DNA of 64,000 nt from Acidobacteriota bacterium (GTDB lineage: Bacteria; Acidobacteriota; UBA890; WLXD01). A model generated the notes under the pieces. The model did not search any database and was not told where the DNA came from. It saw nothing but the letters and a program-made list of their open reading frames with translations. This document shows, one piece after another, positions 1 to 64,000 of the stretch; the first letter of the stretch is position 1; every line of letters begins with the position of its first letter. The stretch lies in the NCBI GenBank assembly GCA_965205505.1, contig CBDBHB010000009.1:352001-416000 (forward strand), given 5' to 3'. The position numbers were made by a program, and so were the translations under genes.

Positions 1-1
1 C

Positions 2-175
2 ACGCCGGAGGGTGAGAATTCGTGGGTTGTCGACGGCAGCATCACCGTGTCAGTGCGCTCGCGGCAGGTGCTGACGCCGGTCGTCCGTTCCTCCCGAGGA
101 GTGCGACAGGTGCTGATGCCGATCGTCGTAGAAGAAGGCGAACCCGTTTCGGTCGAGGTGCAGATCGCATGGTAG
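2..175 (+). CDS. 3' end of an upstream gene (partial, unknown product)
   Basis: Open frame 2 from the window start (TPEGENSWVVDGSITV...VEVQIAW*). Its TAG at 173-175 overlaps the next ATG at 169. Confidence 0.5.
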   Translation, partial: TPEGENSWVVDGSITVSVRSRQVLTPVVRSSRGVRQVLMPIVVEEGEPVSVEVQIAW

Positions 176-1716
176 ATGGTGTCGGAAGAAACAGCCTCAG
201 AACCTGCGCCGCGATCGCCCTGGTGGTCGGCAGCGGGTGGGCGTTGGCTCAGGATCCGACAGAGGCAGAGATGCGGGCGGAGAGGGAGTCGCGCCGCACC
301 GCGAGCCAGGCAGAGAGCCAGTACTACCGGCTGATCACACTGCCCCTGCCGGTCGATACCGCCATGGAGGTGGGAGGGCTGGCACAGCTCTCGGACGGCC
401 GCATCATGGCGGCGACGCGGCGCGGGGAGGTGTATATCGTCGAAAACGCCTACGGCGAACCACCGCAGCCGATCTTCAAGCAGTACGCGTTCGGGCTGGC
501 GCAGCCGCTCGGGCTTCTCGAGCTCGACGGCTGGATCTACTTCGCGCAGCGTGCCGAGCTGTCGCGCATGCGCGATACCGACGGCGATGACCGTGCCGAC
601 GTCTTCGAGACGGTTACCGACGACTGGGCGATCAGTGGTAACTACCACGAGTACGCATTCGGCCCCAGGCTCACGCCTGACGGCAAGCTCTGGGTAACGC
701 TGAACAGACCGTTCGACGTCGAGCCCTACGGGCGGGCGGACTGGCGAGGATGGGCTGTGCGCGTAGACCGAGATACCGGGAAGATGGAGCCGGTGGTTTC
801 CGGCCTGCGCTCTCCGGCCGGGGTCGAGGTCAGCCCATGGGGCGACGTGTTCTACACCGACAATCAGGGCGAGTGGAACAACGCCTCGAAACTGTCGCAT
901 CTCGAGGTGGGCGAGTTCCACGGCCACCCGTTCGGCATCGACTCGGCCTACCTCCCCGAGTCGCTCGTCGAGCCGCTTGCCGTGGGGCTGCCGCGTGCGG
1001 GGACCTATATGAAGGACCTCGCGGACGAGATTCCGCACTTCAAGATGCCGGCCGTCTGGTTCCCCTATGTAAAGCTCGGGCAAAGTCCGAGCGGCCTGAA
1101 GTGGGACACGAGCGGCGGCGCTTTCGGTCCCTTTGATGGCCAGTTGTTCGTCGGCGACCAGCACCACGCCATGGTGATGCGGGTGTTTCTCGAGGAAGTG
1201 AACGGGCACTGGCAGGGGGCCGCGTTCCGCTTCCGGCAGGGGCTCCAGAGCGGCGTCATTCGGTTGGCGTTCGGCCGCGATCACTCACTGTTCGTGGGCA
1301 TGTCCTCGCGCGGCTGGGGTAGCCTGGGCCTCGACGAGTACGGCCTGCAGCGCTTGGTGTGGACCGGGACAACTCCGTTCGAAGTTCACGAGATGCGGGT
1401 GCGCCCGGACGGCTTCGAGCTCACCTTCACCCAACCGGTCGACCAGCGGAGCGCGGCCGACCGATCGTCCTATCGAATGGAGAGCTACACCTATCGACTC
1501 AGTCCGGAGTACGGCGGCCCCGAGGACGACAAAGAAGAGGTCGCCATCACTGCGGCGCGGGTCGCCCCCGACGGCATGAGCGTGCGCCTGACGATTGACC
1601 CGATCCGTGCCGGCTACGTGCACGAGCTGCATCTCGACGGCGTGCGCAATGCCGTGGGAGGCGCTCTGCTGCACAGGCGGGCCTTCTACACGCTCGTCGA
1701 GATACCCCCGGAGTGA
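169..1716 (+). CDS. Secreted beta-propeller protein, sorbosone/PVC-type dehydrogenase-like
   Basis: ATG 169 after GAGGTG; signal peptide ...WALA-Q; DTDGDDRAD loop and NYHEYAFG, GLRSPAG, DNQGEW motifs. Confidence 0.65.
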   Translation: MVDGVGRNSLRTCAAIALVVGSGWALAQDPTEAEMRAERESRRTASQAESQYYRLITLPLPVDTAMEVGGLAQLSDGRIMAATRRGEVYIVENAYGEPPQPIFKQYAFGLAQPLGLLELDGWIYFAQRAELSRMRDTDGDDRADVFETVTDDWAISGNYHEYAFGPRLTPDGKLWVTLNRPFDVEPYGRADWRGWAVRVDRDTGKMEPVVSGLRSPAGVEVSPWGDVFYTDNQGEWNNASKLSHLEVGEFHGHPFGIDSAYLPESLVEPLAVGLPRAGTYMKDLADEIPHFKMPAVWFPYVKLGQSPSGLKWDTSGGAFGPFDGQLFVGDQHHAMVMRVFLEEVNGHWQGAAFRFRQGLQSGVIRLAFGRDHSLFVGMSSRGWGSLGLDEYGLQRLVWTGTTPFEVHEMRVRPDGFELTFTQPVDQRSAADRSSYRMESYTYRLSPEYGGPEDDKEEVAITAARVAPDGMSVRLTIDPIRAGYVHELHLDGVRNAVGGALLHRRAFYTLVEIPPE

Positions 1717-2201
1717 TTTCGTATCTGGACCCGCTGCGGGCCGCGGTGCGCGCGGTTGTCGTGTTGCTGTTTGCTGCGATTGTCGTGGTGGTGTTCGCCC
1801 AGGTCGTATCGCGGTTCGTGTTCAACGCGCCGTTCTCGTGGTCCGAAGAGCTGGCGCGCTATCTGCAGGTCTGGCTGATCCTGCTGGGCTCGGCCGCTTG
1901 CGTGCGTCGGGGCCTGCACCTGACGGTCGATTATGCGGTGCATTCACTCGGGCCACGGCGCCAGCGGGACCTGCGGCTGCTGGCGCTGGCTGGCGTCATC
2001 TTCTTCCTGGGTGTGGTGATCGTCTCCGGGATCGCGCTGATCAGCGCCACGGCGAACCAAACGACGCCGGCGCTCGAGATCCCGATCCGCGTCGTATATT
2101 TGGCGCTGCCGATCGGCGCGTTGCTCATGCTGATCGAGGCGTTGGCAGCAGGCTACGAGCTGCTCTCGAGCCCCTCCGCAGGAGAGGGGACGCGATCGTG
2201 A
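1713..2201 (+). CDS. dctQ: TRAP transporter small permease
   Basis: Four TM segments, QVVSRF...WSEELARY motif; lies before dctM/dctP. Confidence 0.9.
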   Translation: MISYLDPLRAAVRAVVVLLFAAIVVVVFAQVVSRFVFNAPFSWSEELARYLQVWLILLGSAACVRRGLHLTVDYAVHSLGPRRQRDLRLLALAGVIFFLGVVIVSGIALISATANQTTPALEIPIRVVYLALPIGALLMLIEALAAGYELLSSPSAGEGTRS

Positions 2202-2220
2202 GCCGGCGGCTCGGTGCCAC

Positions 2221-3507
2221 ATGGTGATCGCGATTCTGCTCATCACCATCGCGATCTTCTTTCTGATCGGCATGCCGATCGCGTTCGCCCTTGGTGCCGG
2301 AGCGAGCGTTGCGATCTTGTGGGAAGGAGCTCTGCCCATCTCGATCGTGGCGCAACGGATGTTCTTCGGCTTGGACTCCTGGTTGCTGATGGCCATCCCG
2401 CTGTTCATGTTGGCAGGCCAGCTGATGTCGGCCGGCGGCATGTCGTCGAGGTTGGTGGCTTTCACGACCGAGCTATTCGGCTTCATCCGCGGCAGCCTGG
2501 GAATCGTCTCGGTGGCCGCGTCGATGGTCTTCGCCGGCGTATCGGGATCGTCGACCGCCGACACCGCGGCGGTGGGGTCGATTCTTCTGCCGCTGATGAG
2601 GGAGCGCGGTTACGACATGCGCTTCGCCACCGCATTGCAGGCCGCAGCGGGGTCTATCGGGCCGATCATTCCGCCGAGCCTGCTGATGATCCTCATCGGC
2701 TTCACTACCAACACCTCGGTCTCGGCGCTGTTCCTCGGCGGCATCGTGCCGGGGCTGCTGATCGGCCTCGGGCTCATGGTGGTGGCATACGCTCATGCGG
2801 TTCGCGGTGGGGAGGCATATCTAGCCACCCGTGAGGGTGTGAATCTGTCGCGTCTGTTGAGCACTGGCGCGGCAGCGGCGCCGGCGCTCGGCATGCCGCT
2901 GATCATCCTCGTGGGTATCGTCGGAGGGATCTTCACCACCACCGAGGCGGCGGTCATCGCGGTGGTCTACGGCCTGGTGGTCGGGATGTTCGTGTATCGC
3001 GAGATCTCGATCTCGGACCTGCCGGGCGTTCTCACCAAGTCGGCCGAGCTCGCCACGGTGATCATGTTCATCCAGACAACCGCCTTCCTCTTCGCCTGGC
3101 TGATCACGGTGCACGAGGTACCGGCGATGTTGGCTCAGACGATGCTACGGTGGGTCAGCGGGCCGGGTACTTTCTTCATGCTCTACATCCCGCTGCTGCT
3201 GATGATCGGCGCGGTCATGGAGAGCTTCTCTGCCACCGTGATCATGCTGCCGATCGTTTTCCCCATCGCCGCGAGCTTCGGCGTCGATCCGATCCACTTC
3301 GGCGTCGTCACCACCATCGGCTGGGCCATCGGCTATGTGACGCCGCCCTTCGGGGCCACGCTGTTCGTTGCCTGTAGCCTGACCGGCGAGAGCATTCGTG
3401 AGACCACGCCATATATCCTCCCGATCGTTGCATCGATGCTCGTAGTGCTGCTGCTGATCACCTTCGTGCCCTCCATCGTGTTGTGGATTCCCGGCCTGCT
3501 GTCGTGA
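2221..3507 (+). CDS. dctM: TRAP transporter large permease
   Basis: AIPLFMLAG, SGSSTAD, IIPPS and TPPFG motifs; 428 aa hydrophobic protein. Confidence 0.93.
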   Translation: MVIAILLITIAIFFLIGMPIAFALGAGASVAILWEGALPISIVAQRMFFGLDSWLLMAIPLFMLAGQLMSAGGMSSRLVAFTTELFGFIRGSLGIVSVAASMVFAGVSGSSTADTAAVGSILLPLMRERGYDMRFATALQAAAGSIGPIIPPSLLMILIGFTTNTSVSALFLGGIVPGLLIGLGLMVVAYAHAVRGGEAYLATREGVNLSRLLSTGAAAAPALGMPLIILVGIVGGIFTTTEAAVIAVVYGLVVGMFVYREISISDLPGVLTKSAELATVIMFIQTTAFLFAWLITVHEVPAMLAQTMLRWVSGPGTFFMLYIPLLLMIGAVMESFSATVIMLPIVFPIAASFGVDPIHFGVVTTIGWAIGYVTPPFGATLFVACSLTGESIRETTPYILPIVASMLVVLLLITFVPSIVLWIPGLLS

Positions 3508-3524
3508 CTCGTGAGGCAAACCGG

Positions 3525-4517
3525 ATGCGAATGAACTGGGCGCCGCACGCGACGCTCTTGCTTGTTGCCGGCCTGGTATTTGGCGCTTGCGGCGGCGGCG
3601 AGCCCGATGTGTTCGTTCTCAAGGTCGCCGCCTCGGCGCCGGCTGACGAGCCCGGACCGCAGACGCTGCAGCTGTTCGTCGACCGGATTAACGAGGCCGC
3701 TGGGGGTCGGATCGATGCTCGCCTCTACGCGGGCTCGGTGCTCGGCGAGGATCGGGACGTCACCGAGGGACTGAAGCTCGGCACTGTCGAGATGCTGATG
3801 TCGCCGAGCTCGACGCTGGCGACCTTCGTGCCGGAGATGTACGTCTTCGAGCTACCGTTCCTGTTCGACGACAACGAGCACATGTTCGCGGTGCTCGATT
3901 CGGAGATCGGCGACAGCCTGCGTCCGGCCCTCGAGCGTGAGGGCTTCCACCTCATGGGCTACTTCAGCTACGGGTTGCGCCACATCATGACCACCGAGCG
4001 TGCGGTCGAGACCATCGACGATTTGCGGGGATTGAAGATCCGCACGATGGAGAGCCCTCCGCACCTCGACGCTTTCGCGGCCTTCGGCGCCAGCCCGCTA
4101 CCGATGGCCTACAACGAGCTCTACACGTCGCTGGAGACGGGTGTCATCGACGGGGCCGAAGCGGCGAACTCGAACTACTACTCGAAGCGGCTCTTTGAAG
4201 TGGCGCCCTACTGGGCGTACGTTGGCTGGCTACGACTGGTGGCCCCAGTGCTCATGAGCAAGGCGTTCTATGATCGCCTGCCACCCGATCTGCAGGAGCT
4301 CGTCGACACCACGCTCACCGATCTGGTGGACTACGAGCGCCAGCTCTACACGGACATCGACGAGCTGCGCCTGCAGCAGCTCGTCGACGCCGGTGTGACC
4401 GTGACCTATCCGGACCGTCAGGCGTTCGTCGCCGCCTCGGCTACCGTTTACGACGCTTGGGCAGAGCGCGTCGGCGGCCGGCAGCGGATCGATGCCATCC
4501 TGGACTTCCCGCGCTAA
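3525..4517 (+). CDS. dctP: TRAP transporter substrate-binding protein (lipoprotein)
   Basis: Lipobox FGAC; DLRGLKIR and ELYTSLETGVIDGAE motifs. Confidence 0.9.
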   Translation: MRMNWAPHATLLLVAGLVFGACGGGEPDVFVLKVAASAPADEPGPQTLQLFVDRINEAAGGRIDARLYAGSVLGEDRDVTEGLKLGTVEMLMSPSSTLATFVPEMYVFELPFLFDDNEHMFAVLDSEIGDSLRPALEREGFHLMGYFSYGLRHIMTTERAVETIDDLRGLKIRTMESPPHLDAFAAFGASPLPMAYNELYTSLETGVIDGAEAANSNYYSKRLFEVAPYWAYVGWLRLVAPVLMSKAFYDRLPPDLQELVDTTLTDLVDYERQLYTDIDELRLQQLVDAGVTVTYPDRQAFVAASATVYDAWAERVGGRQRIDAILDFPR

Positions 4518-4628
4518 ATCATGGCCTCATCGAGGAGCGCTTGCGTCGGCCTCCGACGGGCGTCCGCACGACAGATCGATGCCATACTGACGTGCCGCGC
4601 GGATTGACCGCCTCAACAAGGAGCGCTT

Positions 4629-5993
4629 GTGCCGTACCACGAAGTGAACGAATTCCGCAGCCGCTGGGAGCGGCTCGAGCTGGTCCGCCGGGAGAAGTTC
4701 GACATCTCGTTGCCGCGGGCACTGCGCGACAACAACGTCGACATGTGGATCCACGTGATGAAGCTGGGCAACCCCGACGCGTTGGCCAAGGACCTCGGCG
4801 CGGGTGCCGATGTGCTGACTCCCCGACCCTCTGGAGGCAGCTGCGGCTACTTCATCTTCACCGACCGCGGTGGTGACCGCATCGAGCGCGCCATCCTCGG
4901 CGGCGAGGTGCTGCGCGGCGACGGCGGCTACGACCTCATCGGCGACGAGGGGGACCTACGGGAGTTCGTCGAGGAGCGCGATCCGAAGACCATCGCGGTG
5001 AACATGTCGGGTCGAATCGCCGTGGGCGACGGTCTCAGCCACACAGGTTATTTGCGTCTGGTCGAGGCGCTCGGCGATGAATACGCGGCGCGGCTGGTCT
5101 CGGCCGAGGACGTGATCGCCGACTTCCGCGATCGGCGGGTGATCAGCGAGATCGTCGAGTACGGCAAGCTCGGCGAGGTGACGCGACGCCTGATCGAGCG
5201 AGCGCTGTCGAACGAAGTGATCACCGTCGGCAAGACGACGCTCGAACAGGTGGCGTGGTGGATCAAGGACGAACTGCTGGGTCTGGGGATCGAGCCCATC
5301 TTCACCAAGCTGTTCATGCCGCAGGTTCTGTACTCAGCCAGGGCCTCCGCTGAGGACTATGACTCGCCTGACTACCTCTTCCAGCGCGGCGACCTGTTCC
5401 AGTTCGACTTCGGCTTCGAGTTCATGAACATGGGCTCGGACATCAAGCGCACCGCGTACGTCTTGCCCGAGGGCGAGATCGCCGTCCCGGCCGGTCTGCA
5501 GCACGCCTTCGACGAGGGGCTGCGCGCCCGCCAGGTGTTACGCGACAGCATCAAGGTGGGTCGGACTACGGGCGAGACGCTCGAGGTCATCGGCAAGAAC
5601 TTCGAGGACGCCGGATTCGTCTGGGTGAATCTGGTGGGCGACCCCGGCTTCAGCGGCGGCTGGGCCAAGGTCTGGGCCGAGGCCCTCGAAGCGCGCGGCT
5701 TCTCCGACGACGAGGCCCACAAGACGCAAGTGTCGACCGACTGCCACTGCGTCGGCAACACCGGCGACAGCGAGATCGAGGCGGGCCCGTGCATCAGCGG
5801 CTTCCGCTCGGCCGTCCACCACCTGGTGTTGAAGCCGAACCACATCTTCGCTTTCGAGCTGTTCGCCAACACCGCGGTCCCGGAGTGGGACGGCCACCGC
5901 GTACGGCTCGGCATCGAGGACAACGCCATTCTGACCGAAGACGGGGTACAGTTCTTCTACCCGCCCAACGAGCGGCTTCTGCTCATTCACTGA
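4629..5993 (+). CDS. M24-family (Xaa-Pro aminopeptidase-like) peptidase, no signal peptide
   Basis: FDFG..SDIKR, HCVGN, FE and IEDN pita-bread ligands; paralogue of the 20214 and 58873 genes. Confidence 0.8.
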   Translation: MPYHEVNEFRSRWERLELVRREKFDISLPRALRDNNVDMWIHVMKLGNPDALAKDLGAGADVLTPRPSGGSCGYFIFTDRGGDRIERAILGGEVLRGDGGYDLIGDEGDLREFVEERDPKTIAVNMSGRIAVGDGLSHTGYLRLVEALGDEYAARLVSAEDVIADFRDRRVISEIVEYGKLGEVTRRLIERALSNEVITVGKTTLEQVAWWIKDELLGLGIEPIFTKLFMPQVLYSARASAEDYDSPDYLFQRGDLFQFDFGFEFMNMGSDIKRTAYVLPEGEIAVPAGLQHAFDEGLRARQVLRDSIKVGRTTGETLEVIGKNFEDAGFVWVNLVGDPGFSGGWAKVWAEALEARGFSDDEAHKTQVSTDCHCVGNTGDSEIEAGPCISGFRSAVHHLVLKPNHIFAFELFANTAVPEWDGHRVRLGIEDNAILTEDGVQFFYPPNERLLLIH

Positions 5994-6248
5994 GAGAGGC
6001 TGGGCCGGCTGGGTTCAACGATCTTCGCTCTCGCTAGTGGGGACGCGACCCCTTCGATCGCATTGCCGTGGCCCAGTCCCGCCTGGGCGGCGCCCCCCTG
6101 CTGACGAAAGACCGCCACATTCACGACCACTTCGACGGCGCGGTTTGGGGAGACGGCGAGGACAATGACGCGGCCAGGCAGGCGCGCCCGTCGACAGCCA
6201 TTCCGCCACTCCTCGGGGCTCAGGGCTAGCGGGATGGATTCTAGCGCG

Positions 6249-7487
6249 TCATGTTGATGATATTCGCCAGCGCTCGGTCCGCTGCAGCAACGCCGCAGCC
6301 GCCACCACGATCAGGAAGGCGCCGGCGTTGATTACCTGCGCCATCGGGGCCCCGAGCGCGCCGGCGACGGCTCCGGTCTCGAGGCTGCCCAGCGGCCCGG
6401 TGCCGCGGCTGAGGTTCCAGATGCCGACGGCAGCGCCGCGCTCGTCGTCCGGGACCCGGTCCTGCACCAGCTTCGGCAGCAGGACATCGAGGGCCGCCCA
6501 AGCCACGCCGATCCCGAGCATCAGCAGTAGCGACAGCGGGTAGGAGCCGGAGCCGGCGAAGGCGATCAGTGCGATCCCGAAGAGCCCGCACATCCAGAAG
6601 ATCAGCTTGCCCGGTCGCAGCCGGGTTGATAGTGCGGCGAGCGTCAGCAGGCCGGCTACGCCGCCTATCTGCCGCGCGGCGGTCATGTTGCCCAGCCCGG
6701 TCTCGCCGACCTCGAGGATGTCGCGGGCGAACGATGGCAGCAGTGCATCGCTGGAAAAGGCGAAGATCTCTGCCGCGGCACCGATCGCGGCGATCAGCAG
6801 CACGGCCGGGTTGCGCCACAGCACGGCGAAGCCCTCGAGGCCGGTGGCAAGGTGGCGGAGTCCACGAGGTTGCGCAGCAACGTCGTCAGACCGAGGCTGG
6901 CGGCGCGTCGGTAGCAGGTCGCGGGGGATCAGGGTGAGCACCGTTACCGCGCCGACAAAGGCGATGGACATGCACAGGAACGGGGCCGCCGATCCGTACC
7001 ACGCTAGCAGCACGCCGGCCGCGACCGCCCCGGCAGCGCCGACGCCGCGATTGCCGAGCTGCTCCAGCGCCATTCCGTTGATGGCTTCAGCGCGACCCAC
7101 GAGGTCGTAGACGAGGGTGCGTCCGAGGGTGCTCTCGACGGCGTCGAACGCGCCTTCCAGAAAGGCAACCACCAGTAGACCGACGAAGGTCAGGTTGCCA
7201 GTGAGCCCAAGCCCGGCCGCGCCCAGAGCCATCACCGCGCCGAAGAGGTTGACCCCTTGCAGCATTCGCCGTCGATCCATGCGGTCGGAGAGCGCCCCGA
7301 TCGGCACCGCGAAAAGCAAGCGCGGCAGGTTGCGCACCGCGAAGACCGTGCCCACCGCCACAGGTGAGCCGGTGATCTCCAGCGCCAGCCAGCCGAACGC
7401 CACCGAGGCGACGCCGTTGGTGAAACCGTTGAAGGTCAGCGCCAGCCACAGCCACCCGAAGCCCGGCCGCTGAAATGACGCCAGCAT
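6249..7487 (-). CDS. MFS transporter (EntS/DUF894-like)
   Basis: About 12 TM segments, GALSDRMDRR motif A; likely start ATG 7487. Confidence 0.85.
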   Translation of the reverse strand: MLASFQRPGFGWLWLALTFNGFTNGVASVAFGWLALEITGSPVAVGTVFAVRNLPRLLFAVPIGALSDRMDRRRMLQGVNLFGAVMALGAAGLGLTGNLTFVGLLVVAFLEGAFDAVESTLGRTLVYDLVGRAEAINGMALEQLGNRGVGAAGAVAAGVLLAWYGSAAPFLCMSIAFVGAVTVLTLIPRDLLPTRRQPRSDDVAAQPRGLRHLATGLEGFAVLWRNPAVLLIAAIGAAAEIFAFSSDALLPSFARDILEVGETGLGNMTAARQIGGVAGLLTLAALSTRLRPGKLIFWMCGLFGIALIAFAGSGSYPLSLLLMLGIGVAWAALDVLLPKLVQDRVPDDERGAAVGIWNLSRGTGPLGSLETGAVAGALGAPMAQVINAGAFLIVVAAAALLQRTERWRISST

Positions 7488-7570
7488 GGAGCTGCCTAAC
7501 AGTCGCTCGATGTCGACGCCTCCGTGTTGTCGTGTCGGGTGCCGATTGCGGCGTCGCACCGTACCTCAAA

Positions 7571-7608
7571 CAGGTTCGGGAAATCGACCCATGCCAGGTT
7601 TGGGAAAT
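7571..7608. promoter_or_regulatory. 14-bp direct repeat, candidate regulator site
   Basis: CAGGTTCGGGAAAT (7571-7584) and CAGGTTTGGGAAAT (7595-7608), 24 bp apart, in a divergent intergenic region. Confidence 0.35.
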
Positions 7609-7625
7609 TCGTATACGATATGCAG
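7609..7625. promoter_or_regulatory. Putative GntR/FadR-type operator
   Basis: Reverse complement CTGCATATCGTATACGA aligns with the sites at 21616 and 56746. Confidence 0.5.
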
Positions 7626-7683
7626 TCCACAATAGCGCATCGATCGGCGTGAACTCCCGCACGCCACCGAGGGAGGTGGCGAA

Positions 7684-9402
7684 GTGCGCCAGTCGGCCTT
7701 TGTGATCCAGTTGGCCGTTGGGATGTTGGCCGTCGTCGGTCTGCTGCTCGGGGCCGTCCCAGGATTGTTCGCGCAAGACGTTCGCAGTCAGCCGCCGCCC
7801 GGCCTGACGTTCGACTTCGGGCGCTGGCCATATCCGCTCAACGACGAGATCGGCGACGAGCTGCACCGGCTTGCTGCTACGTACCCACGGCTGGCGCGCG
7901 TCCATCAGATCGGCGAGAGCCGCCGCGGCCGGCCCTTGTGGGTGATCGAGCTGACCAACTTCGACGCCGGGCCGGGCGACAGCAAGCCGGCCATGTGGTT
8001 GGACGGCAACATCCACGCTGGCGAGCTGACCGGGCGCCCGTACCTGCAGTACTTCGCGCAGCGGCTGCTGTACAGCTACGGCAAAGACGAGATCAGTACC
8101 CGGATGCTCGACACCCGTACCTTCTACGTGATGCCGGTGTTCGACGTCGACGGCGGCGACCTGATCCTGAGTCGGCACCCGTCGTGGCCGGGATACAACC
8201 CCGACGAGCAGACCGGCGACGATCTCGACGGTGACGGCTATATCACCCGGATTCGTGTCCCCGACACCAAAGCCGACGACGGCTACCGCTATTACATGGA
8301 GTCGCGAGAAGTCGTCGCGCGTAGTCGGCCGGAGTTTCTGCAACGCCGCCGCCGCGACCGGCTCACCGGCGAGCGAGAGGGGGCCGACTTCAATCGCAAC
8401 TGGTCGGCTGAGTGGAGCGCCGCCGAACCGGGTGCCGGCGCGCGACCGTTCTCGTTGCCCGAAGTAGCGGCGGTGGCCGACTTCATCCTCGGCCACGACA
8501 ACATTTTCTTCACATACTCGATTCACTCTGGCGGCGGGTCGCGTAGCTACATGGTGCGTCCGCCGATGGACCGCCCCTACGACTGGATGAACGGTGAGGA
8601 CAACCACTTCTACATGCGAGTGGGTGCGATCTGGGCGCATCTGAGCGGCGGTGGTCTGACCGAGAACAACTACTACAGCTACATGTTCAACACCAGTGAG
8701 CTCGATGAGAATGGCGAGCCGCGCGGCTACGGCGAGACCATGGCCGGCTTCATGGATGACTGGGCCTACATGGACGCTGGTCTCCATAGCCTCACGCCGG
8801 AGGTAAACGGATCGGGCTGGGACTACAACCAGGATGGCTGGATCCGGCCGCAGGAAGAGGAGCGTTGGCACCGCGAGCAGAAGGGCGGGATGTTCGAGTC
8901 AGCCTGGGTCGAGGTGCAGCATCCGGCGCTCGGAACTGTCGAGGTGGGCGGGTCCCGGGGGATGCCCCCGGCGCTCGACGAAACGCTGCAATTCCACTCC
9001 GAGGCCCAGTACGACTTGCTGCTGTACATCGCCGGCTTGTCGCCGTTGATCGCCCTCGCCGATTTGTCGACCGAGCCGCTGGGTGACGGCCTGCACCGGG
9101 TGACCGCGACGCTGCAGAACATCGGTGGGCTGCCGACCTACGTGACGCGCCGCTCCATCGAGCTCCGCCGCGACCTGCCGGTGCTGGCGACGATCGATGT
9201 CGAGGGCGGCGAGGTTGTCGAGGGTGGCTCGGAGAGGAACCTCGGGCACATGAAGGGGTTCGTCGAGGGGGCGTTCGAGGCGGCACCGCCGCTTGTTGAC
9301 TTCGAGTGGGTGGTGCGAGTGAACGCAGCCGCAAGCATCTCCGTTCGGGTTGGATCGCCGAAATCAGGCTATGCGACCGCCTCGACGGAGATCGGCCAAT
9401 GA
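7684..9402 (+). CDS. M14 zinc carboxypeptidase, secreted (paralogue 1)
   Basis: GGAGG RBS; HAGE, DFNRNW and IHSG motifs; DLDGDG Ca loop. Confidence 0.9.
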   Translation: MRQSAFVIQLAVGMLAVVGLLLGAVPGLFAQDVRSQPPPGLTFDFGRWPYPLNDEIGDELHRLAATYPRLARVHQIGESRRGRPLWVIELTNFDAGPGDSKPAMWLDGNIHAGELTGRPYLQYFAQRLLYSYGKDEISTRMLDTRTFYVMPVFDVDGGDLILSRHPSWPGYNPDEQTGDDLDGDGYITRIRVPDTKADDGYRYYMESREVVARSRPEFLQRRRRDRLTGEREGADFNRNWSAEWSAAEPGAGARPFSLPEVAAVADFILGHDNIFFTYSIHSGGGSRSYMVRPPMDRPYDWMNGEDNHFYMRVGAIWAHLSGGGLTENNYYSYMFNTSELDENGEPRGYGETMAGFMDDWAYMDAGLHSLTPEVNGSGWDYNQDGWIRPQEEERWHREQKGGMFESAWVEVQHPALGTVEVGGSRGMPPALDETLQFHSEAQYDLLLYIAGLSPLIALADLSTEPLGDGLHRVTATLQNIGGLPTYVTRRSIELRRDLPVLATIDVEGGEVVEGGSERNLGHMKGFVEGAFEAAPPLVDFEWVVRVNAAASISVRVGSPKSGYATASTEIGQ

Positions 9403-9422
9403 GGCGCCGGGAGGGAGTCCAG

Positions 9423-11234
9423 ATGCGGCGAGGCAACACGGCAAGCCGGGTACGGCTCGGCTCGATGGCCGCGGTGATCGCTGTTTTGCTGGCGGCCGGC
9501 CCGGCCGACGCCCAGCGGTTCGAGGAATTCGTCGACTTCGAGCCGACGAAGGAACAGTTCGACTTCGATCGATGGCCGTATCGCCTGCCGGCGGCCGTCA
9601 ATGCTCGGCTGCGGCAGCTCGCGACCCAGTATCCGCAGATCGTCCGCGCCCACCACATCGGCGACAGTCGCCAGGGCAGAGAGCTGTTGATGATGGAGAT
9701 CACCAACTTCGAGACCGGCGACGGCGAGTCGAAGCCGGGCATCTGGATCGAGGCCGGGCTACACCCCAACGAGACGCCCGGACCCGTGTACCTCGAGTAC
9801 TTCGTCGAACGAGCGTCGGCGATGTACGGCGTCGACCCTGCTGTAACAGAGATCCTCGATACCCGAACCTTCTACGTTCTGACCGACTTGAACCCCGACT
9901 CGCGGCAGCTGGCGCTTACCTCGCATCCGGCTTGGCCGGGCTACAACGAACACGAGCAGCCGGGTGCCGATCTCAACAACGACGGCTACATAACCCAGAT
10001 GCGTTGGAAGGACAGCCCGGACGACGAGGAGTATCAGTATCTTCCCGAAGGCAGGCTGCTGGACGAGGACTGGCACATGGATCCCCTCGGCTACGTCTGG
10101 CGGTCCACAGGTGACACCGGATGGGAGGTCAAAGATCGCGAGCGCGACTGGACCGGGCGCCGCGAGCAGCCCGACTACAACCGCAACTTCGGTGCCGAAT
10201 GGGTATCCGAGGACCCCGGGGCGGGCGAGTTCCAGTTCTCGTTGCCGGAGATTTATGCGGTAGCCAAGGAGATGACCGATCGCAAGAACATCTTCTTCAT
10301 GCACGACATCCATGCTGGTGGCGTCGGCCGAGAGTGGATGATCCGGCCGCTCAGCAACGGGTCGTACCAGGACATGCACCACGAGGACAACGACGTTTAC
10401 CGGCGCCTCGAGGTGGCGTGGTCGGTGCTGAGCCCCGGCGATCAGACGTTCAGCGACTACTACACGCCGGCCGGCATCGGCGCCACGATCGGTGGCCTGC
10501 CGCCGGACTGGGCATACCTGCACCAGGGGATCTACGGCTTCGGCAGCGAGGTCGGCGGCTCGGGAATTGACTACGACGGTAGCGGCGAAGTAACGCGCCA
10601 GGAGCTGGAGCGCTGGCACATCGAGGAGATGGGCGGCCAGTTCGCTGAGCCGTGGACGCCCTACGATCACCACCCGGAGCTGGGGCCGATCGAGATCGGC
10701 GGCTACCGAGTGTCGCCCACGGGGCCGTTCCCGCCATCGATCGGCGACATGATGCGCCTCCGCACCGACCGGTCCTTCCGCTATTTCATGTACATCGCGA
10801 GCCTGGCGCCCGAGGTTCGCGTCGTCAACGTGATGTCGACTCAGAACGCCGACGGCACGCTCACCGTCGAGGCCGAGATCCGCAACGAGGGTTGGATCTC
10901 GACCTACGTCACGCAGCGGGCGCTGGAGATCGGCGGATCATCCAACGTCGCCGGGCCGGGCGCGGCGCTCGGCATCCGGCCTCGCGACTTCCCGGTGGTG
11001 GTCGACATCACGGTCGACGGCGGCGAGATTGTCGAGGGCGACGCTTCCCAGAACGTCGGGCACCTGGTGGGGAAGCTCACGTTCATCCGCCAGTGGGCCG
11101 ACGAAGGAGAGGAGGTGCCGTCGAAGACCGCAACCTGGACCGTTCGCCGTCGCGGGTCTGGTCCGGTGATCGTCGAGGTGCGCGCTGCCGCCCACAAGGC
11201 CGGCAGTGACCGGCGCACCCTGGAAATCCGATGA
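9423..11234 (+). CDS. M14 zinc carboxypeptidase, secreted (paralogue 2)
   Basis: HPNE, DYNRNF and DIHAG motifs; start at 9423 or 9399. Confidence 0.88.
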   Translation: MRRGNTASRVRLGSMAAVIAVLLAAGPADAQRFEEFVDFEPTKEQFDFDRWPYRLPAAVNARLRQLATQYPQIVRAHHIGDSRQGRELLMMEITNFETGDGESKPGIWIEAGLHPNETPGPVYLEYFVERASAMYGVDPAVTEILDTRTFYVLTDLNPDSRQLALTSHPAWPGYNEHEQPGADLNNDGYITQMRWKDSPDDEEYQYLPEGRLLDEDWHMDPLGYVWRSTGDTGWEVKDRERDWTGRREQPDYNRNFGAEWVSEDPGAGEFQFSLPEIYAVAKEMTDRKNIFFMHDIHAGGVGREWMIRPLSNGSYQDMHHEDNDVYRRLEVAWSVLSPGDQTFSDYYTPAGIGATIGGLPPDWAYLHQGIYGFGSEVGGSGIDYDGSGEVTRQELERWHIEEMGGQFAEPWTPYDHHPELGPIEIGGYRVSPTGPFPPSIGDMMRLRTDRSFRYFMYIASLAPEVRVVNVMSTQNADGTLTVEAEIRNEGWISTYVTQRALEIGGSSNVAGPGAALGIRPRDFPVVVDITVDGGEIVEGDASQNVGHLVGKLTFIRQWADEGEEVPSKTATWTVRRRGSGPVIVEVRAAAHKAGSDRRTLEIR

Positions 11235-13201
11235 GGCGACCGATGCGACCACTGTTGCTGATACTGCTGATGGCCTCGATGATTGCGCCGAGCGCGTCCG
11301 GGCAAGGTTCGCTCGACGCCATCGCTCATGAGCTTACCGACATCGACTACGACTTCGGCCGTTGGCCGTATCCGCTGTATGCGGAGGTTACCGAGCGCCT
11401 TCAGGAGCTGGCGGCGCAGCACCCGGAGATCGCCAGCCTGCAGAGCATCGGCAAGACGGCCGAGGGCAGAGATCTCTGGTTGATGGAGATCACCAGCTCC
11501 GCGACTGGCCCGGGAGACTCGAAGCCGGGCCTGTGGATCGACGGGAACCTCCATGCGCACGAGGCGAACGGCCGCGTCCGCGCCATGTACATCATCGAGC
11601 GGTTGCTGCAGACGTACGGCGTTGATGATGTCGTCACTCGTCTGATCGACAGCCGCGTCTTCTACATCGTGCCGATGTTCGACGCCGATGGCGGCGAGCG
11701 CTCGCTGACCCGGCATCCGTCGTGGCCCGGCCACGAGCCGCAGCGGCAGGCTGGCCGCGACCTCGACGGCGACGGCTACATCAGCAGCATGCGGGTGAAG
11801 GATCCGGACGGTTGGTGGTACGAGAGTCCACAGGACAGCCGCGTCATGCTACGTCTCCGCGCCCGCGATAATGGGCGCTGGAACTACGTGGCGACCGAGT
11901 ACGACGAGACCAAGCGCTGGCGTTCGAGCGGGCAGCAAGTTCTCGGCTCGACCGCCGTTGGAGCCGCGTCGCGTTGGCAGCCAACCGGCGAGGCTCCGCC
12001 ACCGATCGAGCACCCGGTGCCACCGGAGGAGCGCTACTCCATCTACACGGAAGGGGTGGAGCCGCTGTACCCGATCGACGAGATCAACCTCACGGTGAAC
12101 GGCTTCGAGCGCAACGTCGGCCTCGATCCGCCGCCCTCTGATTTCAATCGCGATTGGGGAGCCGAGTGGCGGCCCGACGAGCCCGGCGGCGGGCCCTTCC
12201 CGTTTTCGCTACCCGAGGTGCGTGCCGCGGCGTTTTTCATTACCGGGCACAAGAACATCTTTTTCCAGTACAACATGCACGCCGATCAGACGGCGCGGAA
12301 CTACACTGCTCGGCCCGGCCTGCACCACCCGTACGATTGGATGGCGCCCGAGGACAATGAGTTCTACACGCGCATCGGGGCCGTGTGGTCGGCGCTGGGC
12401 GGCGGCAACATCATCGAGAACAACTACTATAGCCAGGAGATCGCCGCCGGCGCCTACACCGACGTGCAGCACGGCTGCGAGATCGATTGGGCCTATATTA
12501 GCCGCGGCATTCACGCCCTGATGCCCGAGGGCATGGCCATCGGTAAGGACTACGACGGTGATCGCTACGTCACCGTGTTCGAGATCTTGCGCTGGAACGA
12601 TGAGGACAAGGGCGGCGAGCTCTGGAGTCACTGGGAGCGCTACGAGCATCCGACGCTTGGGCAGGTGGAGATCGGCGGGCCGCGCGGCATGCCGCCGGGC
12701 CTGGACGAGCGCATGCGTGACCAGGCCGACCTGCACTACCGTTTCCTGCTCTACATCGCCGACCAGGCGCCGGCGCTCCAGATCGCCGGCCTGTCGGCCG
12801 AGCGCGTTGCCGAGGGTGAGTATCGGGTGGTAGCGACGCTGCAGAACCAGGGCTACCTGCCGACCTATGTGAGCCGCAAGGCGCTGGAGATCCGGCGTGA
12901 CAATCCGATTCTGGCCGAGCTCGAGGTCGACGGCGGGGAGGTCGAGGGCGGCGCGTTGCAGAACGCCGGGCATATCCTCGGCAGGCACTCGTACATCTGG
13001 CGCTGGGGTGCCGGTGCCGACGAATCGACCAAGAAGATCGAGTGGCGCGTCTACGCTGAAGCAGGCGCTGAGGTGTTGCTGGAGGTTCGCGCTGCTCAGG
13101 CGGGACGTGATCGGGCGACGATCACCCTGGGGTCGGCGAATGAGGTCCGAAATGCCGGTCGCCCGTCGTCCAAGGCGCGATCGGGTCCCGAAGGGAGGTA
13201 A
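11231..13201 (+). CDS. M14 zinc carboxypeptidase, secreted (paralogue 3)
   Basis: ATGA overlap; HAHE, DFNRDW and NMHA motifs. Confidence 0.88.
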   Translation: MRRPMRPLLLILLMASMIAPSASGQGSLDAIAHELTDIDYDFGRWPYPLYAEVTERLQELAAQHPEIASLQSIGKTAEGRDLWLMEITSSATGPGDSKPGLWIDGNLHAHEANGRVRAMYIIERLLQTYGVDDVVTRLIDSRVFYIVPMFDADGGERSLTRHPSWPGHEPQRQAGRDLDGDGYISSMRVKDPDGWWYESPQDSRVMLRLRARDNGRWNYVATEYDETKRWRSSGQQVLGSTAVGAASRWQPTGEAPPPIEHPVPPEERYSIYTEGVEPLYPIDEINLTVNGFERNVGLDPPPSDFNRDWGAEWRPDEPGGGPFPFSLPEVRAAAFFITGHKNIFFQYNMHADQTARNYTARPGLHHPYDWMAPEDNEFYTRIGAVWSALGGGNIIENNYYSQEIAAGAYTDVQHGCEIDWAYISRGIHALMPEGMAIGKDYDGDRYVTVFEILRWNDEDKGGELWSHWERYEHPTLGQVEIGGPRGMPPGLDERMRDQADLHYRFLLYIADQAPALQIAGLSAERVAEGEYRVVATLQNQGYLPTYVSRKALEIRRDNPILAELEVDGGEVEGGALQNAGHILGRHSYIWRWGAGADESTKKIEWRVYAEAGAEVLLEVRAAQAGRDRATITLGSANEVRNAGRPSSKARSGPEGR

Positions 13202-13202
13202 C

Positions 13203-14570
13203 ATGCGCGCGCGAGTTCTTTGGACGACGACCGTCATCGCCGTGGCCGTGGCAGGCTGTCAGGTGGCGCCCTCGCCCCGGCAAGCCACCGACGGACCCCA
13301 CGCCAGCAGATTGCCGCCGCTGCGTGAGCGCGTCGAGATCGCCGAACGCTGGACCCAGTGGAAGCGGGAAAACGTGCTCCCGATGGTCATGCGTGAGCAG
13401 GGCGTCGATCTGTGGATCATTCGCGACAACGAGGCCGACCTCTACTACAACAACGAAGGGCCGGTGTATTCATCGCTGGTACCAGCCGATCTGCGCGGCA
13501 TGATCTTCGACGGCCAGTACGGCGACTCGAAGCCGGTGTTCCTGCTGTTCTACGACAACGGCGATGAGATCGAGTACGTCGAGCCGCGCAGCTACGACCA
13601 CATTGGCGAGCTCGTTGCCGAACGTGATCCCGACACTATCGCGATCAGCTTGTTCGACAACGAGCCGATGCTCACAGCGCTGGGAAGCTATGCCTCGCGC
13701 ACGGTCGACTCGTGGACGCTCGGCGTACGCTGGTACGAGACCGTCAGCGCCGAGATGATCGAGCGCTTCCGCGACGTCGTGGGGCTGGCGAACGAGATCA
13801 TCGCCGAGGCGTTATCGAGCGCCACCGTCACTCCGAACGTGACCACGACGGACGATCTCAACTGGTGGTTCCGCCAACGGATGCTCGACCTGGGGATCGA
13901 GCACGAGAACCACCCGAGCATCTCGATCCAGCGCAGTCTGGCGGACATCGAGAAGTACGACGACCCGATGGAGCATGTCGTTGGCGCCCGCACCCGCAAC
14001 GATATCGACGTGGTGATCCGACGCGGTGATGTGCTACGAGTCGACACCGACGTGTTCATGTTTGGCTTGGTTACCGATACGCACCAATACGCCTACGTAC
14101 TGCGCGAGGGCGAGACCGAAGTTCCTGTCGAGCTGGTGGATGCCCTCGACTCGGCGAATGCAATTCAGGATCAGTTCGCCGCCGAGTTCAAGGTCGGGCG
14201 AACCGGCAAGGAGATCGTCGCGGCATCCAACGCCTTGACGTTCCCCGACAACCTGGCCGGTCCGCCAACCAACGACTTTCATCCACCGCCGAAATACATG
14301 CTTCGCTTCCACCGTGACGGTTGGATGCTGTCGACCAAGACCGCGGTGGTAGGCATGACGTCGGGCCCGGGCTACGCGTCGACGTCGATCGTTACCAACG
14401 ACCACACGCTGCACCACAACACCCTCTATGCCTTCGAGCCGCATATCGATGTCACCATCAAAGGCTGGGGCGAGCAAGGTCTGGAGCTCGGCCACGGTCA
14501 GATAGTGGCCTTTACCGAGAACGGCTTCGAGTTCCTGAATCGAGCTCCCGATTGGCACGTAATTCGCTGA
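13203..14570 (+). CDS. Divergent M24-family peptidase, lipoprotein
   Basis: GGAGG RBS; lipobox VAGC; RRGDVLRVD..TDTHQYAYVLREGE motif. Confidence 0.75.
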   Translation: MRARVLWTTTVIAVAVAGCQVAPSPRQATDGPHASRLPPLRERVEIAERWTQWKRENVLPMVMREQGVDLWIIRDNEADLYYNNEGPVYSSLVPADLRGMIFDGQYGDSKPVFLLFYDNGDEIEYVEPRSYDHIGELVAERDPDTIAISLFDNEPMLTALGSYASRTVDSWTLGVRWYETVSAEMIERFRDVVGLANEIIAEALSSATVTPNVTTTDDLNWWFRQRMLDLGIEHENHPSISIQRSLADIEKYDDPMEHVVGARTRNDIDVVIRRGDVLRVDTDVFMFGLVTDTHQYAYVLREGETEVPVELVDALDSANAIQDQFAAEFKVGRTGKEIVAASNALTFPDNLAGPPTNDFHPPPKYMLRFHRDGWMLSTKTAVVGMTSGPGYASTSIVTNDHTLHHNTLYAFEPHIDVTIKGWGEQGLELGHGQIVAFTENGFEFLNRAPDWHVIR

Positions 14571-14575
14571 CGCCG

Positions 14576-15598
14576 ATGCCGAAGCCGCTGTCTGGTTTGA
14601 TTGTTGCAGGCATCGGGAGCTCACCTGTCGTTTGGATCATGGTCGCGGCGCTGCTCGGCGGCGCGATGCAGGCGTGTGGTCGGCCAGGGGGTGAGGTGGA
14701 GGAAGTTGCGGCCGGTGTGCTGGTACCGGAGATCAACGGCGAGTGGTGGCGGATCGCCGGCAATCCGGATCTGGGCGAGTTCACCAGCCCGGAGCAGGAG
14801 CCCACCGCCTTCGGCGTTTGGCAGGCGGCCGACGGAACTTGGCAGCTGTGGGGTTGCATCCGCAAGACCAATGTCGGCGGCAATACTCGGCTCTTCTTTC
14901 GCTGGGAAGGTGCTCGCATTACCGACATCGACTGGCAGCCTGTGGGCATCGCCATGATGGCCGACTCGAGCGTCGGCGAGACTCCCGGCGGCCTGCAGTC
15001 GCCGCACGCAACGCGGATCGGCGACGAATGGATTCTTGCCTACGGAGACTGGGAGCATATTTGCTTCGCGCGCAGCCCTGATGGCAAGGGGTTCACCCGC
15101 CAGATCGGCGACGACGGCATCGCCGGGGCGTTCGATGAGGGGCTGGGCAACAGCACGCGTGATCCGATGATCACGCAATTCGATGGCACCTACTATGTCT
15201 ACTACACGGCCAACCCGGGCGGAGTGGGATCGGTCTATGCACGCACCTCACCCGACCTGATGACCTGGAGCGAGTCGATCATCGTCTCGGCAGGTGGTAG
15301 CGCCGGTAGCGATTGGTTCGACGGCGAGGTGCCCGCCGTGCTGTGGATCGATGAAGCACAGGCGTACTACCTGTTCCGAACGCACTCGAGCCCGGCAGTC
15401 GGGGGGCGCATGCTGACCTCTGTTTACCGATCCACCGATCCGCTCGACTTCGGTGTTGGTGATGACCGCTACCTGGTGACGACGCTGGACAGCGAGGCCA
15501 CCTGGGTGGTCCGCGAGGCCGACAGCTACTATGTCGCCGCGGTGATGCCAGATCTGAGCGGCTATCGCGTCGCGCGGCTCGAGTGGGTGCGCCGCTAG
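14576..15598 (+). CDS. Five-bladed beta-propeller glycoside hydrolase-like lipoprotein (GH43/32/130 clan-like)
   Basis: RDP motif, SPDGK/SPDL Asp-box-like turns, MQAC lipobox. Confidence 0.6.
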   Translation: MPKPLSGLIVAGIGSSPVVWIMVAALLGGAMQACGRPGGEVEEVAAGVLVPEINGEWWRIAGNPDLGEFTSPEQEPTAFGVWQAADGTWQLWGCIRKTNVGGNTRLFFRWEGARITDIDWQPVGIAMMADSSVGETPGGLQSPHATRIGDEWILAYGDWEHICFARSPDGKGFTRQIGDDGIAGAFDEGLGNSTRDPMITQFDGTYYVYYTANPGGVGSVYARTSPDLMTWSESIIVSAGGSAGSDWFDGEVPAVLWIDEAQAYYLFRTHSSPAVGGRMLTSVYRSTDPLDFGVGDDRYLVTTLDSEATWVVREADSYYVAAVMPDLSGYRVARLEWVRR

Positions 15599-15873
15599 CA
15601 GGTCGTGGTGAAAGTGTGGTGGGTCTGGCGACAGGGTCTTGCGAAGTGGAGGCGAGGAGAGAGGAGGAGGCGATGGTTACCCCATCGTTGACGAGGAACG
15701 ACGCAGCAAACGCGCGCAACCCCCTGTCGCCCGAAGGGTTACGGCGATTTGGGGCCATTTGCGGCGTTGGCCTTCCTCGACGATGGCTAGGGTATCGCCA
15801 GTGTCAGGCCGCCTTGCATCTGGCCCCAACTCGCCGTAACCAGACCCACCACACTTTCACCACGGCCTGCTAG
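15595..15873. mobile_element. MITE-like element A (279 bp, CTAG ends)
   Basis: Terminal inverted repeats CTAGCAGGTCGTGGTGAAAGTGTGGTGGGTCTGG (15595-15628) and 15840-15873 match at 33/34; no credible CDS inside. Confidence 0.85.
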
Positions 15874-15878
15874 CAGGC

Positions 15879-17141
15879 ATGGCCCGCACGATCAGGAACA
15901 TCCGCTGGCGCGTCGCCGGGGTGGTGACGCTCGACACGGCCAACAACTACATGGACCGGATGACCCTGTCGGTGGTGATCATCCAGGTGCAGGTGGCGCT
16001 GTCGATCAGCGAGTCGCAGTATGCCACCCTCAATAGCCTGTTCCTGTTCGCCTACGCCATCATGTACGCCGTAGGCGGGCGGCTGGTCGACCGCCTCGGT
16101 ACCTACGCTGGCTTCCTGCTGATCAACGTGTTCTGGGCGCTGGCGGTGATCGCCCACGGCTTCTCCAACGGCTTCGTTGGCCTCGCCGTGTCGCGGTTCC
16201 TGCTCGGGGTCGGCGAGGGTGGGGGATTTCCTGCCTCGAGCAAGGCGGTGTCCGAGTGGTTCCCGGCGCGCGAGCGCTCCACTGCCTTCGGGCTGTTCAA
16301 CACCGGGTCGAGCATCGGCTCGGTGATCGCAGTGCCGCTGTTCAGCTTCATCATGATCGCCCTGGGCTGGCGCTGGGTGTTCTTTGTCGCTGGCGGGCTG
16401 GGGCTGCTCTGGTGTCTGTACTGGGCCTTCTTCTACCGGCTCCCGCACGAGCACCCACGCATCACCCCCGAGGAGCTGGAGCTCATCAGCGTGGCGCACC
16501 GTGAGGAGGCCGGGGGCGCCGCCGAAGAAGGCCCGCGCTGGCTGACGCTGTTCGCACACCGCGAGCTGCGCTGTCTGCTGGTGATCAAGTTCCTCACCGA
16601 TCCGGTCTGGTACTTCTACATCTTCTGGATTCCGAAGTACCTGTTCGATGTACGCGGCTTCAACATCGCCGAGGTCGGCTACTTCGCCTGGATTCCGTAT
16701 GCGGCGGCCGGTTGCGGCAGCTTGTTTGGTGGCTGGCTGTCGAGCCGGTTGCTGGGGCGAGGACAGAGCCTCGATCGCGCCCGCAAGATCACCCTCGGGC
16801 TCGGCGCCGCGCTCATGCCGGCTGCGGCGTTAGTAGTTTCGGTGCCGGCGGGCATCGCCATCCTGTTCATCAGCCTGGCGTTCATGGGGCATCAGATCTG
16901 GAACGTCGTCGTGCAGACGCTGCCGGCCGACCTCTACCCGAAGAGCCAGGTAGGCTCGGTGGCAGGCCTGATCGGCTCCGCCGGCGCTTTCGGCGGCATG
17001 GCCTTCGCCGCCCTGGTGGGCTGGATTCTGGCCTCGTCAGGCAGCTACGCGCCGATATTCGCCATCGTCAGCCTGCTGCACCCGGTGTCGTTCGGGCTCA
17101 TCCTCTGGGCCATCCCGAGGATCCGGCGGCTGGGCGTCTGA
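15879..17141 (+). CDS. MFS transporter, ACS/ExuT (hexuronate transporter)-like
   Basis: NYMDR, GRLVDRLG, EGGGFP, EWFPARER and DPVWYFY motifs. Confidence 0.88.
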   Translation: MARTIRNIRWRVAGVVTLDTANNYMDRMTLSVVIIQVQVALSISESQYATLNSLFLFAYAIMYAVGGRLVDRLGTYAGFLLINVFWALAVIAHGFSNGFVGLAVSRFLLGVGEGGGFPASSKAVSEWFPARERSTAFGLFNTGSSIGSVIAVPLFSFIMIALGWRWVFFVAGGLGLLWCLYWAFFYRLPHEHPRITPEELELISVAHREEAGGAAEEGPRWLTLFAHRELRCLLVIKFLTDPVWYFYIFWIPKYLFDVRGFNIAEVGYFAWIPYAAAGCGSLFGGWLSSRLLGRGQSLDRARKITLGLGAALMPAAALVVSVPAGIAILFISLAFMGHQIWNVVVQTLPADLYPKSQVGSVAGLIGSAGAFGGMAFAALVGWILASSGSYAPIFAIVSLLHPVSFGLILWAIPRIRRLGV

Positions 17142-17233
17142 GCGACGAGGCGTCGACGACGAAGGCGGAGGCGAACCTTGCTGGTCATTCTGTCCATCTC
17201 CTTACAATAGTAAGGATGATCTCCTTTGGACGG

Positions 17234-17250
17234 CCACCACGGCCTGCTAG
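17234..17250. repeat. Isolated right end of the element-A repeat family
   Basis: CCACCACGGCCTGCTAG matches the element A terminus; its CTA is the stop codon of the TonB receptor gene. Confidence 0.7.
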
Positions 17251-19304
17251 CGTCCGGTGTATCGAACCCCGACGCGGAGCGATCGCGAGGCACCCGGGAA
17301 CCCGATGAGCGTCTCGTAGCTGGCGTTGGCGAGGTTGTCGGCTCGCGCGACGACGGCGACCTGCGGCGCGAGCTTCCATGAGCCGCTCATCCCCAGCAGT
17401 GTGCGACCATCGACACGGTCTCGACCGGGGACGGGAAGCTGGCGGTCGAAGCTGCCGGCAACCTGCTGGACGTCGAGCGCCAGCAGCACTCGATCGTGTG
17501 CTCTCCAGGTAGCGCGAAGGCTCGACAGCCACTCGGGTCGCTGCAACAACGGCTCCGGGGAGCTCAGGTCTTCGACTTCCTGATATGTAGCGGTGACGGC
17601 GACGTTGAAGCGATCGTCGGCTCGCCATCCTAGGCTCATCTCCGCGCCGCGCGTCTCCACAGCATCGCGATTGATGTTCTGGAAGGTCTCAAAATCGAAG
17701 TCGACGAGATCGCTGAAGCGGTTGTAGAAGGCCGTCACCCCGAGGCTCACGCCGGCTTCGCGCCACTCGTGCTGCAGGCCGAGATCGGCGCCCCACGAGG
17801 TCTCGGGCCGGAGATCTGGGTTGCCGCCGAGCGCCCGCGGGCTGGCGAGCGCGAAGAAGCTGGGCAGCTTGAAGGCGCGCCCGACCGAGGCGCGAATCCG
17901 TGTGTCGTTACCGGTTCGGTAGGCGATACCGAACCGTGGGCTGAACTGCGCGTCGCTGCTGTCCGAGAAGTCCAACCGAGTGCCAACCTCGACAACGACG
18001 TCGGCGAGCTCCAACACGAGTTCGGCGAAAGGGCCGCCGACGGTCCGGGTGACGTTGTAATCACCGGCTATGTCGCCGCCCAGAAAGGGCGGCAGCGCCA
18101 GCACGCTGGCGACGTCGCCGCTCTCCCGCGTTACATCGAACCCAGCGCTGACGAAGCCGACATCGGAGGTCCGGAAGACAGCCGAGGCGCCGAGGCGGGC
18201 GCGGGTGAAGCGGGCGTGTTCGACCGCAGCCGGCACCAGCGGCGGCACGGCGGGGCTGATTCGGTCGAGCGTGTGGCGGTAAACGGAGGCGTTGAAGCGG
18301 AACTGCCGTCGATCGGTCGGACTCACGGTCAGATCGGCGCCCAGGCTGAGCTCGTCGTTGCGCGACGTGCGCAGCTCGCCAGACCCGAAGATCGGCCCGC
18401 CGGAGGCGACAGGGTAGTCATCGGCGTCCCAGCTAGCGACGCGACCGGCGAGCTGAAGATCGGTTGTCGCCGTGGGCCGCAAGCCGAGCCGCGCCTGGGC
18501 GTCGAACTGCTCGAAACGGTCGTCGCCGATGCGTCCCTGCTCGCGCTCGAATTGCAGCGCGACGGAATAGTCATGGCTCTGCTTCGAGTTGCTGATCCGC
18601 GTCGAGGCGCGAACCAACGATGCCGAACCGCCCTCGATCGCGGCACTGATCGACGGCCCCTCGCCGCCTGGCGCCGCTGCGCCGGACGTTGTGCCGCCCA
18701 CCGGCGCGCCCGCGCCCGCCGGCCCGGCCCGGGTGATGATGTTGATTGCACCTGCCAACCCGGTGGAGCCGAAGTGCGCCGACAGCGGTCCGGAAACCAC
18801 TTCGATGCGCTCGATCGTCTCTGTCGGCAAGCTGTTGAGGTTGAACGCTCCACCCTGCTGGTCGTTGGTGTCGTTGAGCGGGATGCCGTCGAGCAGCACG
18901 AGCGTGAAGTTGGGGTCGCCGCCACGTATCTGCGCTGCCGTCGAGCCGCCGCGCGAGCCGTCGGTGAGCAGCTGCACGCCGGGCACGAATCGCAGCAGCT
19001 CGGCGGCAGAGCGAGCCGCCAGCGCTTCAATGGTTGCGCGCTCGATCACGAACACCGCCGCGGTGGTCGAGGAGATCGGGCGATCGGTGACCGTGGCGGT
19101 GGAGTAGATGCGCCGCAGCTCAGGCGTCTGGGAGCTGGCCTCGTCGTTCTGTCGAGGTTGCTCGTCGGCTGGCTGCGCGCCGGCGTCCGCTGTTTGTTCA
19201 GGTCTCTCGGCTGTTCGCGCACCGGCATCCTCGACCCCGAGCAGCATGCCGAGCGCTGCGCTGAGCGCCAGCAGTCCGACGGCGGGCGCTCTAGCTGCCA
19301 ACAC
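17247..19304 (-). CDS. TonB-dependent receptor (BtuB-like plug and barrel)
   Basis: IRGG..NFTLVLLDG, IERIEVV.GP, NPDLRPE motifs; ends in VGVRY. Confidence 0.9.
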   Translation of the reverse strand: MLAARAPAVGLLALSAALGMLLGVEDAGARTAERPEQTADAGAQPADEQPRQNDEASSQTPELRRIYSTATVTDRPISSTTAAVFVIERATIEALAARSAAELLRFVPGVQLLTDGSRGGSTAAQIRGGDPNFTLVLLDGIPLNDTNDQQGGAFNLNSLPTETIERIEVVSGPLSAHFGSTGLAGAINIITRAGPAGAGAPVGGTTSGAAAPGGEGPSISAAIEGGSASLVRASTRISNSKQSHDYSVALQFEREQGRIGDDRFEQFDAQARLGLRPTATTDLQLAGRVASWDADDYPVASGGPIFGSGELRTSRNDELSLGADLTVSPTDRRQFRFNASVYRHTLDRISPAVPPLVPAAVEHARFTRARLGASAVFRTSDVGFVSAGFDVTRESGDVASVLALPPFLGGDIAGDYNVTRTVGGPFAELVLELADVVVEVGTRLDFSDSSDAQFSPRFGIAYRTGNDTRIRASVGRAFKLPSFFALASPRALGGNPDLRPETSWGADLGLQHEWREAGVSLGVTAFYNRFSDLVDFDFETFQNINRDAVETRGAEMSLGWRADDRFNVAVTATYQEVEDLSSPEPLLQRPEWLSSLRATWRAHDRVLLALDVQQVAGSFDRQLPVPGRDRVDGRTLLGMSGSWKLAPQVAVVARADNLANASYETLIGFPGASRSLRVGVRYTGR

Positions 19305-20214
19305 AGCCGTTCATCAGATCGCCCAACGAGTCGGGCACGAACCGCTCGATCAGCGCGTAAAGCGTCGGGTCGCGCTGGCGCAGCTGCTCGCGCGTGCCGG
19401 AGCGCGGCCCGCTGTCGCCGATCTGCACATCGACCCAGGGTCCTGGCAGCGACTCGTCGAGATCGAACCAGGCGTTGACGTTGTGGGTCAGGTACTCGTC
19501 GTCGCCGAATGCATCGGCCGGGGTGACGTTCTCTGGCTCGCCCACAGGCGCCGCGAACTCTCCCCGTGCCACCGCCGCCCGGTAGGCGACAAAGATCTCG
19601 TCCTCCACCCCCGGGTCGGTGGCCGCCCAACCGAGGTTTTGCATCGCATGAACGAACTCGTGCAGCAGGAAGTTGGCACGATACTCGTTGTTCCCCGGAT
19701 AGCAGATGCCACGCTCCGACACCAAGCTGGCGGGGTCGCCGGGCATCTGTCCGAGCCCCCACTCACCGTCGGCACCGGCGTCGAACTCCGGCAAATCAGA
19801 GGCGGTCTCGGAGATCGCCATGATCGAGATGCGCGGCGCCTGCTGCAACATCGCCTGGTGCACATCGGGCCGCTTGCTCAGCAGGTGCAGGATATTCCGT
19901 CGCGCCGCCACCAGCGCCGCGTCGGGAACCGCGTCGGAGCTGACGATCTCCACTCCCTCGGCGTCGAGATACTTGCGATAGAAGGGGGGAACGCCTTCAG
20001 GCGGCTCGGTCACCGTCTCGCCGTCAATCGATGCACCCGCGACGGGTGGCATTGCGGCCGCGTCCCTGCCCAGTGCGTCGTTGCCCGTCGCGTCGCTGCC
20101 CGGTGAGCCGGCGGCCCCCGCCGAGTCACCGCCCTCCGGGGTGCCGCACCCGACGACCCATACAGCTGCCCACAAGATCAGGAACAAGCTTGAACGCCAC
20201 TGCCGGTTGCCCAT
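19291..20214 (-). CDS. HExxH zinc-metalloprotease-like lipoprotein
   Basis: Lipobox VVGC; LLHEFVH...DEYL; TGATG overlap with the upstream M24 gene. Confidence 0.7.
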   Translation of the reverse strand: MGNRQWRSSLFLILWAAVWVVGCGTPEGGDSAGAAGSPGSDATGNDALGRDAAAMPPVAGASIDGETVTEPPEGVPPFYRKYLDAEGVEIVSSDAVPDAALVAARRNILHLLSKRPDVHQAMLQQAPRISIMAISETASDLPEFDAGADGEWGLGQMPGDPASLVSERGICYPGNNEYRANFLLHEFVHAMQNLGWAATDPGVEDEIFVAYRAAVARGEFAAPVGEPENVTPADAFGDDEYLTHNVNAWFDLDESLPGPWVDVQIGDSGPRSGTREQLRQRDPTLYALIERFVPDSLGDLMNGCVGS

Positions 20215-21578
20215 CAGCGCACGATCAAGATGCGTGGGTTGGGCGGATACAGCCACTCGACGCCATTCTCCGTGACGATGGCATTGTCCTCGAAGTTGAT
20301 CGCCAGCCGGGTACCGTTCGGGATCGCCGTGTGGACGACGAACTCGAGCGAGAAAATATTGTTCGGCTGGATCACCACATGCGCTCGATCCGGTCGGAAC
20401 GGCGCGAACGACGGTCCTACTGCGACCTCGCTGTTGCCCGTGTTGCCCACCGTGTGGCAGTCGATCGAGATGCCGGAACGTGGATCGTTCTCCAGTGCTG
20501 CGATGATAGCGCGATCCTCCTGGCCAACATCGGTAAACGGCGTATAGACGTAGTCGAGGTCTTCGAAAACCTGCGCCAGGTGGGCGAGCGTCTCGCTGGC
20601 AGTGCGGCCGACCTTGATGTTGTCCTTGATCACCTGGCGGGCGAAGTGGCCACGATCCCAAGCGTGCTGGATGAAGTCGGGCACCTCGGTCTCGCCCTCC
20701 GGCATGATGTAGGCGTGGCGCTTGAAGTCGGTGCCGAAGTTCAGGTATCGGACGCCCATGTCGTAGGAGAGGAAATCACCGCGCCGGATGACGTCGCTGC
20801 GACCGCCCCCAGCGTCGGCAGCGGCCGAGTACAGGATTCCGGGGGAGCTGATGCCGAACGACGAGCGCAGCCCCATCTCCAGCAGGCGCTCCTGCACCCA
20901 CCAGGCGACGTCCTCGCGGGTGGTGACACCCGGCGTGATCACCTCGTTGCTCAGTGCCCTCTCGTTCAGGCGGCGGGTGATCTCGCCGGCGGTCGAGAAG
21001 GCGGCGATCTCACGTTCGACCCGACGTACCCGGAAGTCGGTAATCAGCTGGTCGGACGACACCAGGCGCTCGGCGTAGGGTCCGAGCTCCTCGGTGATGC
21101 GCTCGTAGTCGGTGTGTGACAGGCCGTCGGCAACCCCCAGCCAAGAGGACATGTTGATGGCGATGCGCTGCGGGTCGCGCTCATCGACCATCTGTCGCAG
21201 GTCGCCCGGCGAACCGAAGATATCGTAGGTCTCCCGCATGCCGGGCCCTCTGCCGAAGCCGCCGAGCACGGCGCGCTCGATGCGATCACCGCCGCGATCG
21301 CTGAACACAAACGTGCCGAACTCGGCGCCCAGATCGAGCTCCAGCGGGTCGGGGTTGCCCAGGCGAATCACATGGATCCACATGTCGACGTTGTTGTCGC
21401 GCATGGCGCCGGGCAGGATCAGGTCAAACTTGTCTTGCCGGATCAGGTGCAACGTCTCGAAGCGTGCGCGGGCGTCGAGCATGCGCACGTCGTCCTGAGC
21501 GGCCCCGGCCGACAGCGCTGCCGGCAGGGTTGATGCCAAGAGCAACGGGATGAGTGCCAGCCGCATCGTTCGTCGCAT
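20214..21578 (-). CDS. M24-family peptidase, secreted
   Basis: AAGGAGG RBS; YDMG..TDFKR, HTVGN, LE and FEDN motifs. Confidence 0.85.
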   Translation of the reverse strand: MRRTMRLALIPLLLASTLPAALSAGAAQDDVRMLDARARFETLHLIRQDKFDLILPGAMRDNNVDMWIHVIRLGNPDPLELDLGAEFGTFVFSDRGGDRIERAVLGGFGRGPGMRETYDIFGSPGDLRQMVDERDPQRIAINMSSWLGVADGLSHTDYERITEELGPYAERLVSSDQLITDFRVRRVEREIAAFSTAGEITRRLNERALSNEVITPGVTTREDVAWWVQERLLEMGLRSSFGISSPGILYSAAADAGGGRSDVIRRGDFLSYDMGVRYLNFGTDFKRHAYIMPEGETEVPDFIQHAWDRGHFARQVIKDNIKVGRTASETLAHLAQVFEDLDYVYTPFTDVGQEDRAIIAALENDPRSGISIDCHTVGNTGNSEVAVGPSFAPFRPDRAHVVIQPNNIFSLEFVVHTAIPNGTRLAINFEDNAIVTENGVEWLYPPNPRILIVR

Positions 21579-21615
21579 CGCCGGACCGCGCCTCCTTCAG
21601 TGGTTCAGGTGGGAG

Positions 21616-21632
21616 TTGGATACAATATACGA
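21616..21632. promoter_or_regulatory. Putative GntR/FadR-type operator
   Basis: TTGGATACAATATACGA, an AT-rich patch between the divergent M24 and ABC genes. Confidence 0.5.
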
Positions 21633-21813
21633 ACTGCATTCGTGTTCCGGAGTAACCGGGCGCCCGTGGGGCGTGGGCTCGAGCCGACACGACTCGAGGT
21701 CGCACACATGGGAGGCGCTTGTTCGCATCATCTGCTCGAGTCGCATTTGCCTGAGCCGCATTTGTCCCGGCCAGCGGTGTAGTCGCAAGGCGCTAGCCGC
21801 ATCGCCGCGCCAG

Positions 21814-23442
21814 GTGTTGCTGAGCCTCGCGTCGTTTATCGCCGCGGCGCGCTTCGCTGTGGTCAACCTCGTCGCGGCCCGGTTTGCCGCGGCCAACGTC
21901 GTCGCTGGCCTCCTTGTCGCGGGTTTCCTCGTCCTGCCGCTCGCCTGCGCACCGGCCGGCGAGCGCACCCACCTGGTGCTGCTCACCGAGGGCATTCCGC
22001 CGACGCTCGATCCGGTGGCGGCGCTCGACAGCCGCGTCGATAACCCGATCATCAACCTCTACAGCGCGCTGGTGCAGTACACACCGGGCACCACCGAGCT
22101 ACATCCTGCCCTGGCCGAGTCGTACAAGGTGTCGGAGGACGGCCGCCGCTACGTGTTCACGCTGCGCGACGACGCCCGTTTTCACGACGGCACACCCGTC
22201 CTTGCCGAGGATGTCGAATACACCATCGAGCGCATGCTGGCGCTGAAGATCGGAGTCTGGGCCTACCTGACGCCGGTGATAGGTGCCGAGGTGATCGATC
22301 CAAGGCGCGTCGCCGTCGACCTGCAGGCGCCGTTCCCCGGCTTCTTGGGCGCTATGACCCGCCTTTATATCGCCAACGGCGATTTGATACGCGCCAACGA
22401 GTTCGAGGGCGACTTCGGCCAGCGCTGGCTGCAGACCCACGACGCCGGCGCCGGGCCCTACCGGTTGGTGTCGTTCCAGCCGGAGCAGCAGTTCACCGTC
22501 GAGCGTTTTCCCGAGTACCACGGTGGCTGGGGCGAGCGGCACATCGAGAGCGCCGTGTTCCGCGTTATCCGCGAGGAGGTAGCGCGGCGCATCGCGCTGG
22601 TCAATGGCGATGCCGACTGGATCTACCTGTCGAGCGCCGACACCCTCGAGGCGCTCGCCGATGAGCCCGGCATCGTGGTGAATCGCGATCCGACGCTCAA
22701 TCAGGCCTACATCGCCTTCAACACCCAGAGCGAGCACCTGGCCGATGCGCGCGTGCGCCGGGCGCTGGCGCTCAGCTATGACTACCAGGGACATTTCGAG
22801 CACCTCATGCGCGGCAATGCCGAATGGCCGTACGGAGTGCTGCCGGCTCGCGGTGAGTGCGCCAGCCCCGAGTCACCACGCCCGCGCACCGACCTCGAAG
22901 CGGCGAGGCGCCTGATCGCCGAGGCCGGCATCGAGCCGGGCCGGATCGAGCTCACCATGGCATTCGAGGGCACTACCGGTGAGACGCCGATCTTCGAGAT
23001 CCTGCGCTCCGGGGCTGCGAAGCTCGGCATCCGCGTGAACGCGGTCGACATCGAGTGGGACGCCAAGGTCGCCAACTACTCCCGGCTGGAGACCTCCACC
23101 GACATCGGCACGATCTGGCTATTCGCTCCGGGCCCCGAGGCGCATCACTTTCTCTACTCGCTGGCGCATTCCGGGCAGGCCGGCAACGGCGGCAACAACT
23201 TCGCCTGGTATCAGAATCCCGAGATGGACGCGCTGCTCGATGCGGCTGCCGAGGAGCTCGACGCGGAACGTCGATGCGCCCTCTATCGGCAGGTCGAGAC
23301 GCTGTGGCTCGCCGACATGCCTTTCGCCGTCAGCGTCACGATGGTCGGAATGTCGGCCCAGCGCGACGACCTGTATGGCTACTCCGTCAGCCTCGGACAC
23401 CCGTTGACCCAGAACCTCTACCCGATGTGGCAGGCCAGATGA
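21814..23442 (+). CDS. ABC transporter substrate-binding protein, family 5 (DppA/OppA-like)
   Basis: FTLRDDARFHDG and GAGPY motifs, lipobox PLAC; start uncertain (GTG 21814 chosen). Confidence 0.88.
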   Translation: MLLSLASFIAAARFAVVNLVAARFAAANVVAGLLVAGFLVLPLACAPAGERTHLVLLTEGIPPTLDPVAALDSRVDNPIINLYSALVQYTPGTTELHPALAESYKVSEDGRRYVFTLRDDARFHDGTPVLAEDVEYTIERMLALKIGVWAYLTPVIGAEVIDPRRVAVDLQAPFPGFLGAMTRLYIANGDLIRANEFEGDFGQRWLQTHDAGAGPYRLVSFQPEQQFTVERFPEYHGGWGERHIESAVFRVIREEVARRIALVNGDADWIYLSSADTLEALADEPGIVVNRDPTLNQAYIAFNTQSEHLADARVRRALALSYDYQGHFEHLMRGNAEWPYGVLPARGECASPESPRPRTDLEAARRLIAEAGIEPGRIELTMAFEGTTGETPIFEILRSGAAKLGIRVNAVDIEWDAKVANYSRLETSTDIGTIWLFAPGPEAHHFLYSLAHSGQAGNGGNNFAWYQNPEMDALLDAAAEELDAERRCALYRQVETLWLADMPFAVSVTMVGMSAQRDDLYGYSVSLGHPLTQNLYPMWQAR

Positions 23443-23493
23443 GGTCCCGCCGATGACACGCTGTCGTGAAGCGATGCCGATGAGACGCCGCCG

Positions 23494-24501
23494 ATGAGAC
23501 GGTACGTGGCCCGGCGCGTGCTACAGATGGTTCCGGTGCTCATCGGCGTTAGCCTAGTGGCCTTCTTCCTCACCAACCTGCTGCCCGGCGACCCGGCGCG
23601 TGCGGCGGCGGGTCGGCTCGCCACCCCGGAGCAGCTCGATGGGGTGCGTGAGCGCCTCGGTCTGGATCGGCCGCTGCCGGTGCAGTACGCGCTCTACATG
23701 GGGCGTTTGCTGCACGGCGATCTCGGTACGTCGCTTACCTCCAAGCAGGACGTCGGGCGCGAGCTGCTGATCTTCTTTCCGGCGACGCTTGAGCTGTTGC
23801 TGGCGACGATGGTGATCACGATCGGGGTCGGAATCCCGCTCGGTGTGCGGGCGGCGACCGCACGAGGAAGCTGGCTCGATCGCGGCTTCCTGGGCTTCTC
23901 CTACGTCGGTGTCGGCATGCCGGTGTTCTTTCTTGCCTTGTTGCTGCAGCTTGTCTTTGCGGGTTGGCTGCGGGTGCTACCGATCGCCGGCCGCCTGGGG
24001 CTCGAGACGGTGTCGCCGCCGACTGTCACCGGGATGTACACGATCGACGCGATTCTCGCCGGTCAGTGGAGCACTTTCCTCGATGCGATCCGCCACCTGG
24101 TGCTGCCGGCGGTAACGCTGGCGATTGCCGGAGTCTCGGAAGTGGGACGGATCACGCGCAGCTCGATGCTCGCGGCGCTGAGCCAGGACTACGTGCGAAC
24201 GGCGCGCGCCAAGGGCCTGTCAGAGCGCACCGTGTGGCTGCGGCACGCGCTGCCGAACGCCGTGTTGCCAACGACCACGGTGATCGGCTTACAGGTGGCG
24301 TTCTTGCTCGGCGGCACCGTGCTGATCGAGAACCTGTTCTCCTGGGGTGGGCTCGGAACGTACGCCTGGACCGGGATCTTCCGCCTCGATATTCCGGTGA
24401 TCATGGGGATAACGCTCATCTCCACCACCGTTTACTTGTTCGTGAACCTCGGGGTCGATCTGGTGTACGCCAAGCTCGATCCACGGATCGACTATGAGTA
24501 G
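23494..24501 (+). CDS. dppB: Peptide ABC permease
   Basis: LPGDPA, DYVRTARAKGL and HALPNA (EAA loop). Confidence 0.9.
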   Translation: MRRYVARRVLQMVPVLIGVSLVAFFLTNLLPGDPARAAAGRLATPEQLDGVRERLGLDRPLPVQYALYMGRLLHGDLGTSLTSKQDVGRELLIFFPATLELLLATMVITIGVGIPLGVRAATARGSWLDRGFLGFSYVGVGMPVFFLALLLQLVFAGWLRVLPIAGRLGLETVSPPTVTGMYTIDAILAGQWSTFLDAIRHLVLPAVTLAIAGVSEVGRITRSSMLAALSQDYVRTARAKGLSERTVWLRHALPNAVLPTTTVIGLQVAFLLGGTVLIENLFSWGGLGTYAWTGIFRLDIPVIMGITLISTTVYLFVNLGVDLVYAKLDPRIDYE

Positions 24502-25426
24502 CGGGTCGATAATGTGGCGGATGATGCCGCCCGCAGCAACGCGGTTGCGAGCGATGCTGCCGCGCGATCGGCGCCTCATCGTTGGAGGCGCGATCGTGGC
24601 GCTGTTCCTGACGATGGCAGCGGTTCCGGGCCTGTTCACCGGCCAGGATCCGGCTGGATTGGAGCTCGAGCGGCGGCTGGCGCCCCCATCTGCGCAGCAC
24701 TGGCTGGGCACCGACGGGGTCGGCATCGACGTCTACTCGCGCATCGTCTACGGCGCCCGCACCACACTGGCCACCGTGCTGGTGGTGCTTGCGATCGCCA
24801 TCCTCGTGGGCGTGAGCGTGGGCTCGGTGGCTGGGTATATCGGCGGCTGGCTGGATGGCCTGTTGATGCGTACCACCGACGTGTTTCTCGCCTTCCCGCC
24901 GCTGATCCTGGCGCTGGCCACTAACGCCGTTCTCGGTAGAGGGCTGCGCCAGACGATGTTCGCGGTGGCATTTCTCTGGTGGCCTGCCTACGCGCGTCTC
25001 GTGCGTGGGCAGATTCTCTCGGTGCGCAAGCAGGAGTTCGTCGAATCGGCGCGCGTCATCGGCGCCAGCCGGTTCCGCATTGTCACCCGTCACGTGCTTC
25101 CCAACGTCATCGACCCGGTCATCGTACGCGCTTCCCTCGACGCCGGGTTCGTGGCGTTGACCGCGGCGTCGCTGAGCTATCTCGGGCTGGGCGCGCAACC
25201 GCCCACACCGGAGTGGGGACGCATGGTAGCCGAGGGTCAGAAGTTCCTACTCGACCAGTGGTGGATGGCGAGCTTCCCCGGGCTGGCGCTTTTCGCGTTG
25301 GTAATCGGATTCAACCTCATCGGCGAGGGCCTCGGCGACCGACTTCAGAGCGGGGCTGGGGCTGGGACTGGGGCACCGGCTAGGGGATTCAGCGGCGCCT
25401 CGACCGGCGCCACAAAGGAGACATGA
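24494..25426 (+). CDS. dppC: Peptide ABC permease
   Basis: HWLGTD, ESARVIGA and LSYLGLGAQPPTPEWG motifs. Confidence 0.9.
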   Translation: MSSGSIMWRMMPPAATRLRAMLPRDRRLIVGGAIVALFLTMAAVPGLFTGQDPAGLELERRLAPPSAQHWLGTDGVGIDVYSRIVYGARTTLATVLVVLAIAILVGVSVGSVAGYIGGWLDGLLMRTTDVFLAFPPLILALATNAVLGRGLRQTMFAVAFLWWPAYARLVRGQILSVRKQEFVESARVIGASRFRIVTRHVLPNVIDPVIVRASLDAGFVALTAASLSYLGLGAQPPTPEWGRMVAEGQKFLLDQWWMASFPGLALFALVIGFNLIGEGLGDRLQSGAGAGTGAPARGFSGASTGATKET

Positions 25427-26169
25427 TGGAGGTCATTCGCATCTGCGCCATTATCCCGGTCCGTAACGGCTTGCAGGCCTGGGGCGAAGTGCATCGTGAG
25501 CTGATGGCACCGCTGACGCACCCGGGCGTCGAGTTCGAGCTGCGGGACCTGCCGGATGCCCCGATCGAATCGATCGGCTGCACCTACGACGCCGAGTTGC
25601 TGGCCATGCTGCACATCAACGCGGCGCGGCTGGCGCAGGATGAGGGCTTCCACGCCGTCGCCATGGGCTGTCTGGACGAGCCCGGGGTGCAGGGTGCCAA
25701 GGAGGCCCTCGACATCCCGGTGATCGGCGAGTCCGAGGCAGCGATGCACTTCGCTTCGATGGTCGGCCGGCGGTTCTCATTCCTGATGCCGGGCGAGATC
25801 GACGGCAACCAGTGCGGCGCCTACGGGTCGCGCTGCATCGAGGACCTGGCGCGTATGTACGGCTTCGCCGACAAGCTCGCCTCGGTGCGCTCGGTGTTGG
25901 GTGGCTCCCTCGACTTCGCCGGCCGCGACGCGGGCCTACCCGAGAGCATGATCGAGCAGGGGAGGCTGGCGATGCAGGAAGACGGCGCCGACGCGGTGAT
26001 TGGCTACGGCAGCCTCGATGTCATCGGCCGGCTGCAGCGCGAGCTGCCGATCCCGGTCATTGATCCGATTCAGGCCTCGGCGATGATGGCGGAGAGTCTG
26101 GTGCGCCTGCGTATCGCGCAAAGCAAGCGCGCCTTCCCGACGCCGGACAGCCTGAGCGGCGAGAGCTAG
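25423..26169 (+). CDS. Hydantoin/allantoin racemase-fold protein (Asp/Glu racemase superfamily)
   Basis: GCLDEPG, IPVIG.SEAA, EDGADAVI and PVIDP motifs; the second catalytic Cys position reads GYG. Confidence 0.8.
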   Translation: MMEVIRICAIIPVRNGLQAWGEVHRELMAPLTHPGVEFELRDLPDAPIESIGCTYDAELLAMLHINAARLAQDEGFHAVAMGCLDEPGVQGAKEALDIPVIGESEAAMHFASMVGRRFSFLMPGEIDGNQCGAYGSRCIEDLARMYGFADKLASVRSVLGGSLDFAGRDAGLPESMIEQGRLAMQEDGADAVIGYGSLDVIGRLQRELPIPVIDPIQASAMMAESLVRLRIAQSKRAFPTPDSLSGES

Positions 26170-26265
26170 CGCGAATACCGAGCCACACGCGACAACTGAC
26201 ACCGACCATACTGAAAGAATCACGATGCGCCCGCGCGCGGGCCTATCAGCAGGGGAGTGAGACCG

Positions 26266-27267
26266 ATGAAGTCGAGAGAGTTCTGGGACGAGTTTGCCGA
26301 GGTCACCATCAAACGGCTGGTCGAGCCCGGTGCCGGCGATCCGCTGTTGGTGCTCGCCGACACCCGCAGCGAGCTCAACCTGGCGCACGCGCTGATGGCG
26401 GCCGGGGTACGCGCCGGCGCCGATACCCAGCTGATCGTCAAGCAGCTCGCCAAGCCCGACGAGGCTGCCTATCCGGGTCCGATTCTCTGTGAGGCTTTCA
26501 AGGCCGCGAAGTACATCGTGTCGATCATCGATGACGGCATCGATGCCTCGCAGGCGATGCTCGACGCCAAGGCCGGCGGCACCAGCATCCTCTACACGGA
26601 GGTCAGCAGCGTCGAGGACTACGTCGTCCGTGCCCTCTTGCACGTCGACATCGACAAGATGATCCGCATCGGCACCCGCGTCTGCGAGCTCTGGGAGGCC
26701 ACCGACATCTGCCGCGTGACCTCGCCGCAGGGCACCGATGTGAGCTTCCAGCTCAAGCCGCGCAAGGCCGATCTCGGCACCGGCAAGCTCGAGCGCCCCG
26801 GCATGGACGACTTCTTTCCGGGCATGCAGACCAACATCGCGCCGGTCGAGGAGAGCATAAACGGGGTCATCGTCGTCGATGCTTCCGACAGCGTTCAGGG
26901 CGTCGTGCACACCCCGTACAGCATGACCATGGAGAACGGCGTGATCGCCAAGGTCGAGGGCGGCTCCGAGGCCGACAACATGCGCGAGTGGCTGGCAGGC
27001 TGCAACGATCCGACCATCTACAAGCTCTGCCACTTCAGCCTCGGCCTCAATCCCCAGGCGGGCATCTCCGGACGCATGATCGAGGACGAGCGCAAGCTGG
27101 CGGCGGTCGACTTCGGCTTCGGTTACCAGAACCCCGACTTCGGTGGCACCGTTGGCCTGAGCGATTTCCACATGGACATCATGATGGCCACGCCGACCGT
27201 CATTCTCGACGGCAAGGAGATGAGTGGCGGCGGTGCCTTCAACCCCGAGATGGGCTTCGAGGACTAG
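26266..27267 (+). CDS. M29 aminopeptidase-fold / NicX-like metalloenzyme
   Basis: VTSPQGTDVSF, INGVIVVD, CHFSLGLNP and FHMD motifs. Confidence 0.75.
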   Translation: MKSREFWDEFAEVTIKRLVEPGAGDPLLVLADTRSELNLAHALMAAGVRAGADTQLIVKQLAKPDEAAYPGPILCEAFKAAKYIVSIIDDGIDASQAMLDAKAGGTSILYTEVSSVEDYVVRALLHVDIDKMIRIGTRVCELWEATDICRVTSPQGTDVSFQLKPRKADLGTGKLERPGMDDFFPGMQTNIAPVEESINGVIVVDASDSVQGVVHTPYSMTMENGVIAKVEGGSEADNMREWLAGCNDPTIYKLCHFSLGLNPQAGISGRMIEDERKLAAVDFGFGYQNPDFGGTVGLSDFHMDIMMATPTVILDGKEMSGGGAFNPEMGFED

Positions 27268-27449
27268 TGCTCCTGATATCATAAGTACGGTGACGTTTGT
27301 GGCGCGCGCGAGCGGGGCGAATTGTAGGAGCGGCGACGAGGGCGATGCTGGGTGTATCGTCGAGGCGCCGCGACGCCCAAGGTGGCCGGTCCCGCGGCCA
27401 CCCGGAGGGCAGGAGCAAACGTCACCGTACTTATGATCAGGAGCACTAG
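27264..27449. mobile_element. MITE-like element B (186 bp)
   Basis: Inverted repeats 27264-27299 and 27416-27449 are identical apart from a 2-bp indel; CTAG at both ends plus an extra CTAG. Confidence 0.85.
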
Positions 27450-27452
27450 CTA

Positions 27453-28325
27453 GTGGCGCAATCGTTGCTCGAGGTGCGCGAGCTGCGCGTAACGTTTGAT
27501 ACGGGCGCCGGCGTGGTACGCGCGGTCGACGGGATCTCGTTCAGTGTCGATGCCGGGGAGACCCTCGGCATCGTCGGCGAGTCCGGTTCGGGCAAGAGCG
27601 TCGCCGCAATGTCGCTCGTCGGCCTGGTGCCGGCACCGCCGGCGTGGGTGCAGGCGGAGCGGGTATCGCTGGGAGGCGTCGACCTGCTGGGGCTCGGCGC
27701 CGCGGGGCTCTCGAGCGTGCGCGGCAAGCGCGTCGGCTTCATATTCCAGGATCCGTTGTCGGCCCTCAACCCGTTGCTGACGATAGGGCGTCAGGTCGGC
27801 GAGGTCATCGAGCGTCACCTGGGCGGGGGTGGCGCGGAGACCCGACGCCAGGTGGTGCAATGGTTGGGGCGCGTCGGGATCCCGCAGCCGGAAGAGCTGG
27901 CCGGCGCCTACCCGCACCAACTGTCGGGCGGCATGCGGCAGCGAGTGATGATCGCGATGGCGCTGGCTGGCGAACCTGAGCTGCTGATTGCCGACGAGCC
28001 GACAACCGCTCTCGACGTGACCGTTCAGGCTCAGATCGTCGATCTCATGCGGGAGCTGCGCGACGATCTCGGCATGGCGTTGATCTGGATCAGCCACGAT
28101 CTGGCGGTGGTTGCGGGCCTCGCCGACCGGGTGGCGGTGATGCGGGCCGGGAAGATCGTCGAAACCGCCCCGGTTGACGATCTGTACGCCGCCCCGGAGC
28201 ACCCGTACACCTGCGAGCTCATGGCACTGGCGCGGCGCGACGCCGTGGGCGCGGATGGAATCGTTGGCGGCGTCCCCGGCGCCGGGGGTCTCGGCAGCGG
28301 CGTCGGGTCGGAGCCACCCGCGTGA
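27453..28325 (+). CDS. dppD: Peptide ABC ATP-binding protein
   Basis: [19 protein letters not shown] and HPYT motifs; lacks the Cys-rich C-terminal extension. Confidence 0.9.
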
Positions 28326-28335
28326 GCGCCCGATC

Positions 28336-29340
28336 ATGAATGCCGCCGCGCCGCTGCTCGACATCTCCGACCTGCGGGTTCATTTTCCACGCCGGGCCGG
28401 TACCACCTGGCGGCAAGACCGCAGCGTGGTGCGTGCCGTCGACGGCGTTTCGCTGACGGTAGCTCGCGGCGAGACCTTGGCGCTGGTGGGCGAGAGCGGT
28501 TGCGGCAAGACCACGCTGGGGCGTGCCATCCTGCGACTCGTGCCGGCGACCTCGGGGAGCGTGCGCTTCGATGGTCAGGAACTAGGCAGCCTCAACAGAG
28601 CGCAGCTGACGAAGCTGCGCCCGCGCATGCAGTTGGTGTTCCAGGATGCCGGCGCGGCGCTCAACCCGCGATGGAGAATCGAGCGCCTGGTCGCCGAGCC
28701 GTTGGAGATCCACCGTCAGCTCGCCGGCGCCATGCTGCGCCGAAAGGTCGACGCGCTGCTCGAGACCGTCGGGCTCGACCCCGCGCTCGGTGTACGGCTG
28801 CCGCGCGAGCTCTCCGGCGGCCAACGACAGCGCGTCGGCATCGCGCGGGCGCTGGCGCTCGAACCCGAGGTGCTGGTGTGCGACGAGCCCACATCGGCGC
28901 TCGACTTGTCGATCCAGGCGCAGATCGTCGCTCTGTTGAAGGATCTGCAGCAGCGGCTCGGACTGTCCTACCTGCTGATCACCCACGATCTCGGCGTTGT
29001 ACGGCAGATCAGCGACCGTGTTGCCGTGATGTACCTCGGCAAGGTGGTCGAATGTGCGCCGCGCGATGAGTTGTTCAACAGCCCGCGTCATCCTTACACG
29101 CAGGCGCTGCTAGCCGCCGTTCCGATCGCCGATCCGGCGCGGGCACGGCAGGCGCGGGCAGCGGCCGTTGGCGGTGAAATGCCGAGCCCGTCTGACCCTC
29201 CGGCGGGCTGCAACTTCTGTACGCGATGCTCGGTCAAGAGCCAAGCCATGCTCGAGCGTGGCGTGGACTGCGACACGCTCGAGCCGCAGCTAATCGAACC
29301 GACCGCGGGCCACTCCGTGGCCTGCCACCTGCACACCTGA
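28336..29340 (+). CDS. dppF: Peptide ABC ATP-binding protein
   Basis: [19 protein letters not shown] and GC.F..RC...VACH motifs. Confidence 0.9.
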
Positions 29341-29378
29341 GCCGGACCGCTTGCCCGGCCGAGTCACAGAGGCACCGA

Positions 29379-29999
29379 ATGATCGAAGTTCGCAGCTCCT
29401 ATCGGGTCAAGATGCCCGACGCCGAGGGCCCTGTCGAAGAGCTGGCGCAACAGTGCCGCGAAACCGTGTGGCCGATTCTGGGCTGGGATGGCCGTGTTCA
29501 GCAGATGCTGCATGGCCACGCGCAACAAAGCCTGTTCGTTTGGTCGTTCCAGTGGCCGAGCCTCGCTGCATGGGAAGCGGCGATGGTGGCGGCGGAGCAA
29601 TGCGACGAATACTGCGCCTGGCGAGCCGAGATCGCCCCGCGCTTGCTCTACGGCGGCGCTCAAGAGGTGTTCACCGTGCTCGATCCGTCACCGCCGGCCG
29701 ACAACACGCCGCGCAAGATCGAGGTGCGGAGCTCATACATCGCGCGAATCGACCGACTCGATCGGGCGCGCCAGCACATGGCCCGCGCCCAGGACATCGC
29801 CGGCTGGTCGGGTCAGAACCAGCAGCTGCTCTGCGGCAACGATGCCCCGGGGAAGTTCGTCTGGTCGTCGACCTGGGACAGCCTGGCAGTGTGGGAACAG
29901 GCGATGGGCGCTGGCGACGACGAGCTCGAGGGCTGGTTCGGTGGCTGGGTGGCGCTGGTCGACTTCGGCGGCACGCGCGAGGTGTTTCGTAATCTCTGA
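29379..29999 (+). CDS. Hypothetical protein with two tandem NIPSNAP/ferredoxin-like repeats
   Basis: IEVRSSY...GW.G..QQ.L.G...FVWS..W.SLA.WE.AM...GG..EVF occurs twice. Confidence 0.7.
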   Translation: MIEVRSSYRVKMPDAEGPVEELAQQCRETVWPILGWDGRVQQMLHGHAQQSLFVWSFQWPSLAAWEAAMVAAEQCDEYCAWRAEIAPRLLYGGAQEVFTVLDPSPPADNTPRKIEVRSSYIARIDRLDRARQHMARAQDIAGWSGQNQQLLCGNDAPGKFVWSSTWDSLAVWEQAMGAGDDELEGWFGGWVALVDFGGTREVFRNL

Positions 30000-30052
30000 G
30001 CCGTAGGAAATCGAACCCCCGACCTGCGGATGTCACATCCGATGCTCCAGCG
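29997..30052 (-). pseudogene. Degenerate tRNA-like 3' half
   Basis: Minus strand GGAGCA-TCGGA-TGTGACA-TCCGC-AGGTC-GGGGG-TTCGATT-TCCTA-CGGCTC has the anticodon arm, variable loop and T-loop layout; no 5' half and a non-canonical loop. Confidence 0.35.
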
Positions 30053-30145
30053 GCCGTCGAGGGTCCAGCGTAGCTGTGAAGAAAGGAGCGGTCGCCCCGG
30101 TTCACGAGGGGGTCCTGGGAGGACGGTGGCCCTTCATAGTCCTCT

Positions 30146-30250
30146 TCATCTTTGATGGATGTCGTTGCCCTTGCCACAGGTGAGACACTCGTACTCCGGT
30201 GACTCTCCTTCGAACACGACGCGCCCCGCTAGTTGAAGAGCTTGCCAACT
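30146..30250 (-). pseudogene. 3' remnant of a small CxxC protein cut at the IS/MITE junction
   Basis: WQALQLAGRVVFEGESPEYECLTCG...*; no continuation beyond the MITE. Confidence 0.3.
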
Positions 30251-30349
30251 AGATGAGATGAGAAGGCCAACCTCCTGAACGCAGTAGCCTGACGGCTCTG
30301 CAAACGTTTCTTCAAACGTAACGGGCTCGAAGCCCAAGGAGGTTGGCCG

Positions 30350-31392
30350 ATGAGGAGTGTAACGATTGGACTGGACGTAAGCGACCGGTACAGCCGTATG
30401 TGCGTGCTCGACAGTAAGGGCAGGGTGATGGAGGAAGGGCGGGTGAGGACGAGCCCGGAGGGGCTGGCGAGGCGGTTCGGGTGCGAGGAGCCCGCTCGAG
30501 TAGTGCTGGAGGTTGGAACGCACTCGCCGTGGATGAGTGAGCAGTTGAAGCAACTGGGTCATGAGGTGCTGGTGGCTAACCCGAGGCGGCTGAAGCTGAT
30601 CTATGGCGAGCACGGACCGACCGGTTGGATGCCGAGCACCTGGCACGAGTGGGCAGAATGGACCCAAAGCTGCTTAAGACGGTGCAGCATCGAGGCAGAC
30701 AAGCGCGAGCGGATCTAGCCGTGATTCGGAGCCGAGATGCTCTGGTAAAGAGCCGCACGCAGTTGGTGAGCCATGTGCGTGGTGCGGTCAAGTCGGCCGG
30801 TTGTCGTATTCCCAGGTGCTCGACGCCGGCGTTCGCGCGCACCGCGCCAGAGCACATACCGGAGCGGCTCAAGGGAGCGCTCGAGCCGGTGCTTGAAACG
30901 ATCGCCATGCTGACGGGCAACATCCAGCAATACGAGCGTCAGATCGTGCAGCTGTGCCAGGGGCGATACCCGGAGACACAGCAGCTCCAGCAAGTGGCCG
31001 GGGGCGGAGCTCTGACCGCACTGGCGTATGTGCTGACGCTCGAGGAGCCGGAACGGTTCAATACCTCCAGAGCCGTGGGCCCGTACCTGGGACTGAGACC
31101 GAAGAAACGGCAGTCGGGGGACAAGGACCCTGCGCTACGAATAACCAAGGCGGGCGACAAAATGCTCCGACGCCTGTTGGTGGGCTCGGCGCATTACATC
31201 CTGGGCCCCTTCGGGCCCGATACTGAGCTCAGACGCTGGGGGCTCAAGCTGGCCGGACGCGGTGGTCCTCATGGCAACAAAAAGGCAGCAGTTGCTGTCG
31301 CCCGTAAGCTCGCCGTTGTGCTGCACCGACTGTGGCTGAGTGGAGACGAGTACGAACCGTTGCGCGCACCTGTAGAGGTTTCAGCAGCATGA
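30350..31392 (+). pseudogene. IS110-family DEDD transposase/recombinase, frameshifted near 30614-30616
   Basis: IGLD and VLE in frame 30350; TD.LD, YLGLRP..RQSG and AVARKL in frame 30625; the K of the usual KTD motif is lost at the shift. Confidence 0.85.
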
Positions 31393-31640
31393 ACTAACCC
31401 GCAACCAGGAGGTCGGTAGGGCGACGCGACCCAACGGTTATCGATCTGACCGCCCGGTCCGGGCGACTGCGAAGGTCACTACGAGCTTCGAGCTCGGCAG
31501 CTAGATTGCAGCGCCTCGAATCGGGACGGACCCCAGAATGCACCGGACGACCTGAATCCTCGTCCACCAGAGTGCGAATAGGAGCATGGCGTGCAGATCG
31601 ATTCTTCGCTGGGCACCACATTGCCCTTGACCGAACTAGG
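31393..31640 (+). ncRNA. Predicted seekRNA/bridge RNA of the IS1111-type element
   Basis: Two guide-bearing loops at 31462-31515 and 31559-31584 whose single-stranded parts match the target and the donor junction (see findings). RNA ends are approximate. Confidence 0.75.
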
Positions 31641-31654
31641 CCTTCTCTTAGAAG

Positions 31655-31928
31655 TGGCCTGAGTCAGAAATCCGTTGCATATTGTGGCGAGCGCGACCGA
31701 GGCGGATCCCAGGAGGCGCGACGACGGCGATGCAATAAGCATCGTCGAGGAGTGCCGACGCCGGAGGCGTCCGGTCCCGCCGCCACCCGGAAGGCTGGGC
31801 CGATATGGGGGCAATCTCGGCGTTGCGATTCGTCGACGAGGGGCGTGGCATCGCCATCCTCATCGCGCCTTGAGCTTGCCCCCATCTCGGCCCAGCAATA
31901 TGCAACGGATTTCTGACTCAGGACACTA
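31655..31928. mobile_element. MITE-like element C (IS630-like TA ends), left tip interrupted by the IS
   Basis: Right TIR 31896-31928 reverse-complements to TAGTGTCCTGAGTCAGAAATCCGTTGCATATTG; the left copy is TAG (30250-30252) plus 31655-31684, matching at 32/33. Confidence 0.85.
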
Positions 31929-31942
31929 AGAGGAGGTTCGAA

Positions 31943-33223
31943 ATGAAACGATTGTCGGTCCTGCTGGTTTCTACGTTGTTCGCCGCCACGACGGCCTTCG
32001 CTCAGGAAGGGCCCGATCCGAATCGCCCAGGTGCGAATGAGGTGATTGAGTACGACGTTCCGGACGAGGTCGATATCGACTACGAGGTACTGGACAACAT
32101 CGACACTGCGTCGTCGGAGTTCGGCGTCGTGCCGTTGCCAGCCAACGTTGGCAAGACCCTGACGGGCCTGTTCAGTAAATACACGAAACACGTCGCTCCC
32201 AACGGCAAGCCGATCCATATCCTCGGCCAGTCGCGGGTGAGCGATCTACAGATGGCCCGGGCTCGGGAAATCCTCCGATACCACCTCACGAATGCGCCTA
32301 GTACCAGGTATGGACGTGAAAAGACTGCGATCGCCAACCGCATGGGAGACGTGCGCGCGACGCTCATCTACACAGACACGCAAGCCAGGGCGTTTGCGAT
32401 GTACGACATCATCGGGGAGTCGGAACTCGCTCTCCAGGACCTGTATGCCACGGAATCTCCCGTGGAGGGCGACTACGTTTACCTCCACAACGAGGCCGAG
32501 CCGGGAGGGTTCTTCACGCGTGACGCCTCCTACGAGGAGATCATGCATCTGGTGCACGCGAAAGGCATCGAGGGGGCGCTTCCCGGGTACCACGCAGCGA
32601 TCGAGAAAGCTGAGCAGCGCGCTGTAGATGCCGGGATATACAAGTACGGGTCGCCCGCGCCCCACGAGTACATTATCAGCGGCTTCGATATCTATTTCGG
32701 CTTGTGGGACCACGATCCCCAGGGCGACGGTACCTCCTACGGTGATGAGTACCCGTACCACACACGCGCTGAGATGATGGCCGGCGACCGGCCGTTGTTC
32801 GACCTGGTCAAGGAGTTCTGGCCCGAATACCTAACCTATAACGCCTACATCGATCCCTCGTTCGAAGGGACGTTCATGATGGTTCACGACGATGCCGTCG
32901 AATACACGCACAAGTCGCGGTTTCTCGTGGAGATCACCCTGACGGGAAACAAGGACACGAACGTCTTGGGCAACGACCAGAGCAACATCTTGACGGGCAA
33001 CGAAGGCGACAATGCGTTCATCGGTGGTGCCGGAGACGACGTGATCGCGGGTGGGGCTGGAACCGATCGAGCAACCTTCGCCGGGGTAGCATCCGAGTAC
33101 CGAGTCGAGTCGATGGGATCGACTACAACAGTGACCGACACCGTGGACCGCCGTGACGGGGCGGACGAGTTAACAGGGGTCGAGATCCTCGTTTTTCGGG
33201 ACGGGGAAGTTCGGGTCGAGTAG
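31943..33223 (+). CDS. Secreted EExxH metalloprotease-like protein with RTX Ca-binding repeats
   Basis: GAGGAGG RBS; Sec signal; RDASYEEIMHLVH...HEY; GGAGDD/GGAGTD repeats. Confidence 0.75.
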   Translation: MKRLSVLLVSTLFAATTAFAQEGPDPNRPGANEVIEYDVPDEVDIDYEVLDNIDTASSEFGVVPLPANVGKTLTGLFSKYTKHVAPNGKPIHILGQSRVSDLQMARAREILRYHLTNAPSTRYGREKTAIANRMGDVRATLIYTDTQARAFAMYDIIGESELALQDLYATESPVEGDYVYLHNEAEPGGFFTRDASYEEIMHLVHAKGIEGALPGYHAAIEKAEQRAVDAGIYKYGSPAPHEYIISGFDIYFGLWDHDPQGDGTSYGDEYPYHTRAEMMAGDRPLFDLVKEFWPEYLTYNAYIDPSFEGTFMMVHDDAVEYTHKSRFLVEITLTGNKDTNVLGNDQSNILTGNEGDNAFIGGAGDDVIAGGAGTDRATFAGVASEYRVESMGSTTTVTDTVDRRDGADELTGVEILVFRDGEVRVE

Positions 33224-33264
33224 ATGCTTCGCGCGGCGACGCACCCGACATAACCAACGGGCAT

Positions 33265-33447
33265 GTGGATCATGTATTCGAGGGCGAAGGGCGACAGAAG
33301 CGGCTCGCCTATCCCATCGCTCCGGTTGGCGCATCAGTGCCCTACAACCACCCCGCGTTTTCCGTGTCGAATGACGGAACGTGGTTTGTCGTCGGCAGCC
33401 GCACGGGGAGCCGGGCCGATCTGATGCTGGTGGAAGGCCTGCGCTGA
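33265..33447 (+). pseudogene. C-terminal remnant of a TolB/WD40-like propeller protein
   Basis: FSVSNDGTWFVV...ADLMLVEGLR resembles the last blade of kinase-TolB proteins; no N-terminus. Confidence 0.4.
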
Positions 33448-33498
33448 AGGGTGTTGGACGAACTCACTAATCATCGCCGCGGGGAAGATCCGCCGGCT

Positions 33499-34995
33499 CT
33501 ATTGCGATTGTTGGCCCAGCAGCCGCTGGTATTGCTGCAACGCGTCGGCCTCTAGGCCCGTATGTCCAAGCCGACCATAGGCCGTGGCCAGGTTCAGGAA
33601 GTGGGCTGGATTGTCGGGGTCCAGCTCGATCGCGGCTTGGTACGCGGGCACCGCCGCGGCTGTTTCTGAGAGTGCCAACAGGACGTTGCCGATGGCCGCG
33701 TGCGTCGGTGCGTACAACGGGTTGATGTTGCGGATAGCCTCCAGCGCCTCGAGTGCCGCGTCGTGGCTTCCGGTGCGATGCAGGAGGATGCCGCGCAGGT
33801 ACAGCGCCTCGAAGTGGTCCGGGCGGAGTGCCAGGGTCCGATCAGTGGCAGCAAGTGCGGCGGACAGATCACCGGAGCGCAGCTCGACCTGCGCCACCAT
33901 GATCAGAACATCGGGGTCATCGGACACCTCCACGGCCAGTTGCCGGGCGGCCTGGCGAACCGCATCGAGGTCGCTCGTGGCCAGTGCAGCGGCGGTGTCC
34001 TTCAGCTGCTCGATGCGCCGCGCCCGCTCTTCCAGATCGACACGGGCTCGCGACAACTCCTGGAACCGGGCCTGGTAAACGCCTGCTGTCTCGCGGTCGC
34101 CCAGCCGCGCGTGAACGAGCGCCAGCCGGTAGTGAGCGTCGGCTTGACCGGGGTCCAGCGCGAGGCTCCGGTCGAGTGCCTCGAGAGCTGCATCCAGATT
34201 GCCCAATGTGCCGTGGACACGACCGATCAGATAAAGCGCCATGGCGTTGTCGGGGTCGGCCTTCACGGCCCGCTCGAGGTGTCGTATGGCGCGCTCATGC
34301 TTCTCGGGCAGGTCTGCCAGCGCCATGCCCAAGCCGAAGTGGGCCTGCCCAAGGTCCGGATCGAGCTCGAGGACGCGCTCGAGAGTGGCCACCGCCCCAT
34401 CGATGTCGCCATCCAGGTATTGCTCGCCGCCGAGCTGGGTCATTGCCACTACGTCGGTCGGCCGCAGCCCGACGTAGCCGTGCAGGTGCCGAATCGCATC
34501 GCCGTGAAACGCCAGTTGCACTGCGGCTCCCGCTGCCTTGCGGTATCCGGCCGGTAGCGCCGGTGCTGCCTCGCTCGCCCTCTCGTAGTAAGCCAGCGCC
34601 TCCTCCAGGTTGCCGGCATCCGATTGCATGTCGCCCAAGGCGACCAGCGCGCCAGCGTTGGTCGGCTGCAGGCGCAGCGCACGGAGGTACTCGCGTGCGG
34701 CAGCACCGGGATCCCCGGATCGGCGGAACGCATGACCGTGCCAAAGTGCTATTTGGGTCGACTCGGGTTGCTCGGCTGCAAGCGCCGCAAGCAGGGTGAG
34801 GACCTCCTCGACCCGTCCCGACAGCACGGCGCTGCGCGCCACGCGCAGTTGCGGGTCGGGCTCAGCTTGCTGTTCTGTCTGCGGTGCTATCGCGAACGCC
34901 GCGGTCGCCGACATCAGCCCCGCCACGAGCACCTCTCTCAGGATCGTGGCATGAGTCCAGGGCGTCACGACGCCAACTCCTCCTCCGTGGGACAT
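33499..34995 (-). CDS. Tetratricopeptide repeat protein, exported
   Basis: Multiple A....A..L.P TPR units after a hydrophobic N-terminus. Confidence 0.85.
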   Translation of the reverse strand: MSHGGGVGVVTPWTHATILREVLVAGLMSATAAFAIAPQTEQQAEPDPQLRVARSAVLSGRVEEVLTLLAALAAEQPESTQIALWHGHAFRRSGDPGAAAREYLRALRLQPTNAGALVALGDMQSDAGNLEEALAYYERASEAAPALPAGYRKAAGAAVQLAFHGDAIRHLHGYVGLRPTDVVAMTQLGGEQYLDGDIDGAVATLERVLELDPDLGQAHFGLGMALADLPEKHERAIRHLERAVKADPDNAMALYLIGRVHGTLGNLDAALEALDRSLALDPGQADAHYRLALVHARLGDRETAGVYQARFQELSRARVDLEERARRIEQLKDTAAALATSDLDAVRQAARQLAVEVSDDPDVLIMVAQVELRSGDLSAALAATDRTLALRPDHFEALYLRGILLHRTGSHDAALEALEAIRNINPLYAPTHAAIGNVLLALSETAAAVPAYQAAIELDPDNPAHFLNLATAYGRLGHTGLEADALQQYQRLLGQQSQ

Positions 34996-35157
34996 CTCAA
35001 GAGACCATCATGCGTCAGCTGGCACGCCAGGAGAAGGTCAGAGCGGCCACCCGATCCGTTGCAAAACCGGGCGTCCAACATAGAAAACTGCGATCTAGTT
35101 ACACGCTTCCGAAGAGAGGCGGTCGGAAACGACCGTCACGCTCACAGGAAACCTGAT

Positions 35158-37695
35158 ATGCGCGTCGTCGAGAGGATGACCACAAGAGCCGGTACGGCTG
35201 GGCTTTGCACCAGCAGTGCCGCAATCGGTGCGGTCTGTCTGGTGGTGCTGCTTCCACTGACGGCTCATGCGCAGGTCGCCAGAACCGGCCTGGTTACCGG
35301 CCAGGTCACCGATCCCGACGGCCTGGCCCTGCCGGGTGCCACCGTCATGCTCAGCTCCCCCAGCCAGATCGGTGGCGACCAGACCGCCACATCCGGCGCC
35401 AATGGTGAGTTCAGGTTCCCGGCGTTGGAGCCTGGTCTCTACTCGGTCGCCGTCTCGATGGACGGCTTCAACTCCGAGCAACAGACCGATGTTCGCGTAC
35501 GCTCAGGCTTGGCATCGAACGTCGGCTTTTCGCTGACTCTCGGTGTCACCGACACGGTCACGGTGCGCGGCGCCGCACCGCAGGTCGACATCCGGTCATC
35601 GGCGTCCGCCGAGACGCACATGGACGCAGAGTTCTTCCAGGCGTTGCCTACGAATCGGAGCCTCGAGAACTTGATCAACCTCGTCCCGGGCGCCGTCGGT
35701 CGCGCCGTGAGCGGCGGCACCCAAAACGGCACGCAGTGGAACGTAGACGGGACCAACCAGAACGATCCTGAAGGAGGAGAGGGCGATATCAGCGTCGACT
35801 TCGACAATATCGCCGAGGTGAGCTTTTCCGGTGTCGGCGGGGAGGCCCAGATCGGTGGGTACAGCGGGATCGTGGTGAGCGCGATTACCAAGTCGGGCTC
35901 GAACAACGTTCACGGTGCGGCCAACTTCTTCTACCGCGGCGATGGCTTCAATTCGCAGAACTCCGACAACCCGGAGTTCAGGCGCGAGGTCAACAACAAC
36001 CGCAGCTGGCACGTCGACATCGGCGGACCGCTCGCTCGCGACAAGCTATGGGGCTACGGTTCCTTCCGACGAAACGTTTTCAACGAGCGGGCGGAGCTCG
36101 CCGGCGACCTGGCGGGCTTCTCCAGGGACAACGAGGCCTTCGGGAAGCTCACCTGGCAGCTGAGCCCGAGCGACAAGCTCCAGAGCAGCCTTGTCTGGCA
36201 GAAAGACGACAGCCAGGACGCCTCGGACCGGTTCGTCGCACCAGAAGCAACCTTCGGCCCGTTCGAGAAAAGGCTCACCTTCAATCTCGATTATCTGCAC
36301 GTCTTTTCGCCGAACACCTACCTCGATGCCAAGGTCGGCCTGAGGGATAGCCAGGGCGGCGACTTCAAGAATAGCGGGGGCCTCCCGGCCGCCCACTTCG
36401 ATATCGCCACGGAACGGCTCACCGGAAGCCCGGGCTGGTTCTTCGACAAGACCAGGAACCGCTATCAGGGCAACGTTGCGTTGACCCACTTTGCAGATGA
36501 TTTTCTGGGCGGCTCACACGATTTCAAGGCTGGGATCTCGGGCGACGTAGCGTACCCCTTTACGACCCAGGGTCTCAGCGGGTCGCCGCCCGCCTACTAC
36601 GTCGACTACGACGGACAGCCGCTGTACCGGTATGACTTTCAGAGCACCGCCATCGACCCAAAGGGCACCACGGTGGCCTTCTTCGTTCAGGACTCATGGA
36701 CCCTCAACAACGGTCGGCTGACGATGAATCCCGGCTTGCGGCTCAGTCATTGGTTCGGCAAGAACAAGGGGTTCGTCGGCCCGTGCTGTGGCGAGCCGGG
36801 ATTCGACGTCACCGGAAGTGACTACGCTCCGGCGTGGGGCGTCTCGCCGCGGCTCGGGCTTGTCTACGATCTTCTCGGCGACGGCACGACCGCGGTGAAA
36901 GCGCACTACGGCAGGTACTACGAGCAGCTCATCGCCGGAATGTACGGTGCCTTCAGCTCCTTCCCAGGCATCCAGTTCCGCTTCTCCTTCTGGGATCCCG
37001 AAGCCAACGACTGGGTGGTCGCCTTCGAGGAACGCTCGGAGGGGGGCACACCGATCGACCCCAATGTGAAGATGCCGAACTTCACCGAGTTCAGCGTGGG
37101 TATAGAACGACAGCTCACCCAGGATTTCTCTGTCGAGGTCACGGGCATCGTCAGAGAGACCAACAGCTTCATGGACCAGGTGCGGCTGAATGGCGTGTGG
37201 GTTCCGGTGGAGGTCTTCGACGCGGCCGGCAACTCCTTCACCGTCTACGACATCCTCAACGCTGACGATGGCGTGTTCATCCAAACGAACCCCACGACGC
37301 TTCCCGATCTCCTGCCCCCCACCGAATGCGATCCCTTCGCGCAGAGCCGAAAATACTGGGCGATCGAGGTCTCCATGGAGAAGAGATTCTCCAACCGGTG
37401 GCAGCTGTTGGGCTCGTATGTGTACAGCCAAGCAAGGGGCACGGACGACACCGATTTCTCGGAAGGGGAAGGTCGCGGCTCGTCGCTCGGCTTCTCCTCG
37501 TTGTGGACCGACCCGAACACGCGCTTCGGCGGCTACGGCCCCATGTCCCACGATGTCCCGCATCAGATCAAGTTGTCGGGCTCGGTGGTCTTGCCATACG
37601 AGATCCTCTTTGGCGCCTTCTACAACGGCCTCTCCGGACGTGCCTACACCAAGACGGTGAGCTTCCGCGGCGATTTCGAAAGCGACAACCGCACG
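35158..37695 (+). pseudogene. Oar-type TonB-dependent receptor, 3'-truncated
   Basis: GQVTDPDGLALPGATV domain, TKSGSN, FVQDSW and SPRLG motifs; homology stops near 37695 and the frame runs on as junk to 38160. Confidence 0.75.
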
Positions 37696-38231
37696 AGAGC
37701 GACGTGGGCAAGTGGGACGAAGGTCCGACAGAGCTCATCATGCTCAAGCCAGAGAGAGACCTCTGGAAGGGGCTCGGCAGCGACCGCGAGCGGCAGCGGT
37801 TCATCGGCTGGTTCTGGGCGCGCCGCGATGACGACCTTCGCGACACCGAGCAACCGGTCAAGCGCGGCTTCTACACACGAGTTGCCGAGGCCAACTCGCG
37901 ATTCCACGAGATACCTCGCGGGTGGCGGACCGATCGAGGTCGCGTTTGGGTGGTGCTCGGACGGCCCGATAGCGTCGACACGGATTTTTCGGACACGCAG
38001 GCTGTCTGGAACTACTTCGTGCCTGGCTTGGAATCGGTCTTGGCGTTCAACAGCGACGCCGGAGACTTGCGGGTACGGTTCTCGCGAAGGCCGCCACGGT
38101 CGTATCGAATCGCCGGCGGGTTCGGCCCCGGAGCCTGGCCGGACTACGTTCTGCGCTTAATGCAGCTGATGAGCGAGGCCATGGTTGCCAATCCCGACCT
38201 GGAATTCGACGGCGCGGCCCCGGTGCCTTGA
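37696..38231 (+). pseudogene. GWxTD domain protein lacking its 5' end
   Basis: FWARRD...ANSRF...GWRTDRGRVWVVLGRPD; no start codon or signal peptide before the domain. Confidence 0.7.
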
Positions 38232-40474
38232 TCGCGACTCAGGCGAGCCTGCCCCGACGGATCGCATGGATGGCTACGTCTGGCCTGCTTGTCATGGGAG
38301 CGGGCGTTGCCACGGCGTCAGCAGGCCGTGGTGAGAGAGTGGTGGGTCTGGTAGCCGGAAGCCCCCACACGCAGCAGATTGCGCTCGATCCGTACCCGAA
38401 GCTGGAGGCGCGAGATCTGCCAACGCGCCACCGCGACTGGCTGGAGACGGAGGTCCGCTGGATCATCACCGGCGACGAGCGCGATCTGTTCCTTCGATTA
38501 GACACCGACGCCAAGCGTGACCGGTTCATGGATGCGTTCTGGCTGCGCCGCGACCCGACCCCCGGGACCCCGCGCAACGAGTACTTCACGGCTCACTACG
38601 AGCGGCTCGCCTACGTCGACCACGAGTTCGGCCGCTATTCGCCGGGCCCCGGATGGCGCACCGCCATGGGCAGGATCTACGTGCTGCTCGGCGAGCCCGA
38701 GGCCCGCCACCGGCATCACAACGAGAGAGCCGTCCATCCCGTGGAGGTCTGGTTCTACCAGATGGACCCGAAGGTGGGTGTTCCGGTTTTCTTCTACGTG
38801 GTCTTCTTTCGCGAGCGGGGGGTGGGTGAGTTCGAGCTCTACAGCCCGCTCATCGACGGACCCAGCGCGTTGCTCAACGCGTCGGGGCTGGAGGCCGTAA
38901 GACGAGCCGGGCGACGAGGAGGCCAAGGGTTCGGCTTCGACGCGCTGCCAGGCGGCGGGACGGCAGCCTACGACATGCTGCAGTCGATTAGCCCGGATCT
39001 TGCCGACGCCGCTTTCAGCCTGATTCCGGGCGAGGCACGGCTGGGCTCGCCGTTGCGGTCGGACACCCTGATGGCGCAGATCTTCGAGATTCCGGACCGT
39101 GTGGTGCCGACGATCGAGTGGGCCTACCCGATTCTGACCGGCGCGGCCGACTCGCTGGTGCGATTCGACGCCCTGCAGGTGGAGGTGCGTGCGATCGGCT
39201 GGCTCGACCCCGCCGGGTTGCCGTTCGTCAGCTTCGTGGCGCGCGCGCCGGAGGCGTTCAACCTCGGTGAACACGAGGGGCGCCGCTACCTGAGGTTCAC
39301 GGTGGCGACGTACTTGATGGATAGCACCGGGACCGTGGTGGAGGGCGCACCTTCGCGGCTCATCGAAAGCAGCCTCGACGCGGAGCAGCAGGGCCGGGTG
39401 CGCCGGGGGGAGCTTCTGTACATCGATCGGTTGCCGGCCATCGCCGGTCGTCTGGAGCTGGACGTGGTTCTGGAGAACAACCTGACGCGCAAGTTCGGAA
39501 AAGCAAGCGCGACCGTGGAGGTTCCCGGGCCGCACCCGACGGAGCTTGCGCTCGGCCAACCGGTTCTCTGCTTCGATGCCGCGCCCCTGGGCGAGGGCTA
39601 CGACCGCTTCGGGACGCATCTTCCGTTTCAGGTCGGCGACGTCGCGCTGGCTCCGACGGTCGATGGCCCGTTTCCCGTCGGCGGGCAGTTGCTGGTGTTT
39701 CAGCAGGTGCTGATTCCCGCCTCCCGTGAGGAGCCGTTCAGCGTGGCGTATGCGCTCGCCGATGAGTCGGGAGTGATCGTCGCTGGTCGGCAGTTGACCG
39801 TAGAGCCCGAGCTGGCCAACCAGTTCGGCGTGTTGAACCAGATCACGAGCTTGCAGCTCGACGTCGATCCTGGCGCCTACACGCTGCGGGTACAGCTCAG
39901 CGAAGGCGGCCGGGGGCGGAGCCTTCCGGTGATTGTGCGCCAGTCGGCGGAACGCCCAATCGCTCACGCTGCAGCCACGCCGCCGTCGACTGATCCGAGG
40001 GCGCTGACTCGCCGCGCCGCCCTGCTGCGTACGGTAGGCTGGGTCGACGAAGCCATCGCGTTTCTTGATGACGTGCTGTCGCGGGCCCCGGAGCTCGAGG
40101 TAGCGCTCGGTCTGCAGATCGAGCTGCTACGTGACGCCGGGCACTACGAGCGCCTCGAGGAGCTCGTGACACCCCGCCTCATCGAACGCCCCCAAGATGT
40201 CGCGCTCTTGCTCCTGCTGGCCGAGGCGAACGCGCGACAGGGTAAGCACTACGATGCTATTCGTTACTACGAGCGCGCCCGGCTTGGAGGCAGCGACGAC
40301 GTGGAGGTGCTCAATGCCCTGGCCACCGAGTACCTGGCGAGTGTCGAGCCCGATGGCGACAACCTGGATAGGGCAGTCGACCTGCTGCGTCGGTCGCTCG
40401 AGCTCGATGTGTCGCAGGCGGGAGTGCGAGCGATGCTCGAACGGATCACCAAGGCCGCCACAGAACGTCGCTGA
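38228..40474 (+). CDS. GWxTD domain protein with C-terminal TPRs
   Basis: FWLRRDPTPGTPRNE, GWRTAMGRIYVLLGEP; TPR tail. Confidence 0.85.
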   Translation: MIATQASLPRRIAWMATSGLLVMGAGVATASAGRGERVVGLVAGSPHTQQIALDPYPKLEARDLPTRHRDWLETEVRWIITGDERDLFLRLDTDAKRDRFMDAFWLRRDPTPGTPRNEYFTAHYERLAYVDHEFGRYSPGPGWRTAMGRIYVLLGEPEARHRHHNERAVHPVEVWFYQMDPKVGVPVFFYVVFFRERGVGEFELYSPLIDGPSALLNASGLEAVRRAGRRGGQGFGFDALPGGGTAAYDMLQSISPDLADAAFSLIPGEARLGSPLRSDTLMAQIFEIPDRVVPTIEWAYPILTGAADSLVRFDALQVEVRAIGWLDPAGLPFVSFVARAPEAFNLGEHEGRRYLRFTVATYLMDSTGTVVEGAPSRLIESSLDAEQQGRVRRGELLYIDRLPAIAGRLELDVVLENNLTRKFGKASATVEVPGPHPTELALGQPVLCFDAAPLGEGYDRFGTHLPFQVGDVALAPTVDGPFPVGGQLLVFQQVLIPASREEPFSVAYALADESGVIVAGRQLTVEPELANQFGVLNQITSLQLDVDPGAYTLRVQLSEGGRGRSLPVIVRQSAERPIAHAAATPPSTDPRALTRRAALLRTVGWVDEAIAFLDDVLSRAPELEVALGLQIELLRDAGHYERLEELVTPRLIERPQDVALLLLLAEANARQGKHYDAIRYYERARLGGSDDVEVLNALATEYLASVEPDGDNLDRAVDLLRRSLELDVSQAGVRAMLERITKAATERR

Positions 40475-40485
40475 GGGAGGTGTAT

Positions 40486-41592
40486 ATGGCCGAAGGGACG
40501 ATACCGATCGTTGGAGCCAAGAACACGACCAAGTCGGTGTTGCTGGCGATCTTCCTCGGGGTAGCGTCGGCTGCCTGCTCACAGCCGGCTTCCCAATCGC
40601 TACCGACGCCCGCTCCACCGCCCGGATCCGACTACGAGGGTGCTGCTTTCGAGTTCCAGCCGATCTCCGACAATGTCTACCTGGCCGTTGAAACGGGGAA
40701 TCTGGGAGCGTGGTGCAACGCTGTTGTCATCGTCAACGACAGCGATGTTCTGCTGGTGGAATCGCATGTTTCACCAGCTGCCGCCTGGGCTCTGCTACGG
40801 GAGCTGAAAGAGATCACCGACAAACCGGTTCGCTATGTCGTCAACACCCACTTCCACTTCGACCATCTGCATGGCAACCAGATCTACGGTGACGACGTAG
40901 AGATCATCGGCCATGAGTTCACCCGCCAGATGGTGCTCGCGGGAGATTCGAATCGGGGACGTACCTACGACTACTTCGCCGGTTTCATGCCGGGACGGAT
41001 CGAGGAGCTCGAGGCCGAGCTCGCAGCCGCAGAGGAGCCCGATCGGACCGGGGAGCTTCGGCATAAGCTGGAGGTCCTGCGCAATATGCGACTGGCGATG
41101 GATTCGGTCGTTCCGACACCGCCGAACCTGACGTTGACGGATCGGATGACGCTGCATCGTGGGGGGCGCGAGATCCAGCTACTGTTCCTCGGGCGCGGCC
41201 ACACCGGGGGCGACGTGGTCGTCTACCTTCCCGCCGAGAGGGTTCTCATTACCGGCGATCTGCTTACCGCAGGGCTTCCCTGGATGGGTGACGGGTTCCC
41301 ATGGGAGTGGGCCGACACGTTGGAGCGGTTCAAGGCGCTGGACTTCGACGTCATGCTGCCGGCACATGGGCGCGCCATTCGCGACCTCGAGCGAATCGAC
41401 CAGTGGCAGGCGTACCTTCGCGACTTCTGGACGATCACGGCTGCAATGCACGAGCAAGGCATGCCCGCACAAGAGGCGGCACAGCGGGTCGATCTGCGGT
41501 CCCACGCCGGAGACTATCCGCGGCTCGCCGAGATCGGTGCCGAGCTGCTCGAGGTCGAGCGCGTCTACGAACTACTCGATGGCGTCGAGTAG
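40486..41592 (+). CDS. MBL-fold metallo-hydrolase (cyclase-like), lipoprotein
   Basis: THFHFDHLHG, GHT.GD, GD and PAHG motifs. Confidence 0.88.
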   Translation: MAEGTIPIVGAKNTTKSVLLAIFLGVASAACSQPASQSLPTPAPPPGSDYEGAAFEFQPISDNVYLAVETGNLGAWCNAVVIVNDSDVLLVESHVSPAAAWALLRELKEITDKPVRYVVNTHFHFDHLHGNQIYGDDVEIIGHEFTRQMVLAGDSNRGRTYDYFAGFMPGRIEELEAELAAAEEPDRTGELRHKLEVLRNMRLAMDSVVPTPPNLTLTDRMTLHRGGREIQLLFLGRGHTGGDVVVYLPAERVLITGDLLTAGLPWMGDGFPWEWADTLERFKALDFDVMLPAHGRAIRDLERIDQWQAYLRDFWTITAAMHEQGMPAQEAAQRVDLRSHAGDYPRLAEIGAELLEVERVYELLDGVE

Positions 41593-41628
41593 TGGCTGCA
41601 ACGACCGAACGCTCAGTGCACCGCCGGC

Positions 41629-43278
41629 TCAGGGCTCGAGCCCGAAGGTGAAGATGTCGTTGCCGGCGGCGATGGTCACGTACTGATCGCCGTCGGCAAG
41701 ATACGTGATCGGCGCGGCCTGCACCCGTCCACCGATGTTCATGTGCCAGAGGTCTTCACCGGTGTGTGCGTCAAGCGCGAAGAAGTACCCGTCGACCGTG
41801 CCACCGAACACCAGATCGCCCGCCGTCGACAGCAGCCCCGTCCGGCCCCGCGGCTGCACGCGGTGCTCCCACTTCCTTTCGCCGGTCTGCGGCACGATGG
41901 CCCGCACGGCGGCGACGTAGTTGTCGATTGGCATCGTTCTCTGCCAGCTGCCGCCCTCATAGAGCTCGCCGGGCACGTACTCGTCGTCACGAACGAAGAA
42001 CAGCTCCTCGGCGTCATGGGTCATGACGTAGAGAAGCCCCGTCTTGGGGCTGTAGGTGGTCGACCACCAGTTGGCGGCGTCCTCCACCGGTGGGGCAACC
42101 AACGTGCCCTCCGCACTGGGCATGATGCCGGGCCGGAAGATCGGTCGACCGTCGTCGTCGATGCGCTCCGCCCAGGTCTGCTTGGCGAAGGGCGTCGCCA
42201 GCAAGAACTCGCCGGTCTCGCGGTCGAGCACATAGAAAAACGCGTTGCGGTTCGCCCAGACCATGAGCTTGCGCGGCTGCCCATCGAAGACGGCGTCGAC
42301 CAGAACAGGGATCTGAGCGGCGTCCCAGTCCCAGACATCATGCGGGGTGAACTGGAAGTACCACCTGAGCTCGCCGCTGTCGGCGTCGAGCGCCAGGACG
42401 CAGTCGGAGTACAGGTTGTCGCCCTCCCGGTCCTCGCCGTTGAAATCGGGGCCGGGATTACCCGTCCCCCAGTAGACGAGATTGAGCTCCGGGTCGAACG
42501 AGCCGGTTACCCAGGTTGCAGAGCCTCCGGTCTTCCAGGAGTCGCCCTCCCAGGTCTCGTTGCCGGGCTCGCCGGGTGCGGGAATCGTGTAGAAGCGCCA
42601 GACTCGGCTCCCGGTCTCGGCGTCATAGGCGTCGATGAAGCCGCGAATGCCGTAGTCGCCGCCGGCGATGCCCGTCACCACCATGTTCTTGACGACGAGC
42701 GGCGCTGCCGTCTTGCTGTAGCCGGCCTGGTGATCGATCACCTCGATGTTCCAGATTACGTTGCCGGTCTTGGCGTCCAGCGCGACGAGGTGCGCATCGA
42801 GGGTGCTCACGAACAGCCGATCGCCCAGGATCGCCACGCCGCGGTTGTTTCGCCCACAGCAGTAGGGGACGCCGCTCGGGACCTCGTGCTCGTATCGCCA
42901 GAACTGTCGTCCCGTCTTGGCATCCAGGGCGATCACGGTGCTCGGTGACTCGGTCACATACATGACGCCGTCGACGACGAGCGGCGTCGTTTCTGCCCGG
43001 TCGAGAGTCCGCAATTGGTGGACCCATTTCAGGCGGAGCCTGGCGGCGTTCTGCGCCTGAATCTGGTCCAGTCGGCTGTAGCGCTGTCCGTTGTACTGCC
43101 CCGAGTACATGAGCCAGTTGCCGGGCTCCTGGTCGGCGTTGACCAGTCGGTCGTAGCCCACCGGGCTGAAGGCGGGCACGGCCGTGGTGGGTGCGGACGA
43201 TTGCCCCTCGGCGGGCCCGTCGCCGGCAAGCAGCAGGACTGCGATAGCTACCGCGGCGAGAAGCGTGCGCCGTCTCAT
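41629..43278 (-). CDS. PQQ-dependent dehydrogenase (alcohol/methanol family)
   Basis: CCG vicinal cysteines, Trp-docking repeats, GNPGPD and HDVWDWD motifs. Confidence 0.9.
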   Translation of the reverse strand: MRRRTLLAAVAIAVLLLAGDGPAEGQSSAPTTAVPAFSPVGYDRLVNADQEPGNWLMYSGQYNGQRYSRLDQIQAQNAARLRLKWVHQLRTLDRAETTPLVVDGVMYVTESPSTVIALDAKTGRQFWRYEHEVPSGVPYCCGRNNRGVAILGDRLFVSTLDAHLVALDAKTGNVIWNIEVIDHQAGYSKTAAPLVVKNMVVTGIAGGDYGIRGFIDAYDAETGSRVWRFYTIPAPGEPGNETWEGDSWKTGGSATWVTGSFDPELNLVYWGTGNPGPDFNGEDREGDNLYSDCVLALDADSGELRWYFQFTPHDVWDWDAAQIPVLVDAVFDGQPRKLMVWANRNAFFYVLDRETGEFLLATPFAKQTWAERIDDDGRPIFRPGIMPSAEGTLVAPPVEDAANWWSTTYSPKTGLLYVMTHDAEELFFVRDDEYVPGELYEGGSWQRTMPIDNYVAAVRAIVPQTGERKWEHRVQPRGRTGLLSTAGDLVFGGTVDGYFFALDAHTGEDLWHMNIGGRVQAAPITYLADGDQYVTIAAGNDIFTFGLEP

Positions 43279-44081
43279 GGTTGTCTCTCCGTTCTTCGCA
43301 ACGAGTACAGGTAGGCCACGAGATCGTCCACTTCCCCCGGAGTCAGCTCTCCCTCGTAGCTCGGCATGGGGGAGGTCTCGATGCGCTCGCTCTCGCGCAG
43401 GTCTCGCTTCGCGAACGACCAGAGGTTCTCGTCTCCATCCATGATGCGCACGGAGTACGTATCCTCGTTCATGCGTATCCCTTCGACCCGCGTACCGTCC
43501 TCGTGCGCGACTCGCATCGACCACCAGCGGGGTTGCACCTCCTCCTGCGGCTGAAGCAGGTCGGCTCTTAGCGCCCCCGGCGCACGGCGCTCGCCGACCC
43601 GGGTGAGATCGGGCCCCAGCCGGCCTCCGGTGCCCTCGACCATATGGCAGCTGTCGCAGTCGCCCTTGCCGCGGTAAAGCGCTGCGCCCGCGGACGGATC
43701 GCCCGGCAGCGACGCGTCATCCGGCGCTTGGTTCAGCGCCCCGAGGTAGGCCACGAGCTGCCAGACGGCCTTATCCGATCGGGTTCGGTGAAGCGGTGGC
43801 ATCTCGGTGCCGGGGATTCCTTCCGCGACTACCTCGAACAGCCCTGCGTCGCCGCGCGCCAGGATCCTCCCGGTCGTCAGATCGGGCCCCCGACCGCCCC
43901 TCGCGTCGCGTGCGTGGCAACGGCCGCAATGCACACGGAACAAGTTCTCGCCAGCAGCAACATCTTCCAACTCGGTAAACGGATTGATGGTCTCCTGGGC
44001 CGCGACGTTCGTGGCCCAGCCCACTACCAGCAGACCGGCGACTGGCGCCACGCGCCAGCGGCGGTGTGTTCTGCGAAGCAT
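43275..44081 (-). CDS. Dihaem c-type cytochrome
   Basis: CGRCH and CDSCH with distal Met (MP); overlaps the start of the PQQ gene. Confidence 0.88.
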   Translation of the reverse strand: MLRRTHRRWRVAPVAGLLVVGWATNVAAQETINPFTELEDVAAGENLFRVHCGRCHARDARGGRGPDLTTGRILARGDAGLFEVVAEGIPGTEMPPLHRTRSDKAVWQLVAYLGALNQAPDDASLPGDPSAGAALYRGKGDCDSCHMVEGTGGRLGPDLTRVGERRAPGALRADLLQPQEEVQPRWWSMRVAHEDGTRVEGIRMNEDTYSVRIMDGDENLWSFAKRDLRESERIETSPMPSYEGELTPGEVDDLVAYLYSLRRTERQP

Positions 44082-44261
44082 GCCCATCCTTTCTGCCGAG
44101 ATGTTCCAGGTGACACCGCATTGTCTACCGATGACTCCGGCTTGATAAGAGGGTCGATCTCCAATCCGCTGGAATCCGCGCAAGGGGCGTGCTTAGTTTG
44201 TCTTTCAGGGTAACCGGGTCAGCATCGGCTCTGCGGAGCGCAGCACGCGGGAGGAAGCTCG

Positions 44262-45506
44262 ATGAGGAAAGCGCTGATCGTCGGCGTTGCATCGCTAGCC
44301 TTGATCGGTAGCTGGAACACGCTCCCAGCTTCGGGCTCGTCGCCGCAAGAACAGGTGCCCACCTGGACCGACGACATCGGCCCCCTGATGGCCGCCAACT
44401 GCATGGGTTGCCACCGGCCAGGCGAGGTAGCCCCCATGTCGTTGTTGTCTTACGACGACGTTGTCCCCTGGGCCCGTTCGATCCGCATGGTGGTCGGCGA
44501 GCGCATCATGCCCCCATGGCATGCCGATCCGCGCTGGGGCCATTTCGCCAACGACCGCCGGCTCACCGATGACGAGATCGGCACCATGTTGGCCTGGATC
44601 GAGGCCGGGTCTCCGCGTGGGACCGGCACGTTCGCCGCACCGACCTTCCCGGAGGGCTGGGCCCTCGCCGCCTCGGCGGGGCCGCCCGACTATGTCTTCG
44701 AGATGGAGGAGGAGTGGCAAATGCCGGCTGCCGGGCCGGACATCTACCAGCACGTCTACATCCCCACCACGCACACCGAGGACATCTGGTTGCGCGGGTT
44801 GGAGGCCAGGGGCAACTCACGGATTGTCCACCACATCGACATCATGGCCGAGCATCCGGACGACAGTCGGGCATTGCTGGGGATCAACCTTCCCGGGAAG
44901 CCGCCGGATTTCTTCCCGGAGGGCAGCGCCGTGCTGTTCCCGGCCGGAGCGCAGCTGCGTCTGACGATGCACTACCACCCCAACGGCGAGGAGCAGACGA
45001 ACCGCACCCGCGTCGGCGTCTGGCTGGCGCGATCCCCGATCGAGTACCAGGTCATCGGCAGCCTCGTTACCGACCAGACGTTCGAAATCCCGCCGTATGA
45101 GCCGAACTACGAGCACGTCGCGGAAAAGGTGTTCGACGAGGATGTCGATCTGCTGGTCCTCAACCCGCACATGCACTATCGGGGCAAGGACTTCATGTTC
45201 CAGGCGATCCATCCCGACGGTCGGGAAGAGACCCTGCTGTACGTGCCGCACTACAACATCTACTGGCAGATGGTCTACAAGCTGGCGCAGCCGCTTCACC
45301 TGGCCAAGGGATCGAAGCTCCGGACGGTCGGACACTTCGACAACTCCGAGAACAACCCCTGGAACCCGAACCCCAGCGTGAGGGTCATCTACGGCATGGA
45401 CTCGCGCGACGAGATGTTCGAGGGATGGCTCCACTATCGCCGCAAGTTGGACAAGCCGGTCATTCCTTCCTACGGCGAGCTCACCACCGACGGCGGCGCG
45501 AGCTAG
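44262..45506 (+). CDS. Cytochrome c-fused type II copper monooxygenase-like protein (copy 1)
   Basis: CMGCH; IVHH, MHYH, PHMH and DEM copper-site motifs; signal peptide. Confidence 0.8.
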   Translation: MRKALIVGVASLALIGSWNTLPASGSSPQEQVPTWTDDIGPLMAANCMGCHRPGEVAPMSLLSYDDVVPWARSIRMVVGERIMPPWHADPRWGHFANDRRLTDDEIGTMLAWIEAGSPRGTGTFAAPTFPEGWALAASAGPPDYVFEMEEEWQMPAAGPDIYQHVYIPTTHTEDIWLRGLEARGNSRIVHHIDIMAEHPDDSRALLGINLPGKPPDFFPEGSAVLFPAGAQLRLTMHYHPNGEEQTNRTRVGVWLARSPIEYQVIGSLVTDQTFEIPPYEPNYEHVAEKVFDEDVDLLVLNPHMHYRGKDFMFQAIHPDGREETLLYVPHYNIYWQMVYKLAQPLHLAKGSKLRTVGHFDNSENNPWNPNPSVRVIYGMDSRDEMFEGWLHYRRKLDKPVIPSYGELTTDGGAS

Positions 45507-45550
45507 TGTCCCGGAGCCTCTGTTCCCGGACGCTCGGTGCATGCTCGAAG

Positions 45551-46234
45551 ATGAGGATCTCTAGGGCACTTGCCCTCGGGCTGAGCGTCGGGATCTTGGT
45601 TTCCGGGTGTAGCCGGGAGGCCGAGCCGGATCCCGTCGGTCTCTGGAACCTGAAATTCGGCGCGAGCCAGGCGTCGACCGGAAGGATTCCCACCTCGCTG
45701 CTCCGGGTGGAGGAGGTCGACGGTGAGATCGAAGCTCAGCTCACCTCGATCCGCGACCGCTTTCTCCCCGTCGACGACCTCCGCGTCGAGGGCGCAACGA
45801 TGAGCTTCGCCTATGGTGCCTACGAGTACGACCTCGAAATCGACGGCGATCTCATGACCGGAACCGTCGTCAGCCCGCGCGGCACCGAGCCGGTCAGCGG
45901 CCGTCGACAGGTCGAGACCATGATGTACAACCGCCCGGAGGAGTTCCGGACTTCCCGGGGCGGGGTCATCGGCCACCGAGTCGAGCTGGCGCCTCCCGAC
46001 GACGAGCCCGACCCGACCGCGTGGGTGCTCAGCCGGGTCCAGGCTCCGAGGGACCTGGCGTTCATTGTCTTTCTGAGGAACCACACGACTGCTGTCGCCT
46101 TCGTCAACGCCGAGGATTTCGAGGAGGAGCTCAGAGCCCACGCCGGCCAAAGGGTCGAGATCACCGCCGTCTGGGTGGGGGAAGAGCTCCGCCTGGAGAC
46201 CATCGAGGCAGCTGAAACGGAGACTGAAGGCTGA
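45551..46234 (+). CDS. Hypothetical lipoprotein (copy 1)
   Basis: Lipobox VSGC; close paralogue at 47494. Confidence 0.75.
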   Translation: MRISRALALGLSVGILVSGCSREAEPDPVGLWNLKFGASQASTGRIPTSLLRVEEVDGEIEAQLTSIRDRFLPVDDLRVEGATMSFAYGAYEYDLEIDGDLMTGTVVSPRGTEPVSGRRQVETMMYNRPEEFRTSRGGVIGHRVELAPPDDEPDPTAWVLSRVQAPRDLAFIVFLRNHTTAVAFVNAEDFEEELRAHAGQRVEITAVWVGEELRLETIEAAETETEG

Positions 46235-47481
46235 TGAGGAAGGCGCTGATCGTCGGCGTTGCATGCATCGTCCTGATCGGCAGCTGGGGCACGCTCGTAG
46301 CTTCGGGCTCGCCACCGCAAGAACGAGCGCCCACCTGGACAGACGACATCGCGCCCCTGATGGCGGTCAACTGCATGGGCTGCCACCGGCCGGGAGAGGT
46401 GTCTCCCATGTCGCTGTTGACCTACGAGGACGTTGTACCGTGGGCCCGGTCGATCCGCATGGTGGTCAGCGAGCGGATCATGCCTCCGTGGCATGCGGAT
46501 CCACGTTACGGCGATTTTGCCAACGACCGCCGGTTGACCGAAGAGGAGATCGGCACGCTCGTCGAGTGGGTCGCGGCGGGGGCTCCCCGCGGCAGCGGCG
46601 CGTTCACCCCACCGACGTTCCCGACCGGCTGGGCCCTCGACGCCGAGCTCGGGCCGCCCGACTACATCTTCGAGTTGGAAGAGGAGTTTCTCGTGCCGGC
46701 GGCCGGGCCGGACATCATCCACCACGTCATGACCTCCACGACACACGAAGAGGACATCTGGATCCGAGCAATCGAGGCGCGGGGCAATTCCAGGGTGGTG
46801 CATCACATCAACGTCGACGCCTATTGGCCCGACGGCACCTGGGACGGGCTGGCGCTCGCGGTTCCCGGCAGGCAGCCGGATCTGTTCCCGGATGGGAGCG
46901 CGCATCGGCTGCCGGTCGGATCACAGTTCCGCGTCGAGATGCACTATCACCCGAACGGCGAGGAACAGGTCGACCGCACCAAGGTCGGCGTCTGGCTGGC
47001 CCGAACAGCAATCGAGTACGAGATCCGCGGCAGTCTGGTCACCGATCAGAGCTTCGAGATACCGCCGTACGAGCCGAACTACGAGAGCGTCGCGGAGAGG
47101 GAGTTCGACGAGGAGGTCGAGCTGCTGCTCATGACCCCGCACATGCACTATCGCGGCAAGGACATGAGGTTCCAGGCGATCCATCCCGACGGTCGGGAGG
47201 AGACCCTGCTGTTCGTGCCGCAATACAACATGTACTGGCAGATCGCCTACGTGCTGGCGAAACCGACTCGGCTCGCCAAGGGGTCGAAGCTCCGGGTTAC
47301 CTCGCACTTCGATAACTCGGAGAACAACCCCTGGAACCCGAACCCCAGCGTGAGGGTCATCTGGGGCATGGATTCACGCGACGAGATGATGGAGGGATGG
47401 ATCCACTATAGACGCAAGCTGGCAGAGCCGGTCATTCCCTCCTACGACGCCGAGATCACTGGCGGCAGTGGCGCCAGGTAG
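46234..47481 (+). CDS. Cytochrome c-fused type II copper monooxygenase-like protein (copy 2)
   Basis: Same motifs (CMGCH, VVHH, MHYH, PHMH, DEM); TGATG overlap. Confidence 0.8.
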   Translation: MRKALIVGVACIVLIGSWGTLVASGSPPQERAPTWTDDIAPLMAVNCMGCHRPGEVSPMSLLTYEDVVPWARSIRMVVSERIMPPWHADPRYGDFANDRRLTEEEIGTLVEWVAAGAPRGSGAFTPPTFPTGWALDAELGPPDYIFELEEEFLVPAAGPDIIHHVMTSTTHEEDIWIRAIEARGNSRVVHHINVDAYWPDGTWDGLALAVPGRQPDLFPDGSAHRLPVGSQFRVEMHYHPNGEEQVDRTKVGVWLARTAIEYEIRGSLVTDQSFEIPPYEPNYESVAEREFDEEVELLLMTPHMHYRGKDMRFQAIHPDGREETLLFVPQYNMYWQIAYVLAKPTRLAKGSKLRVTSHFDNSENNPWNPNPSVRVIWGMDSRDEMMEGWIHYRRKLAEPVIPSYDAEITGGSGAR

Positions 47482-47493
47482 GGGTCGTCTTCG

Positions 47494-48186
47494 ATGCCGC
47501 TCGGAGACTCTCGCGCGTTCGCCGTCGCGACCGGCCTTACACTCGGCCTCGGAATCGCCGGGTGTGTCCAGGCAGCCGAGCCGGATCCCGTCGGGCTCTG
47601 GAACCTGAAATTCGGAGAGCAGAGTCAGCGCGCGACCGGCAGGATTCGCACCGTGCTGCTGCGATTGGAGGAGGTTGGCGGTGAGATCGACGGACACCTC
47701 ACCTCGGTTCGCGACACCTTTCTCCCCATCGACGGCCTGCGCGTCGACGGCGCTGCGATCAGCTTCGGCTTCGGCGCCTACGACTACGACCTCGAGCTCG
47801 ACGGCGATCGGGTCAGCGGAACCGTCGTCAGCCCACTCGGCACCCAGCAGGTCAGCGGCTTCCGGCAGGGCGAAACCCTGATGTACAACCGCCCGGAAGA
47901 GTTCCGGACATCACGTCAAGGGGTGATCGGCCATCGGGTCGAGCGCGTGCCTCCCGAGGGCGAGCCCGACCCGGCCGCGTGGGTTCTCGGCCGAGTGCAG
48001 GCTCCCGAAGACCTGGCACTGATCGTCGCGTTGAGGAATCACAAGGCCGTGATCGGCTTTGTCAATGCCGGGGATTTCGAGGAGGAGCTCAGGGCCCACG
48101 CTGGCCAGCAGGTCGAGATCACCGCCGTCTGGGTGGGGGAAGAACTCCGTCTCGAGCACATCGAGCCGGCTCACGAGGAGCACTGA
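47494..48186 (+). CDS. Hypothetical lipoprotein (copy 2)
   Basis: Lipobox IAGC; EPDPVGLWNLKFG shared with copy 1. Confidence 0.75.
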   Translation: MPLGDSRAFAVATGLTLGLGIAGCVQAAEPDPVGLWNLKFGEQSQRATGRIRTVLLRLEEVGGEIDGHLTSVRDTFLPIDGLRVDGAAISFGFGAYDYDLELDGDRVSGTVVSPLGTQQVSGFRQGETLMYNRPEEFRTSRQGVIGHRVERVPPEGEPDPAAWVLGRVQAPEDLALIVALRNHKAVIGFVNAGDFEEELRAHAGQQVEITAVWVGEELRLEHIEPAHEEH

Positions 48187-48194
48187 TACCGGAC

Positions 48195-48878
48195 ATGTCG
48201 ACGAAGCTCGGGGAGTTCATCAGGGCGCTCTTGACTGGCACAGGTCTGTCGCGCCGCGAGCTGCTGAAGCGAGCCGGAATCGTTGGCGCGACGGCCACCC
48301 TGCCGGTGCCGACTCTTGCTCCAGCGCCGGCGGCTGCAACCGCACAGGATGCCTTTGAGACGCTCACCGCGGCGGAATCCGGAGTGCTCGAGGCGATCGT
48401 CGCGCGGTTGATTCCGACCGACGATAGCGGGCCGGGCGCCCTGGAGGCGGGCGCTGCGCGCTACATCGACCGCGCTCTGTCCGGCGCCCTCGCGTCGTAC
48501 CGCGAGGCATACGCGGCGGGCCTCGCCGCGGTGGACGGGTACGCGCAAGCCTCCAGGGGCGCGCCCTTCGCCGGGCTCTGGGAAGCGGATCAGGACGACC
48601 TCTTGAGCGACATGGAGCAGGGCGTTGCGAGCGGGTTCGACTCGAGCTCGGCGGAGTTCTTCGGGCTGCTTCGGACGCATACGATCGAAGGCACTTTCTG
48701 CGACCCGCACTACGGCGGTAACCGGGATTTCGTCGGTTGGGACCTGCTCGGCTATCCCGGCGTCCGAGTGGTGGTTACCGAGTCGCAGCAGCGCATGGAC
48801 GCCGCGGCTACGCCGAGCCGCCGGTCGGCGTACGACTATCCGGGGTTCTCGAAGCCAGGTGTGGACCGTGGCCGTTGA
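48195..48878 (+). CDS. Gluconate 2-dehydrogenase subunit 3-family protein (Tat)
   Basis: SRRELLK Tat motif; RLIP...PGA and DPHYGGN...GW..LGYPG motifs. Confidence 0.85.
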   Translation: MSTKLGEFIRALLTGTGLSRRELLKRAGIVGATATLPVPTLAPAPAAATAQDAFETLTAAESGVLEAIVARLIPTDDSGPGALEAGAARYIDRALSGALASYREAYAAGLAAVDGYAQASRGAPFAGLWEADQDDLLSDMEQGVASGFDSSSAEFFGLLRTHTIEGTFCDPHYGGNRDFVGWDLLGYPGVRVVVTESQQRMDAAATPSRRSAYDYPGFSKPGVDRGR

Positions 48879-50571
48879 GCTGAAGAAGACCGACGTGGTC
48901 GTCATCGGCCTCGGAGCGGTCGGCGGTGTGGCGGCCTTGCCGCTGGCCCAGGCGGGGCTGGAAGTGATCGGGCTCGAGGCGGGAGACTGGCTCGGCCCCT
49001 CGGACTTCGCCCCCGACGAGCTGCAGCACCGGCGCGGCTGGCCACGCTCGGTGCAGAAGGCCAACCGGGAGGTTCCGATCCAACGCCGGAGCGCCTCGGC
49101 GCCCGACTCGCCCCGCTACTCCGTCCACCCGATGATGAACGCGGTCGGCGGCACCTCTCTGCACTACTGGGCGCAGAGCTGGCGTCTCCACCCCTGGGAC
49201 TTCAAGGTGGTGAGCGAGACCACCCGACGCTACGGTGCCTCGCGCATCCCGGCGGGCTCGACGGTGGAGGACTGGCCGTTCGGCTTGGAGGAGCTCGAGC
49301 CCTATTACGATCTCGTGGAATATGAGATCGGGGTCTCGGGCAAGGCCGGCAACATCGACGGCGAGATCGATCCCGGTGGGAACATCTTCGAGGGTTCGCG
49401 GCGCCGCGAGTATCCGATGCCGCCGCTACGAGGCACCGGATTCACCGAGCTTATGTCGGGCGCCGCGCGAGGTCTCGGGTGGCACCCGTTCGCCGGCCCG
49501 GCGGCGATCAACTCACGCCAGTACCAGAGCCGGTCGGCCTGTGTCTACCACGGCTTCTGTAGCCGCGGCGGCTGCCACGTCAGTGCCAAGAACTCGACCG
49601 CCGTAACGACGATCCCCAGGGCAATAGACACGGGGAGCTTGCAGGTGGTGCCGCGGGCTCACGTCCTGCGAATCGCCGATGCCGAGGACGGACGGGTGCG
49701 CGGTGTCTACTACCTCAAAGACGGTGAGACGTACTTTCAGCCGGCGTCGGTCGTGCTGCTCGCCAGCTTTACCTACGAGAATGTCCGCCTTCTGCTGCTG
49801 TCGACCTCGACGACCTATCCGAACGGCCTGTCCAACAACCACGGTCAACTCGGCAAGCACTATCTCAGCCACAACATGTTCAGCGGCGTCGTTGCCCTCT
49901 TTCCGCACGACCTCAACACCTGGTATGGACTGCCGGCGCAGGGCGTGGCGATCGACGACTGGGCCGACGACAACTTCGACCACGACGGGCTCGATTTCAT
50001 CGGCGGCGGCAACCTGTGGGTCCATACGGAGAGAAAGCCGATCAGCGCCGCGAACATGAACACGTTCGGGCGCGCCCCACGGTGGGGCTCGGCCTGGAAG
50101 TCGTTCGTCATGCAGAACGCCGATCGCTCGAACCGGTGCTTCATTCAGACGACGACGCTGCCGTACGAGAGCAACTACCTCGACCTCCATCCGACCGTGA
50201 AGGATCCCCTCGGCGATCCGGTGTGCCGCATCACGGCCGATTTCAAGGACAACGAAAGAAAGCTTGCCGTCTTCCTCCAAGACAAGATGGCGGAGTGGTA
50301 CATGGAGGCGGGCGCGGCGGAGATCGTCAAGCGCCCGATCGACACGATGGGGCCGACGGATCACGCCTACGGGGGCACACGCATGGGCGACAATCCCGAC
50401 ACCAACGTCGTCGATCGCTGGGGCTTCTCACACGAGGCCCCGAATCTCGGCGTTCTCGGAGCCTCCGTGATGGGCACCAGTGGTTCGCGCAACCCGACGC
50501 TCACCGCCCAGGCGCTCGCCTGGCGCACCGCCGAGCACCTGGTGGAGAACTGGGCCTCCATTGCCTACTAG
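48868..50571 (+). CDS. GMC flavoprotein oxidoreductase (gluconate 2-dehydrogenase alpha-like)
   Basis: GLGAVG, VGGT, Cys triad C..HGFC..GGC, HAYGGTRMG and NPTLT motifs. Confidence 0.9.
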   Translation: MAVELKKTDVVVIGLGAVGGVAALPLAQAGLEVIGLEAGDWLGPSDFAPDELQHRRGWPRSVQKANREVPIQRRSASAPDSPRYSVHPMMNAVGGTSLHYWAQSWRLHPWDFKVVSETTRRYGASRIPAGSTVEDWPFGLEELEPYYDLVEYEIGVSGKAGNIDGEIDPGGNIFEGSRRREYPMPPLRGTGFTELMSGAARGLGWHPFAGPAAINSRQYQSRSACVYHGFCSRGGCHVSAKNSTAVTTIPRAIDTGSLQVVPRAHVLRIADAEDGRVRGVYYLKDGETYFQPASVVLLASFTYENVRLLLLSTSTTYPNGLSNNHGQLGKHYLSHNMFSGVVALFPHDLNTWYGLPAQGVAIDDWADDNFDHDGLDFIGGGNLWVHTERKPISAANMNTFGRAPRWGSAWKSFVMQNADRSNRCFIQTTTLPYESNYLDLHPTVKDPLGDPVCRITADFKDNERKLAVFLQDKMAEWYMEAGAAEIVKRPIDTMGPTDHAYGGTRMGDNPDTNVVDRWGFSHEAPNLGVLGASVMGTSGSRNPTLTAQALAWRTAEHLVENWASIAY

Positions 50572-50642
50572 CAGGCCGGAGATGCTCCCCTTCCTTAACG
50601 ACTACCTGGGTCCGGTGCGTTAGTAGGGGGACCTTGAAGACG

Positions 50643-51557
50643 ATGATGCGCCAGCGTTCCGCCATACCTATGAGCGTCGCCATGGCGGCGATGCTCATGT
50701 TGATGGGTCCCACCGTCACCTCGGAGGCGTTCGCCCAGGGCGCGATCACCGCCGGCGAGATCAAGGGCACCTTCCAGGATGATGCCGAGGATGCTCACCT
50801 GTGGTCGGGGCCCGATGGCAAGCCGTTGCCGTTTCGAACCTACGAGGAGGCGACGGAGTTTCTGCGTACCGCCGAGGTCGTGTCGTCAGAGGACTTCGGC
50901 ATCGGCATTACGGGGATCAAACGTCTGGTGCTCGAGCGCGACGGCGTGTGCGTGCGCGGCGCCTTTCACGATGTCGACAAGGTGACGGCGGACTCCCGAG
51001 TGAACCGGCGCATGTTTCGCCGCTACTACGACAGCTACAAAAGCCAGTGTGCCGCCTACGAGATAGCGCGCCTGTTCGAGCTCGACAACGTGCCGCCTAC
51101 GGCCTGCCGCAACGTCAACGGCGTTGACGGAAGCGTGCAGCTGTGGATGGAGGGAACGCAAAGCGAGCGAGACCAACGAGAGACGGCGTCGGGCCCGCCA
51201 GTGACGAACGACTGGATACTCCAGATCCAGGCCATGCGACTGTTCGACAGCCTGATCTTCAACGACGACCGGAACAGCGGCAACTACCTGGTCGACGTAG
51301 ATTGGGAGCTCTGGATGATCGATCATTCACGCGCCTTCCAGGTGCGCACAGAGCTCCGCTATGGCGATGAGATCGTGTGGTGCACGGAGCGCATGTGGCA
51401 GCTGCTTCACCAGGTAACCGATGACCAGATTCGCGCCGCGGTCGACATGTTGTTGGTCCCACGGCAGCTGAATGCGCTGCTCGAGCGGCGCACGATACTC
51501 GTCGAGCACATCCAGAAGATGATCGACGAGCACGGCGAAGGTGCCGTACTCCGTTAG
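50643..51557 (+). CDS. Exported atypical kinase-like protein (PI3/PI4K or HipA-like fold)
   Basis: AAYEIARL...VPPT, GSVQLW, DRNSGN and IDHSRAF motifs after a signal peptide. Confidence 0.65.
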   Translation: MMRQRSAIPMSVAMAAMLMLMGPTVTSEAFAQGAITAGEIKGTFQDDAEDAHLWSGPDGKPLPFRTYEEATEFLRTAEVVSSEDFGIGITGIKRLVLERDGVCVRGAFHDVDKVTADSRVNRRMFRRYYDSYKSQCAAYEIARLFELDNVPPTACRNVNGVDGSVQLWMEGTQSERDQRETASGPPVTNDWILQIQAMRLFDSLIFNDDRNSGNYLVDVDWELWMIDHSRAFQVRTELRYGDEIVWCTERMWQLLHQVTDDQIRAAVDMLLVPRQLNALLERRTILVEHIQKMIDEHGEGAVLR

Positions 51558-51561
51558 CGAT

Positions 51562-51589
51562 CCGCCACACTTCCACCACGGCCTGCTAG
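51562..51589. repeat. Isolated right end of the element-A repeat family
   Basis: CCGCCACACTTCCACCACGGCCTGCTAG matches the element A right TIR at 26/28. Confidence 0.75.
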
Positions 51590-51618
51590 ACTTCGAGCTC
51601 GTCGACGGCTTCGGTTGC

Positions 51619-54414
51619 CTACCCGGACGTGAGCCTGCGGATCTCGTCGTCGAGGCCGGTCATCTCCCAGCGGATCAGTGACCAGGGAATCGATCCGGTG
51701 TCGAGCACGCCATCGAGGAACTCGCTGAGCTTGAACTCGTCGCCTAGCTGGTTGGCGCGGTCGCGGAACAGCTTCATGAACTGCACCTTGCCGACCACCA
51801 TCAACATGTGGTGTCCGACGCCGCGCAACGTGGTGTCGAGCTCGAACCACAGGTGGTGGCTGCCATCGAGCAGCTCTCCATGGGGCGCGTTGCCGACGCA
51901 GAATTCCATCGCATCGGCAAGCGTCCAGTCGCCGCTGTGCATGTAGATGTCCGAGAGTGCCCGCACGGTGCGGAACGCCGACTGCTCGTAGGCGATCTCA
52001 CGGCCGTGCGGGTTTCGTCCGTCCAGGTAGCCGGCGTGCATCAGCAGCTCTTCGAGCGCGAAGGCGAAGCCCTCACCGCGCGCCGTGCCGATCTTGAAGG
52101 GGCGGCGGCCGCCGCGAATCGGACGGTCGTCGTTTCTCGAGCGTAGGCCGTCGAAATGGTGTCCGACCATCTCGTGTGTCTCCTCCATCAACGGCTCACG
52201 GTGTGAGAAGTTGAAGAAGTAGTCGTGCTTCTCGGGCCAGGGGTTGTCGAACCCGTGCCACGAGCCGAAGTACTCATCGGGCGTCAGGTAGTCGTTCACC
52301 GTGAAGATCTCCTGGTCGCGCAGGAAGTCCATCAGGTGGTCGATTGCCGCCGAGACGCTGGCCTTGTACTCGGCCTGCGATTGCACCGGCTCGATGGCCG
52401 GGGCGTCGCGGTTGCGGTTTTCCTCGAGCCGCTGGTAGGTGATGACGCGGTTGTCCTCGAGCTCGACGATGGTGCGCACCTCTTCCCAGGTGTAGGGGAA
52501 CAGGTAGACGTTCTTGAGCAACCAGTTGTAGTTGTCCTTGCCTACCCCGGCGCGGGCCGTCATGCGGTGCTTGTTGGCCTCGATCCACCCGATGTAGCCA
52601 TCGATGGCGGCGAGCGCCGCCTCGAGGTCGGCTATGAGCTCCGGGTGATGCTCCGCCAGGCGCGTTCGCAGCGACTCGTAGCCGGCCCGGGTGTCGCCCA
52701 GCGACAGCACCGCCAGCGTGCCCAGGTCGCCGGCGACGACCGATAAGTCGTGGAGGTTCACCCGTGCCTGCTCGAGAATGCCGCCGACAGATCGGAGCCG
52801 GTCTCGCATCGTGGCGCGCTGCTCCTCGGTGAGCGCCCCGTCCCCCCGCAGACGTGTGCGTGGCAGCGCGTCGTTGTAGAAGCCCGGATCGAGCAACCAC
52901 GGCACCAGCACTCGGTGACGGAACTCGAGTCCGTTCATCTCCGCGCGCACCAGCTGATAGTCGACCTGCTGGGAGATTGGCCAGTCACCGGGATCAATTG
53001 CGGCGAGGCGATGTTGATACTGCTTCAGCTCCTCGAACTGAACCGCCATGGCGGTCGCCGAGTAGTCGGGCACGCCCTCGATCCTCTCGGCGGCGAGGAA
53101 CTTCCGGAAATCCCCGAACAACGCCAGCAGATCCGCGTAGCTGGCCGGGCCAGCATCGCTCGCCAGGTCCGGCAAGCTCACGGTGTCGTCGGCAAAGGCG
53201 AGGAGCTCGATATTGAGGAGCAGGTCGGATCCGTCGCGATCGATACGCTGGTCGATGACCCTGACCGTGACGCCGTCACGCGCCACGTCATACTCGTCAG
53301 CGTTGCCCTCGTAGACGGCAGTGTCGGTGCCGCGGCCGCCGTCGAGCAAGTCGGCGCCGGCGTTGCCGCGCAGCGTGTTGTCGCCGCTGTTGCCGGTGAG
53401 CTGGTTGTCCCAAGCGTTGCCGATCAGGCCGGCGTTGTTGTTGCCGGTTAGCGTGGCGTTCTTGAGATGCTGCGACTTGCCGGTGTAGCGTAGCGAGCCG
53501 TCGCGCTGCATCGAGAACGTGCCCTCGAATTCTGCTGGTAGCTCGGGTGTGTAGGTGAGGAACGGCGGGAAGAACTCCTGCAGGATCGCCAGCCCCTCGG
53601 GATCCGACAGTCGCATCCCGTGGCGGCCTCTGGCGCCGTATCCTCCGAAATGGGAGGTGCCGGCGGGGATCCTGTCCGGGTCTATCGGCCGCCCCTCATA
53701 GACGGTCGGAGGCACCGTCCAGAGATCCAGGTAGTTGTCGTAGATCGCTGCGAAGTACTCGTTGGGCTCATTCTCGAGGTCATCCTGGTTGCCGCGCCAC
53801 AAGCCTCGGTCCATGGCGGCGTGAGTGATACGCCGCAGCTCCTCCTGCATCTCGGGCAGCGCCGGCTTGATGCCGTAGTCGTGCACCATGTGCAGCACCT
53901 CCTCGTAGGAGGCGTCGCGGGTGCGGTGCGCCATGTAGTCCTCGTGACCCTCGACCGGCGCCTCGTTGGCGCGCAGGTCCTGCATGCCGAGCTCGACATC
54001 CCGCAGCGGCCCGCGGAAGGCGGCGCGCATGTCCGGCTCGGTTCTGAATAGGGTCAGCGTTGCCCGGTTATCGGCCATGGCATTGGCGACGATGCGCTTG
54101 TCGGCGCCGTACTTGGTTCCCGGAACGTCGCGCAGTATGTGCTCGAGCACATTGCGCGCCTTGACGATGCGGGCGTCGCTCCAGCCGTCCTGGGCGAGGA
54201 TGTGGATCGGCTTGCCGTTGGGCGCCACCACCTTGGTGTATTTCGCGAAGACCTCGCGAATGACCGGCGAGACGGTTTGCGGCAGCACCACGACGCCGTT
54301 GGCCGATGTGGAGGTGTCGATATCCGGCAGCGGCTCGGTCGCTTGCGGGGCACCGACAGCGACGGCGCCGGCCAGCATGGTGAGGACGACGAGAACGGTG
54401 GCGACCAAGGGCAT
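51619..54414 (-). CDS. EExxH metalloprotease-like + RTX + DUF885-like fusion protein
   Basis: KYTKVVAPNGKPIHI, RDASYEEVLHMVH...NEYF, GGRGTD repeats, then HEMVGHH...EGFAF.LEE. Confidence 0.75.
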   Translation of the reverse strand: MPLVATVLVVLTMLAGAVAVGAPQATEPLPDIDTSTSANGVVVLPQTVSPVIREVFAKYTKVVAPNGKPIHILAQDGWSDARIVKARNVLEHILRDVPGTKYGADKRIVANAMADNRATLTLFRTEPDMRAAFRGPLRDVELGMQDLRANEAPVEGHEDYMAHRTRDASYEEVLHMVHDYGIKPALPEMQEELRRITHAAMDRGLWRGNQDDLENEPNEYFAAIYDNYLDLWTVPPTVYEGRPIDPDRIPAGTSHFGGYGARGRHGMRLSDPEGLAILQEFFPPFLTYTPELPAEFEGTFSMQRDGSLRYTGKSQHLKNATLTGNNNAGLIGNAWDNQLTGNSGDNTLRGNAGADLLDGGRGTDTAVYEGNADEYDVARDGVTVRVIDQRIDRDGSDLLLNIELLAFADDTVSLPDLASDAGPASYADLLALFGDFRKFLAAERIEGVPDYSATAMAVQFEELKQYQHRLAAIDPGDWPISQQVDYQLVRAEMNGLEFRHRVLVPWLLDPGFYNDALPRTRLRGDGALTEEQRATMRDRLRSVGGILEQARVNLHDLSVVAGDLGTLAVLSLGDTRAGYESLRTRLAEHHPELIADLEAALAAIDGYIGWIEANKHRMTARAGVGKDNYNWLLKNVYLFPYTWEEVRTIVELEDNRVITYQRLEENRNRDAPAIEPVQSQAEYKASVSAAIDHLMDFLRDQEIFTVNDYLTPDEYFGSWHGFDNPWPEKHDYFFNFSHREPLMEETHEMVGHHFDGLRSRNDDRPIRGGRRPFKIGTARGEGFAFALEELLMHAGYLDGRNPHGREIAYEQSAFRTVRALSDIYMHSGDWTLADAMEFCVGNAPHGELLDGSHHLWFELDTTLRGVGHHMLMVVGKVQFMKLFRDRANQLGDEFKLSEFLDGVLDTGSIPWSLIRWEMTGLDDEIRRLTSG

Positions 54415-54433
54415 GCTGATTGCTCCGGGGGGT

Positions 54434-54490
54434 TGGCAGGCCATGGTGGAAGTTTGGTGCGTCACACTTCCTTCCACCATGGCCTGCTAG
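54434..54490. mobile_element. 57-bp minimal copy of the element-A family
   Basis: Perfect 17-bp inverted repeat GCAGGCCATGGTGGAAG (54436-54452) / 54471-54487, followed by TAG. Confidence 0.75.
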
Positions 54491-56088
54491 CGATTTAGTG
54501 AACGCTTGCTGATGACCTGCGTGTCGGATCTGGGGATCTTCTCGTCACGTGTGGCGGCGTGATAGGCGAAGCTGGCCAGAATCGCGGCGTTGCCCATCAG
54601 GTCGGCGACGACGATACGATCGTAGACGTCCATGTTGGAGTGCCAAGTCTTGGTGAAGTACTCGAGGTCGTCCTGAAGGAACTTGAATCCTGGCAACCCT
54701 GCCTCGTTGAACGAGACGCTGTCGGTGCCGCCAGTCGGTACGGGCAGCAGGTGCGCGAAGCCGAGATCGTGGAACGGCTCCATCCACGCCCGGAAGATGG
54801 GCGCCACCAGGCTGTTGCCCTCGATGAACAGGCCACGGAAGCGCCCGTACCAGTCGGTGTTGAAGTACACCGAGAAGTTCTCATAGTCGGGCAGACGCTC
54901 GCTGGCCTCGATATCGATGAAATGGTTGCGCACGTAGCCGCGTGAGCCCAGCAGGCCGGCTTCCTCAGATCCCCAGAGGATGCCGCGGATGGTGCGCCGG
55001 GGCTGCGCGTCGATTGCCCGAAGAATGCGCATCGCCTCCATGACCACGGCGCTGCCGGCGCCGTTGTCGGTGGCGCCGGTGCCGGCCGACTCGGCGTCGA
55101 AGTGGCCGCCGACAATGACCACCTCGTGGGCCAGATCGCTGCCGGCAATTTCCGACACGACGTTGTAGTCCTGCAGGTCTTGCTCGTCGTAGCGAACGCG
55201 GACCTCCAGCTCGAGCTCGACATCCCTACCCATGTCGAGCACGCGGATCACCCGGTTGTAGTGCTCCGCGGCGACGATCAGATGTGGCATCGGCTTCGGA
55301 TCGCCCGGCATGATGGGCTCACCACCCACGACGCGGACCGTGCCCTTGTCGAAGGCGCCCTGATCGGTACCGAGACCCGGCGAAACGAGCGCCACGGCGC
55401 CGGCCCGATCGAGGAGCTCCGCGATGGCGGTCGCCTCCAACGGTGCGGCCATCGCGCCGTCGACCAGCTTGTCGTACTCGGCCTCTGCCAGCTGCACGAG
55501 CTCCGGCTCCGGCAGGATGCGAAAGCTCGCCCAGTCGTCGAGCTGCTCCCGAGTGAAGCGGATCCCGTCGGGCGTGAAGCTCGGCTGCAGCTCTCGTGAG
55601 GGGGCGATGAACACGATCTTGCCGTCTACCAGCGCGCCGTACGGCTCGAGATCGGCCGCCGAGCGAATCTCCTCGGCGTTCACGTGGATCGCGGTGCTCC
55701 GAATCTGGCCGTCTGTGCCGCGGGTCCATGGAACGGGGTAGGCGATGAGTGTCTGGTATTGCGGCTCCATCATGTGAAACGATGTGTACTCGTTTTGCCA
55801 GCCCACCCCGACGGTGCCGAATGGCTCGACCACGGCATCGACGCCGAACTCCCGGAACTTCTCGCGCGCCCAGTGCGTTGCTTCGTTATAGGCAGGGGAG
55901 TTGGAAAAGCGCGGTCCGTAGACGTCGGCAATGGTGCTGACGAGCTCCGCGACTCGCGAGCGGTTGAACGCCTCGTCCTTGATCCGTTGGATGATGTCGT
56001 AGTTCACCGGTTCCTGGGCCAGCATGCCGCCGCCGGCGGCGACGGGCCACGACAGCAACGCCAGCAAGGTGATGGCGCGGTAGCTCAT
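54487..56088 (-). CDS. M28-family aminopeptidase/carboxypeptidase Q-like, secreted
   Basis: GGHFD, GATDNGAG, SEEAGLLGS, GGTD and WHSNMD motifs. Confidence 0.9.
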   Translation of the reverse strand: MSYRAITLLALLSWPVAAGGGMLAQEPVNYDIIQRIKDEAFNRSRVAELVSTIADVYGPRFSNSPAYNEATHWAREKFREFGVDAVVEPFGTVGVGWQNEYTSFHMMEPQYQTLIAYPVPWTRGTDGQIRSTAIHVNAEEIRSAADLEPYGALVDGKIVFIAPSRELQPSFTPDGIRFTREQLDDWASFRILPEPELVQLAEAEYDKLVDGAMAAPLEATAIAELLDRAGAVALVSPGLGTDQGAFDKGTVRVVGGEPIMPGDPKPMPHLIVAAEHYNRVIRVLDMGRDVELELEVRVRYDEQDLQDYNVVSEIAGSDLAHEVVIVGGHFDAESAGTGATDNGAGSAVVMEAMRILRAIDAQPRRTIRGILWGSEEAGLLGSRGYVRNHFIDIEASERLPDYENFSVYFNTDWYGRFRGLFIEGNSLVAPIFRAWMEPFHDLGFAHLLPVPTGGTDSVSFNEAGLPGFKFLQDDLEYFTKTWHSNMDVYDRIVVADLMGNAAILASFAYHAATRDEKIPRSDTQVISKRSLNR

Positions 56089-56121
56089 TGGGGGGCTCCC
56101 GGTTCAGTCGTGGACGGCAGT

Positions 56122-56661
56122 TCAGTTGTGGACGGTCTGCGAGAAGAACAGCGTTTCCGTGACCCGGATGTCATGGGCGGGCCGCTCCGGGGTGACGCTC
56201 TCCAGCGTTTCCAGTGTCTCGGGGTCCTCGAACACGAGCGTCCACGCACCCGGATGGGGATTGAAGACACACTCGGGAAACAGAACATGGTGGTGCCAGT
56301 GTTGCCCCCGGTCAGAGAGACTACGGGCGCGCTCCATCATCTCCGCCACCATGGGCGAGTCGGGCTGCAGATCGGCCTGGGCGGCCCCATCGGCGCCTCT
56401 TTCGAGCGGATCGTCGCCGTGCACCATCGTCGCCAGTGCGCGCCCGACGTCCATCATGGGTTCGTCAGAGTAGGTTACGTAGACAACGTCGCGATCCGAT
56501 GCCTCCACGACCATGGCAGGTTGGGTGCGCGGGTTGAGCTCGCAATCGGCTGATAGCACGTGGTTGTGCCAGCGCTCGCCGTCGGCGTGCAGCTCGCGGC
56601 CGATCTCGAGCAGCCGCTCGGCGCTCACGTCTGTCATCTCGACCTGTTGCCGCTGCGTCAT
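56122..56661 (-). CDS. Hypothetical protein with duplicated WHxHxL..C..NP motif
   Basis: WHNHVLSADCELNP and WHHHVLFPECVFNP. Confidence 0.7.
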   Translation of the reverse strand: MTQRQQVEMTDVSAERLLEIGRELHADGERWHNHVLSADCELNPRTQPAMVVEASDRDVVYVTYSDEPMMDVGRALATMVHGDDPLERGADGAAQADLQPDSPMVAEMMERARSLSDRGQHWHHHVLFPECVFNPHPGAWTLVFEDPETLETLESVTPERPAHDIRVTETLFFSQTVHN

Positions 56662-56745
56662 CCGGTCTCGCTTACCGGGCTCCGCGGCGCTGCGTCACCG
56701 CGCTAGTGGGTCTCCAGGTCCCGGTTTCCGGGATCCTAGCCATGG

Positions 56746-56762
56746 ATGTATACAGTATACAA
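56746..56762. promoter_or_regulatory. Putative GntR/FadR-type operator
   Basis: ATGTATACAGTATACAA (tandem GTATAC) in a divergent intergenic region. Confidence 0.55.
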
Positions 56763-56899
56763 TCCGCAGATGACCTTGAGTCGGCATCCGCGGTCAGGCT
56801 CCGCCGATTCCACACAGCCTCTTGTCAGCATGCGTTGAATGGGTTACGACGGGCATGAACTTCAGCGACCCTAGGGGTCCGTGGATGGGAGGCCTTGGT

Positions 56900-58876
56900 A
56901 TGTTGGGTATTCAGAGCTCGATTCGGACGAGCCTGTGCGTGAGCCTTGTCCTGGCGGGTAGCGTGGTAGCTGGCGCTCAGGATGCCGGGCCGGCGGCGTC
57001 GGGCGAATGGCACTACTACGGCGGGGACAAGGGGTTCACCAGGTACTCGCCTCTTGATCAGATCAATCTCGACAACGTCGGCGATCTCGAGATTCTCTGG
57101 CGTCGCCCCAAGGTAACCGCCCAGCTGAAACAGGCGTTCCCCGATCTCAACGTCAACGACAACCTGCGGTCGACGCCGATCATGGTCGGTGGGGTGCTCT
57201 ACGCCCCCAACGGCGTTGGGCTGGTGGAGGCCTTCGACGCCGGAACCGGCAAGACGGTCTGGGAACAGGAGCCGTTCGACAGCACCCCGGAGGGCATGAG
57301 CGGTTCGAGCTCCCGCGGCCTCGACTACTGGGAGAGTGGCACCGACCGGCGGGTGTTCGTGGCGAGGCGCCGGTATCTCTATGCCCTCAACGCCAGAACC
57401 GGCGCCTACTACCCCGACTTCGGCGAAAACGGGCGCGTCGACCTTCACCGCGACTTGCCGTGGGCAGAATACAGCTGGTCGATCGCCGCCCCGGTCGTCG
57501 TCGGCGATGTTGTGGTCGTCGCCGGGAACGGTGGTGGCGGTGGCGACTTCGGAAACAAGAAAGAAGCTGCTCCGGAGGACGTACGGGGTTACGACGTGCG
57601 TACGGGCGAGCTCGTGTGGACGTTCCACGTGAGGCCGCGGCCGGGTGAGTTCGGCGACGACACCTGGGGCGACTCGTGGTGGTACGGGGGCGCCATGGGT
57701 GCCTGGGGCGGGCTCAGCGCCGACGAAGAGCTCGGCTACGTGTATGTGCCGCTGACCGCTCCCAGCAACAGTCTCTACGGCGGCCACCGGCCCGGGGACA
57801 ACCTGTACGCTGACAGCCTTGTGGCCATCGACGCCAAGACTGGCAAGCGCGTTTGGCATTTCCAGATGGTTCATCACGATCTGTGGGACTACGACAACAT
57901 CGGCGCCCCTGTTCTCGGTAACATCACGGTCGATGGCAAGCAGATCAAGGCGGTGATGCAGCCCAACAAGACCGGGTTTGTCTACGTCTTTGATCGGGAG
58001 ACGGGCGAGCCGGTGTGGCCGATCGAAGAGCGGCCTGTGCCGCAGTCGACGGTTCCGGGCGAGCAGACCTCGCCGACGCAGCCGTTTCCGACCAAGCCGC
58101 CACCGTTCGACCGTCAGGGCTTGACCGAGGACGACCTGATCGACTTCACGCCCGAGCTCAGGGCCGAGGCACTCAGGATCATGAATCAGTACGTCACCGG
58201 TCCGATCTTCACGCCGCCGTCGTTGGCGGACGAGGCGGCGAACGGAACGATCGTGGTACCGGGAACCTGGGGTGCGGCGAACTGGCACACGCCGGCGTTC
58301 GATCCGGAGACCGGCGTTTTCTATGCCGCATCGCACACGCTCCCGTACATCAACGACATGGTCGCAGCCACCGGCGACGCGACGATGGATTACGTGATCA
58401 AGTCGCCGCCGCCCGGGGCAGGCCGCGGCTGGCGACAGAGCCATCAGGAACTGGCCACGCCATTCGGGCTCCCGCTCACCAAGCCCCCGTACGGGCGGCT
58501 CACGGCGATCGACATGAACCAGGGGGAGCACGTGTGGCAGGTCGCGGTTGGCGATGGGCCACGCGATCATCCCTTGCTGCGAGATCTCGACCTGCCGCCG
58601 CTCGGCATCGCCAATCGCGCCGCCCCGCTCGTCACCAAGACGATGCTGTTCATCGGCGAGGGGAATGATGCCATGCTAGGTGTTGCCCGCGGCGCCTGGG
58701 GAACGATGTTTCGGGCGCTGAACAAGGCCACCGGCGAGACGATCTGGGAGATGCAGCTGCCGGCGGGCGCGACAAGCGCGCCAATGACCTATCTGGACGA
58801 CGGCAAACAGTACGTCGTCGTGGCTGTCGGTGGTCGCGATTACCCGGCCGAATGGGTCGCCCTCGGCCTGCCGTGA
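56900..58876 (+). CDS. PQQ-dependent glucose/quinate dehydrogenase-like protein (soluble)
   Basis: GGGAGG RBS; RYSPLDQIN, HHDLWDYD, PVWPIEERPVP and KPPYG motifs. Confidence 0.9.
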   Translation: MLGIQSSIRTSLCVSLVLAGSVVAGAQDAGPAASGEWHYYGGDKGFTRYSPLDQINLDNVGDLEILWRRPKVTAQLKQAFPDLNVNDNLRSTPIMVGGVLYAPNGVGLVEAFDAGTGKTVWEQEPFDSTPEGMSGSSSRGLDYWESGTDRRVFVARRRYLYALNARTGAYYPDFGENGRVDLHRDLPWAEYSWSIAAPVVVGDVVVVAGNGGGGGDFGNKKEAAPEDVRGYDVRTGELVWTFHVRPRPGEFGDDTWGDSWWYGGAMGAWGGLSADEELGYVYVPLTAPSNSLYGGHRPGDNLYADSLVAIDAKTGKRVWHFQMVHHDLWDYDNIGAPVLGNITVDGKQIKAVMQPNKTGFVYVFDRETGEPVWPIEERPVPQSTVPGEQTSPTQPFPTKPPPFDRQGLTEDDLIDFTPELRAEALRIMNQYVTGPIFTPPSLADEAANGTIVVPGTWGAANWHTPAFDPETGVFYAASHTLPYINDMVAATGDATMDYVIKSPPPGAGRGWRQSHQELATPFGLPLTKPPYGRLTAIDMNQGEHVWQVAVGDGPRDHPLLRDLDLPPLGIANRAAPLVTKTMLFIGEGNDAMLGVARGAWGTMFRALNKATGETIWEMQLPAGATSAPMTYLDDGKQYVVVAVGGRDYPAEWVALGLP

Positions 58877-60267
58877 GCCGTTCGGTCGCCGCAGGAGCCG
58901 TGCGCCGAACCCCGTTGCCGGCGGCCCTCTGTTTCGCGCTGCTGGCCATTCTCATCGGTGATGGGCCGGCCGACGCACAGCAGGCTCTCGACGTGCGCGT
59001 GCTCGACGCGCGGGCGCGCCAAGAGAACCTCGACCTCATTCGGCAGGAGAAGTTCGATCTCGTCTTGCCGGGAGCGATGCGCGACAACGGTATCGATATG
59101 TGGATCCACTGGATCCGCATGGGCAACCCCGATCCGCTCGAGCAGGACCTGGGTGCCGAGTTCGGAGTGTTCATCTTCACCGACCGCGGCGGCGAGCGCA
59201 TCGAGCGAGCCGTGCTGCAGCCGTTTCACCTGTCGGATCGGACAGCCTACGACATCGTCGGCGATCTGGAGGACCTGCGCGACCATGTGCACGAGCGCGA
59301 CCCGCAGCGCATAGGCATCAACAGCTCGGCCTGGCTCGGGGTGGCCGACGGCATGTCGCGCAACGACTACCAGGAGCTGGTCGAGGCCATTGGTCCGGTC
59401 TATGCCGAGAGGTTGGTATCGGCCGAGCAGCTGATCACCGACTTCCGCGTGCGCCGCGTGCGGCGCGAGCTCGCGGCGTTTTCCACGGCGGGGGAGATGA
59501 CTCGGCGGACGCTGGAGCGCGTACTCTCCAACGAAGTGATCACACCGGGGCTGACGACGCGCGCCGACGCCGCCTGGTGGGTGCAGGATCGGCTACTGGA
59601 AATGGGAGTTGGCTCCTCCTTCGGAGTCAGCATGCCGCGCATCTCGCGTTCCGCCAGCGCCGATTCGGAGACCTCACGGCGGCCCGACTACGTGATCGGC
59701 CGTGGGGACTTCCTGACCTACGACATGGGAATCCGGTATCTGAACTTCGGCACCGACTTCAAGCGCCACGCCTACGTGCTGCGCGAGGGTGAGTCCGCAC
59801 CGCCGGCCGATCTGCAACATGCCTGGGACGAGGGCCATCGAGCACGCCAGATCATCCGTGCCAACATCAAGGTGGGTCGCACGGCCGGCGATACGTTGGC
59901 GATCCTGGCGCACGCCTTGGAGGCGGAGAGCTACGTCTACACGCCTTTCGTCAACGACGGGCGCGATCGTGACATCGTGGCAGCACTTGGCGACGATCGG
60001 CGCACCGGCATCTCGATCGACTGTCACATGGTCGGCAACACCGGCAACAGCCAAGCCGCTGTCGGCCCGGCGATCGCCCCGTTCCGGCAGAGCAAGGCGC
60101 ATCTGGTCATCCAGCCGACGCACCTGTTCTCGCTGGAGTTCGTGGTCCACTCGCTGATGGACGACGGCACCAGGTTGGCTATCAACTTCGAGGACAACGC
60201 GATTGTCACCGATAACGGCGTCGAGTGGCTTTACCCGCCCAACTCGCGCCTCCTGCTGATTCGCTGA
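58873..60267 (+). CDS. M24-family peptidase, secreted
   Basis: GTGA overlap; close paralogue of the 20214 gene (YDMG..TDFKRHAY, HMVGN, FEDN). Confidence 0.85.
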   Translation: MSRSVAAGAVRRTPLPAALCFALLAILIGDGPADAQQALDVRVLDARARQENLDLIRQEKFDLVLPGAMRDNGIDMWIHWIRMGNPDPLEQDLGAEFGVFIFTDRGGERIERAVLQPFHLSDRTAYDIVGDLEDLRDHVHERDPQRIGINSSAWLGVADGMSRNDYQELVEAIGPVYAERLVSAEQLITDFRVRRVRRELAAFSTAGEMTRRTLERVLSNEVITPGLTTRADAAWWVQDRLLEMGVGSSFGVSMPRISRSASADSETSRRPDYVIGRGDFLTYDMGIRYLNFGTDFKRHAYVLREGESAPPADLQHAWDEGHRARQIIRANIKVGRTAGDTLAILAHALEAESYVYTPFVNDGRDRDIVAALGDDRRTGISIDCHMVGNTGNSQAAVGPAIAPFRQSKAHLVIQPTHLFSLEFVVHSLMDDGTRLAINFEDNAIVTDNGVEWLYPPNSRLLLIR

Positions 60268-60287
60268 ACGGAGACGTGGAGACAACG

Positions 60288-61391
60288 ATGGGAAGAAAAC
60301 AAGGCGCGCTGTTCGTCATGCTCGCAGCGGCCGTTGTCGCGCTGACGGTTCTGCCGGGCGCGGCGACGGTTGGGCAGCAACCTGTCCTCACCGATGAGTT
60401 CGAGCGTTTCCTGGTGACCCGGGACACACGGATCGGCGAGGTGCTAGGCAGCGCCGACCTAATCTTTCCGACCGACAAGAAGATCACCTGGAGCCTGGTG
60501 GCCCCGATCCCCGGAGGCGATCGGCGCAACTACCTGCGCGAGGGTCAGCTCGACGCCACCGAGATCGTTGGCATCGACTCGGACACCGGCGAGATCAGCC
60601 TCGAGGCACACCCTGGCGCCTATGACGCGCACTACTACGCCGAGGTACGAGCCGACAACGAAGACGGCTTCATGGAGGCGGTGCTCATCATCATCGCCCT
60701 CGAGGAGACGCCCAAGCAGGAGAACGCCCTCGATATCTTCACGCAGCGCGTCGAGACGCCTGGCGTGACCTTCTGGGCCACAGCGCGGGTCGACCCGGCG
60801 AAGGTCGACTACGCCGCCAAGATCGCCAACACGCTGCTCTTGAAGGACCGTAGCGGCTCCGGCCGCATCACCGAGGCGGTCAAGCAGCGGCAGGCGATCA
60901 TGACGCTTTTCTATACGTTCGAGGAGCGCAATACCTCGATCGGTTTCTACATGCACCGCCGGGCGCTCCGTCTACGCACCCAAGACCTGGAAGACGAGGA
61001 GATCATCCCCGACTACCTGCGGTTGGGAGGCCCCGAAGGGCTCCGCCGCGATGCCTCGGTTGAGGAGATCACCCACCTGATCCACCGCGGCGGCATCATG
61101 GTGGCCTACCCCGAGGTGCAGGAGCGAATCGAGCGCGCTACCGCGGTCGCCATCGAGCGCGGCTTCTACAGGCCGCAGCCCGGATTGCCGGCCGATTCCT
61201 TCGCTGACGAATATCTGGCGTTCGGCGTCGATATCTTCTACGGTGCCCACCGCCGTCGTAGCTTCGAGGGCGTGGCGCTGACACCCGAGAACTTGCCCAC
61301 CCTTGATCCGGAACTCTACGAGATTCTGTCGTTCCTGTTCCCGTCGCGCGAGGAGTTCTTCCGCGAGATGGGTTGGGAAGACGACATCTAG
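60288..61391 (+). CDS. Secreted cadherin-like + EExxH metalloprotease-like protein
   Basis: IDSDTGEISL...VRAD cadherin-like strand pattern; RDASVEEITHLIH...DEYL. Confidence 0.65.
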   Translation: MGRKQGALFVMLAAAVVALTVLPGAATVGQQPVLTDEFERFLVTRDTRIGEVLGSADLIFPTDKKITWSLVAPIPGGDRRNYLREGQLDATEIVGIDSDTGEISLEAHPGAYDAHYYAEVRADNEDGFMEAVLIIIALEETPKQENALDIFTQRVETPGVTFWATARVDPAKVDYAAKIANTLLLKDRSGSGRITEAVKQRQAIMTLFYTFEERNTSIGFYMHRRALRLRTQDLEDEEIIPDYLRLGGPEGLRRDASVEEITHLIHRGGIMVAYPEVQERIERATAVAIERGFYRPQPGLPADSFADEYLAFGVDIFYGAHRRRSFEGVALTPENLPTLDPELYEILSFLFPSREEFFREMGWEDDI

Positions 61392-61432
61392 CTCGCCACC
61401 GCGATCGCGCACCGCACCATGGAGGCCAACCC

Positions 61433-62830
61433 GTGAAGATATCGAGAGTCATGACGCTCCTCGCCCTGTCGACGTTGCTCATCTCACCAGGCCGTGCTGC
61501 GCCACAGTCTGCGGACGGGCCGATCACGGTGCTCACGAACGCCAACGTGATCGACGCCACGGGTAGCCCGGTGCAGCCGGGTATGACGGTGGTGATCACC
61601 GGCAACACGATTACCTCGATCAGCGGTGGGGCCTACCAGCCGACCGGTGAAGAGGAAAGCATCATCGACCTCGATGGTGCCTATGTCGTTCCGGGCTTCT
61701 GGAACATGCACACCCACCTGACCGCCTTACTGCCCCACAACCATGCGCTCGACGGCGCCAGCAGCGGCTCAAAGGTCATTCGTGCCGGTGTCAACGCCAT
61801 GGAAGGCCTGCGCCACGGTTTCACGGCGCTGCGCTCCGTCGGTGAAGAGGACTACATCGACGTGACCTGGCAGCGGGCCTTCGATCAGGGGTATTTCGTG
61901 GGCCCGCGCATTTTCCCCAGCGGCCAGGCGGTCTCGCCCACGGCTGGTCACCGCGGCTCGACCGTCGATGGTGCCGACGGCGTCGCCGCCATCCGTAAGG
62001 CGGTGCGCAGCCGCATCCAGAACGGCGTCAGCACGATCAAAATCCACAACGTCGAGATGCTCCCCGACGAGCTCGCGGCGGTGGTCGAGACCGCCCATAG
62101 CCTCGGCGTTCACGTCACCGCGCACACGCGTGAGCCGGCCGCTCAAGCAGCCGTCGAGGCGGGGGTCGATTGCCTGGAGCACGGCTACGGGCTCACCGAC
62201 CACACCATCGAGCTGATGGCGCGCCGCGGCACCTTCTACGATCCTACGATCATCTGCAATCTGAGCGACCAGTACATCAAGGAGCGCGAAGCGCGGCTGG
62301 CGTCGCTGGGCTACTCCGACGACGAGCAGGCAGTGCGGCTGCGCACGGCGATCGCCTACGCCGACGAGCGCTCGCCGGAACACGCGCTGTACCAGCGGCA
62401 GGCGCTGGTGAAGGCAGCCGAAGCCGGCGTCAAGCTACTCATCGGCTCCGACTCGATGCCCATCGGCGAGATCGGCTGGCTGGAGATGGAGCAGTTCGTG
62501 ATCTCGGGCGTCAGCGAGATGGACACGCTGATCGCGGCGACGCGCAACGGCGCCGACATGATGGGTCTCCTCGACGTGCTCGGCACGGTGGAGGAGGGCA
62601 AGCTCGCCGACCTCGTGGTCCTGGCCGACAACCCGCTCGAGAACATCTCAAACATCCGCACCGTGCAGATGGTGTTCAAGGACGGCATCTCGGTCGAGAT
62701 GGAGCCTCCGCCGGGTATTCTGCGCTTCTACGACTACTTCGATTCCACCGGTCTGCTGCAGGGGTTCCTCGGCAAGTCCGAGAGTGCTGCCGGCTTCAAC
62801 AGAAAAGGTAACCCGTACGCTCAGCAGTAG
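61433..62830 (+). CDS. Amidohydrolase (M38 Xaa-Pro dipeptidase-like), secreted
   Basis: PGFWNMHTH, IK, AH, LEHG, GSD and EGKLADLVVL motifs. Confidence 0.88.
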   Translation: MKISRVMTLLALSTLLISPGRAAPQSADGPITVLTNANVIDATGSPVQPGMTVVITGNTITSISGGAYQPTGEEESIIDLDGAYVVPGFWNMHTHLTALLPHNHALDGASSGSKVIRAGVNAMEGLRHGFTALRSVGEEDYIDVTWQRAFDQGYFVGPRIFPSGQAVSPTAGHRGSTVDGADGVAAIRKAVRSRIQNGVSTIKIHNVEMLPDELAAVVETAHSLGVHVTAHTREPAAQAAVEAGVDCLEHGYGLTDHTIELMARRGTFYDPTIICNLSDQYIKEREARLASLGYSDDEQAVRLRTAIAYADERSPEHALYQRQALVKAAEAGVKLLIGSDSMPIGEIGWLEMEQFVISGVSEMDTLIAATRNGADMMGLLDVLGTVEEGKLADLVVLADNPLENISNIRTVQMVFKDGISVEMEPPPGILRFYDYFDSTGLLQGFLGKSESAAGFNRKGNPYAQQ

Positions 62831-62913
62831 CGCCGGGAGCACGCTGACTCAGTGCGGGTGAGAAGATAGCTGTCCAGGATCAGCAGACCTCACCGGAGGC
62901 CCGGGAGTCCGCC

Positions 62914-64000
62914 ATGAATGAGCCACGAGTCGTTGCCACGAAGCGAGAGGACTCGGTGGTCATCCGGTTTGCCGGCGACTCCGGCGATGGCATGCAGCTC
63001 ACCGGCACGCAGTTCACCACGACGTCGGCGCTGCTCGGCAACGACTTCGCGACGTTCCCTGATTTTCCGGCGGAGATTCGCGCCCCGGCAGACACCATGC
63101 CCGGGGTCAGCGCCTACCAGCTGCACTTCTCCTCGACGGACGTTTACACCGCGGGTGATTCTCCCGATGTCCTGGTGGCAATGAACGCGGCGGCTCTGAA
63201 AGTGAGCCTGCCGATGCTGCCGGCGGGCCGCACCATCATCGTCAACACCGACGGATTTGGTGACGCCAGTCTGAGGAAGGCGGGCTACGCGATCGACCCA
63301 CTGGAGGACGGCACGCTCGACGGCTACCGGGTCGTTCCGGTGCCGCTCACCACGCTCACGATCAAGGTGCTGGAGAGCTCGCCGCTGTCGGTGCGTGAAC
63401 GGCGCCGCTGCAAGAACTTCTACGCCCTCGGAATCATGTACTGGCTCTACTCGCGCCCGCTGGGGACGACCGAAGAGTGGATCCAGAAGCGCTTCAAAAA
63501 CAAGCCGGACATCGTCGAAGCCAACCTCACAGCGCTTCACGCCGGCTACGCGTACGCCCAGGCAAGCGAGCTGTTTCAGGTTCGCTACGAAGTTCCTCCG
63601 ACCCCTCAGGACCCTGGTCTGTACCGCAACATCTCTGGCAACAAAGCGCTGGCGCTCGGGCTCTACTCGGCGGCGTCGCGCGCCGGTCTGCAGCTGTTCT
63701 TCGGTTCCTATCCCATCACCCCGGCGTCGGACATCCTGTCTGAGCTGGCGCGGCTGAAGTCGCAGGGAGTGGTGACGTTTCAGGCTGAGGACGAGATCGC
63801 CGCCGTGTGTTCCGCCATCGGTGCCTCCTTCGGCGGCTCCATCGGCGTCACCGCTACCAGCGGCCCCGGTCTGGCCCTGAAGGCTGAGGCCATCGGTCTG
63901 GCGGTGACCACGGAGCTGCCGCTTGTTATCGTCAACGTGCAGCGTGGCGGACCGAGCACCGGCCTTCCCACCAAGACCGAGCAGTCAGATCTGTTGCAGG
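62914..64000 (+). CDS. korA: 2-oxoacid:acceptor oxidoreductase alpha subunit (partial, runs off the window)
   Basis: Translated by hand: VIRFAGDSGDGMQLTG, YPITPAS, QAEDEIAA, TSGPG and QRGGPSTGLPTKTEQ; missing from the ORF track because it has no stop. Confidence 0.92.
   Translation, partial: MNEPRVVATKREDSVVIRFAGDSGDGMQLTGTQFTTTSALLGNDFATFPDFPAEIRAPADTMPGVSAYQLHFSSTDVYTAGDSPDVLVAMNAAALKVSLPMLPAGRTIIVNTDGFGDASLRKAGYAIDPLEDGTLDGYRVVPVPLTTLTIKVLESSPLSVRERRRCKNFYALGIMYWLYSRPLGTTEEWIQKRFKNKPDIVEANLTALHAGYAYAQASELFQVRYEVPPTPQDPGLYRNISGNKALALGLYSAASRAGLQLFFGSYPITPASDILSELARLKSQGVVTFQAEDEIAAVCSAIGASFGGSIGVTATSGPGLALKAEAIGLAVTTELPLVIVNVQRGGPSTGLPTKTEQSDLLQ

Follow-up and report, generated by a model that had tools for sequence, protein, structure and literature searches.

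A conserved hairpin module kept within bacterial MITEs while the transposon ends around it swap or diverge

Three MITEs in the genome of a soil-dwelling Acidobacteriota bacterium, here called A, B and C, raise the question of what could keep an internal hairpin module constant while the ends that surround it change. All three lie in one stretch of 64,000 nucleotides (the window), measure 186–279 bp and have interiors occupied by hairpins. As the initial annotation had proposed, they are real MITEs sharing one hairpin module of ~105 nt, present in five copies in all, and the module letters on which that proposal rested were recovered on re-reading, both in A (GGGGCCA beginning at 15751, TGGCCCC stopping at 15827) and in C (GGGGGCA beginning at 31807, TGCCCCC stopping at 31883).

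Three elements at CTAG sites and the module they share

MITE A (15595–15873; 279 bp counting both flanking CTAG) is situated between two tightly packed genes, with the TAG stop of the upstream gene falling within its left CTAG. Its inverted ends span 48 nt with 85% complementarity (left terminal inverted repeat at 15597–15628 on the plus strand, partner at 15840–15871), and the genome holds 46 full-length copies together with 234 occurrences of the A-type end (up to 5 mismatches in 30 nt). In the congener G118 the site is empty (...gccgCTAGcaggcatgg...), a single CTAG (...gccgCTAGcaggc...) standing where this genome has CTAG-A-CTAG. MITE B (27264–27449; 186 bp), a one-module derivative of a two-module family (f4+f5) with fully complementary inverted ends of 22 nt (100%), is located on the TAG stop codon of its upstream gene and has no counterpart at the orthologous stop codon of G118 or G069. 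These empty sites in congeners show that the elements are mobile. MITE C (31653–31928; 276 bp) has IS630-type inverted ends of 32 nt (97% complementary), with TA-AG following the right end.

A covariance model trained on 20 of this genome's module variants matches exactly five copies in the window, the sole extra hit being a 21-bit opposite-strand echo of one copy. A carries a divergent plus-strand copy with an enlarged GA-rich loop (variant f1; 15627–15736; 69.2 bits) and a class III copy on the minus strand of the window, the strand that this copy favours (variant f2; 15732–15841; 100.3 bits, versus only 21.4 bits on the plus strand); the two are different variants, ~57% identical. C pairs a class I copy on the plus strand (f9; 31684–31792; 95.0 bits) with a class II copy on the minus strand (f7; 31788–31897; 95.6 bits). 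The two oppositely oriented copies of A and of C are joined by the linkers CCCGAAGGG and CCCGGAAGG, and the single plus-strand class I copy of B (f4; 27299–27407; 78.8 bits) is followed by CCCGGAGGG. Across the 5.98-Mb genome, nhmmer yields 368 matches to the module, far beyond chance expectation and 304 of them near full length, forming 218 groups in which the convergent layout is the rule (121 '+-' pairs versus 1 '-+'). This layout agrees with the suggestion in the initial annotation that the motif might be produced whichever strand is transcribed. Inverted ends are detectable in 103 of the 110 elements with two modules and in 30 of the 52 with one, and at least three end families in this one genome carry the module.

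The ends had originally been taken as unrelated among the three elements and the module as cargo spread by more than one transposase family. The shared module holds, while for B and C the ends are variants of one IS630-type end: their left halves are 74% identical over 135 nt, the elements are homologous along their length, and they have in common an architecture of one class I and one class II module. CTAG is the insertion context of A, B and C alike and, among the 143 elements with both ends recognized, adjoins 115 left and 123 right ends; in 57 of the 143, the TAG of this motif doubles as the stop codon of a called gene. For IS630, insertion into CTAG with duplication of 2 bp is listed in the literature (PMC2577343, Table 1). 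Duplications of TA (2 bp) and of CTAG (4 bp) are indistinguishable when the element reads G...C, and the right end of C (...CAC-TA-AG) fits TA. An autonomous partner for C resides in the same genome: an IS630-family element of 1185 bp (G000:C9:263590-264774) matches C at 17 of the first 18 nucleotides, encodes a DDE_3 domain (E 1e-22) and has no module inside. B's end resembles the same IS630 group. Two IS types here match DDE_3 at E 1e-22, and the genome has 7 matches overall; at E 1e-5 the domain is found in 18 of the 35 module-bearing genomes of our phylum sample and not in the other 17. The search for an autonomous IS matching the terminal repeats succeeded for C and gave a resemblance for B. 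For A no partner was found in this genome or among the inspected IS630 and IS5-type elements of G118 and G039, so a second transposase family is neither shown nor excluded, and the view that several families spread the module is not borne out by the common ends and architecture of B and C and the common CTAG context of all three.

A fold maintained through compensatory change across phyla

RNAalifold applied to the 20 variants of this genome yields 26 pairs, 18 of which show compensatory changes. The covariation is retained in a larger set drawn from other genomes (82 copies from 60 of 63 loci), where 90.4% of cells are paired, versus 24–45% with slid partners; the structure originally proposed therefore stands. 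Double changes occur at 24 of the 26 pairs in this set, none of 500 shuffles reaches any of five measures, and the covariation score is 0.485, versus 0.144 for shuffles and 0.04–0.10 for slid partners, figures that come from related copies in an alignment fitted to the model, with statistics that are not tree-aware. The fold is thus maintained through compensatory change across phyla. Variants drop to ~50–60% sequence identity while 90% pairing holds, with up to four pair types per position, and the stem is kept while the loop changes in length.

Read along the favoured strand, the module comprises outer stems, AAGG, a variable 5-bp stem, GACGA, GGCGAUG, the loop, CAUCGUC, GAGGA, the variable stem, (A/G)ACGCC and the outer stems. 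Invariant or near-invariant letters (AAGG, GA.G, CGATG/CATCG, A.GA and AC) occupy internal loops and two stems, between stems that covary freely, and one G.U pair is retained in 58 of the 82 copies. GACGA and GAGGA can be modelled as facing each other, with two tandem G.A pairs flanking a C-G pair that covaries. Folding of the complete A and C elements as RNA gives z-scores of −13.1 and −12.7 relative to 200 shuffles, and both fold as a Y, an end stem bearing two hairpins, because each module folds locally. Rfam 15 returns no match in the window at gathering scores. Relaxing the limit to E 10 adds nothing but chance matches far under threshold, long-hairpin miRNA precursors among them, and no ribozyme, so no family described there equals the module. 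With covariation kept in the larger alignment, one strand favoured and Rfam without a match, the earlier reading of a structured motif that folds as a single strand under selection is upheld.

Within the phylum, 35 of 121 sampled genomes and 29 of 91 genera contain the module (including this genome, G000, and the unpublished G049). A second phylum has matches in 10 of 81 genomes, and multi-copy modules occur in genomes labelled Myxococcota-type, Planctomycetota and Bradymonadales, with 17, 39, 27 and 6 copies in four genomes outside the phylum. No 'native' locus, in single copy and conserved synteny, came to light in genomes with one or few copies; in most of the ten that were inspected, inverted ends enclose the module. 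One single-copy locus (L049) adjoins a putative tmRNA or tRNA 3' end.

Strand, orientation and the level of selection

One strand of the module is favoured, being the more stable as RNA in 63 of 75 copies by a mean of 5.7 kcal/mol. With DNA energy parameters the difference disappears in the cross-genome set (36 versus 37), and DNA likewise tolerates G.T and G.A mismatches; RNA and single-stranded DNA are therefore not distinguishable on these grounds. An RNA role that was strand-specific and exercised site by site predicts a bias relative to genes. None was found with a crude gene caller, the single-module elements showing no orientation preference downstream (20 versus 20) or upstream (10 versus 14) of neighbouring genes, nor in co-directional gaps (7 sense versus 11 antisense). 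Relative to replication, the favoured strand of single modules lies on the lagging-strand sequence in 33 cases versus 15 (p 0.013), and family A is oriented 28 versus 12 (p 0.017), a weak bias and one among several tests, whose direction suggests avoidance of a stable hairpin on the lagging-strand template rather than its use.

Within families, recent one-sided stem changes (52 of G.U type, 57 of A.C type and 94 transversion mismatches; 203 in all) far outnumber the 9 double changes that keep a pair, and singleton rates are 0.76% in stems and 1.03% at unpaired sites. Recent copies thus decay almost neutrally, and the selection that keeps the fold seems to fall on those lineages that continue to produce new copies, not on every inserted copy.

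Candidate roles and known relatives

Retention of the module while the ends are exchanged or diverge implies that the constraint on the interior comes from something other than the transposase. Our preferred explanation, to which we give a probability of roughly 0.45 as a whole, is that the module forms the core, conserved and folding on itself, of a MITE superfamily that is old, widespread and moved by IS630-type transposases, acting in cis, likely as an RNA rod in read-through transcripts, and selected at the level of lineages. Under this explanation, the MITEs would insert at TA inside CTAG, moved in trans, and their terminal repeats would follow the transposase at hand and hence change fast; between the repeats would lie one or two modules of ~105 nt, each folding by itself. 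The fold would act for the element as a single strand, most probably as a compact RNA rod that makes insertions at stop codons or within operons tolerable, as proposed for ERIC and Correia elements. That the module has a real fold and is the core of an IS630-type superfamily of MITEs is highly probable, and it is not a stand-alone RNA gene. Against the explanation as a whole count the 17 module-bearing genomes with no DDE_3 match at E 1e-5, the fruitless search for a partner of A, the even orientation relative to genes and the bias relative to replication. The role as an RNA insulator, argued by analogy, is tentative and on balance doubtful: any stable hairpin would suffice for it, which leaves the invariant letters unaccounted for. 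Those letters point to a specific partner of the module.

Such a partner is the essence of a different proposal, in which the MITEs carry a functional RNA, either a riboregulator that binds a protein (for example as a sponge or as a site of processing) or a self-cleaving ribozyme of small size, whose exact letters are needed by host or element. The invariant positions between covarying stems, their retention by the low-GC modules L066 and L108 of other phyla, the preference for one strand as RNA, and a convergent layout that places one favoured-strand copy in a transcript from either side all agree with it. We consider it quite unlikely, given that no family in Rfam, ribozymes included, is matched even when E is relaxed to 10, that inserted copies decay near-neutrally, that orientation relative to genes is unbiased, that no native syntenic locus emerged from the ten loci inspected and that no candidate partner has been identified. 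Its most far-reaching form, improbable in its turn, is a functional RNA domain spread by MITEs over several phyla, either as a ribozyme of small size or as a site at which a conserved protein, or the ribosome, docks, with the convergent pair supplying an active copy from either direction; if true, the module would be the bacterial equivalent of SINEs that carry RNA, and mobile structured RNAs would gain a new class.

A role at the level of DNA, in which the module is extruded as a hairpin or cruciform that brings the terminal repeats of so short an element close to each other for the transposase, or acts as single-stranded DNA at the replication fork, would account for selection on propagating lineages instead of inserted copies, for the lack of bias relative to genes and for the replication-direction bias, and the whole-element fold indeed pairs the ends at the base of two hairpins. 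We regard it as unlikely nonetheless. The module is lacking from the autonomous IS630 whose ends resemble those of C, so the transposase has no need of it; a cruciform requires both strands to fold and only one is optimized; conserved mismatches and bulges hinder extrusion; and the replication bias is modest and points towards avoidance of the hairpin. The view that the module has no function, being conserved by shared descent and horizontal spread while its arms are kept complementary mechanically, for example by hairpin-templated repair, finds some agreement in the young and numerous copies of a single genome, in the nesting and recombination of MITEs among themselves (hybrids with one A end and one C end exist) and in recent mutations that bear no sign of selection for pairing. 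It is very unlikely in the face of variants that are only ~50–60% identical yet 90% paired with up to four pair types per position. Homogenization of the arms would moreover wipe out the conserved G.U pair, the AA bulges and the GACGA/GAGGA loop, all of which persist across phyla, and the excess of one-sided over pair-restoring changes argues against any fast mechanical correction.

REPINs and REP sequences occur in hundreds of intergenic copies as hairpin pairs in inverted orientation. The elements described here resemble REP/REPINs and their RAYT system in their many intergenic copies and inverted hairpin doublets, and favour one strand, as might an IS200/IS605-type element moved as single-stranded DNA by a Y1 (HUH) transposase. 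Such an identity is close to refuted and scarcely credible: Y1_Tnp (PF01797) has no match in this genome, which is 96% complete, whereas the control search was positive in 6 of 14 named genomes, and the elements have long terminal inverted repeats and CTAG targets, with the ends of C common to an IS630. RUP of Streptococcus pneumoniae and other IS630-derived MITEs are non-autonomous, use a TA target and take their ends from an IS630-family element. We know of no RUP-type interior that is shared between end families or phyla, and in the module elements the interior is the best-conserved part.

Compensatory substitutions were reportedly described in ERIC by Wilson and Sharp in 2006. Like the module elements, ERIC/MITEEc1 of enterobacteria is short and gene-less and forms an imperfect hairpin; it is co-transcribed with neighbouring genes, and its core is conserved across genera. 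One source labels ERIC MITEEc1_IS630 (PMC11602168), and another describes ERIC at the 3' end of Yersinia genes as altering transcript levels via an RNase E site and credits Correia elements with acting on transcripts, by RNase III cleavage, and also through an internal binding site for the IHF protein (PMC10969869). Unlike ERIC, the ~105-nt module occurs in several end families and several phyla, usually as two divergent copies in convergent orientation with invariant loop letters, a distinction drawn by description and not by sequence. The Correia elements (CREE/NEMIS) are likewise multi-copy hairpin MITEs near genes, with which they are transcribed. They are confined to Neisseria and conserve their ends and the IHF site, whereas the module elements conserve an internal branched fold in which no IHF-like site was recognized by eye.

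Folded or transcribed MITE cores are thus already known, each as one family in one bacterial group; what sets this case apart is a single module, with invariant loop letters and freely covarying stems, kept while the surrounding ends swap or diverge, in at least three end families of one genome and in genomes labelled as several phyla. Should the constraint operate on RNA, the hundreds of copies that a genome carries, placed at stop codons and within operons, would amount to a pervasive layer of post-transcriptional structure among soil bacteria; should it operate on DNA, a rule for mobilizing very short elements would follow. Both readings are testable in this genome, which contains a partner transposase together with its MITE.

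The surroundings of C hold a further insertion that is separate from the module. An IS110-family insertion sequence (30249–31652, plus strand, boundaries approximate) has its insertion point at the outer end of the left terminal repeat of C. The copy is frame-shifted, 4 nt of the multi-copy consensus being absent after 30614; its DEDD_Tnp_IS110 domain scores E 5.8e-6 and 26.6 bits, under the Pfam cut-off of 29 bits, and Transposase_20 exceeds its own cut-off. Within C itself, the listed ORFs, putative as genes, traverse the hairpins on both strands.

The hairpin module and its fold

The hairpin module of about 105 nt carried by the three MITEs of the window is, with a probability of roughly 0.9, the conserved core of an old superfamily of IS630-type MITEs and has a real fold. 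Element A (15595-15873) has inverted ends of 48 nt (85%), element B (27264-27449) of 22 nt (100%) and element C (31653-31928) of 32 nt (97%). The sequences read for these elements in the initial annotation agree with the window DNA, as does the layout described there, with two module copies in opposite orientation in A and C (convergent, with linkers CCCGAAGGG and CCCGGAAGG) and a single copy in B. A covariance model of the module (R1), built from 20 variants that all come from the source genome (G000; 5.98 Mb, 64% G+C, nine contigs; the window is C9:352001-416000), recovers five copies in the window, its sole extra match being a 21-bit echo of one of them on the other strand.

RNAalifold assigns 26 pairs to the 20 source-genome variants, 18 of them with compensatory changes. 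An independent set was assembled from 63 loci of other genomes, leaving out the unpublished genome G049, and 82 matches in 60 of these loci were aligned. Paired cells reach 90.4% in these copies, against 69.8% in shuffles and 24-45% with slid partners; two-sided changes occur in 24 of the 26 pairs, and 0 of 500 shuffles attain the observed value on any of five measures, in an alignment that was fitted to R1 and holds related copies, so that the covariation result is not tree-aware. Read in this way, the larger alignment upholds the structured motif that had been proposed from the window alone. The best-conserved letters are AAGG, GA.G, CGATG, CATCG, A.GA and AC. GACGA on the 5' side, facing GAGGA on the 3' side, can be drawn as two tandem G.A pairs with a C-G pair between them, and that C-G pair covaries (CG in 66 copies, GC in 12); one G.U pair is retained in 58 of the 82 copies. 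The hairpin loop ranges in length between about 3 and 9 nt, a variation that suits a hairpin but not a duplex-DNA site for a dimeric protein. An element's two modules are different variants, each self-complementary, and whole A and whole C fold into a Y made of an end stem and two local hairpins (z of -13.1 and -12.7).

The comparison with Rfam suggested in the initial annotation returned nothing matching the module at gathering or permissive thresholds. Among the papers examined, literature searches found no work tying MITEs and IS630 to covariation or structured RNA in bacteria; the module's 12-letter core, as DNA or RNA, was not found in the part of the matching papers examined, and a MITE census (PMC11602168), searched by term in its main text, does not discuss conserved cores. 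No description of the module was found in Rfam or in the main texts of the literature searched. Inspection by eye led to the dismissal of several candidate readings: an attC-like site, a k-turn, an IHF site, a mini-ORF from the ATG of the conserved stem (the frame shifts with loop length) and an outward promoter (the candidate -10 sits in a non-conserved loop).

Carrier families, ends and target sites

A search of the source genome with nhmmer gave 368 module matches, of which 304 are near full length. The matches form 218 groups, comprising 121 convergent pairs, 84 singles, one divergent pair and 12 more complex arrangements; the modules of the convergent pairs lie 6-7 nt apart in 77 cases and 19 nt apart in 19. 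The near-full-length modules form 22 clusters at 88% identity, with about four classes above them. Sorting by end type and module variant yields clean families: A ends with variants f1+f2 (45 elements), B ends with f4+f5 (23), and C ends with f3+f6 (17) or f7+f8 (8), with a few hybrid elements bearing two different ends; C of the window combines f9 and f7. Since B ends accompany two modules in their family, the one-module B of the window derives from a two-module family. In B-type elements, as in the window's C, a class I and a class II module stand in the same order, and the left halves of B and C are 74% identical, so the two are homologous, and the view that the carriers are unrelated is not borne out for this pair. 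Class III modules occur under A ends (f2) and also under C ends (f3), which indicates some shuffling between end families too.

The ends of C match those of an IS630-family element of 1185 bp (C9:263590-264774; DDE_3) in 17 of the first 18 letters; this element is without the module and is filled by its own gene. The end of B is similar to the ends of IS630 elements in genome G039. Direct reading of the first 18-20 letters is the basis for this kinship of the B, C and IS630 ends; end-to-end alignment scores are noisy (the shuffled maximum of 22/32 overlaps the observed values). For A, no autonomous partner was found among A-end pairs of the source genome or among the IS630- and IS5-type elements inspected in the congener G118 and in G039. 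Two 'large' A-end pairs flank only cellular genes; the 181 A ends that lack a partner end are truncated elements, mini-palindromes or hybrids; an eight-copy DDE_Tnp_1 element of G118 has neither an A-like end nor flanking CTAG. A REP/RAYT element was also rejected, there being no Y1 transposase in the source genome. The mini-palindromes, of 32-36 nt and numerous in this genome (for example C8:220833, C8:412142 and C9:2993774), contain nothing but the outer portion of A's end with its mirror image, enclosed by a CTAG site on either side. They may be footprints of excision or derivatives shortened by extreme deletion.

No module was found inside an autonomous element among the large repeats of the source genome. 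The only one to adjoin modules is an insertion sequence of the IS110 family, about 1.42 kb long, present at 30249-31652 of the window and at 29 further places (about 30 copies), and it does so because its insertions fall beside C-type MITEs. Its left flank ends in CTAG and its right end abuts AGTGGCCT, a flank that continues as a C-type terminal repeat in 22 of 29 full-length copies (counted by eye), which points to targeting of the outer end of these MITEs. In four public runs, the consensus of the multiple copies contains 4 nt that are absent from the window's copy, and this gap splits its transposase frame.

Table 1 of PMC2577343 lists IS630 with a 2-bp duplication in CTAG. CTAG is rare in the source genome (5,853 sites versus about 19,700 expected from base composition; GATC has 50,474). 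It adjoins 115 left and 123 right ends among the 143 elements with both ends recognised. The boundary TAG is a gene's stop codon in 57 of these 143, according to a crude gene caller whose calls cover only 73% of the genome. Despite the strong depletion of CTAG, 1,447 genes among the 3,713 called end in TAG. Elements are more frequent in convergent-gene gaps (35/554) than in divergent-gene gaps (13/533).

A itself was inserted into the eight-base gap separating a gene's TAG stop from the following gene's ATG (window 15590-15600 and 15870-15882; 1500-1512 of the G118 locus L172). In G118 both flanks of A are contiguous around a single CTAG, an empty site, so the insertion postdates the species split. 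The bases following the target here (CAGGCATGG) are similar to the start of A's own end (CAGGCCGTGG). B is absent from the orthologous stop codon in G118 and in a second relative, G069. In four public runs over 15000-32500, contigs end at repeats and give no usable joint through A, B or C. At two loci of G039 (L190 and L197), IS630 copies and A-like MITEs stand head to tail with one CTAG in common; each insertion recreates the CTAG target, so that arrays and nested elements can build up.

Strand preference, selection and possible roles

Under RNA parameters, the strand that reads GGCGAUG...CAUCGUCGAGGA folds more stably in 63 of the 75 copies taken from other genomes; in 11 it is the opposite strand, and the mean difference is 5.7 kcal/mol. 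G.U-type cells outnumber A.C-type cells by 74 to 47 with the conserved G.U pair left out. Across ten families of the source genome, distinct stem changes comprise 52 of G.U type, 57 of A.C type, 94 transversion mismatches and nine pair-keeping doubles, and singletons affect 0.76% of paired versus 1.03% of unpaired site-copies (odds ratio 0.74, p 0.026), which suggests that inserted copies decay almost neutrally and without strand preference. Family A, which varies equally in ends and modules, is too young to inform on per-copy selection. Between families, pairing and strand asymmetry are retained. We read this as selection on copy-making lineages, or on insertions as they arise, and not on each resident copy.

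The ends of the MITEs would change with whichever transposase is available, while the interior would be held by constraint on its single-stranded fold. As to what that fold does, we lean, tentatively, towards a cis-acting role at the RNA level, in which the module would form a compact rod in read-through transcripts and so keep insertions at stop codons or within operons tolerable. This reading is favoured because it is G.U-type differences that carry the strand signal, because the elements occupy sites that must be transcribed and because a convergent pair supplies one favoured copy to either transcript. It leaves the invariant letters unexplained, and orientation bias gives it no backing: single-module elements of the source genome show no preference relative to gene direction.

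Chief among the alternatives is a role in mobilisation at the level of DNA. With DNA parameters (G.T ignored), the favoured strand prevails by 16 to 3 among 19 source-genome variants and stands at 36 to 37 in the other-genome set; one strand of the module is favoured, and the data do not tell RNA and single-stranded DNA apart. Relative to replication direction, taken from GC skew on contigs C7, C8 and C9, the favoured strand of single modules lies on lagging-strand sequence in 33 cases versus 15, and full family A elements divide 28 versus 12, a modest bias from exploratory tests among several others. A specific functional RNA seems unlikely. Passages of PMC10969869 describe ERIC and Correia as hairpin MITEs with conserved transcribed cores; by contrast, the module alternates invariant loops with covarying stems in a ribozyme-like manner, and one module is common to several end families and several phyla.

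Distribution beyond the source genome

Of the 121 genomes sampled in the phylum, 35 have R1 matches, as do 29 of the 91 genera, counting the source genome and G049; without these two, 33 of 119 genomes carry the module. DDE_3 is found in 44 of the 121 genomes, 18 having both, 17 the module only, 26 DDE_3 only and 60 neither, counts in which kin are not independent. Near-complete, many-copy carriers without a DDE_3 match include G069, G002, G055 and G112. An exact-pattern scan of species genomes gave at least 80 loci, 33 of those listed having an R1 match at E 1e-5 or better. Among the matches listed, most are labelled Acidobacteriota or Thermoanaerobaculia, the closest named carriers being Acidobacteriota, and further labels are Bradymonadales, Polyangia, Myxococcales, 'delta proteobacterium' and Planctomycetota; a Chlamydiota label is doubtful (70% G+C over a match of about 110 nt). 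Genomes with non-Acidobacteriota labels hold 27, 17, 39 and 6 copies. Among 81 genomes sampled from the phylum to which the 'delta proteobacterium' genome belongs, 10 contain matches, with as many as 41 in a single genome. Carriage by phages was rejected, as none of 32 pattern-matching stretches in viral contigs passes the covariance model.

The distant copies inspected have inverted ends of their own, different from those in the source genome, with CTAG or TTAG adjoining. Low-GC versions at two loci (L066 and L108) retain GGCGATGC...GCATCGTCGAGGA and have AT-rich outer stems. At locus L049, the single model match in genome G021, a diverged module lies directly beside a putative tmRNA or tRNA 3' end, on the opposite strand.

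What the first reader, a model, noticed from the sequence alone, without database searches (positions are those of the whole stretch)
30245..31684. RNA-guided IS1111-type element whose guide loop matches the tip of a MITE: nested parasitism readable from sequence
Seen: deleting 30253-31654 restores CCAACT-AG-TGGCCTGAGTCAGAAATCC, the intact left TIR of MITE C, so the IS sits within the first bases of that TIR. The right non-coding end has a stem (GGCG-A-CTGCGA 31462-31472 / TTGCAG-CGCC 31506-31515) enclosing AGGTCACTA (31473-31481), the hairpin CGAGCT-TCG-AGCTCG and GCAGCTAG (31497-31504). AGGUCACUA pairs 9/9 with top-strand TAGTGGCCT (one G-U), and CAGCUAG matches the left flank CAACTAG (one G-T wobble). 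Known: IS110/IS1111 recombinases use bridge/seek RNAs, with IS1111 encoding them in the right end, and often target repeated elements. Inference: a natural guide programmed against CTAGTG-type MITE/IS630-like termini, a multi-copy safe harbour, and a new guide-target pair for a programmable recombinase.
Basis: partly seen in the sequence, partly recalled or inferred. Interest (0 to 1): 0.85.

Follow-up and report, generated by a model that had tools for sequence, protein, structure and literature searches.

The report
RNA-guided IS1111 element targeting MITE tips
This is a frameshifted copy of a multi-copy IS1111-type insertion sequence whose own guide RNA directs it into the first bases of IS630-type MITE ends; it is a clean new example of a known mechanism, not a new one.

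Summary
Window 30253-31654 is a 1402-bp IS1111-type element. Its genome holds 27 full-length and about 6 partial copies. The element splits the tip of a 273-bp IS630-type MITE. All 31 right junctions read TGGCCT (30) or TGACCT (1), and the left junctions read CTAG (one reads TTAG). The genome has 109 unoccupied CTAGTGGCCT sites.

The segment 31473-31481 pairs with top-strand TAGTGGCCT. Only the CUAG part (31501-31504) of the second segment matches every left flank.

The decisive evidence is natural reprogramming. A 69%-identical element in another genome keeps the scaffold, but its loops match its own, different target 9 of 9. Across 18 related elements, the cognate target beats all 17 non-cognate targets in 15 cases. 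A second, donor-matching 7-mer (31578-31584) co-varies with the element's end in 18 of 18.

MITE tips with T instead of G at the wobble position are never occupied (0 of 87).

The window copy lacks 4 bp and has a broken transposase; 10 other copies are intact.

The mechanism (seekRNA / bridge RNA) is published. IS1111-family targeting of a MITE (IS1111 in QMITE2) and of transposon ends (IS4321/IS5075) is also published. This is therefore a new member of a known kind, of moderate interest.

The parts
30250..30252 (+). The left TA duplication of the MITE (30250-51) plus G30252, the first base of the MITE's inverted repeat. AG 30251-52 is also the core dinucleotide shared with the element's right end.
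   Evidence: AG lies at both junctions in 23 of 24 loci of the family.
30253..31654 (+). The IS1111-type insertion sequence, 1402 bp. By the 7/3-extension convention it is 30251-31652. This copy lacks 4 bp (ACAA) after 30614.
   Evidence: 27 full-length copies at 98.6-100% identity; 15 of 27 copies carry ACAA.
30258..30268 (+). Left subterminal inverted repeat, ATGAGAAGGCC. The 7-nt left extension AGATGAG (30251-30257) precedes it.
   Evidence: the same repeat is found in relatives.
30350..30718 (+). N-terminal transposase fragment (122 aa). The true frame is lost at residue 89, just before the D92/D95 motif DKTDRLDA.
30625..31392 (+). C-terminal transposase frame (PF02371; contains GLRPKKRQSG).
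31440..31602 (+). Predicted long guide RNA (bridge RNA / long seekRNA), about 163 nt. The closing stem is 31440-31448 with 31594-31602.
   Evidence: per-sequence folds only. The G011 relative keeps 8 of 9 pairs with different letters.
31461..31470 (+). 5' arm of the target-loop stem: GGGCG, bulged A31466, then CUGC. It pairs with 31508-31516.
   Evidence: 9 pairs, 4 of them with compensatory changes across the 18 elements.
31473..31481 (+). Top-strand guide AGGUCACUA. It pairs with TAGTGGCCT (target positions -3 to +6), with one U-G wobble at +3.
31482..31496 (+). Hairpin CGAGCU-UCG-AGCUCG between the two guide segments.
   Evidence: compensatory changes in relatives.
31498..31504 (+). Bottom-strand guide CAGCUAG. 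Only CUAG (31501-31504) matches all left flanks.
31508..31516 (+). 3' arm of the target-loop stem: GCAG then CGCCU.
31540..31575 (+). Second stem-loop: GCAC 31540-43 pairs with GUGC 31572-75, enclosing the hairpin GGACGA/UCGUCC.
   Evidence: 4 predicted pairs, 3 of them identical in all 18 elements and the fourth CG in 17 and GC in 1..
31578..31584 (+). Donor-matching segment AUAGGAG. It equals the element's last bases plus the core (ATAGA-AG) with one G-T wobble.
   Evidence: it co-varies with the end sequence and the core in 18 of 18 elements.
31639..31649 (+). Right subterminal inverted repeat GGCCTTCTC(T)T. Position 31648 is T here and A in 21 of 27 copies. Then come the 3-nt extension AGA (31650-52) and the core AG (31653-54).
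31655..31926 (.). The rest of the IS630-type MITE (273 bp counting G30252). The left repeat runs to 31684 and the right repeat is 31896-31926. The right TA is at 31927-28.
   Evidence: An autonomous IS630 relative is described.

Best explanation
This is a non-autonomous (frameshifted) copy of an active IS1111-family insertion sequence.

**The guide RNA.** The element's right non-coding end encodes a guide RNA (seekRNA / bridge RNA). In its target loop, AGGUCACUA pairs with the top strand of TAG-TGGCCT and CUAG pairs with the bottom strand of CTAG. Together they specify the 10-bp site CT-AG-TGGCCT, where AG is the crossover core that the site shares with the element's own ends. A second segment, AUAGGAG, matches the element's own right end plus the core, so the same RNA also holds the donor (inferred).

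**Why MITE tips.** The 10-bp site is exactly what IS630-type elements create when they insert at TA in CTAG: C, the duplicated TA, then the repeat tip GTGGCCT. The element therefore lands in the first bases of MITE and IS630 ends, always in one orientation.

**This copy.** It cannot make transposase, but it keeps intact ends and guide. It can therefore be moved by the 10 intact copies.

**Shown here:** the target consensus, the orientation, the loop-target co-variation and the scaffold conservation.

**Inferred from the published family mechanism:** that the RNA is made, that it binds the transposase, that the element goes through a circular intermediate, and that copies are mobilised in trans.
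For: **Family hallmarks**
- The intact transposase scores 205.5 bits against NF033542 (cut-off 140), 64.6 against PF01548 and 62.3 against PF02371.
- It is 348 aa and contains GLRPKKRQSG. The element has an 11-bp subterminal repeat with a 7-nt left and a 3-nt right extension, and a 262-nt non-coding right end against a 97-nt left end. These match the criteria in PMC11187229.

**Target**
- There are 27 distinct full-length insertion sites. The last two bases of the left flank and positions +1, +2 and +4 to +6 are invariant; position +3 is G in 26 and A in 1.
- Right junctions: 30 TGGCCT and 1 TGACCT. Left junctions: 26 CTAG, 1 TTAG, and 1 apparent TGAG caused by an extra ATGAG unit, whose true flank is CTAG.
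- There are 109 free CTAGTGGCCT sites.

**Loop order**
- The top-strand match lies 5' of the bottom-strand match and the two overlap in the target, as published for IS1111 seekRNAs.

**Natural reprogramming**
- The G011 element is 69% identical end to end and is flanked by GAGTAG | AGTCCG.
- It carries CGGACUCUA (9 of 9 to its own target) and GAGUAG in the same scaffold, with compensatory stem changes.

**Family test**
- Over 18 distinct elements, mean top-strand scores are 8.36 (cognate) against 4.40 (non-cognate). Mean bottom-strand scores are 6.28 against 3.84.
- The cognate sum beats all 17 non-cognate targets in 15 of 18 elements.

**Structure**
- The consensus structure has 13 pairs, 7 of them with compensatory changes.

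**Donor segment**
- The donor-matching segment co-varies with the right extension (GGA or AGA) and with the core (AG or AA) in 18 of 18 elements.

**Single-base discrimination**
- G-tips are 30 occupied and 109 free. T-tips are 0 occupied and 87 free (Fisher p = 2.1e-7).
- Within the GAGTCAG MITE family the figures are 6/0 against 0/22.
- The guide's U at +3 can pair with G or A but not T, and the single A-site insertion fits this.
- The one TTAG insertion has GCAG upstream, which matches the guide's GCAG-C-UAG at 7 of 8 positions.

**Conservation**
- 31462-31515 is invariant in all 27 full-length copies.
Against: - **No direct evidence that the RNA exists.** No Rfam family matched. The element is present in contigs of two RNA libraries from one study, which does not show transcription. 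No circle junction was seen. No sigma-70-like promoter was found in the linear element.
- **Weak left half.** On the left side only 4 nt, 2 of them the core, are matched consistently. Among 135 free TAGTGGCCT sites, 81% already have C at -4, so the requirement for that C is weakly shown.
- **Top-strand donor segment unsettled.** CCCA at 31532-31535 mismatches this element's TGAG at one position. CUCGUC at 31559-31564 lies inside a hairpin stem.
- **Partial family support.** Three of the 18 elements (L066, L067, L069) were equalled or beaten by one non-cognate target. L079 and L087 have weak top-strand matches.
- **Non-independent sites.** Occupied and free sites are not independent, because MITE copies and segmental duplications share flanks. 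The Fisher p overstates the case.
Confidence: 0.93

Rival explanations
1. The transposase protein itself reads CTAGTGGCCT, and the complementary RNA segments are coincidental.
For: The site is short (10 bp) and partly palindromic (CTAG, GGCC), as protein-read sites often are. No RNA was observed directly.
Against: Relatives at 43-69% protein identity insert at unrelated sequences. In each case the two loop segments at the same scaffold positions change to match. The mechanism is experimentally established for IS1111 members (PMC11187229).
Confidence: 0.02
2. Insertion is drawn to MITE ends by DNA structure (hairpin or cruciform of the inverted repeats, or transposase-bound ends) rather than by the 10-bp word.
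For: About 25 of 31 right junctions lie in MITE-type or IS630-type ends. Other family members target palindromic repeats (REP, attC) according to the literature.
Against: About 6 of 31 insertions share the 10-bp word but not the MITE sequence beyond it, for example TGGCCTAACGCC, TGGCCTCTGAGAAG and TGACCTGGGAG. Tips that differ only by G to T at +3 are never used: 0 of 87 overall, and 0 of 22 within the same MITE family.
Confidence: 0.03
3. The family is a fossil. The copies spread in the past and nothing moves now, so the guide-target match is only historical.
For: 17 of 27 full-length copies have broken genes. No circle junction was seen in contigs.
Against: Copies are 98.6-100% identical, and 10 keep a full 348-aa frame. 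The guide region is invariant. Contigs from other samples show the same element next to other flanks (loose ends). The same 4-bp deletion sits at 12 different loci, which implies spread after the break, or gene conversion.
Confidence: 0.15

Closest known systems
IS1111-family seekRNA elements (ISEc11, ISKpn4, ISPst6, ISPa11; Siddiquee et al. 2024, PMC11187229)
   Same: A DEDD transposase of 330-350 aa with the GL-P----SG motif. An 11-13-bp subterminal repeat with 7/3 extensions. A long non-coding region downstream of the gene. A guide whose top-strand match lies 5' of the bottom-strand match, with the two overlapping in the target. Natural re-direction between relatives, as in the ISEc11/ISXne4 pair.
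   Different: The target is the tip of IS630-type inverted repeats plus the TA duplication. The bottom-strand match is only 4 nt. The RNA and its activity have not been tested here.
Bridge RNA of IS621 and the IS1111-group predictions (Durrant et al. 2024, PMC11208160)
   Same: One RNA with a target-matching loop and donor-matching nucleotides, and a 2-nt core shared by donor and target. [quoted passage not shown] This fits the closing stem, the two arms and the 7-mer at 31578-31584.
   Different: The core is AG rather than IS621's CT (the CT is recalled, not checked here). The order of the strand matches is reversed relative to the IS110 group. The top-strand donor segment is not settled.
IS1111 in the QMITE2 MITE of Coxiella burnetii (Wachter et al. 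2018, PMC5896051)
   Same: An IS1111-type element that uses a MITE family as its landing site. In that study 20 of 21 copies are associated with QMITE2 (passages read).
   Different: There the site is a GTAG palindrome inside the MITE. Here it is the extreme tip of the inverted repeat together with the flanking TA.
[quoted passage not shown]
   Same: IS1111-family elements that insert into the terminal inverted repeat of another transposon. Only the title was seen, in a reference list; the paper is not held.
   Different: The host element is of a different class (Tn3 family rather than IS630/Tc1-mariner). The position within the repeat could not be compared.

Membership tests
IS1111 family (within IS110 in ISfinder) | DEDD transposase with an N-terminal RuvC-like domain and the PF02371 C-terminal domain | tested here: met
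   The intact copy scores PF01548 64.6 bits, PF02371 62.3 bits and NF033542 205.5 bits. The window copy is split: PF01548 scores 26.6 bits, below its cut-off of 29, and PF02371 scores 58.7.
IS1111 family (within IS110 in ISfinder) | Transposase of 330-350 aa with the GL-P----S(t)G motif | tested here: met
   348 aa, with GLRPKKRQSG at residues 249-258.
IS1111 family (within IS110 in ISfinder) | Subterminal inverted repeats, usually 11-13 bp, with terminal extensions of 7 bp on the left and 3 bp on the right | tested here: met
   ATGAGAAGGCC / GGCCTTCTCAT is 11 bp in 21 of 27 copies, and 9 bp plus one mismatch in the window copy. The extensions are AGATGAG and AGA when the shared AG is counted on the left.
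IS1111 family (within IS110 in ISfinder) | The long non-coding region lies downstream of the transposase gene | tested here: met
   262 nt downstream (31393-31654) against 97 nt upstream (30253-30349).
IS1111 family (within IS110 in ISfinder) | One specific target, used in one orientation | tested here: met
   All 31 right junctions have TG(G/A)CCT next to the right end.
IS1111 family (within IS110 in ISfinder) | A circular intermediate with abutted ends | tested here: inconclusive
   No joint was found in contigs of 4 runs. Contigs drop rare forms, so this says little.
seekRNA / bridge RNA | [quoted passage not shown] | tested here: met
   31473-31481 is 9 nt with one wobble. 31498-31504 has 4 nt that match in all copies. 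The cognate target is best in 15 of 18 family members.
seekRNA / bridge RNA | A conserved scaffold with guide loops that change with the target (natural reprogramming) | tested here: met
   The G011 pair. The 18-element alignment has 7 of 13 pairs with compensatory changes.
seekRNA / bridge RNA | Donor-binding nucleotides that match the element's own ends | tested here: inconclusive
   The bottom-strand-type 7-mer co-varies in 18 of 18 elements. The top-strand-type segment is unclear for this element.
seekRNA / bridge RNA | The RNA is produced, binds the transposase and is required for movement | not testable with these tools
   The only evidence is presence in contigs of RNA libraries. No Rfam model matched.
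IS630-family MITE (the target) | Terminal inverted repeats flanked by a duplicated TA, and an autonomous relative encoding an IS630 transposase | tested here: met
   Repeats of about 31 nt with TA on both sides. A 1184-bp element at G000:C9:2198454-2199637 has like ends and a transposase scoring 272.9 bits against NF033545. The TA rule is taken from PMC2170065.

The most novel reading that the evidence does not exclude
The element is a hyperparasite tuned to the junction that IS630-type transposition itself creates: C, the duplicated TA, and the repeat tip. Every new MITE or IS630 insertion would then make a fresh landing site, and each landing cuts the terminal base off the host element's end and probably immobilises it.

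On this reading the G-to-T tip variant is an escape allele in an arms race between two transposons. That variant is carried at both ends by the autonomous IS630 copy, and it is never occupied (0 of 87). The U wobble in the guide would be a way to keep two tip variants (G and A) in range.
Probability: 0.2. Interest if true: 0.6.

Novelty: new member of a known kind. Interest (0 to 1): 0.4.

Why it matters
This genome offers a well-controlled natural data set for RNA-guided recombinases. One guide has 31 used sites, 109 unused cognate sites and 87 near-cognate sites that differ by a single base and are never used.

There is also a set of 18 related elements that share one scaffold but carry different guides and targets. 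That set could help define which positions of an IS1111-type guide matter. The points it bears on are wobble tolerance at +3, a bottom-strand match as short as 4 nt, and an AG or AA core.

It also shows one transposon family living almost entirely inside the ends of another, which bears on how mobile elements limit their cost to the host. None of this changes the known mechanism.

Tried and rejected
- **Rfam.** A scan of 30000-32000 at E up to 10 gave 6 weak hits to eukaryotic or archaeal families, none relevant.
- **Genome-collection scan.** The search for related loci with the single protein found one relative only, L031 at 43% identity. I went on with the genome search.
- **Same-genus genomes.** None of the 4 searched had a match at E 1e-40, so no empty-site comparison with sister genomes was possible.
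- **Top-strand donor segment.** CUCGUC at 31559-31564 pairs with GATGAG. I set it aside because it forms the 3' arm of a hairpin. CCCA at 31532-31535 co-varies in some relatives (L062 CCUUA, L069 CUCA, L075 ACCA, L079 UCCA, read by eye, with no control), but it mismatches this element's own end. This is left open.
- **Closing stem.** It was not recovered by the alignment-based consensus. It appears only in the single-sequence folds.
- **Promoter scan.** The scan of the linear element found nothing. I did not scan the circle junction.
- **Reads.** The element lies in contigs of two RNA libraries from one study. No joints were seen, and parts without cover prove nothing.
- **Names.** The 90% cluster of the transposase has 44 members, none named. 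ISfinder could not be consulted, so I cannot say whether the element has an IS name.
- **Literature on this target.** Three searches were made: 'IS110, IS630, MITE, inserted, inverted repeat', 'IS1111, MITE' and 'IS110 family, terminal inverted repeat, inserts into, another insertion sequence'. None gave a report of an IS110/IS1111 element aimed at IS630-type ends. Subscription journals and supplements were not visible.
- **Chance words.** Two genomic words (TAGAAGTGTCCT and one TAGAAGTGGCCT) looked like junctions but are chance matches without the element upstream.

**Rows dropped**
- Of 27 related loci examined (L031, L062-L087), 5 were dropped: L063, L065, L070, L071 and L073. In these the repeat motif was missing on one side; some lie on short contigs.
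- Of the 24 loci then held (22 relatives plus the window and G011), 6 were left out of the 18-element tests. Four are extra copies (L080, L085, L082, L086). L084 is a near-duplicate of L074. L078 has a scaffold that the pattern did not fit.
Full report
**What is there.** The stretch 30253-31654 is a 1402-bp element flanked by ...CCAACTAG on the left and TGGCCTGAGTCAGAAATCC... on the right. The window's genome (5.98 Mb, 9 contigs) holds 33 BLAST segments of it. Of these, 27 are full-length at 98.6-100% identity and the rest are truncated or internally deleted copies. Joined, the flanks read CTAGTGGCCTGAGTCAG.... This is the mirror of the sequence at 31896-31926, with TA on both outer sides (30250-51 and 31927-28). 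The element therefore splits the tip of a 273-bp inverted-repeat element.

An autonomous relative of that small element lies elsewhere in the genome (G000:C9:2198454-2199637). It is 1184 bp long, has like ends, and encodes a protein scoring 272.9 bits against the IS630 transposase model NF033545. IS630-family elements insert at TA and duplicate it (PMC2170065, passages). A preference for TA within CTAG is known to me only from a title in that paper's reference list.

**The element's family.** The window copy has two overlapping reading-frame pieces. Fifteen of the 27 full-length copies carry four more bases (ACAA) after 30614, and 10 of the 27 have an unbroken 348-aa gene. That protein scores 205.5 bits against NF033542 'IS110 family RNA-guided transposase' (cut-off 140), 64.6 against PF01548 and 62.3 against PF02371. 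It contains GLRPKKRQSG. The break in the window copy falls at residue 89, just before DKTDRLDA.

The ends carry an 11-bp subterminal inverted repeat, ATGAGAAGGCC. The window copy has one mismatch in it, at 31648. If the AG shared by the left flank and the right end is counted with the left end, the terminal extensions are 7 nt and 3 nt. The long non-coding region (262 nt) lies downstream of the gene. Each of these points is a stated hallmark of the IS1111 family in Siddiquee et al. 2024 (PMC11187229; sections read).

**The target.** At the 27 distinct full-length sites, the last two bases of the left flank and right-flank positions 1, 2 and 4-6 never vary. Position +3 is G in 26 sites and A in 1. 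Position -4 is C in all but one site, once two alignment artefacts are corrected. Nothing further left is conserved. Counting every junction gives 30 TGGCCT and 1 TGACCT on the right, and 26 CTAG and 1 TTAG on the left. One further left junction has an extra ATGAG unit, and its true flank is CTAG. The site is therefore CT-AG-TGGCCT.

The genome holds 109 unoccupied copies of this 10-mer against 13.5 expected from composition. Most are ends of MITEs of the form CTAGTGGCCTGTAACAGATGATCG.... About 25 of the 31 right flanks are such ends. About 6 share only the 10-mer.

**The RNA.** An outer stem (GGGCG-A-CUGC with GCAG-CGCC) encloses an internal loop. The 5' side of the loop is AGGUCACUA (31473-31481) and the 3' side ends in CAGCUAG (31498-31504), with a small hairpin between them. 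The first segment pairs with top-strand TAGTGGCCT, with one U-G wobble. The second is identical to the top strand over CTAG, so it would pair with the bottom strand. A top-strand match lying 5' of the bottom-strand match, with the two overlapping in the target, is the arrangement reported for IS1111 seekRNAs. The region 31462-31515 is identical in all 27 full-length copies.

**The decisive test: relatives with other targets.** A genome of the same order (G011) carries an element that aligns with this one from end to end at about 69% identity. It is interrupted by another insertion. Its flanks are GGAGAGTAG | AGTCCGCGG. In the same scaffold its two loop segments read CGGACUCUA and GAGUAG. The first is the exact complement of TAGAGTCCG. 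The second equals its left flank. The stem and hairpin differ by compensatory changes.

A search of 401 genomes of the phylum found 20 with a match at E 1e-70, counting the window's own genome. One of the 20, G166, is unpublished and enters only this count. From these genomes and one MAG I could define both ends of the element in 22 of 27 loci. The core dinucleotide (AG, or AA in three loci) stands at both junctions in 23 of the 24 loci, counting the window and G011.

For 18 distinct elements I scored fixed windows: 16 nt after the 5' stem arm, and 12 nt before the 3' arm. Each was scored against its own target and against the other 17 targets. The means were 8.36 against 4.40 for the top-strand segment and 6.28 against 3.84 for the bottom-strand segment. 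In 15 of the 18 elements the cognate sum exceeded all 17 non-cognate sums. In the other three, one non-cognate target (itself a related one) equalled or beat it. RNAalifold on the 18 segments gave 13 pairs, 7 of them with compensatory changes.

**A donor-matching part.** Downstream of the target loop every relative has a near-invariant stem (GCAC with GUGC) followed by a 7-mer. The 7-mer reads AUGGAAG where the element ends in ...CATGGA plus AG, AUAGAAG where it ends in ...CATAGA plus AG, and AUAGAAA where the core is AA. The third base agrees with the first base of the right extension in 18 of 18 elements. The last base agrees with the second core base in 18 of 18. The window has AUAGGAG at 31578-31584, with one G-T wobble.

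Single-sequence folds place a closing stem (31440-31448 with 31594-31602) around both arms, so the donor-matching bases sit in a multi-loop. Durrant et al. describe this for many IS1111 orthologues (PMC11208160, section read). The alignment-based consensus did not recover the closing stem. The top-strand donor segment remains unsettled.

**A natural specificity experiment.** Many MITE tips differ from the target only at +3, the position opposite the guide's U. Tips with G are 30 occupied and 109 free. Tips with T are 0 occupied and 87 free (Fisher p = 2.1e-7, although the sites are not independent). Within the GAGTCAG MITE family all 6 G-tips are occupied and none of the 22 T-tips is. The single A-site insertion fits a U-A pair. 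The one TTAG insertion has GCAG just upstream, so it matches the guide's GCAG-C-UAG at 7 of 8 positions.

**State of this copy.** The window copy cannot make transposase. The same 4-bp deletion is found at 12 different loci, and a second, 1-bp deletion at 5. This suggests that broken copies with intact ends and guide have gone on spreading with help from intact copies. Gene conversion between copies is the alternative.

**What is not shown.** There is no direct evidence for the RNA, its ends, its binding to the protein, or a circular form. The element occurs in contigs of two RNA libraries from one study, which does not prove transcription, and no joint was seen. Rfam has no matching model.

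**Comparison and novelty.** The mechanism is that of published seekRNA / bridge RNA elements. Targeting of a MITE by IS1111 itself is in print: QMITE2 in Coxiella, 20 of 21 copies (PMC5896051, passages). Targeting of another transposon's inverted repeats by IS4321/IS5075 is also published, though I saw only the title. Three literature searches turned up no IS110/IS1111 element aimed at IS630-type ends, so the target class appears to be new. The element's transposase cluster of 44 members carries no name. I file it as a new member of a known kind, with moderate interest. Its value lies in the clean guide-target statistics and the set of naturally reprogrammed relatives.

Supplementary files of the papers were not seen. 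The target logos and IS lists in the supplements of PMC11187229 and PMC11208160 might already include a close relative.

Noticed in passing
G000:C9:2198454-2199637 (locus L088), outside the window: An autonomous IS630-family element, 1184 bp, with a 381-aa transposase (NF033545, 272.9 bits). Both of its tips read CTAGTGTCCT, the variant that the IS1111-type element never occupies.
   Followed up: partly
window 30614 and 30755; 27 full-length copies genome-wide: The same 4-bp deletion is shared by 12 copies at different loci, and a 1-bp deletion by 5 copies. Either broken lineages kept spreading (moved in trans) or gene conversion occurred between copies.
   Followed up: partly
G000:C9:1734158-1735559 right flank; G000:C8:403820-405224 right flank; G000:C9:129733-129739: Very short 'nano' elements made of two repeat tips joined back to back (about 20-35 bp, for example TGGCCTGTAGCAGATGATCTGTTACAGGCCAC). 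They still serve as landing sites.
   Followed up: no
G000:C8:5177-5196 and G000:C9:2703763-2703782: A tandem duplication of the 10-bp target (CTAGTGGCCT twice) at a MITE end, in a segment present twice in the genome. Each copy lies within 300 bp of a copy of the IS. It could be a footprint of aberrant recombination.
   Followed up: no
G011:C1:3908607-3911298 (between loci L038 and L033): The 69%-identical relative is itself interrupted by an insertion of about 2.7 kb inside its transposase gene. The first 38 nt of its right flank recur twice more in that genome at 89% identity, so its target may also be a small repeat.
   Followed up: partly
run X17, loose end behind window 31660: In a contig from another sample the element's right end is followed by TGGCCT + CTAACAGAAGTTCGCATACAAAATCGGGCG. 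This resembles the end of the autonomous IS630 copy, which suggests insertion into a full-length IS630 end there.
   Followed up: no
loci L074, L084, L087 (genomes G217 and G262): Relatives whose core dinucleotide is AA instead of AG at both junctions. The donor-matching 7-mer changes in step (AUAGAAA).
   Followed up: partly
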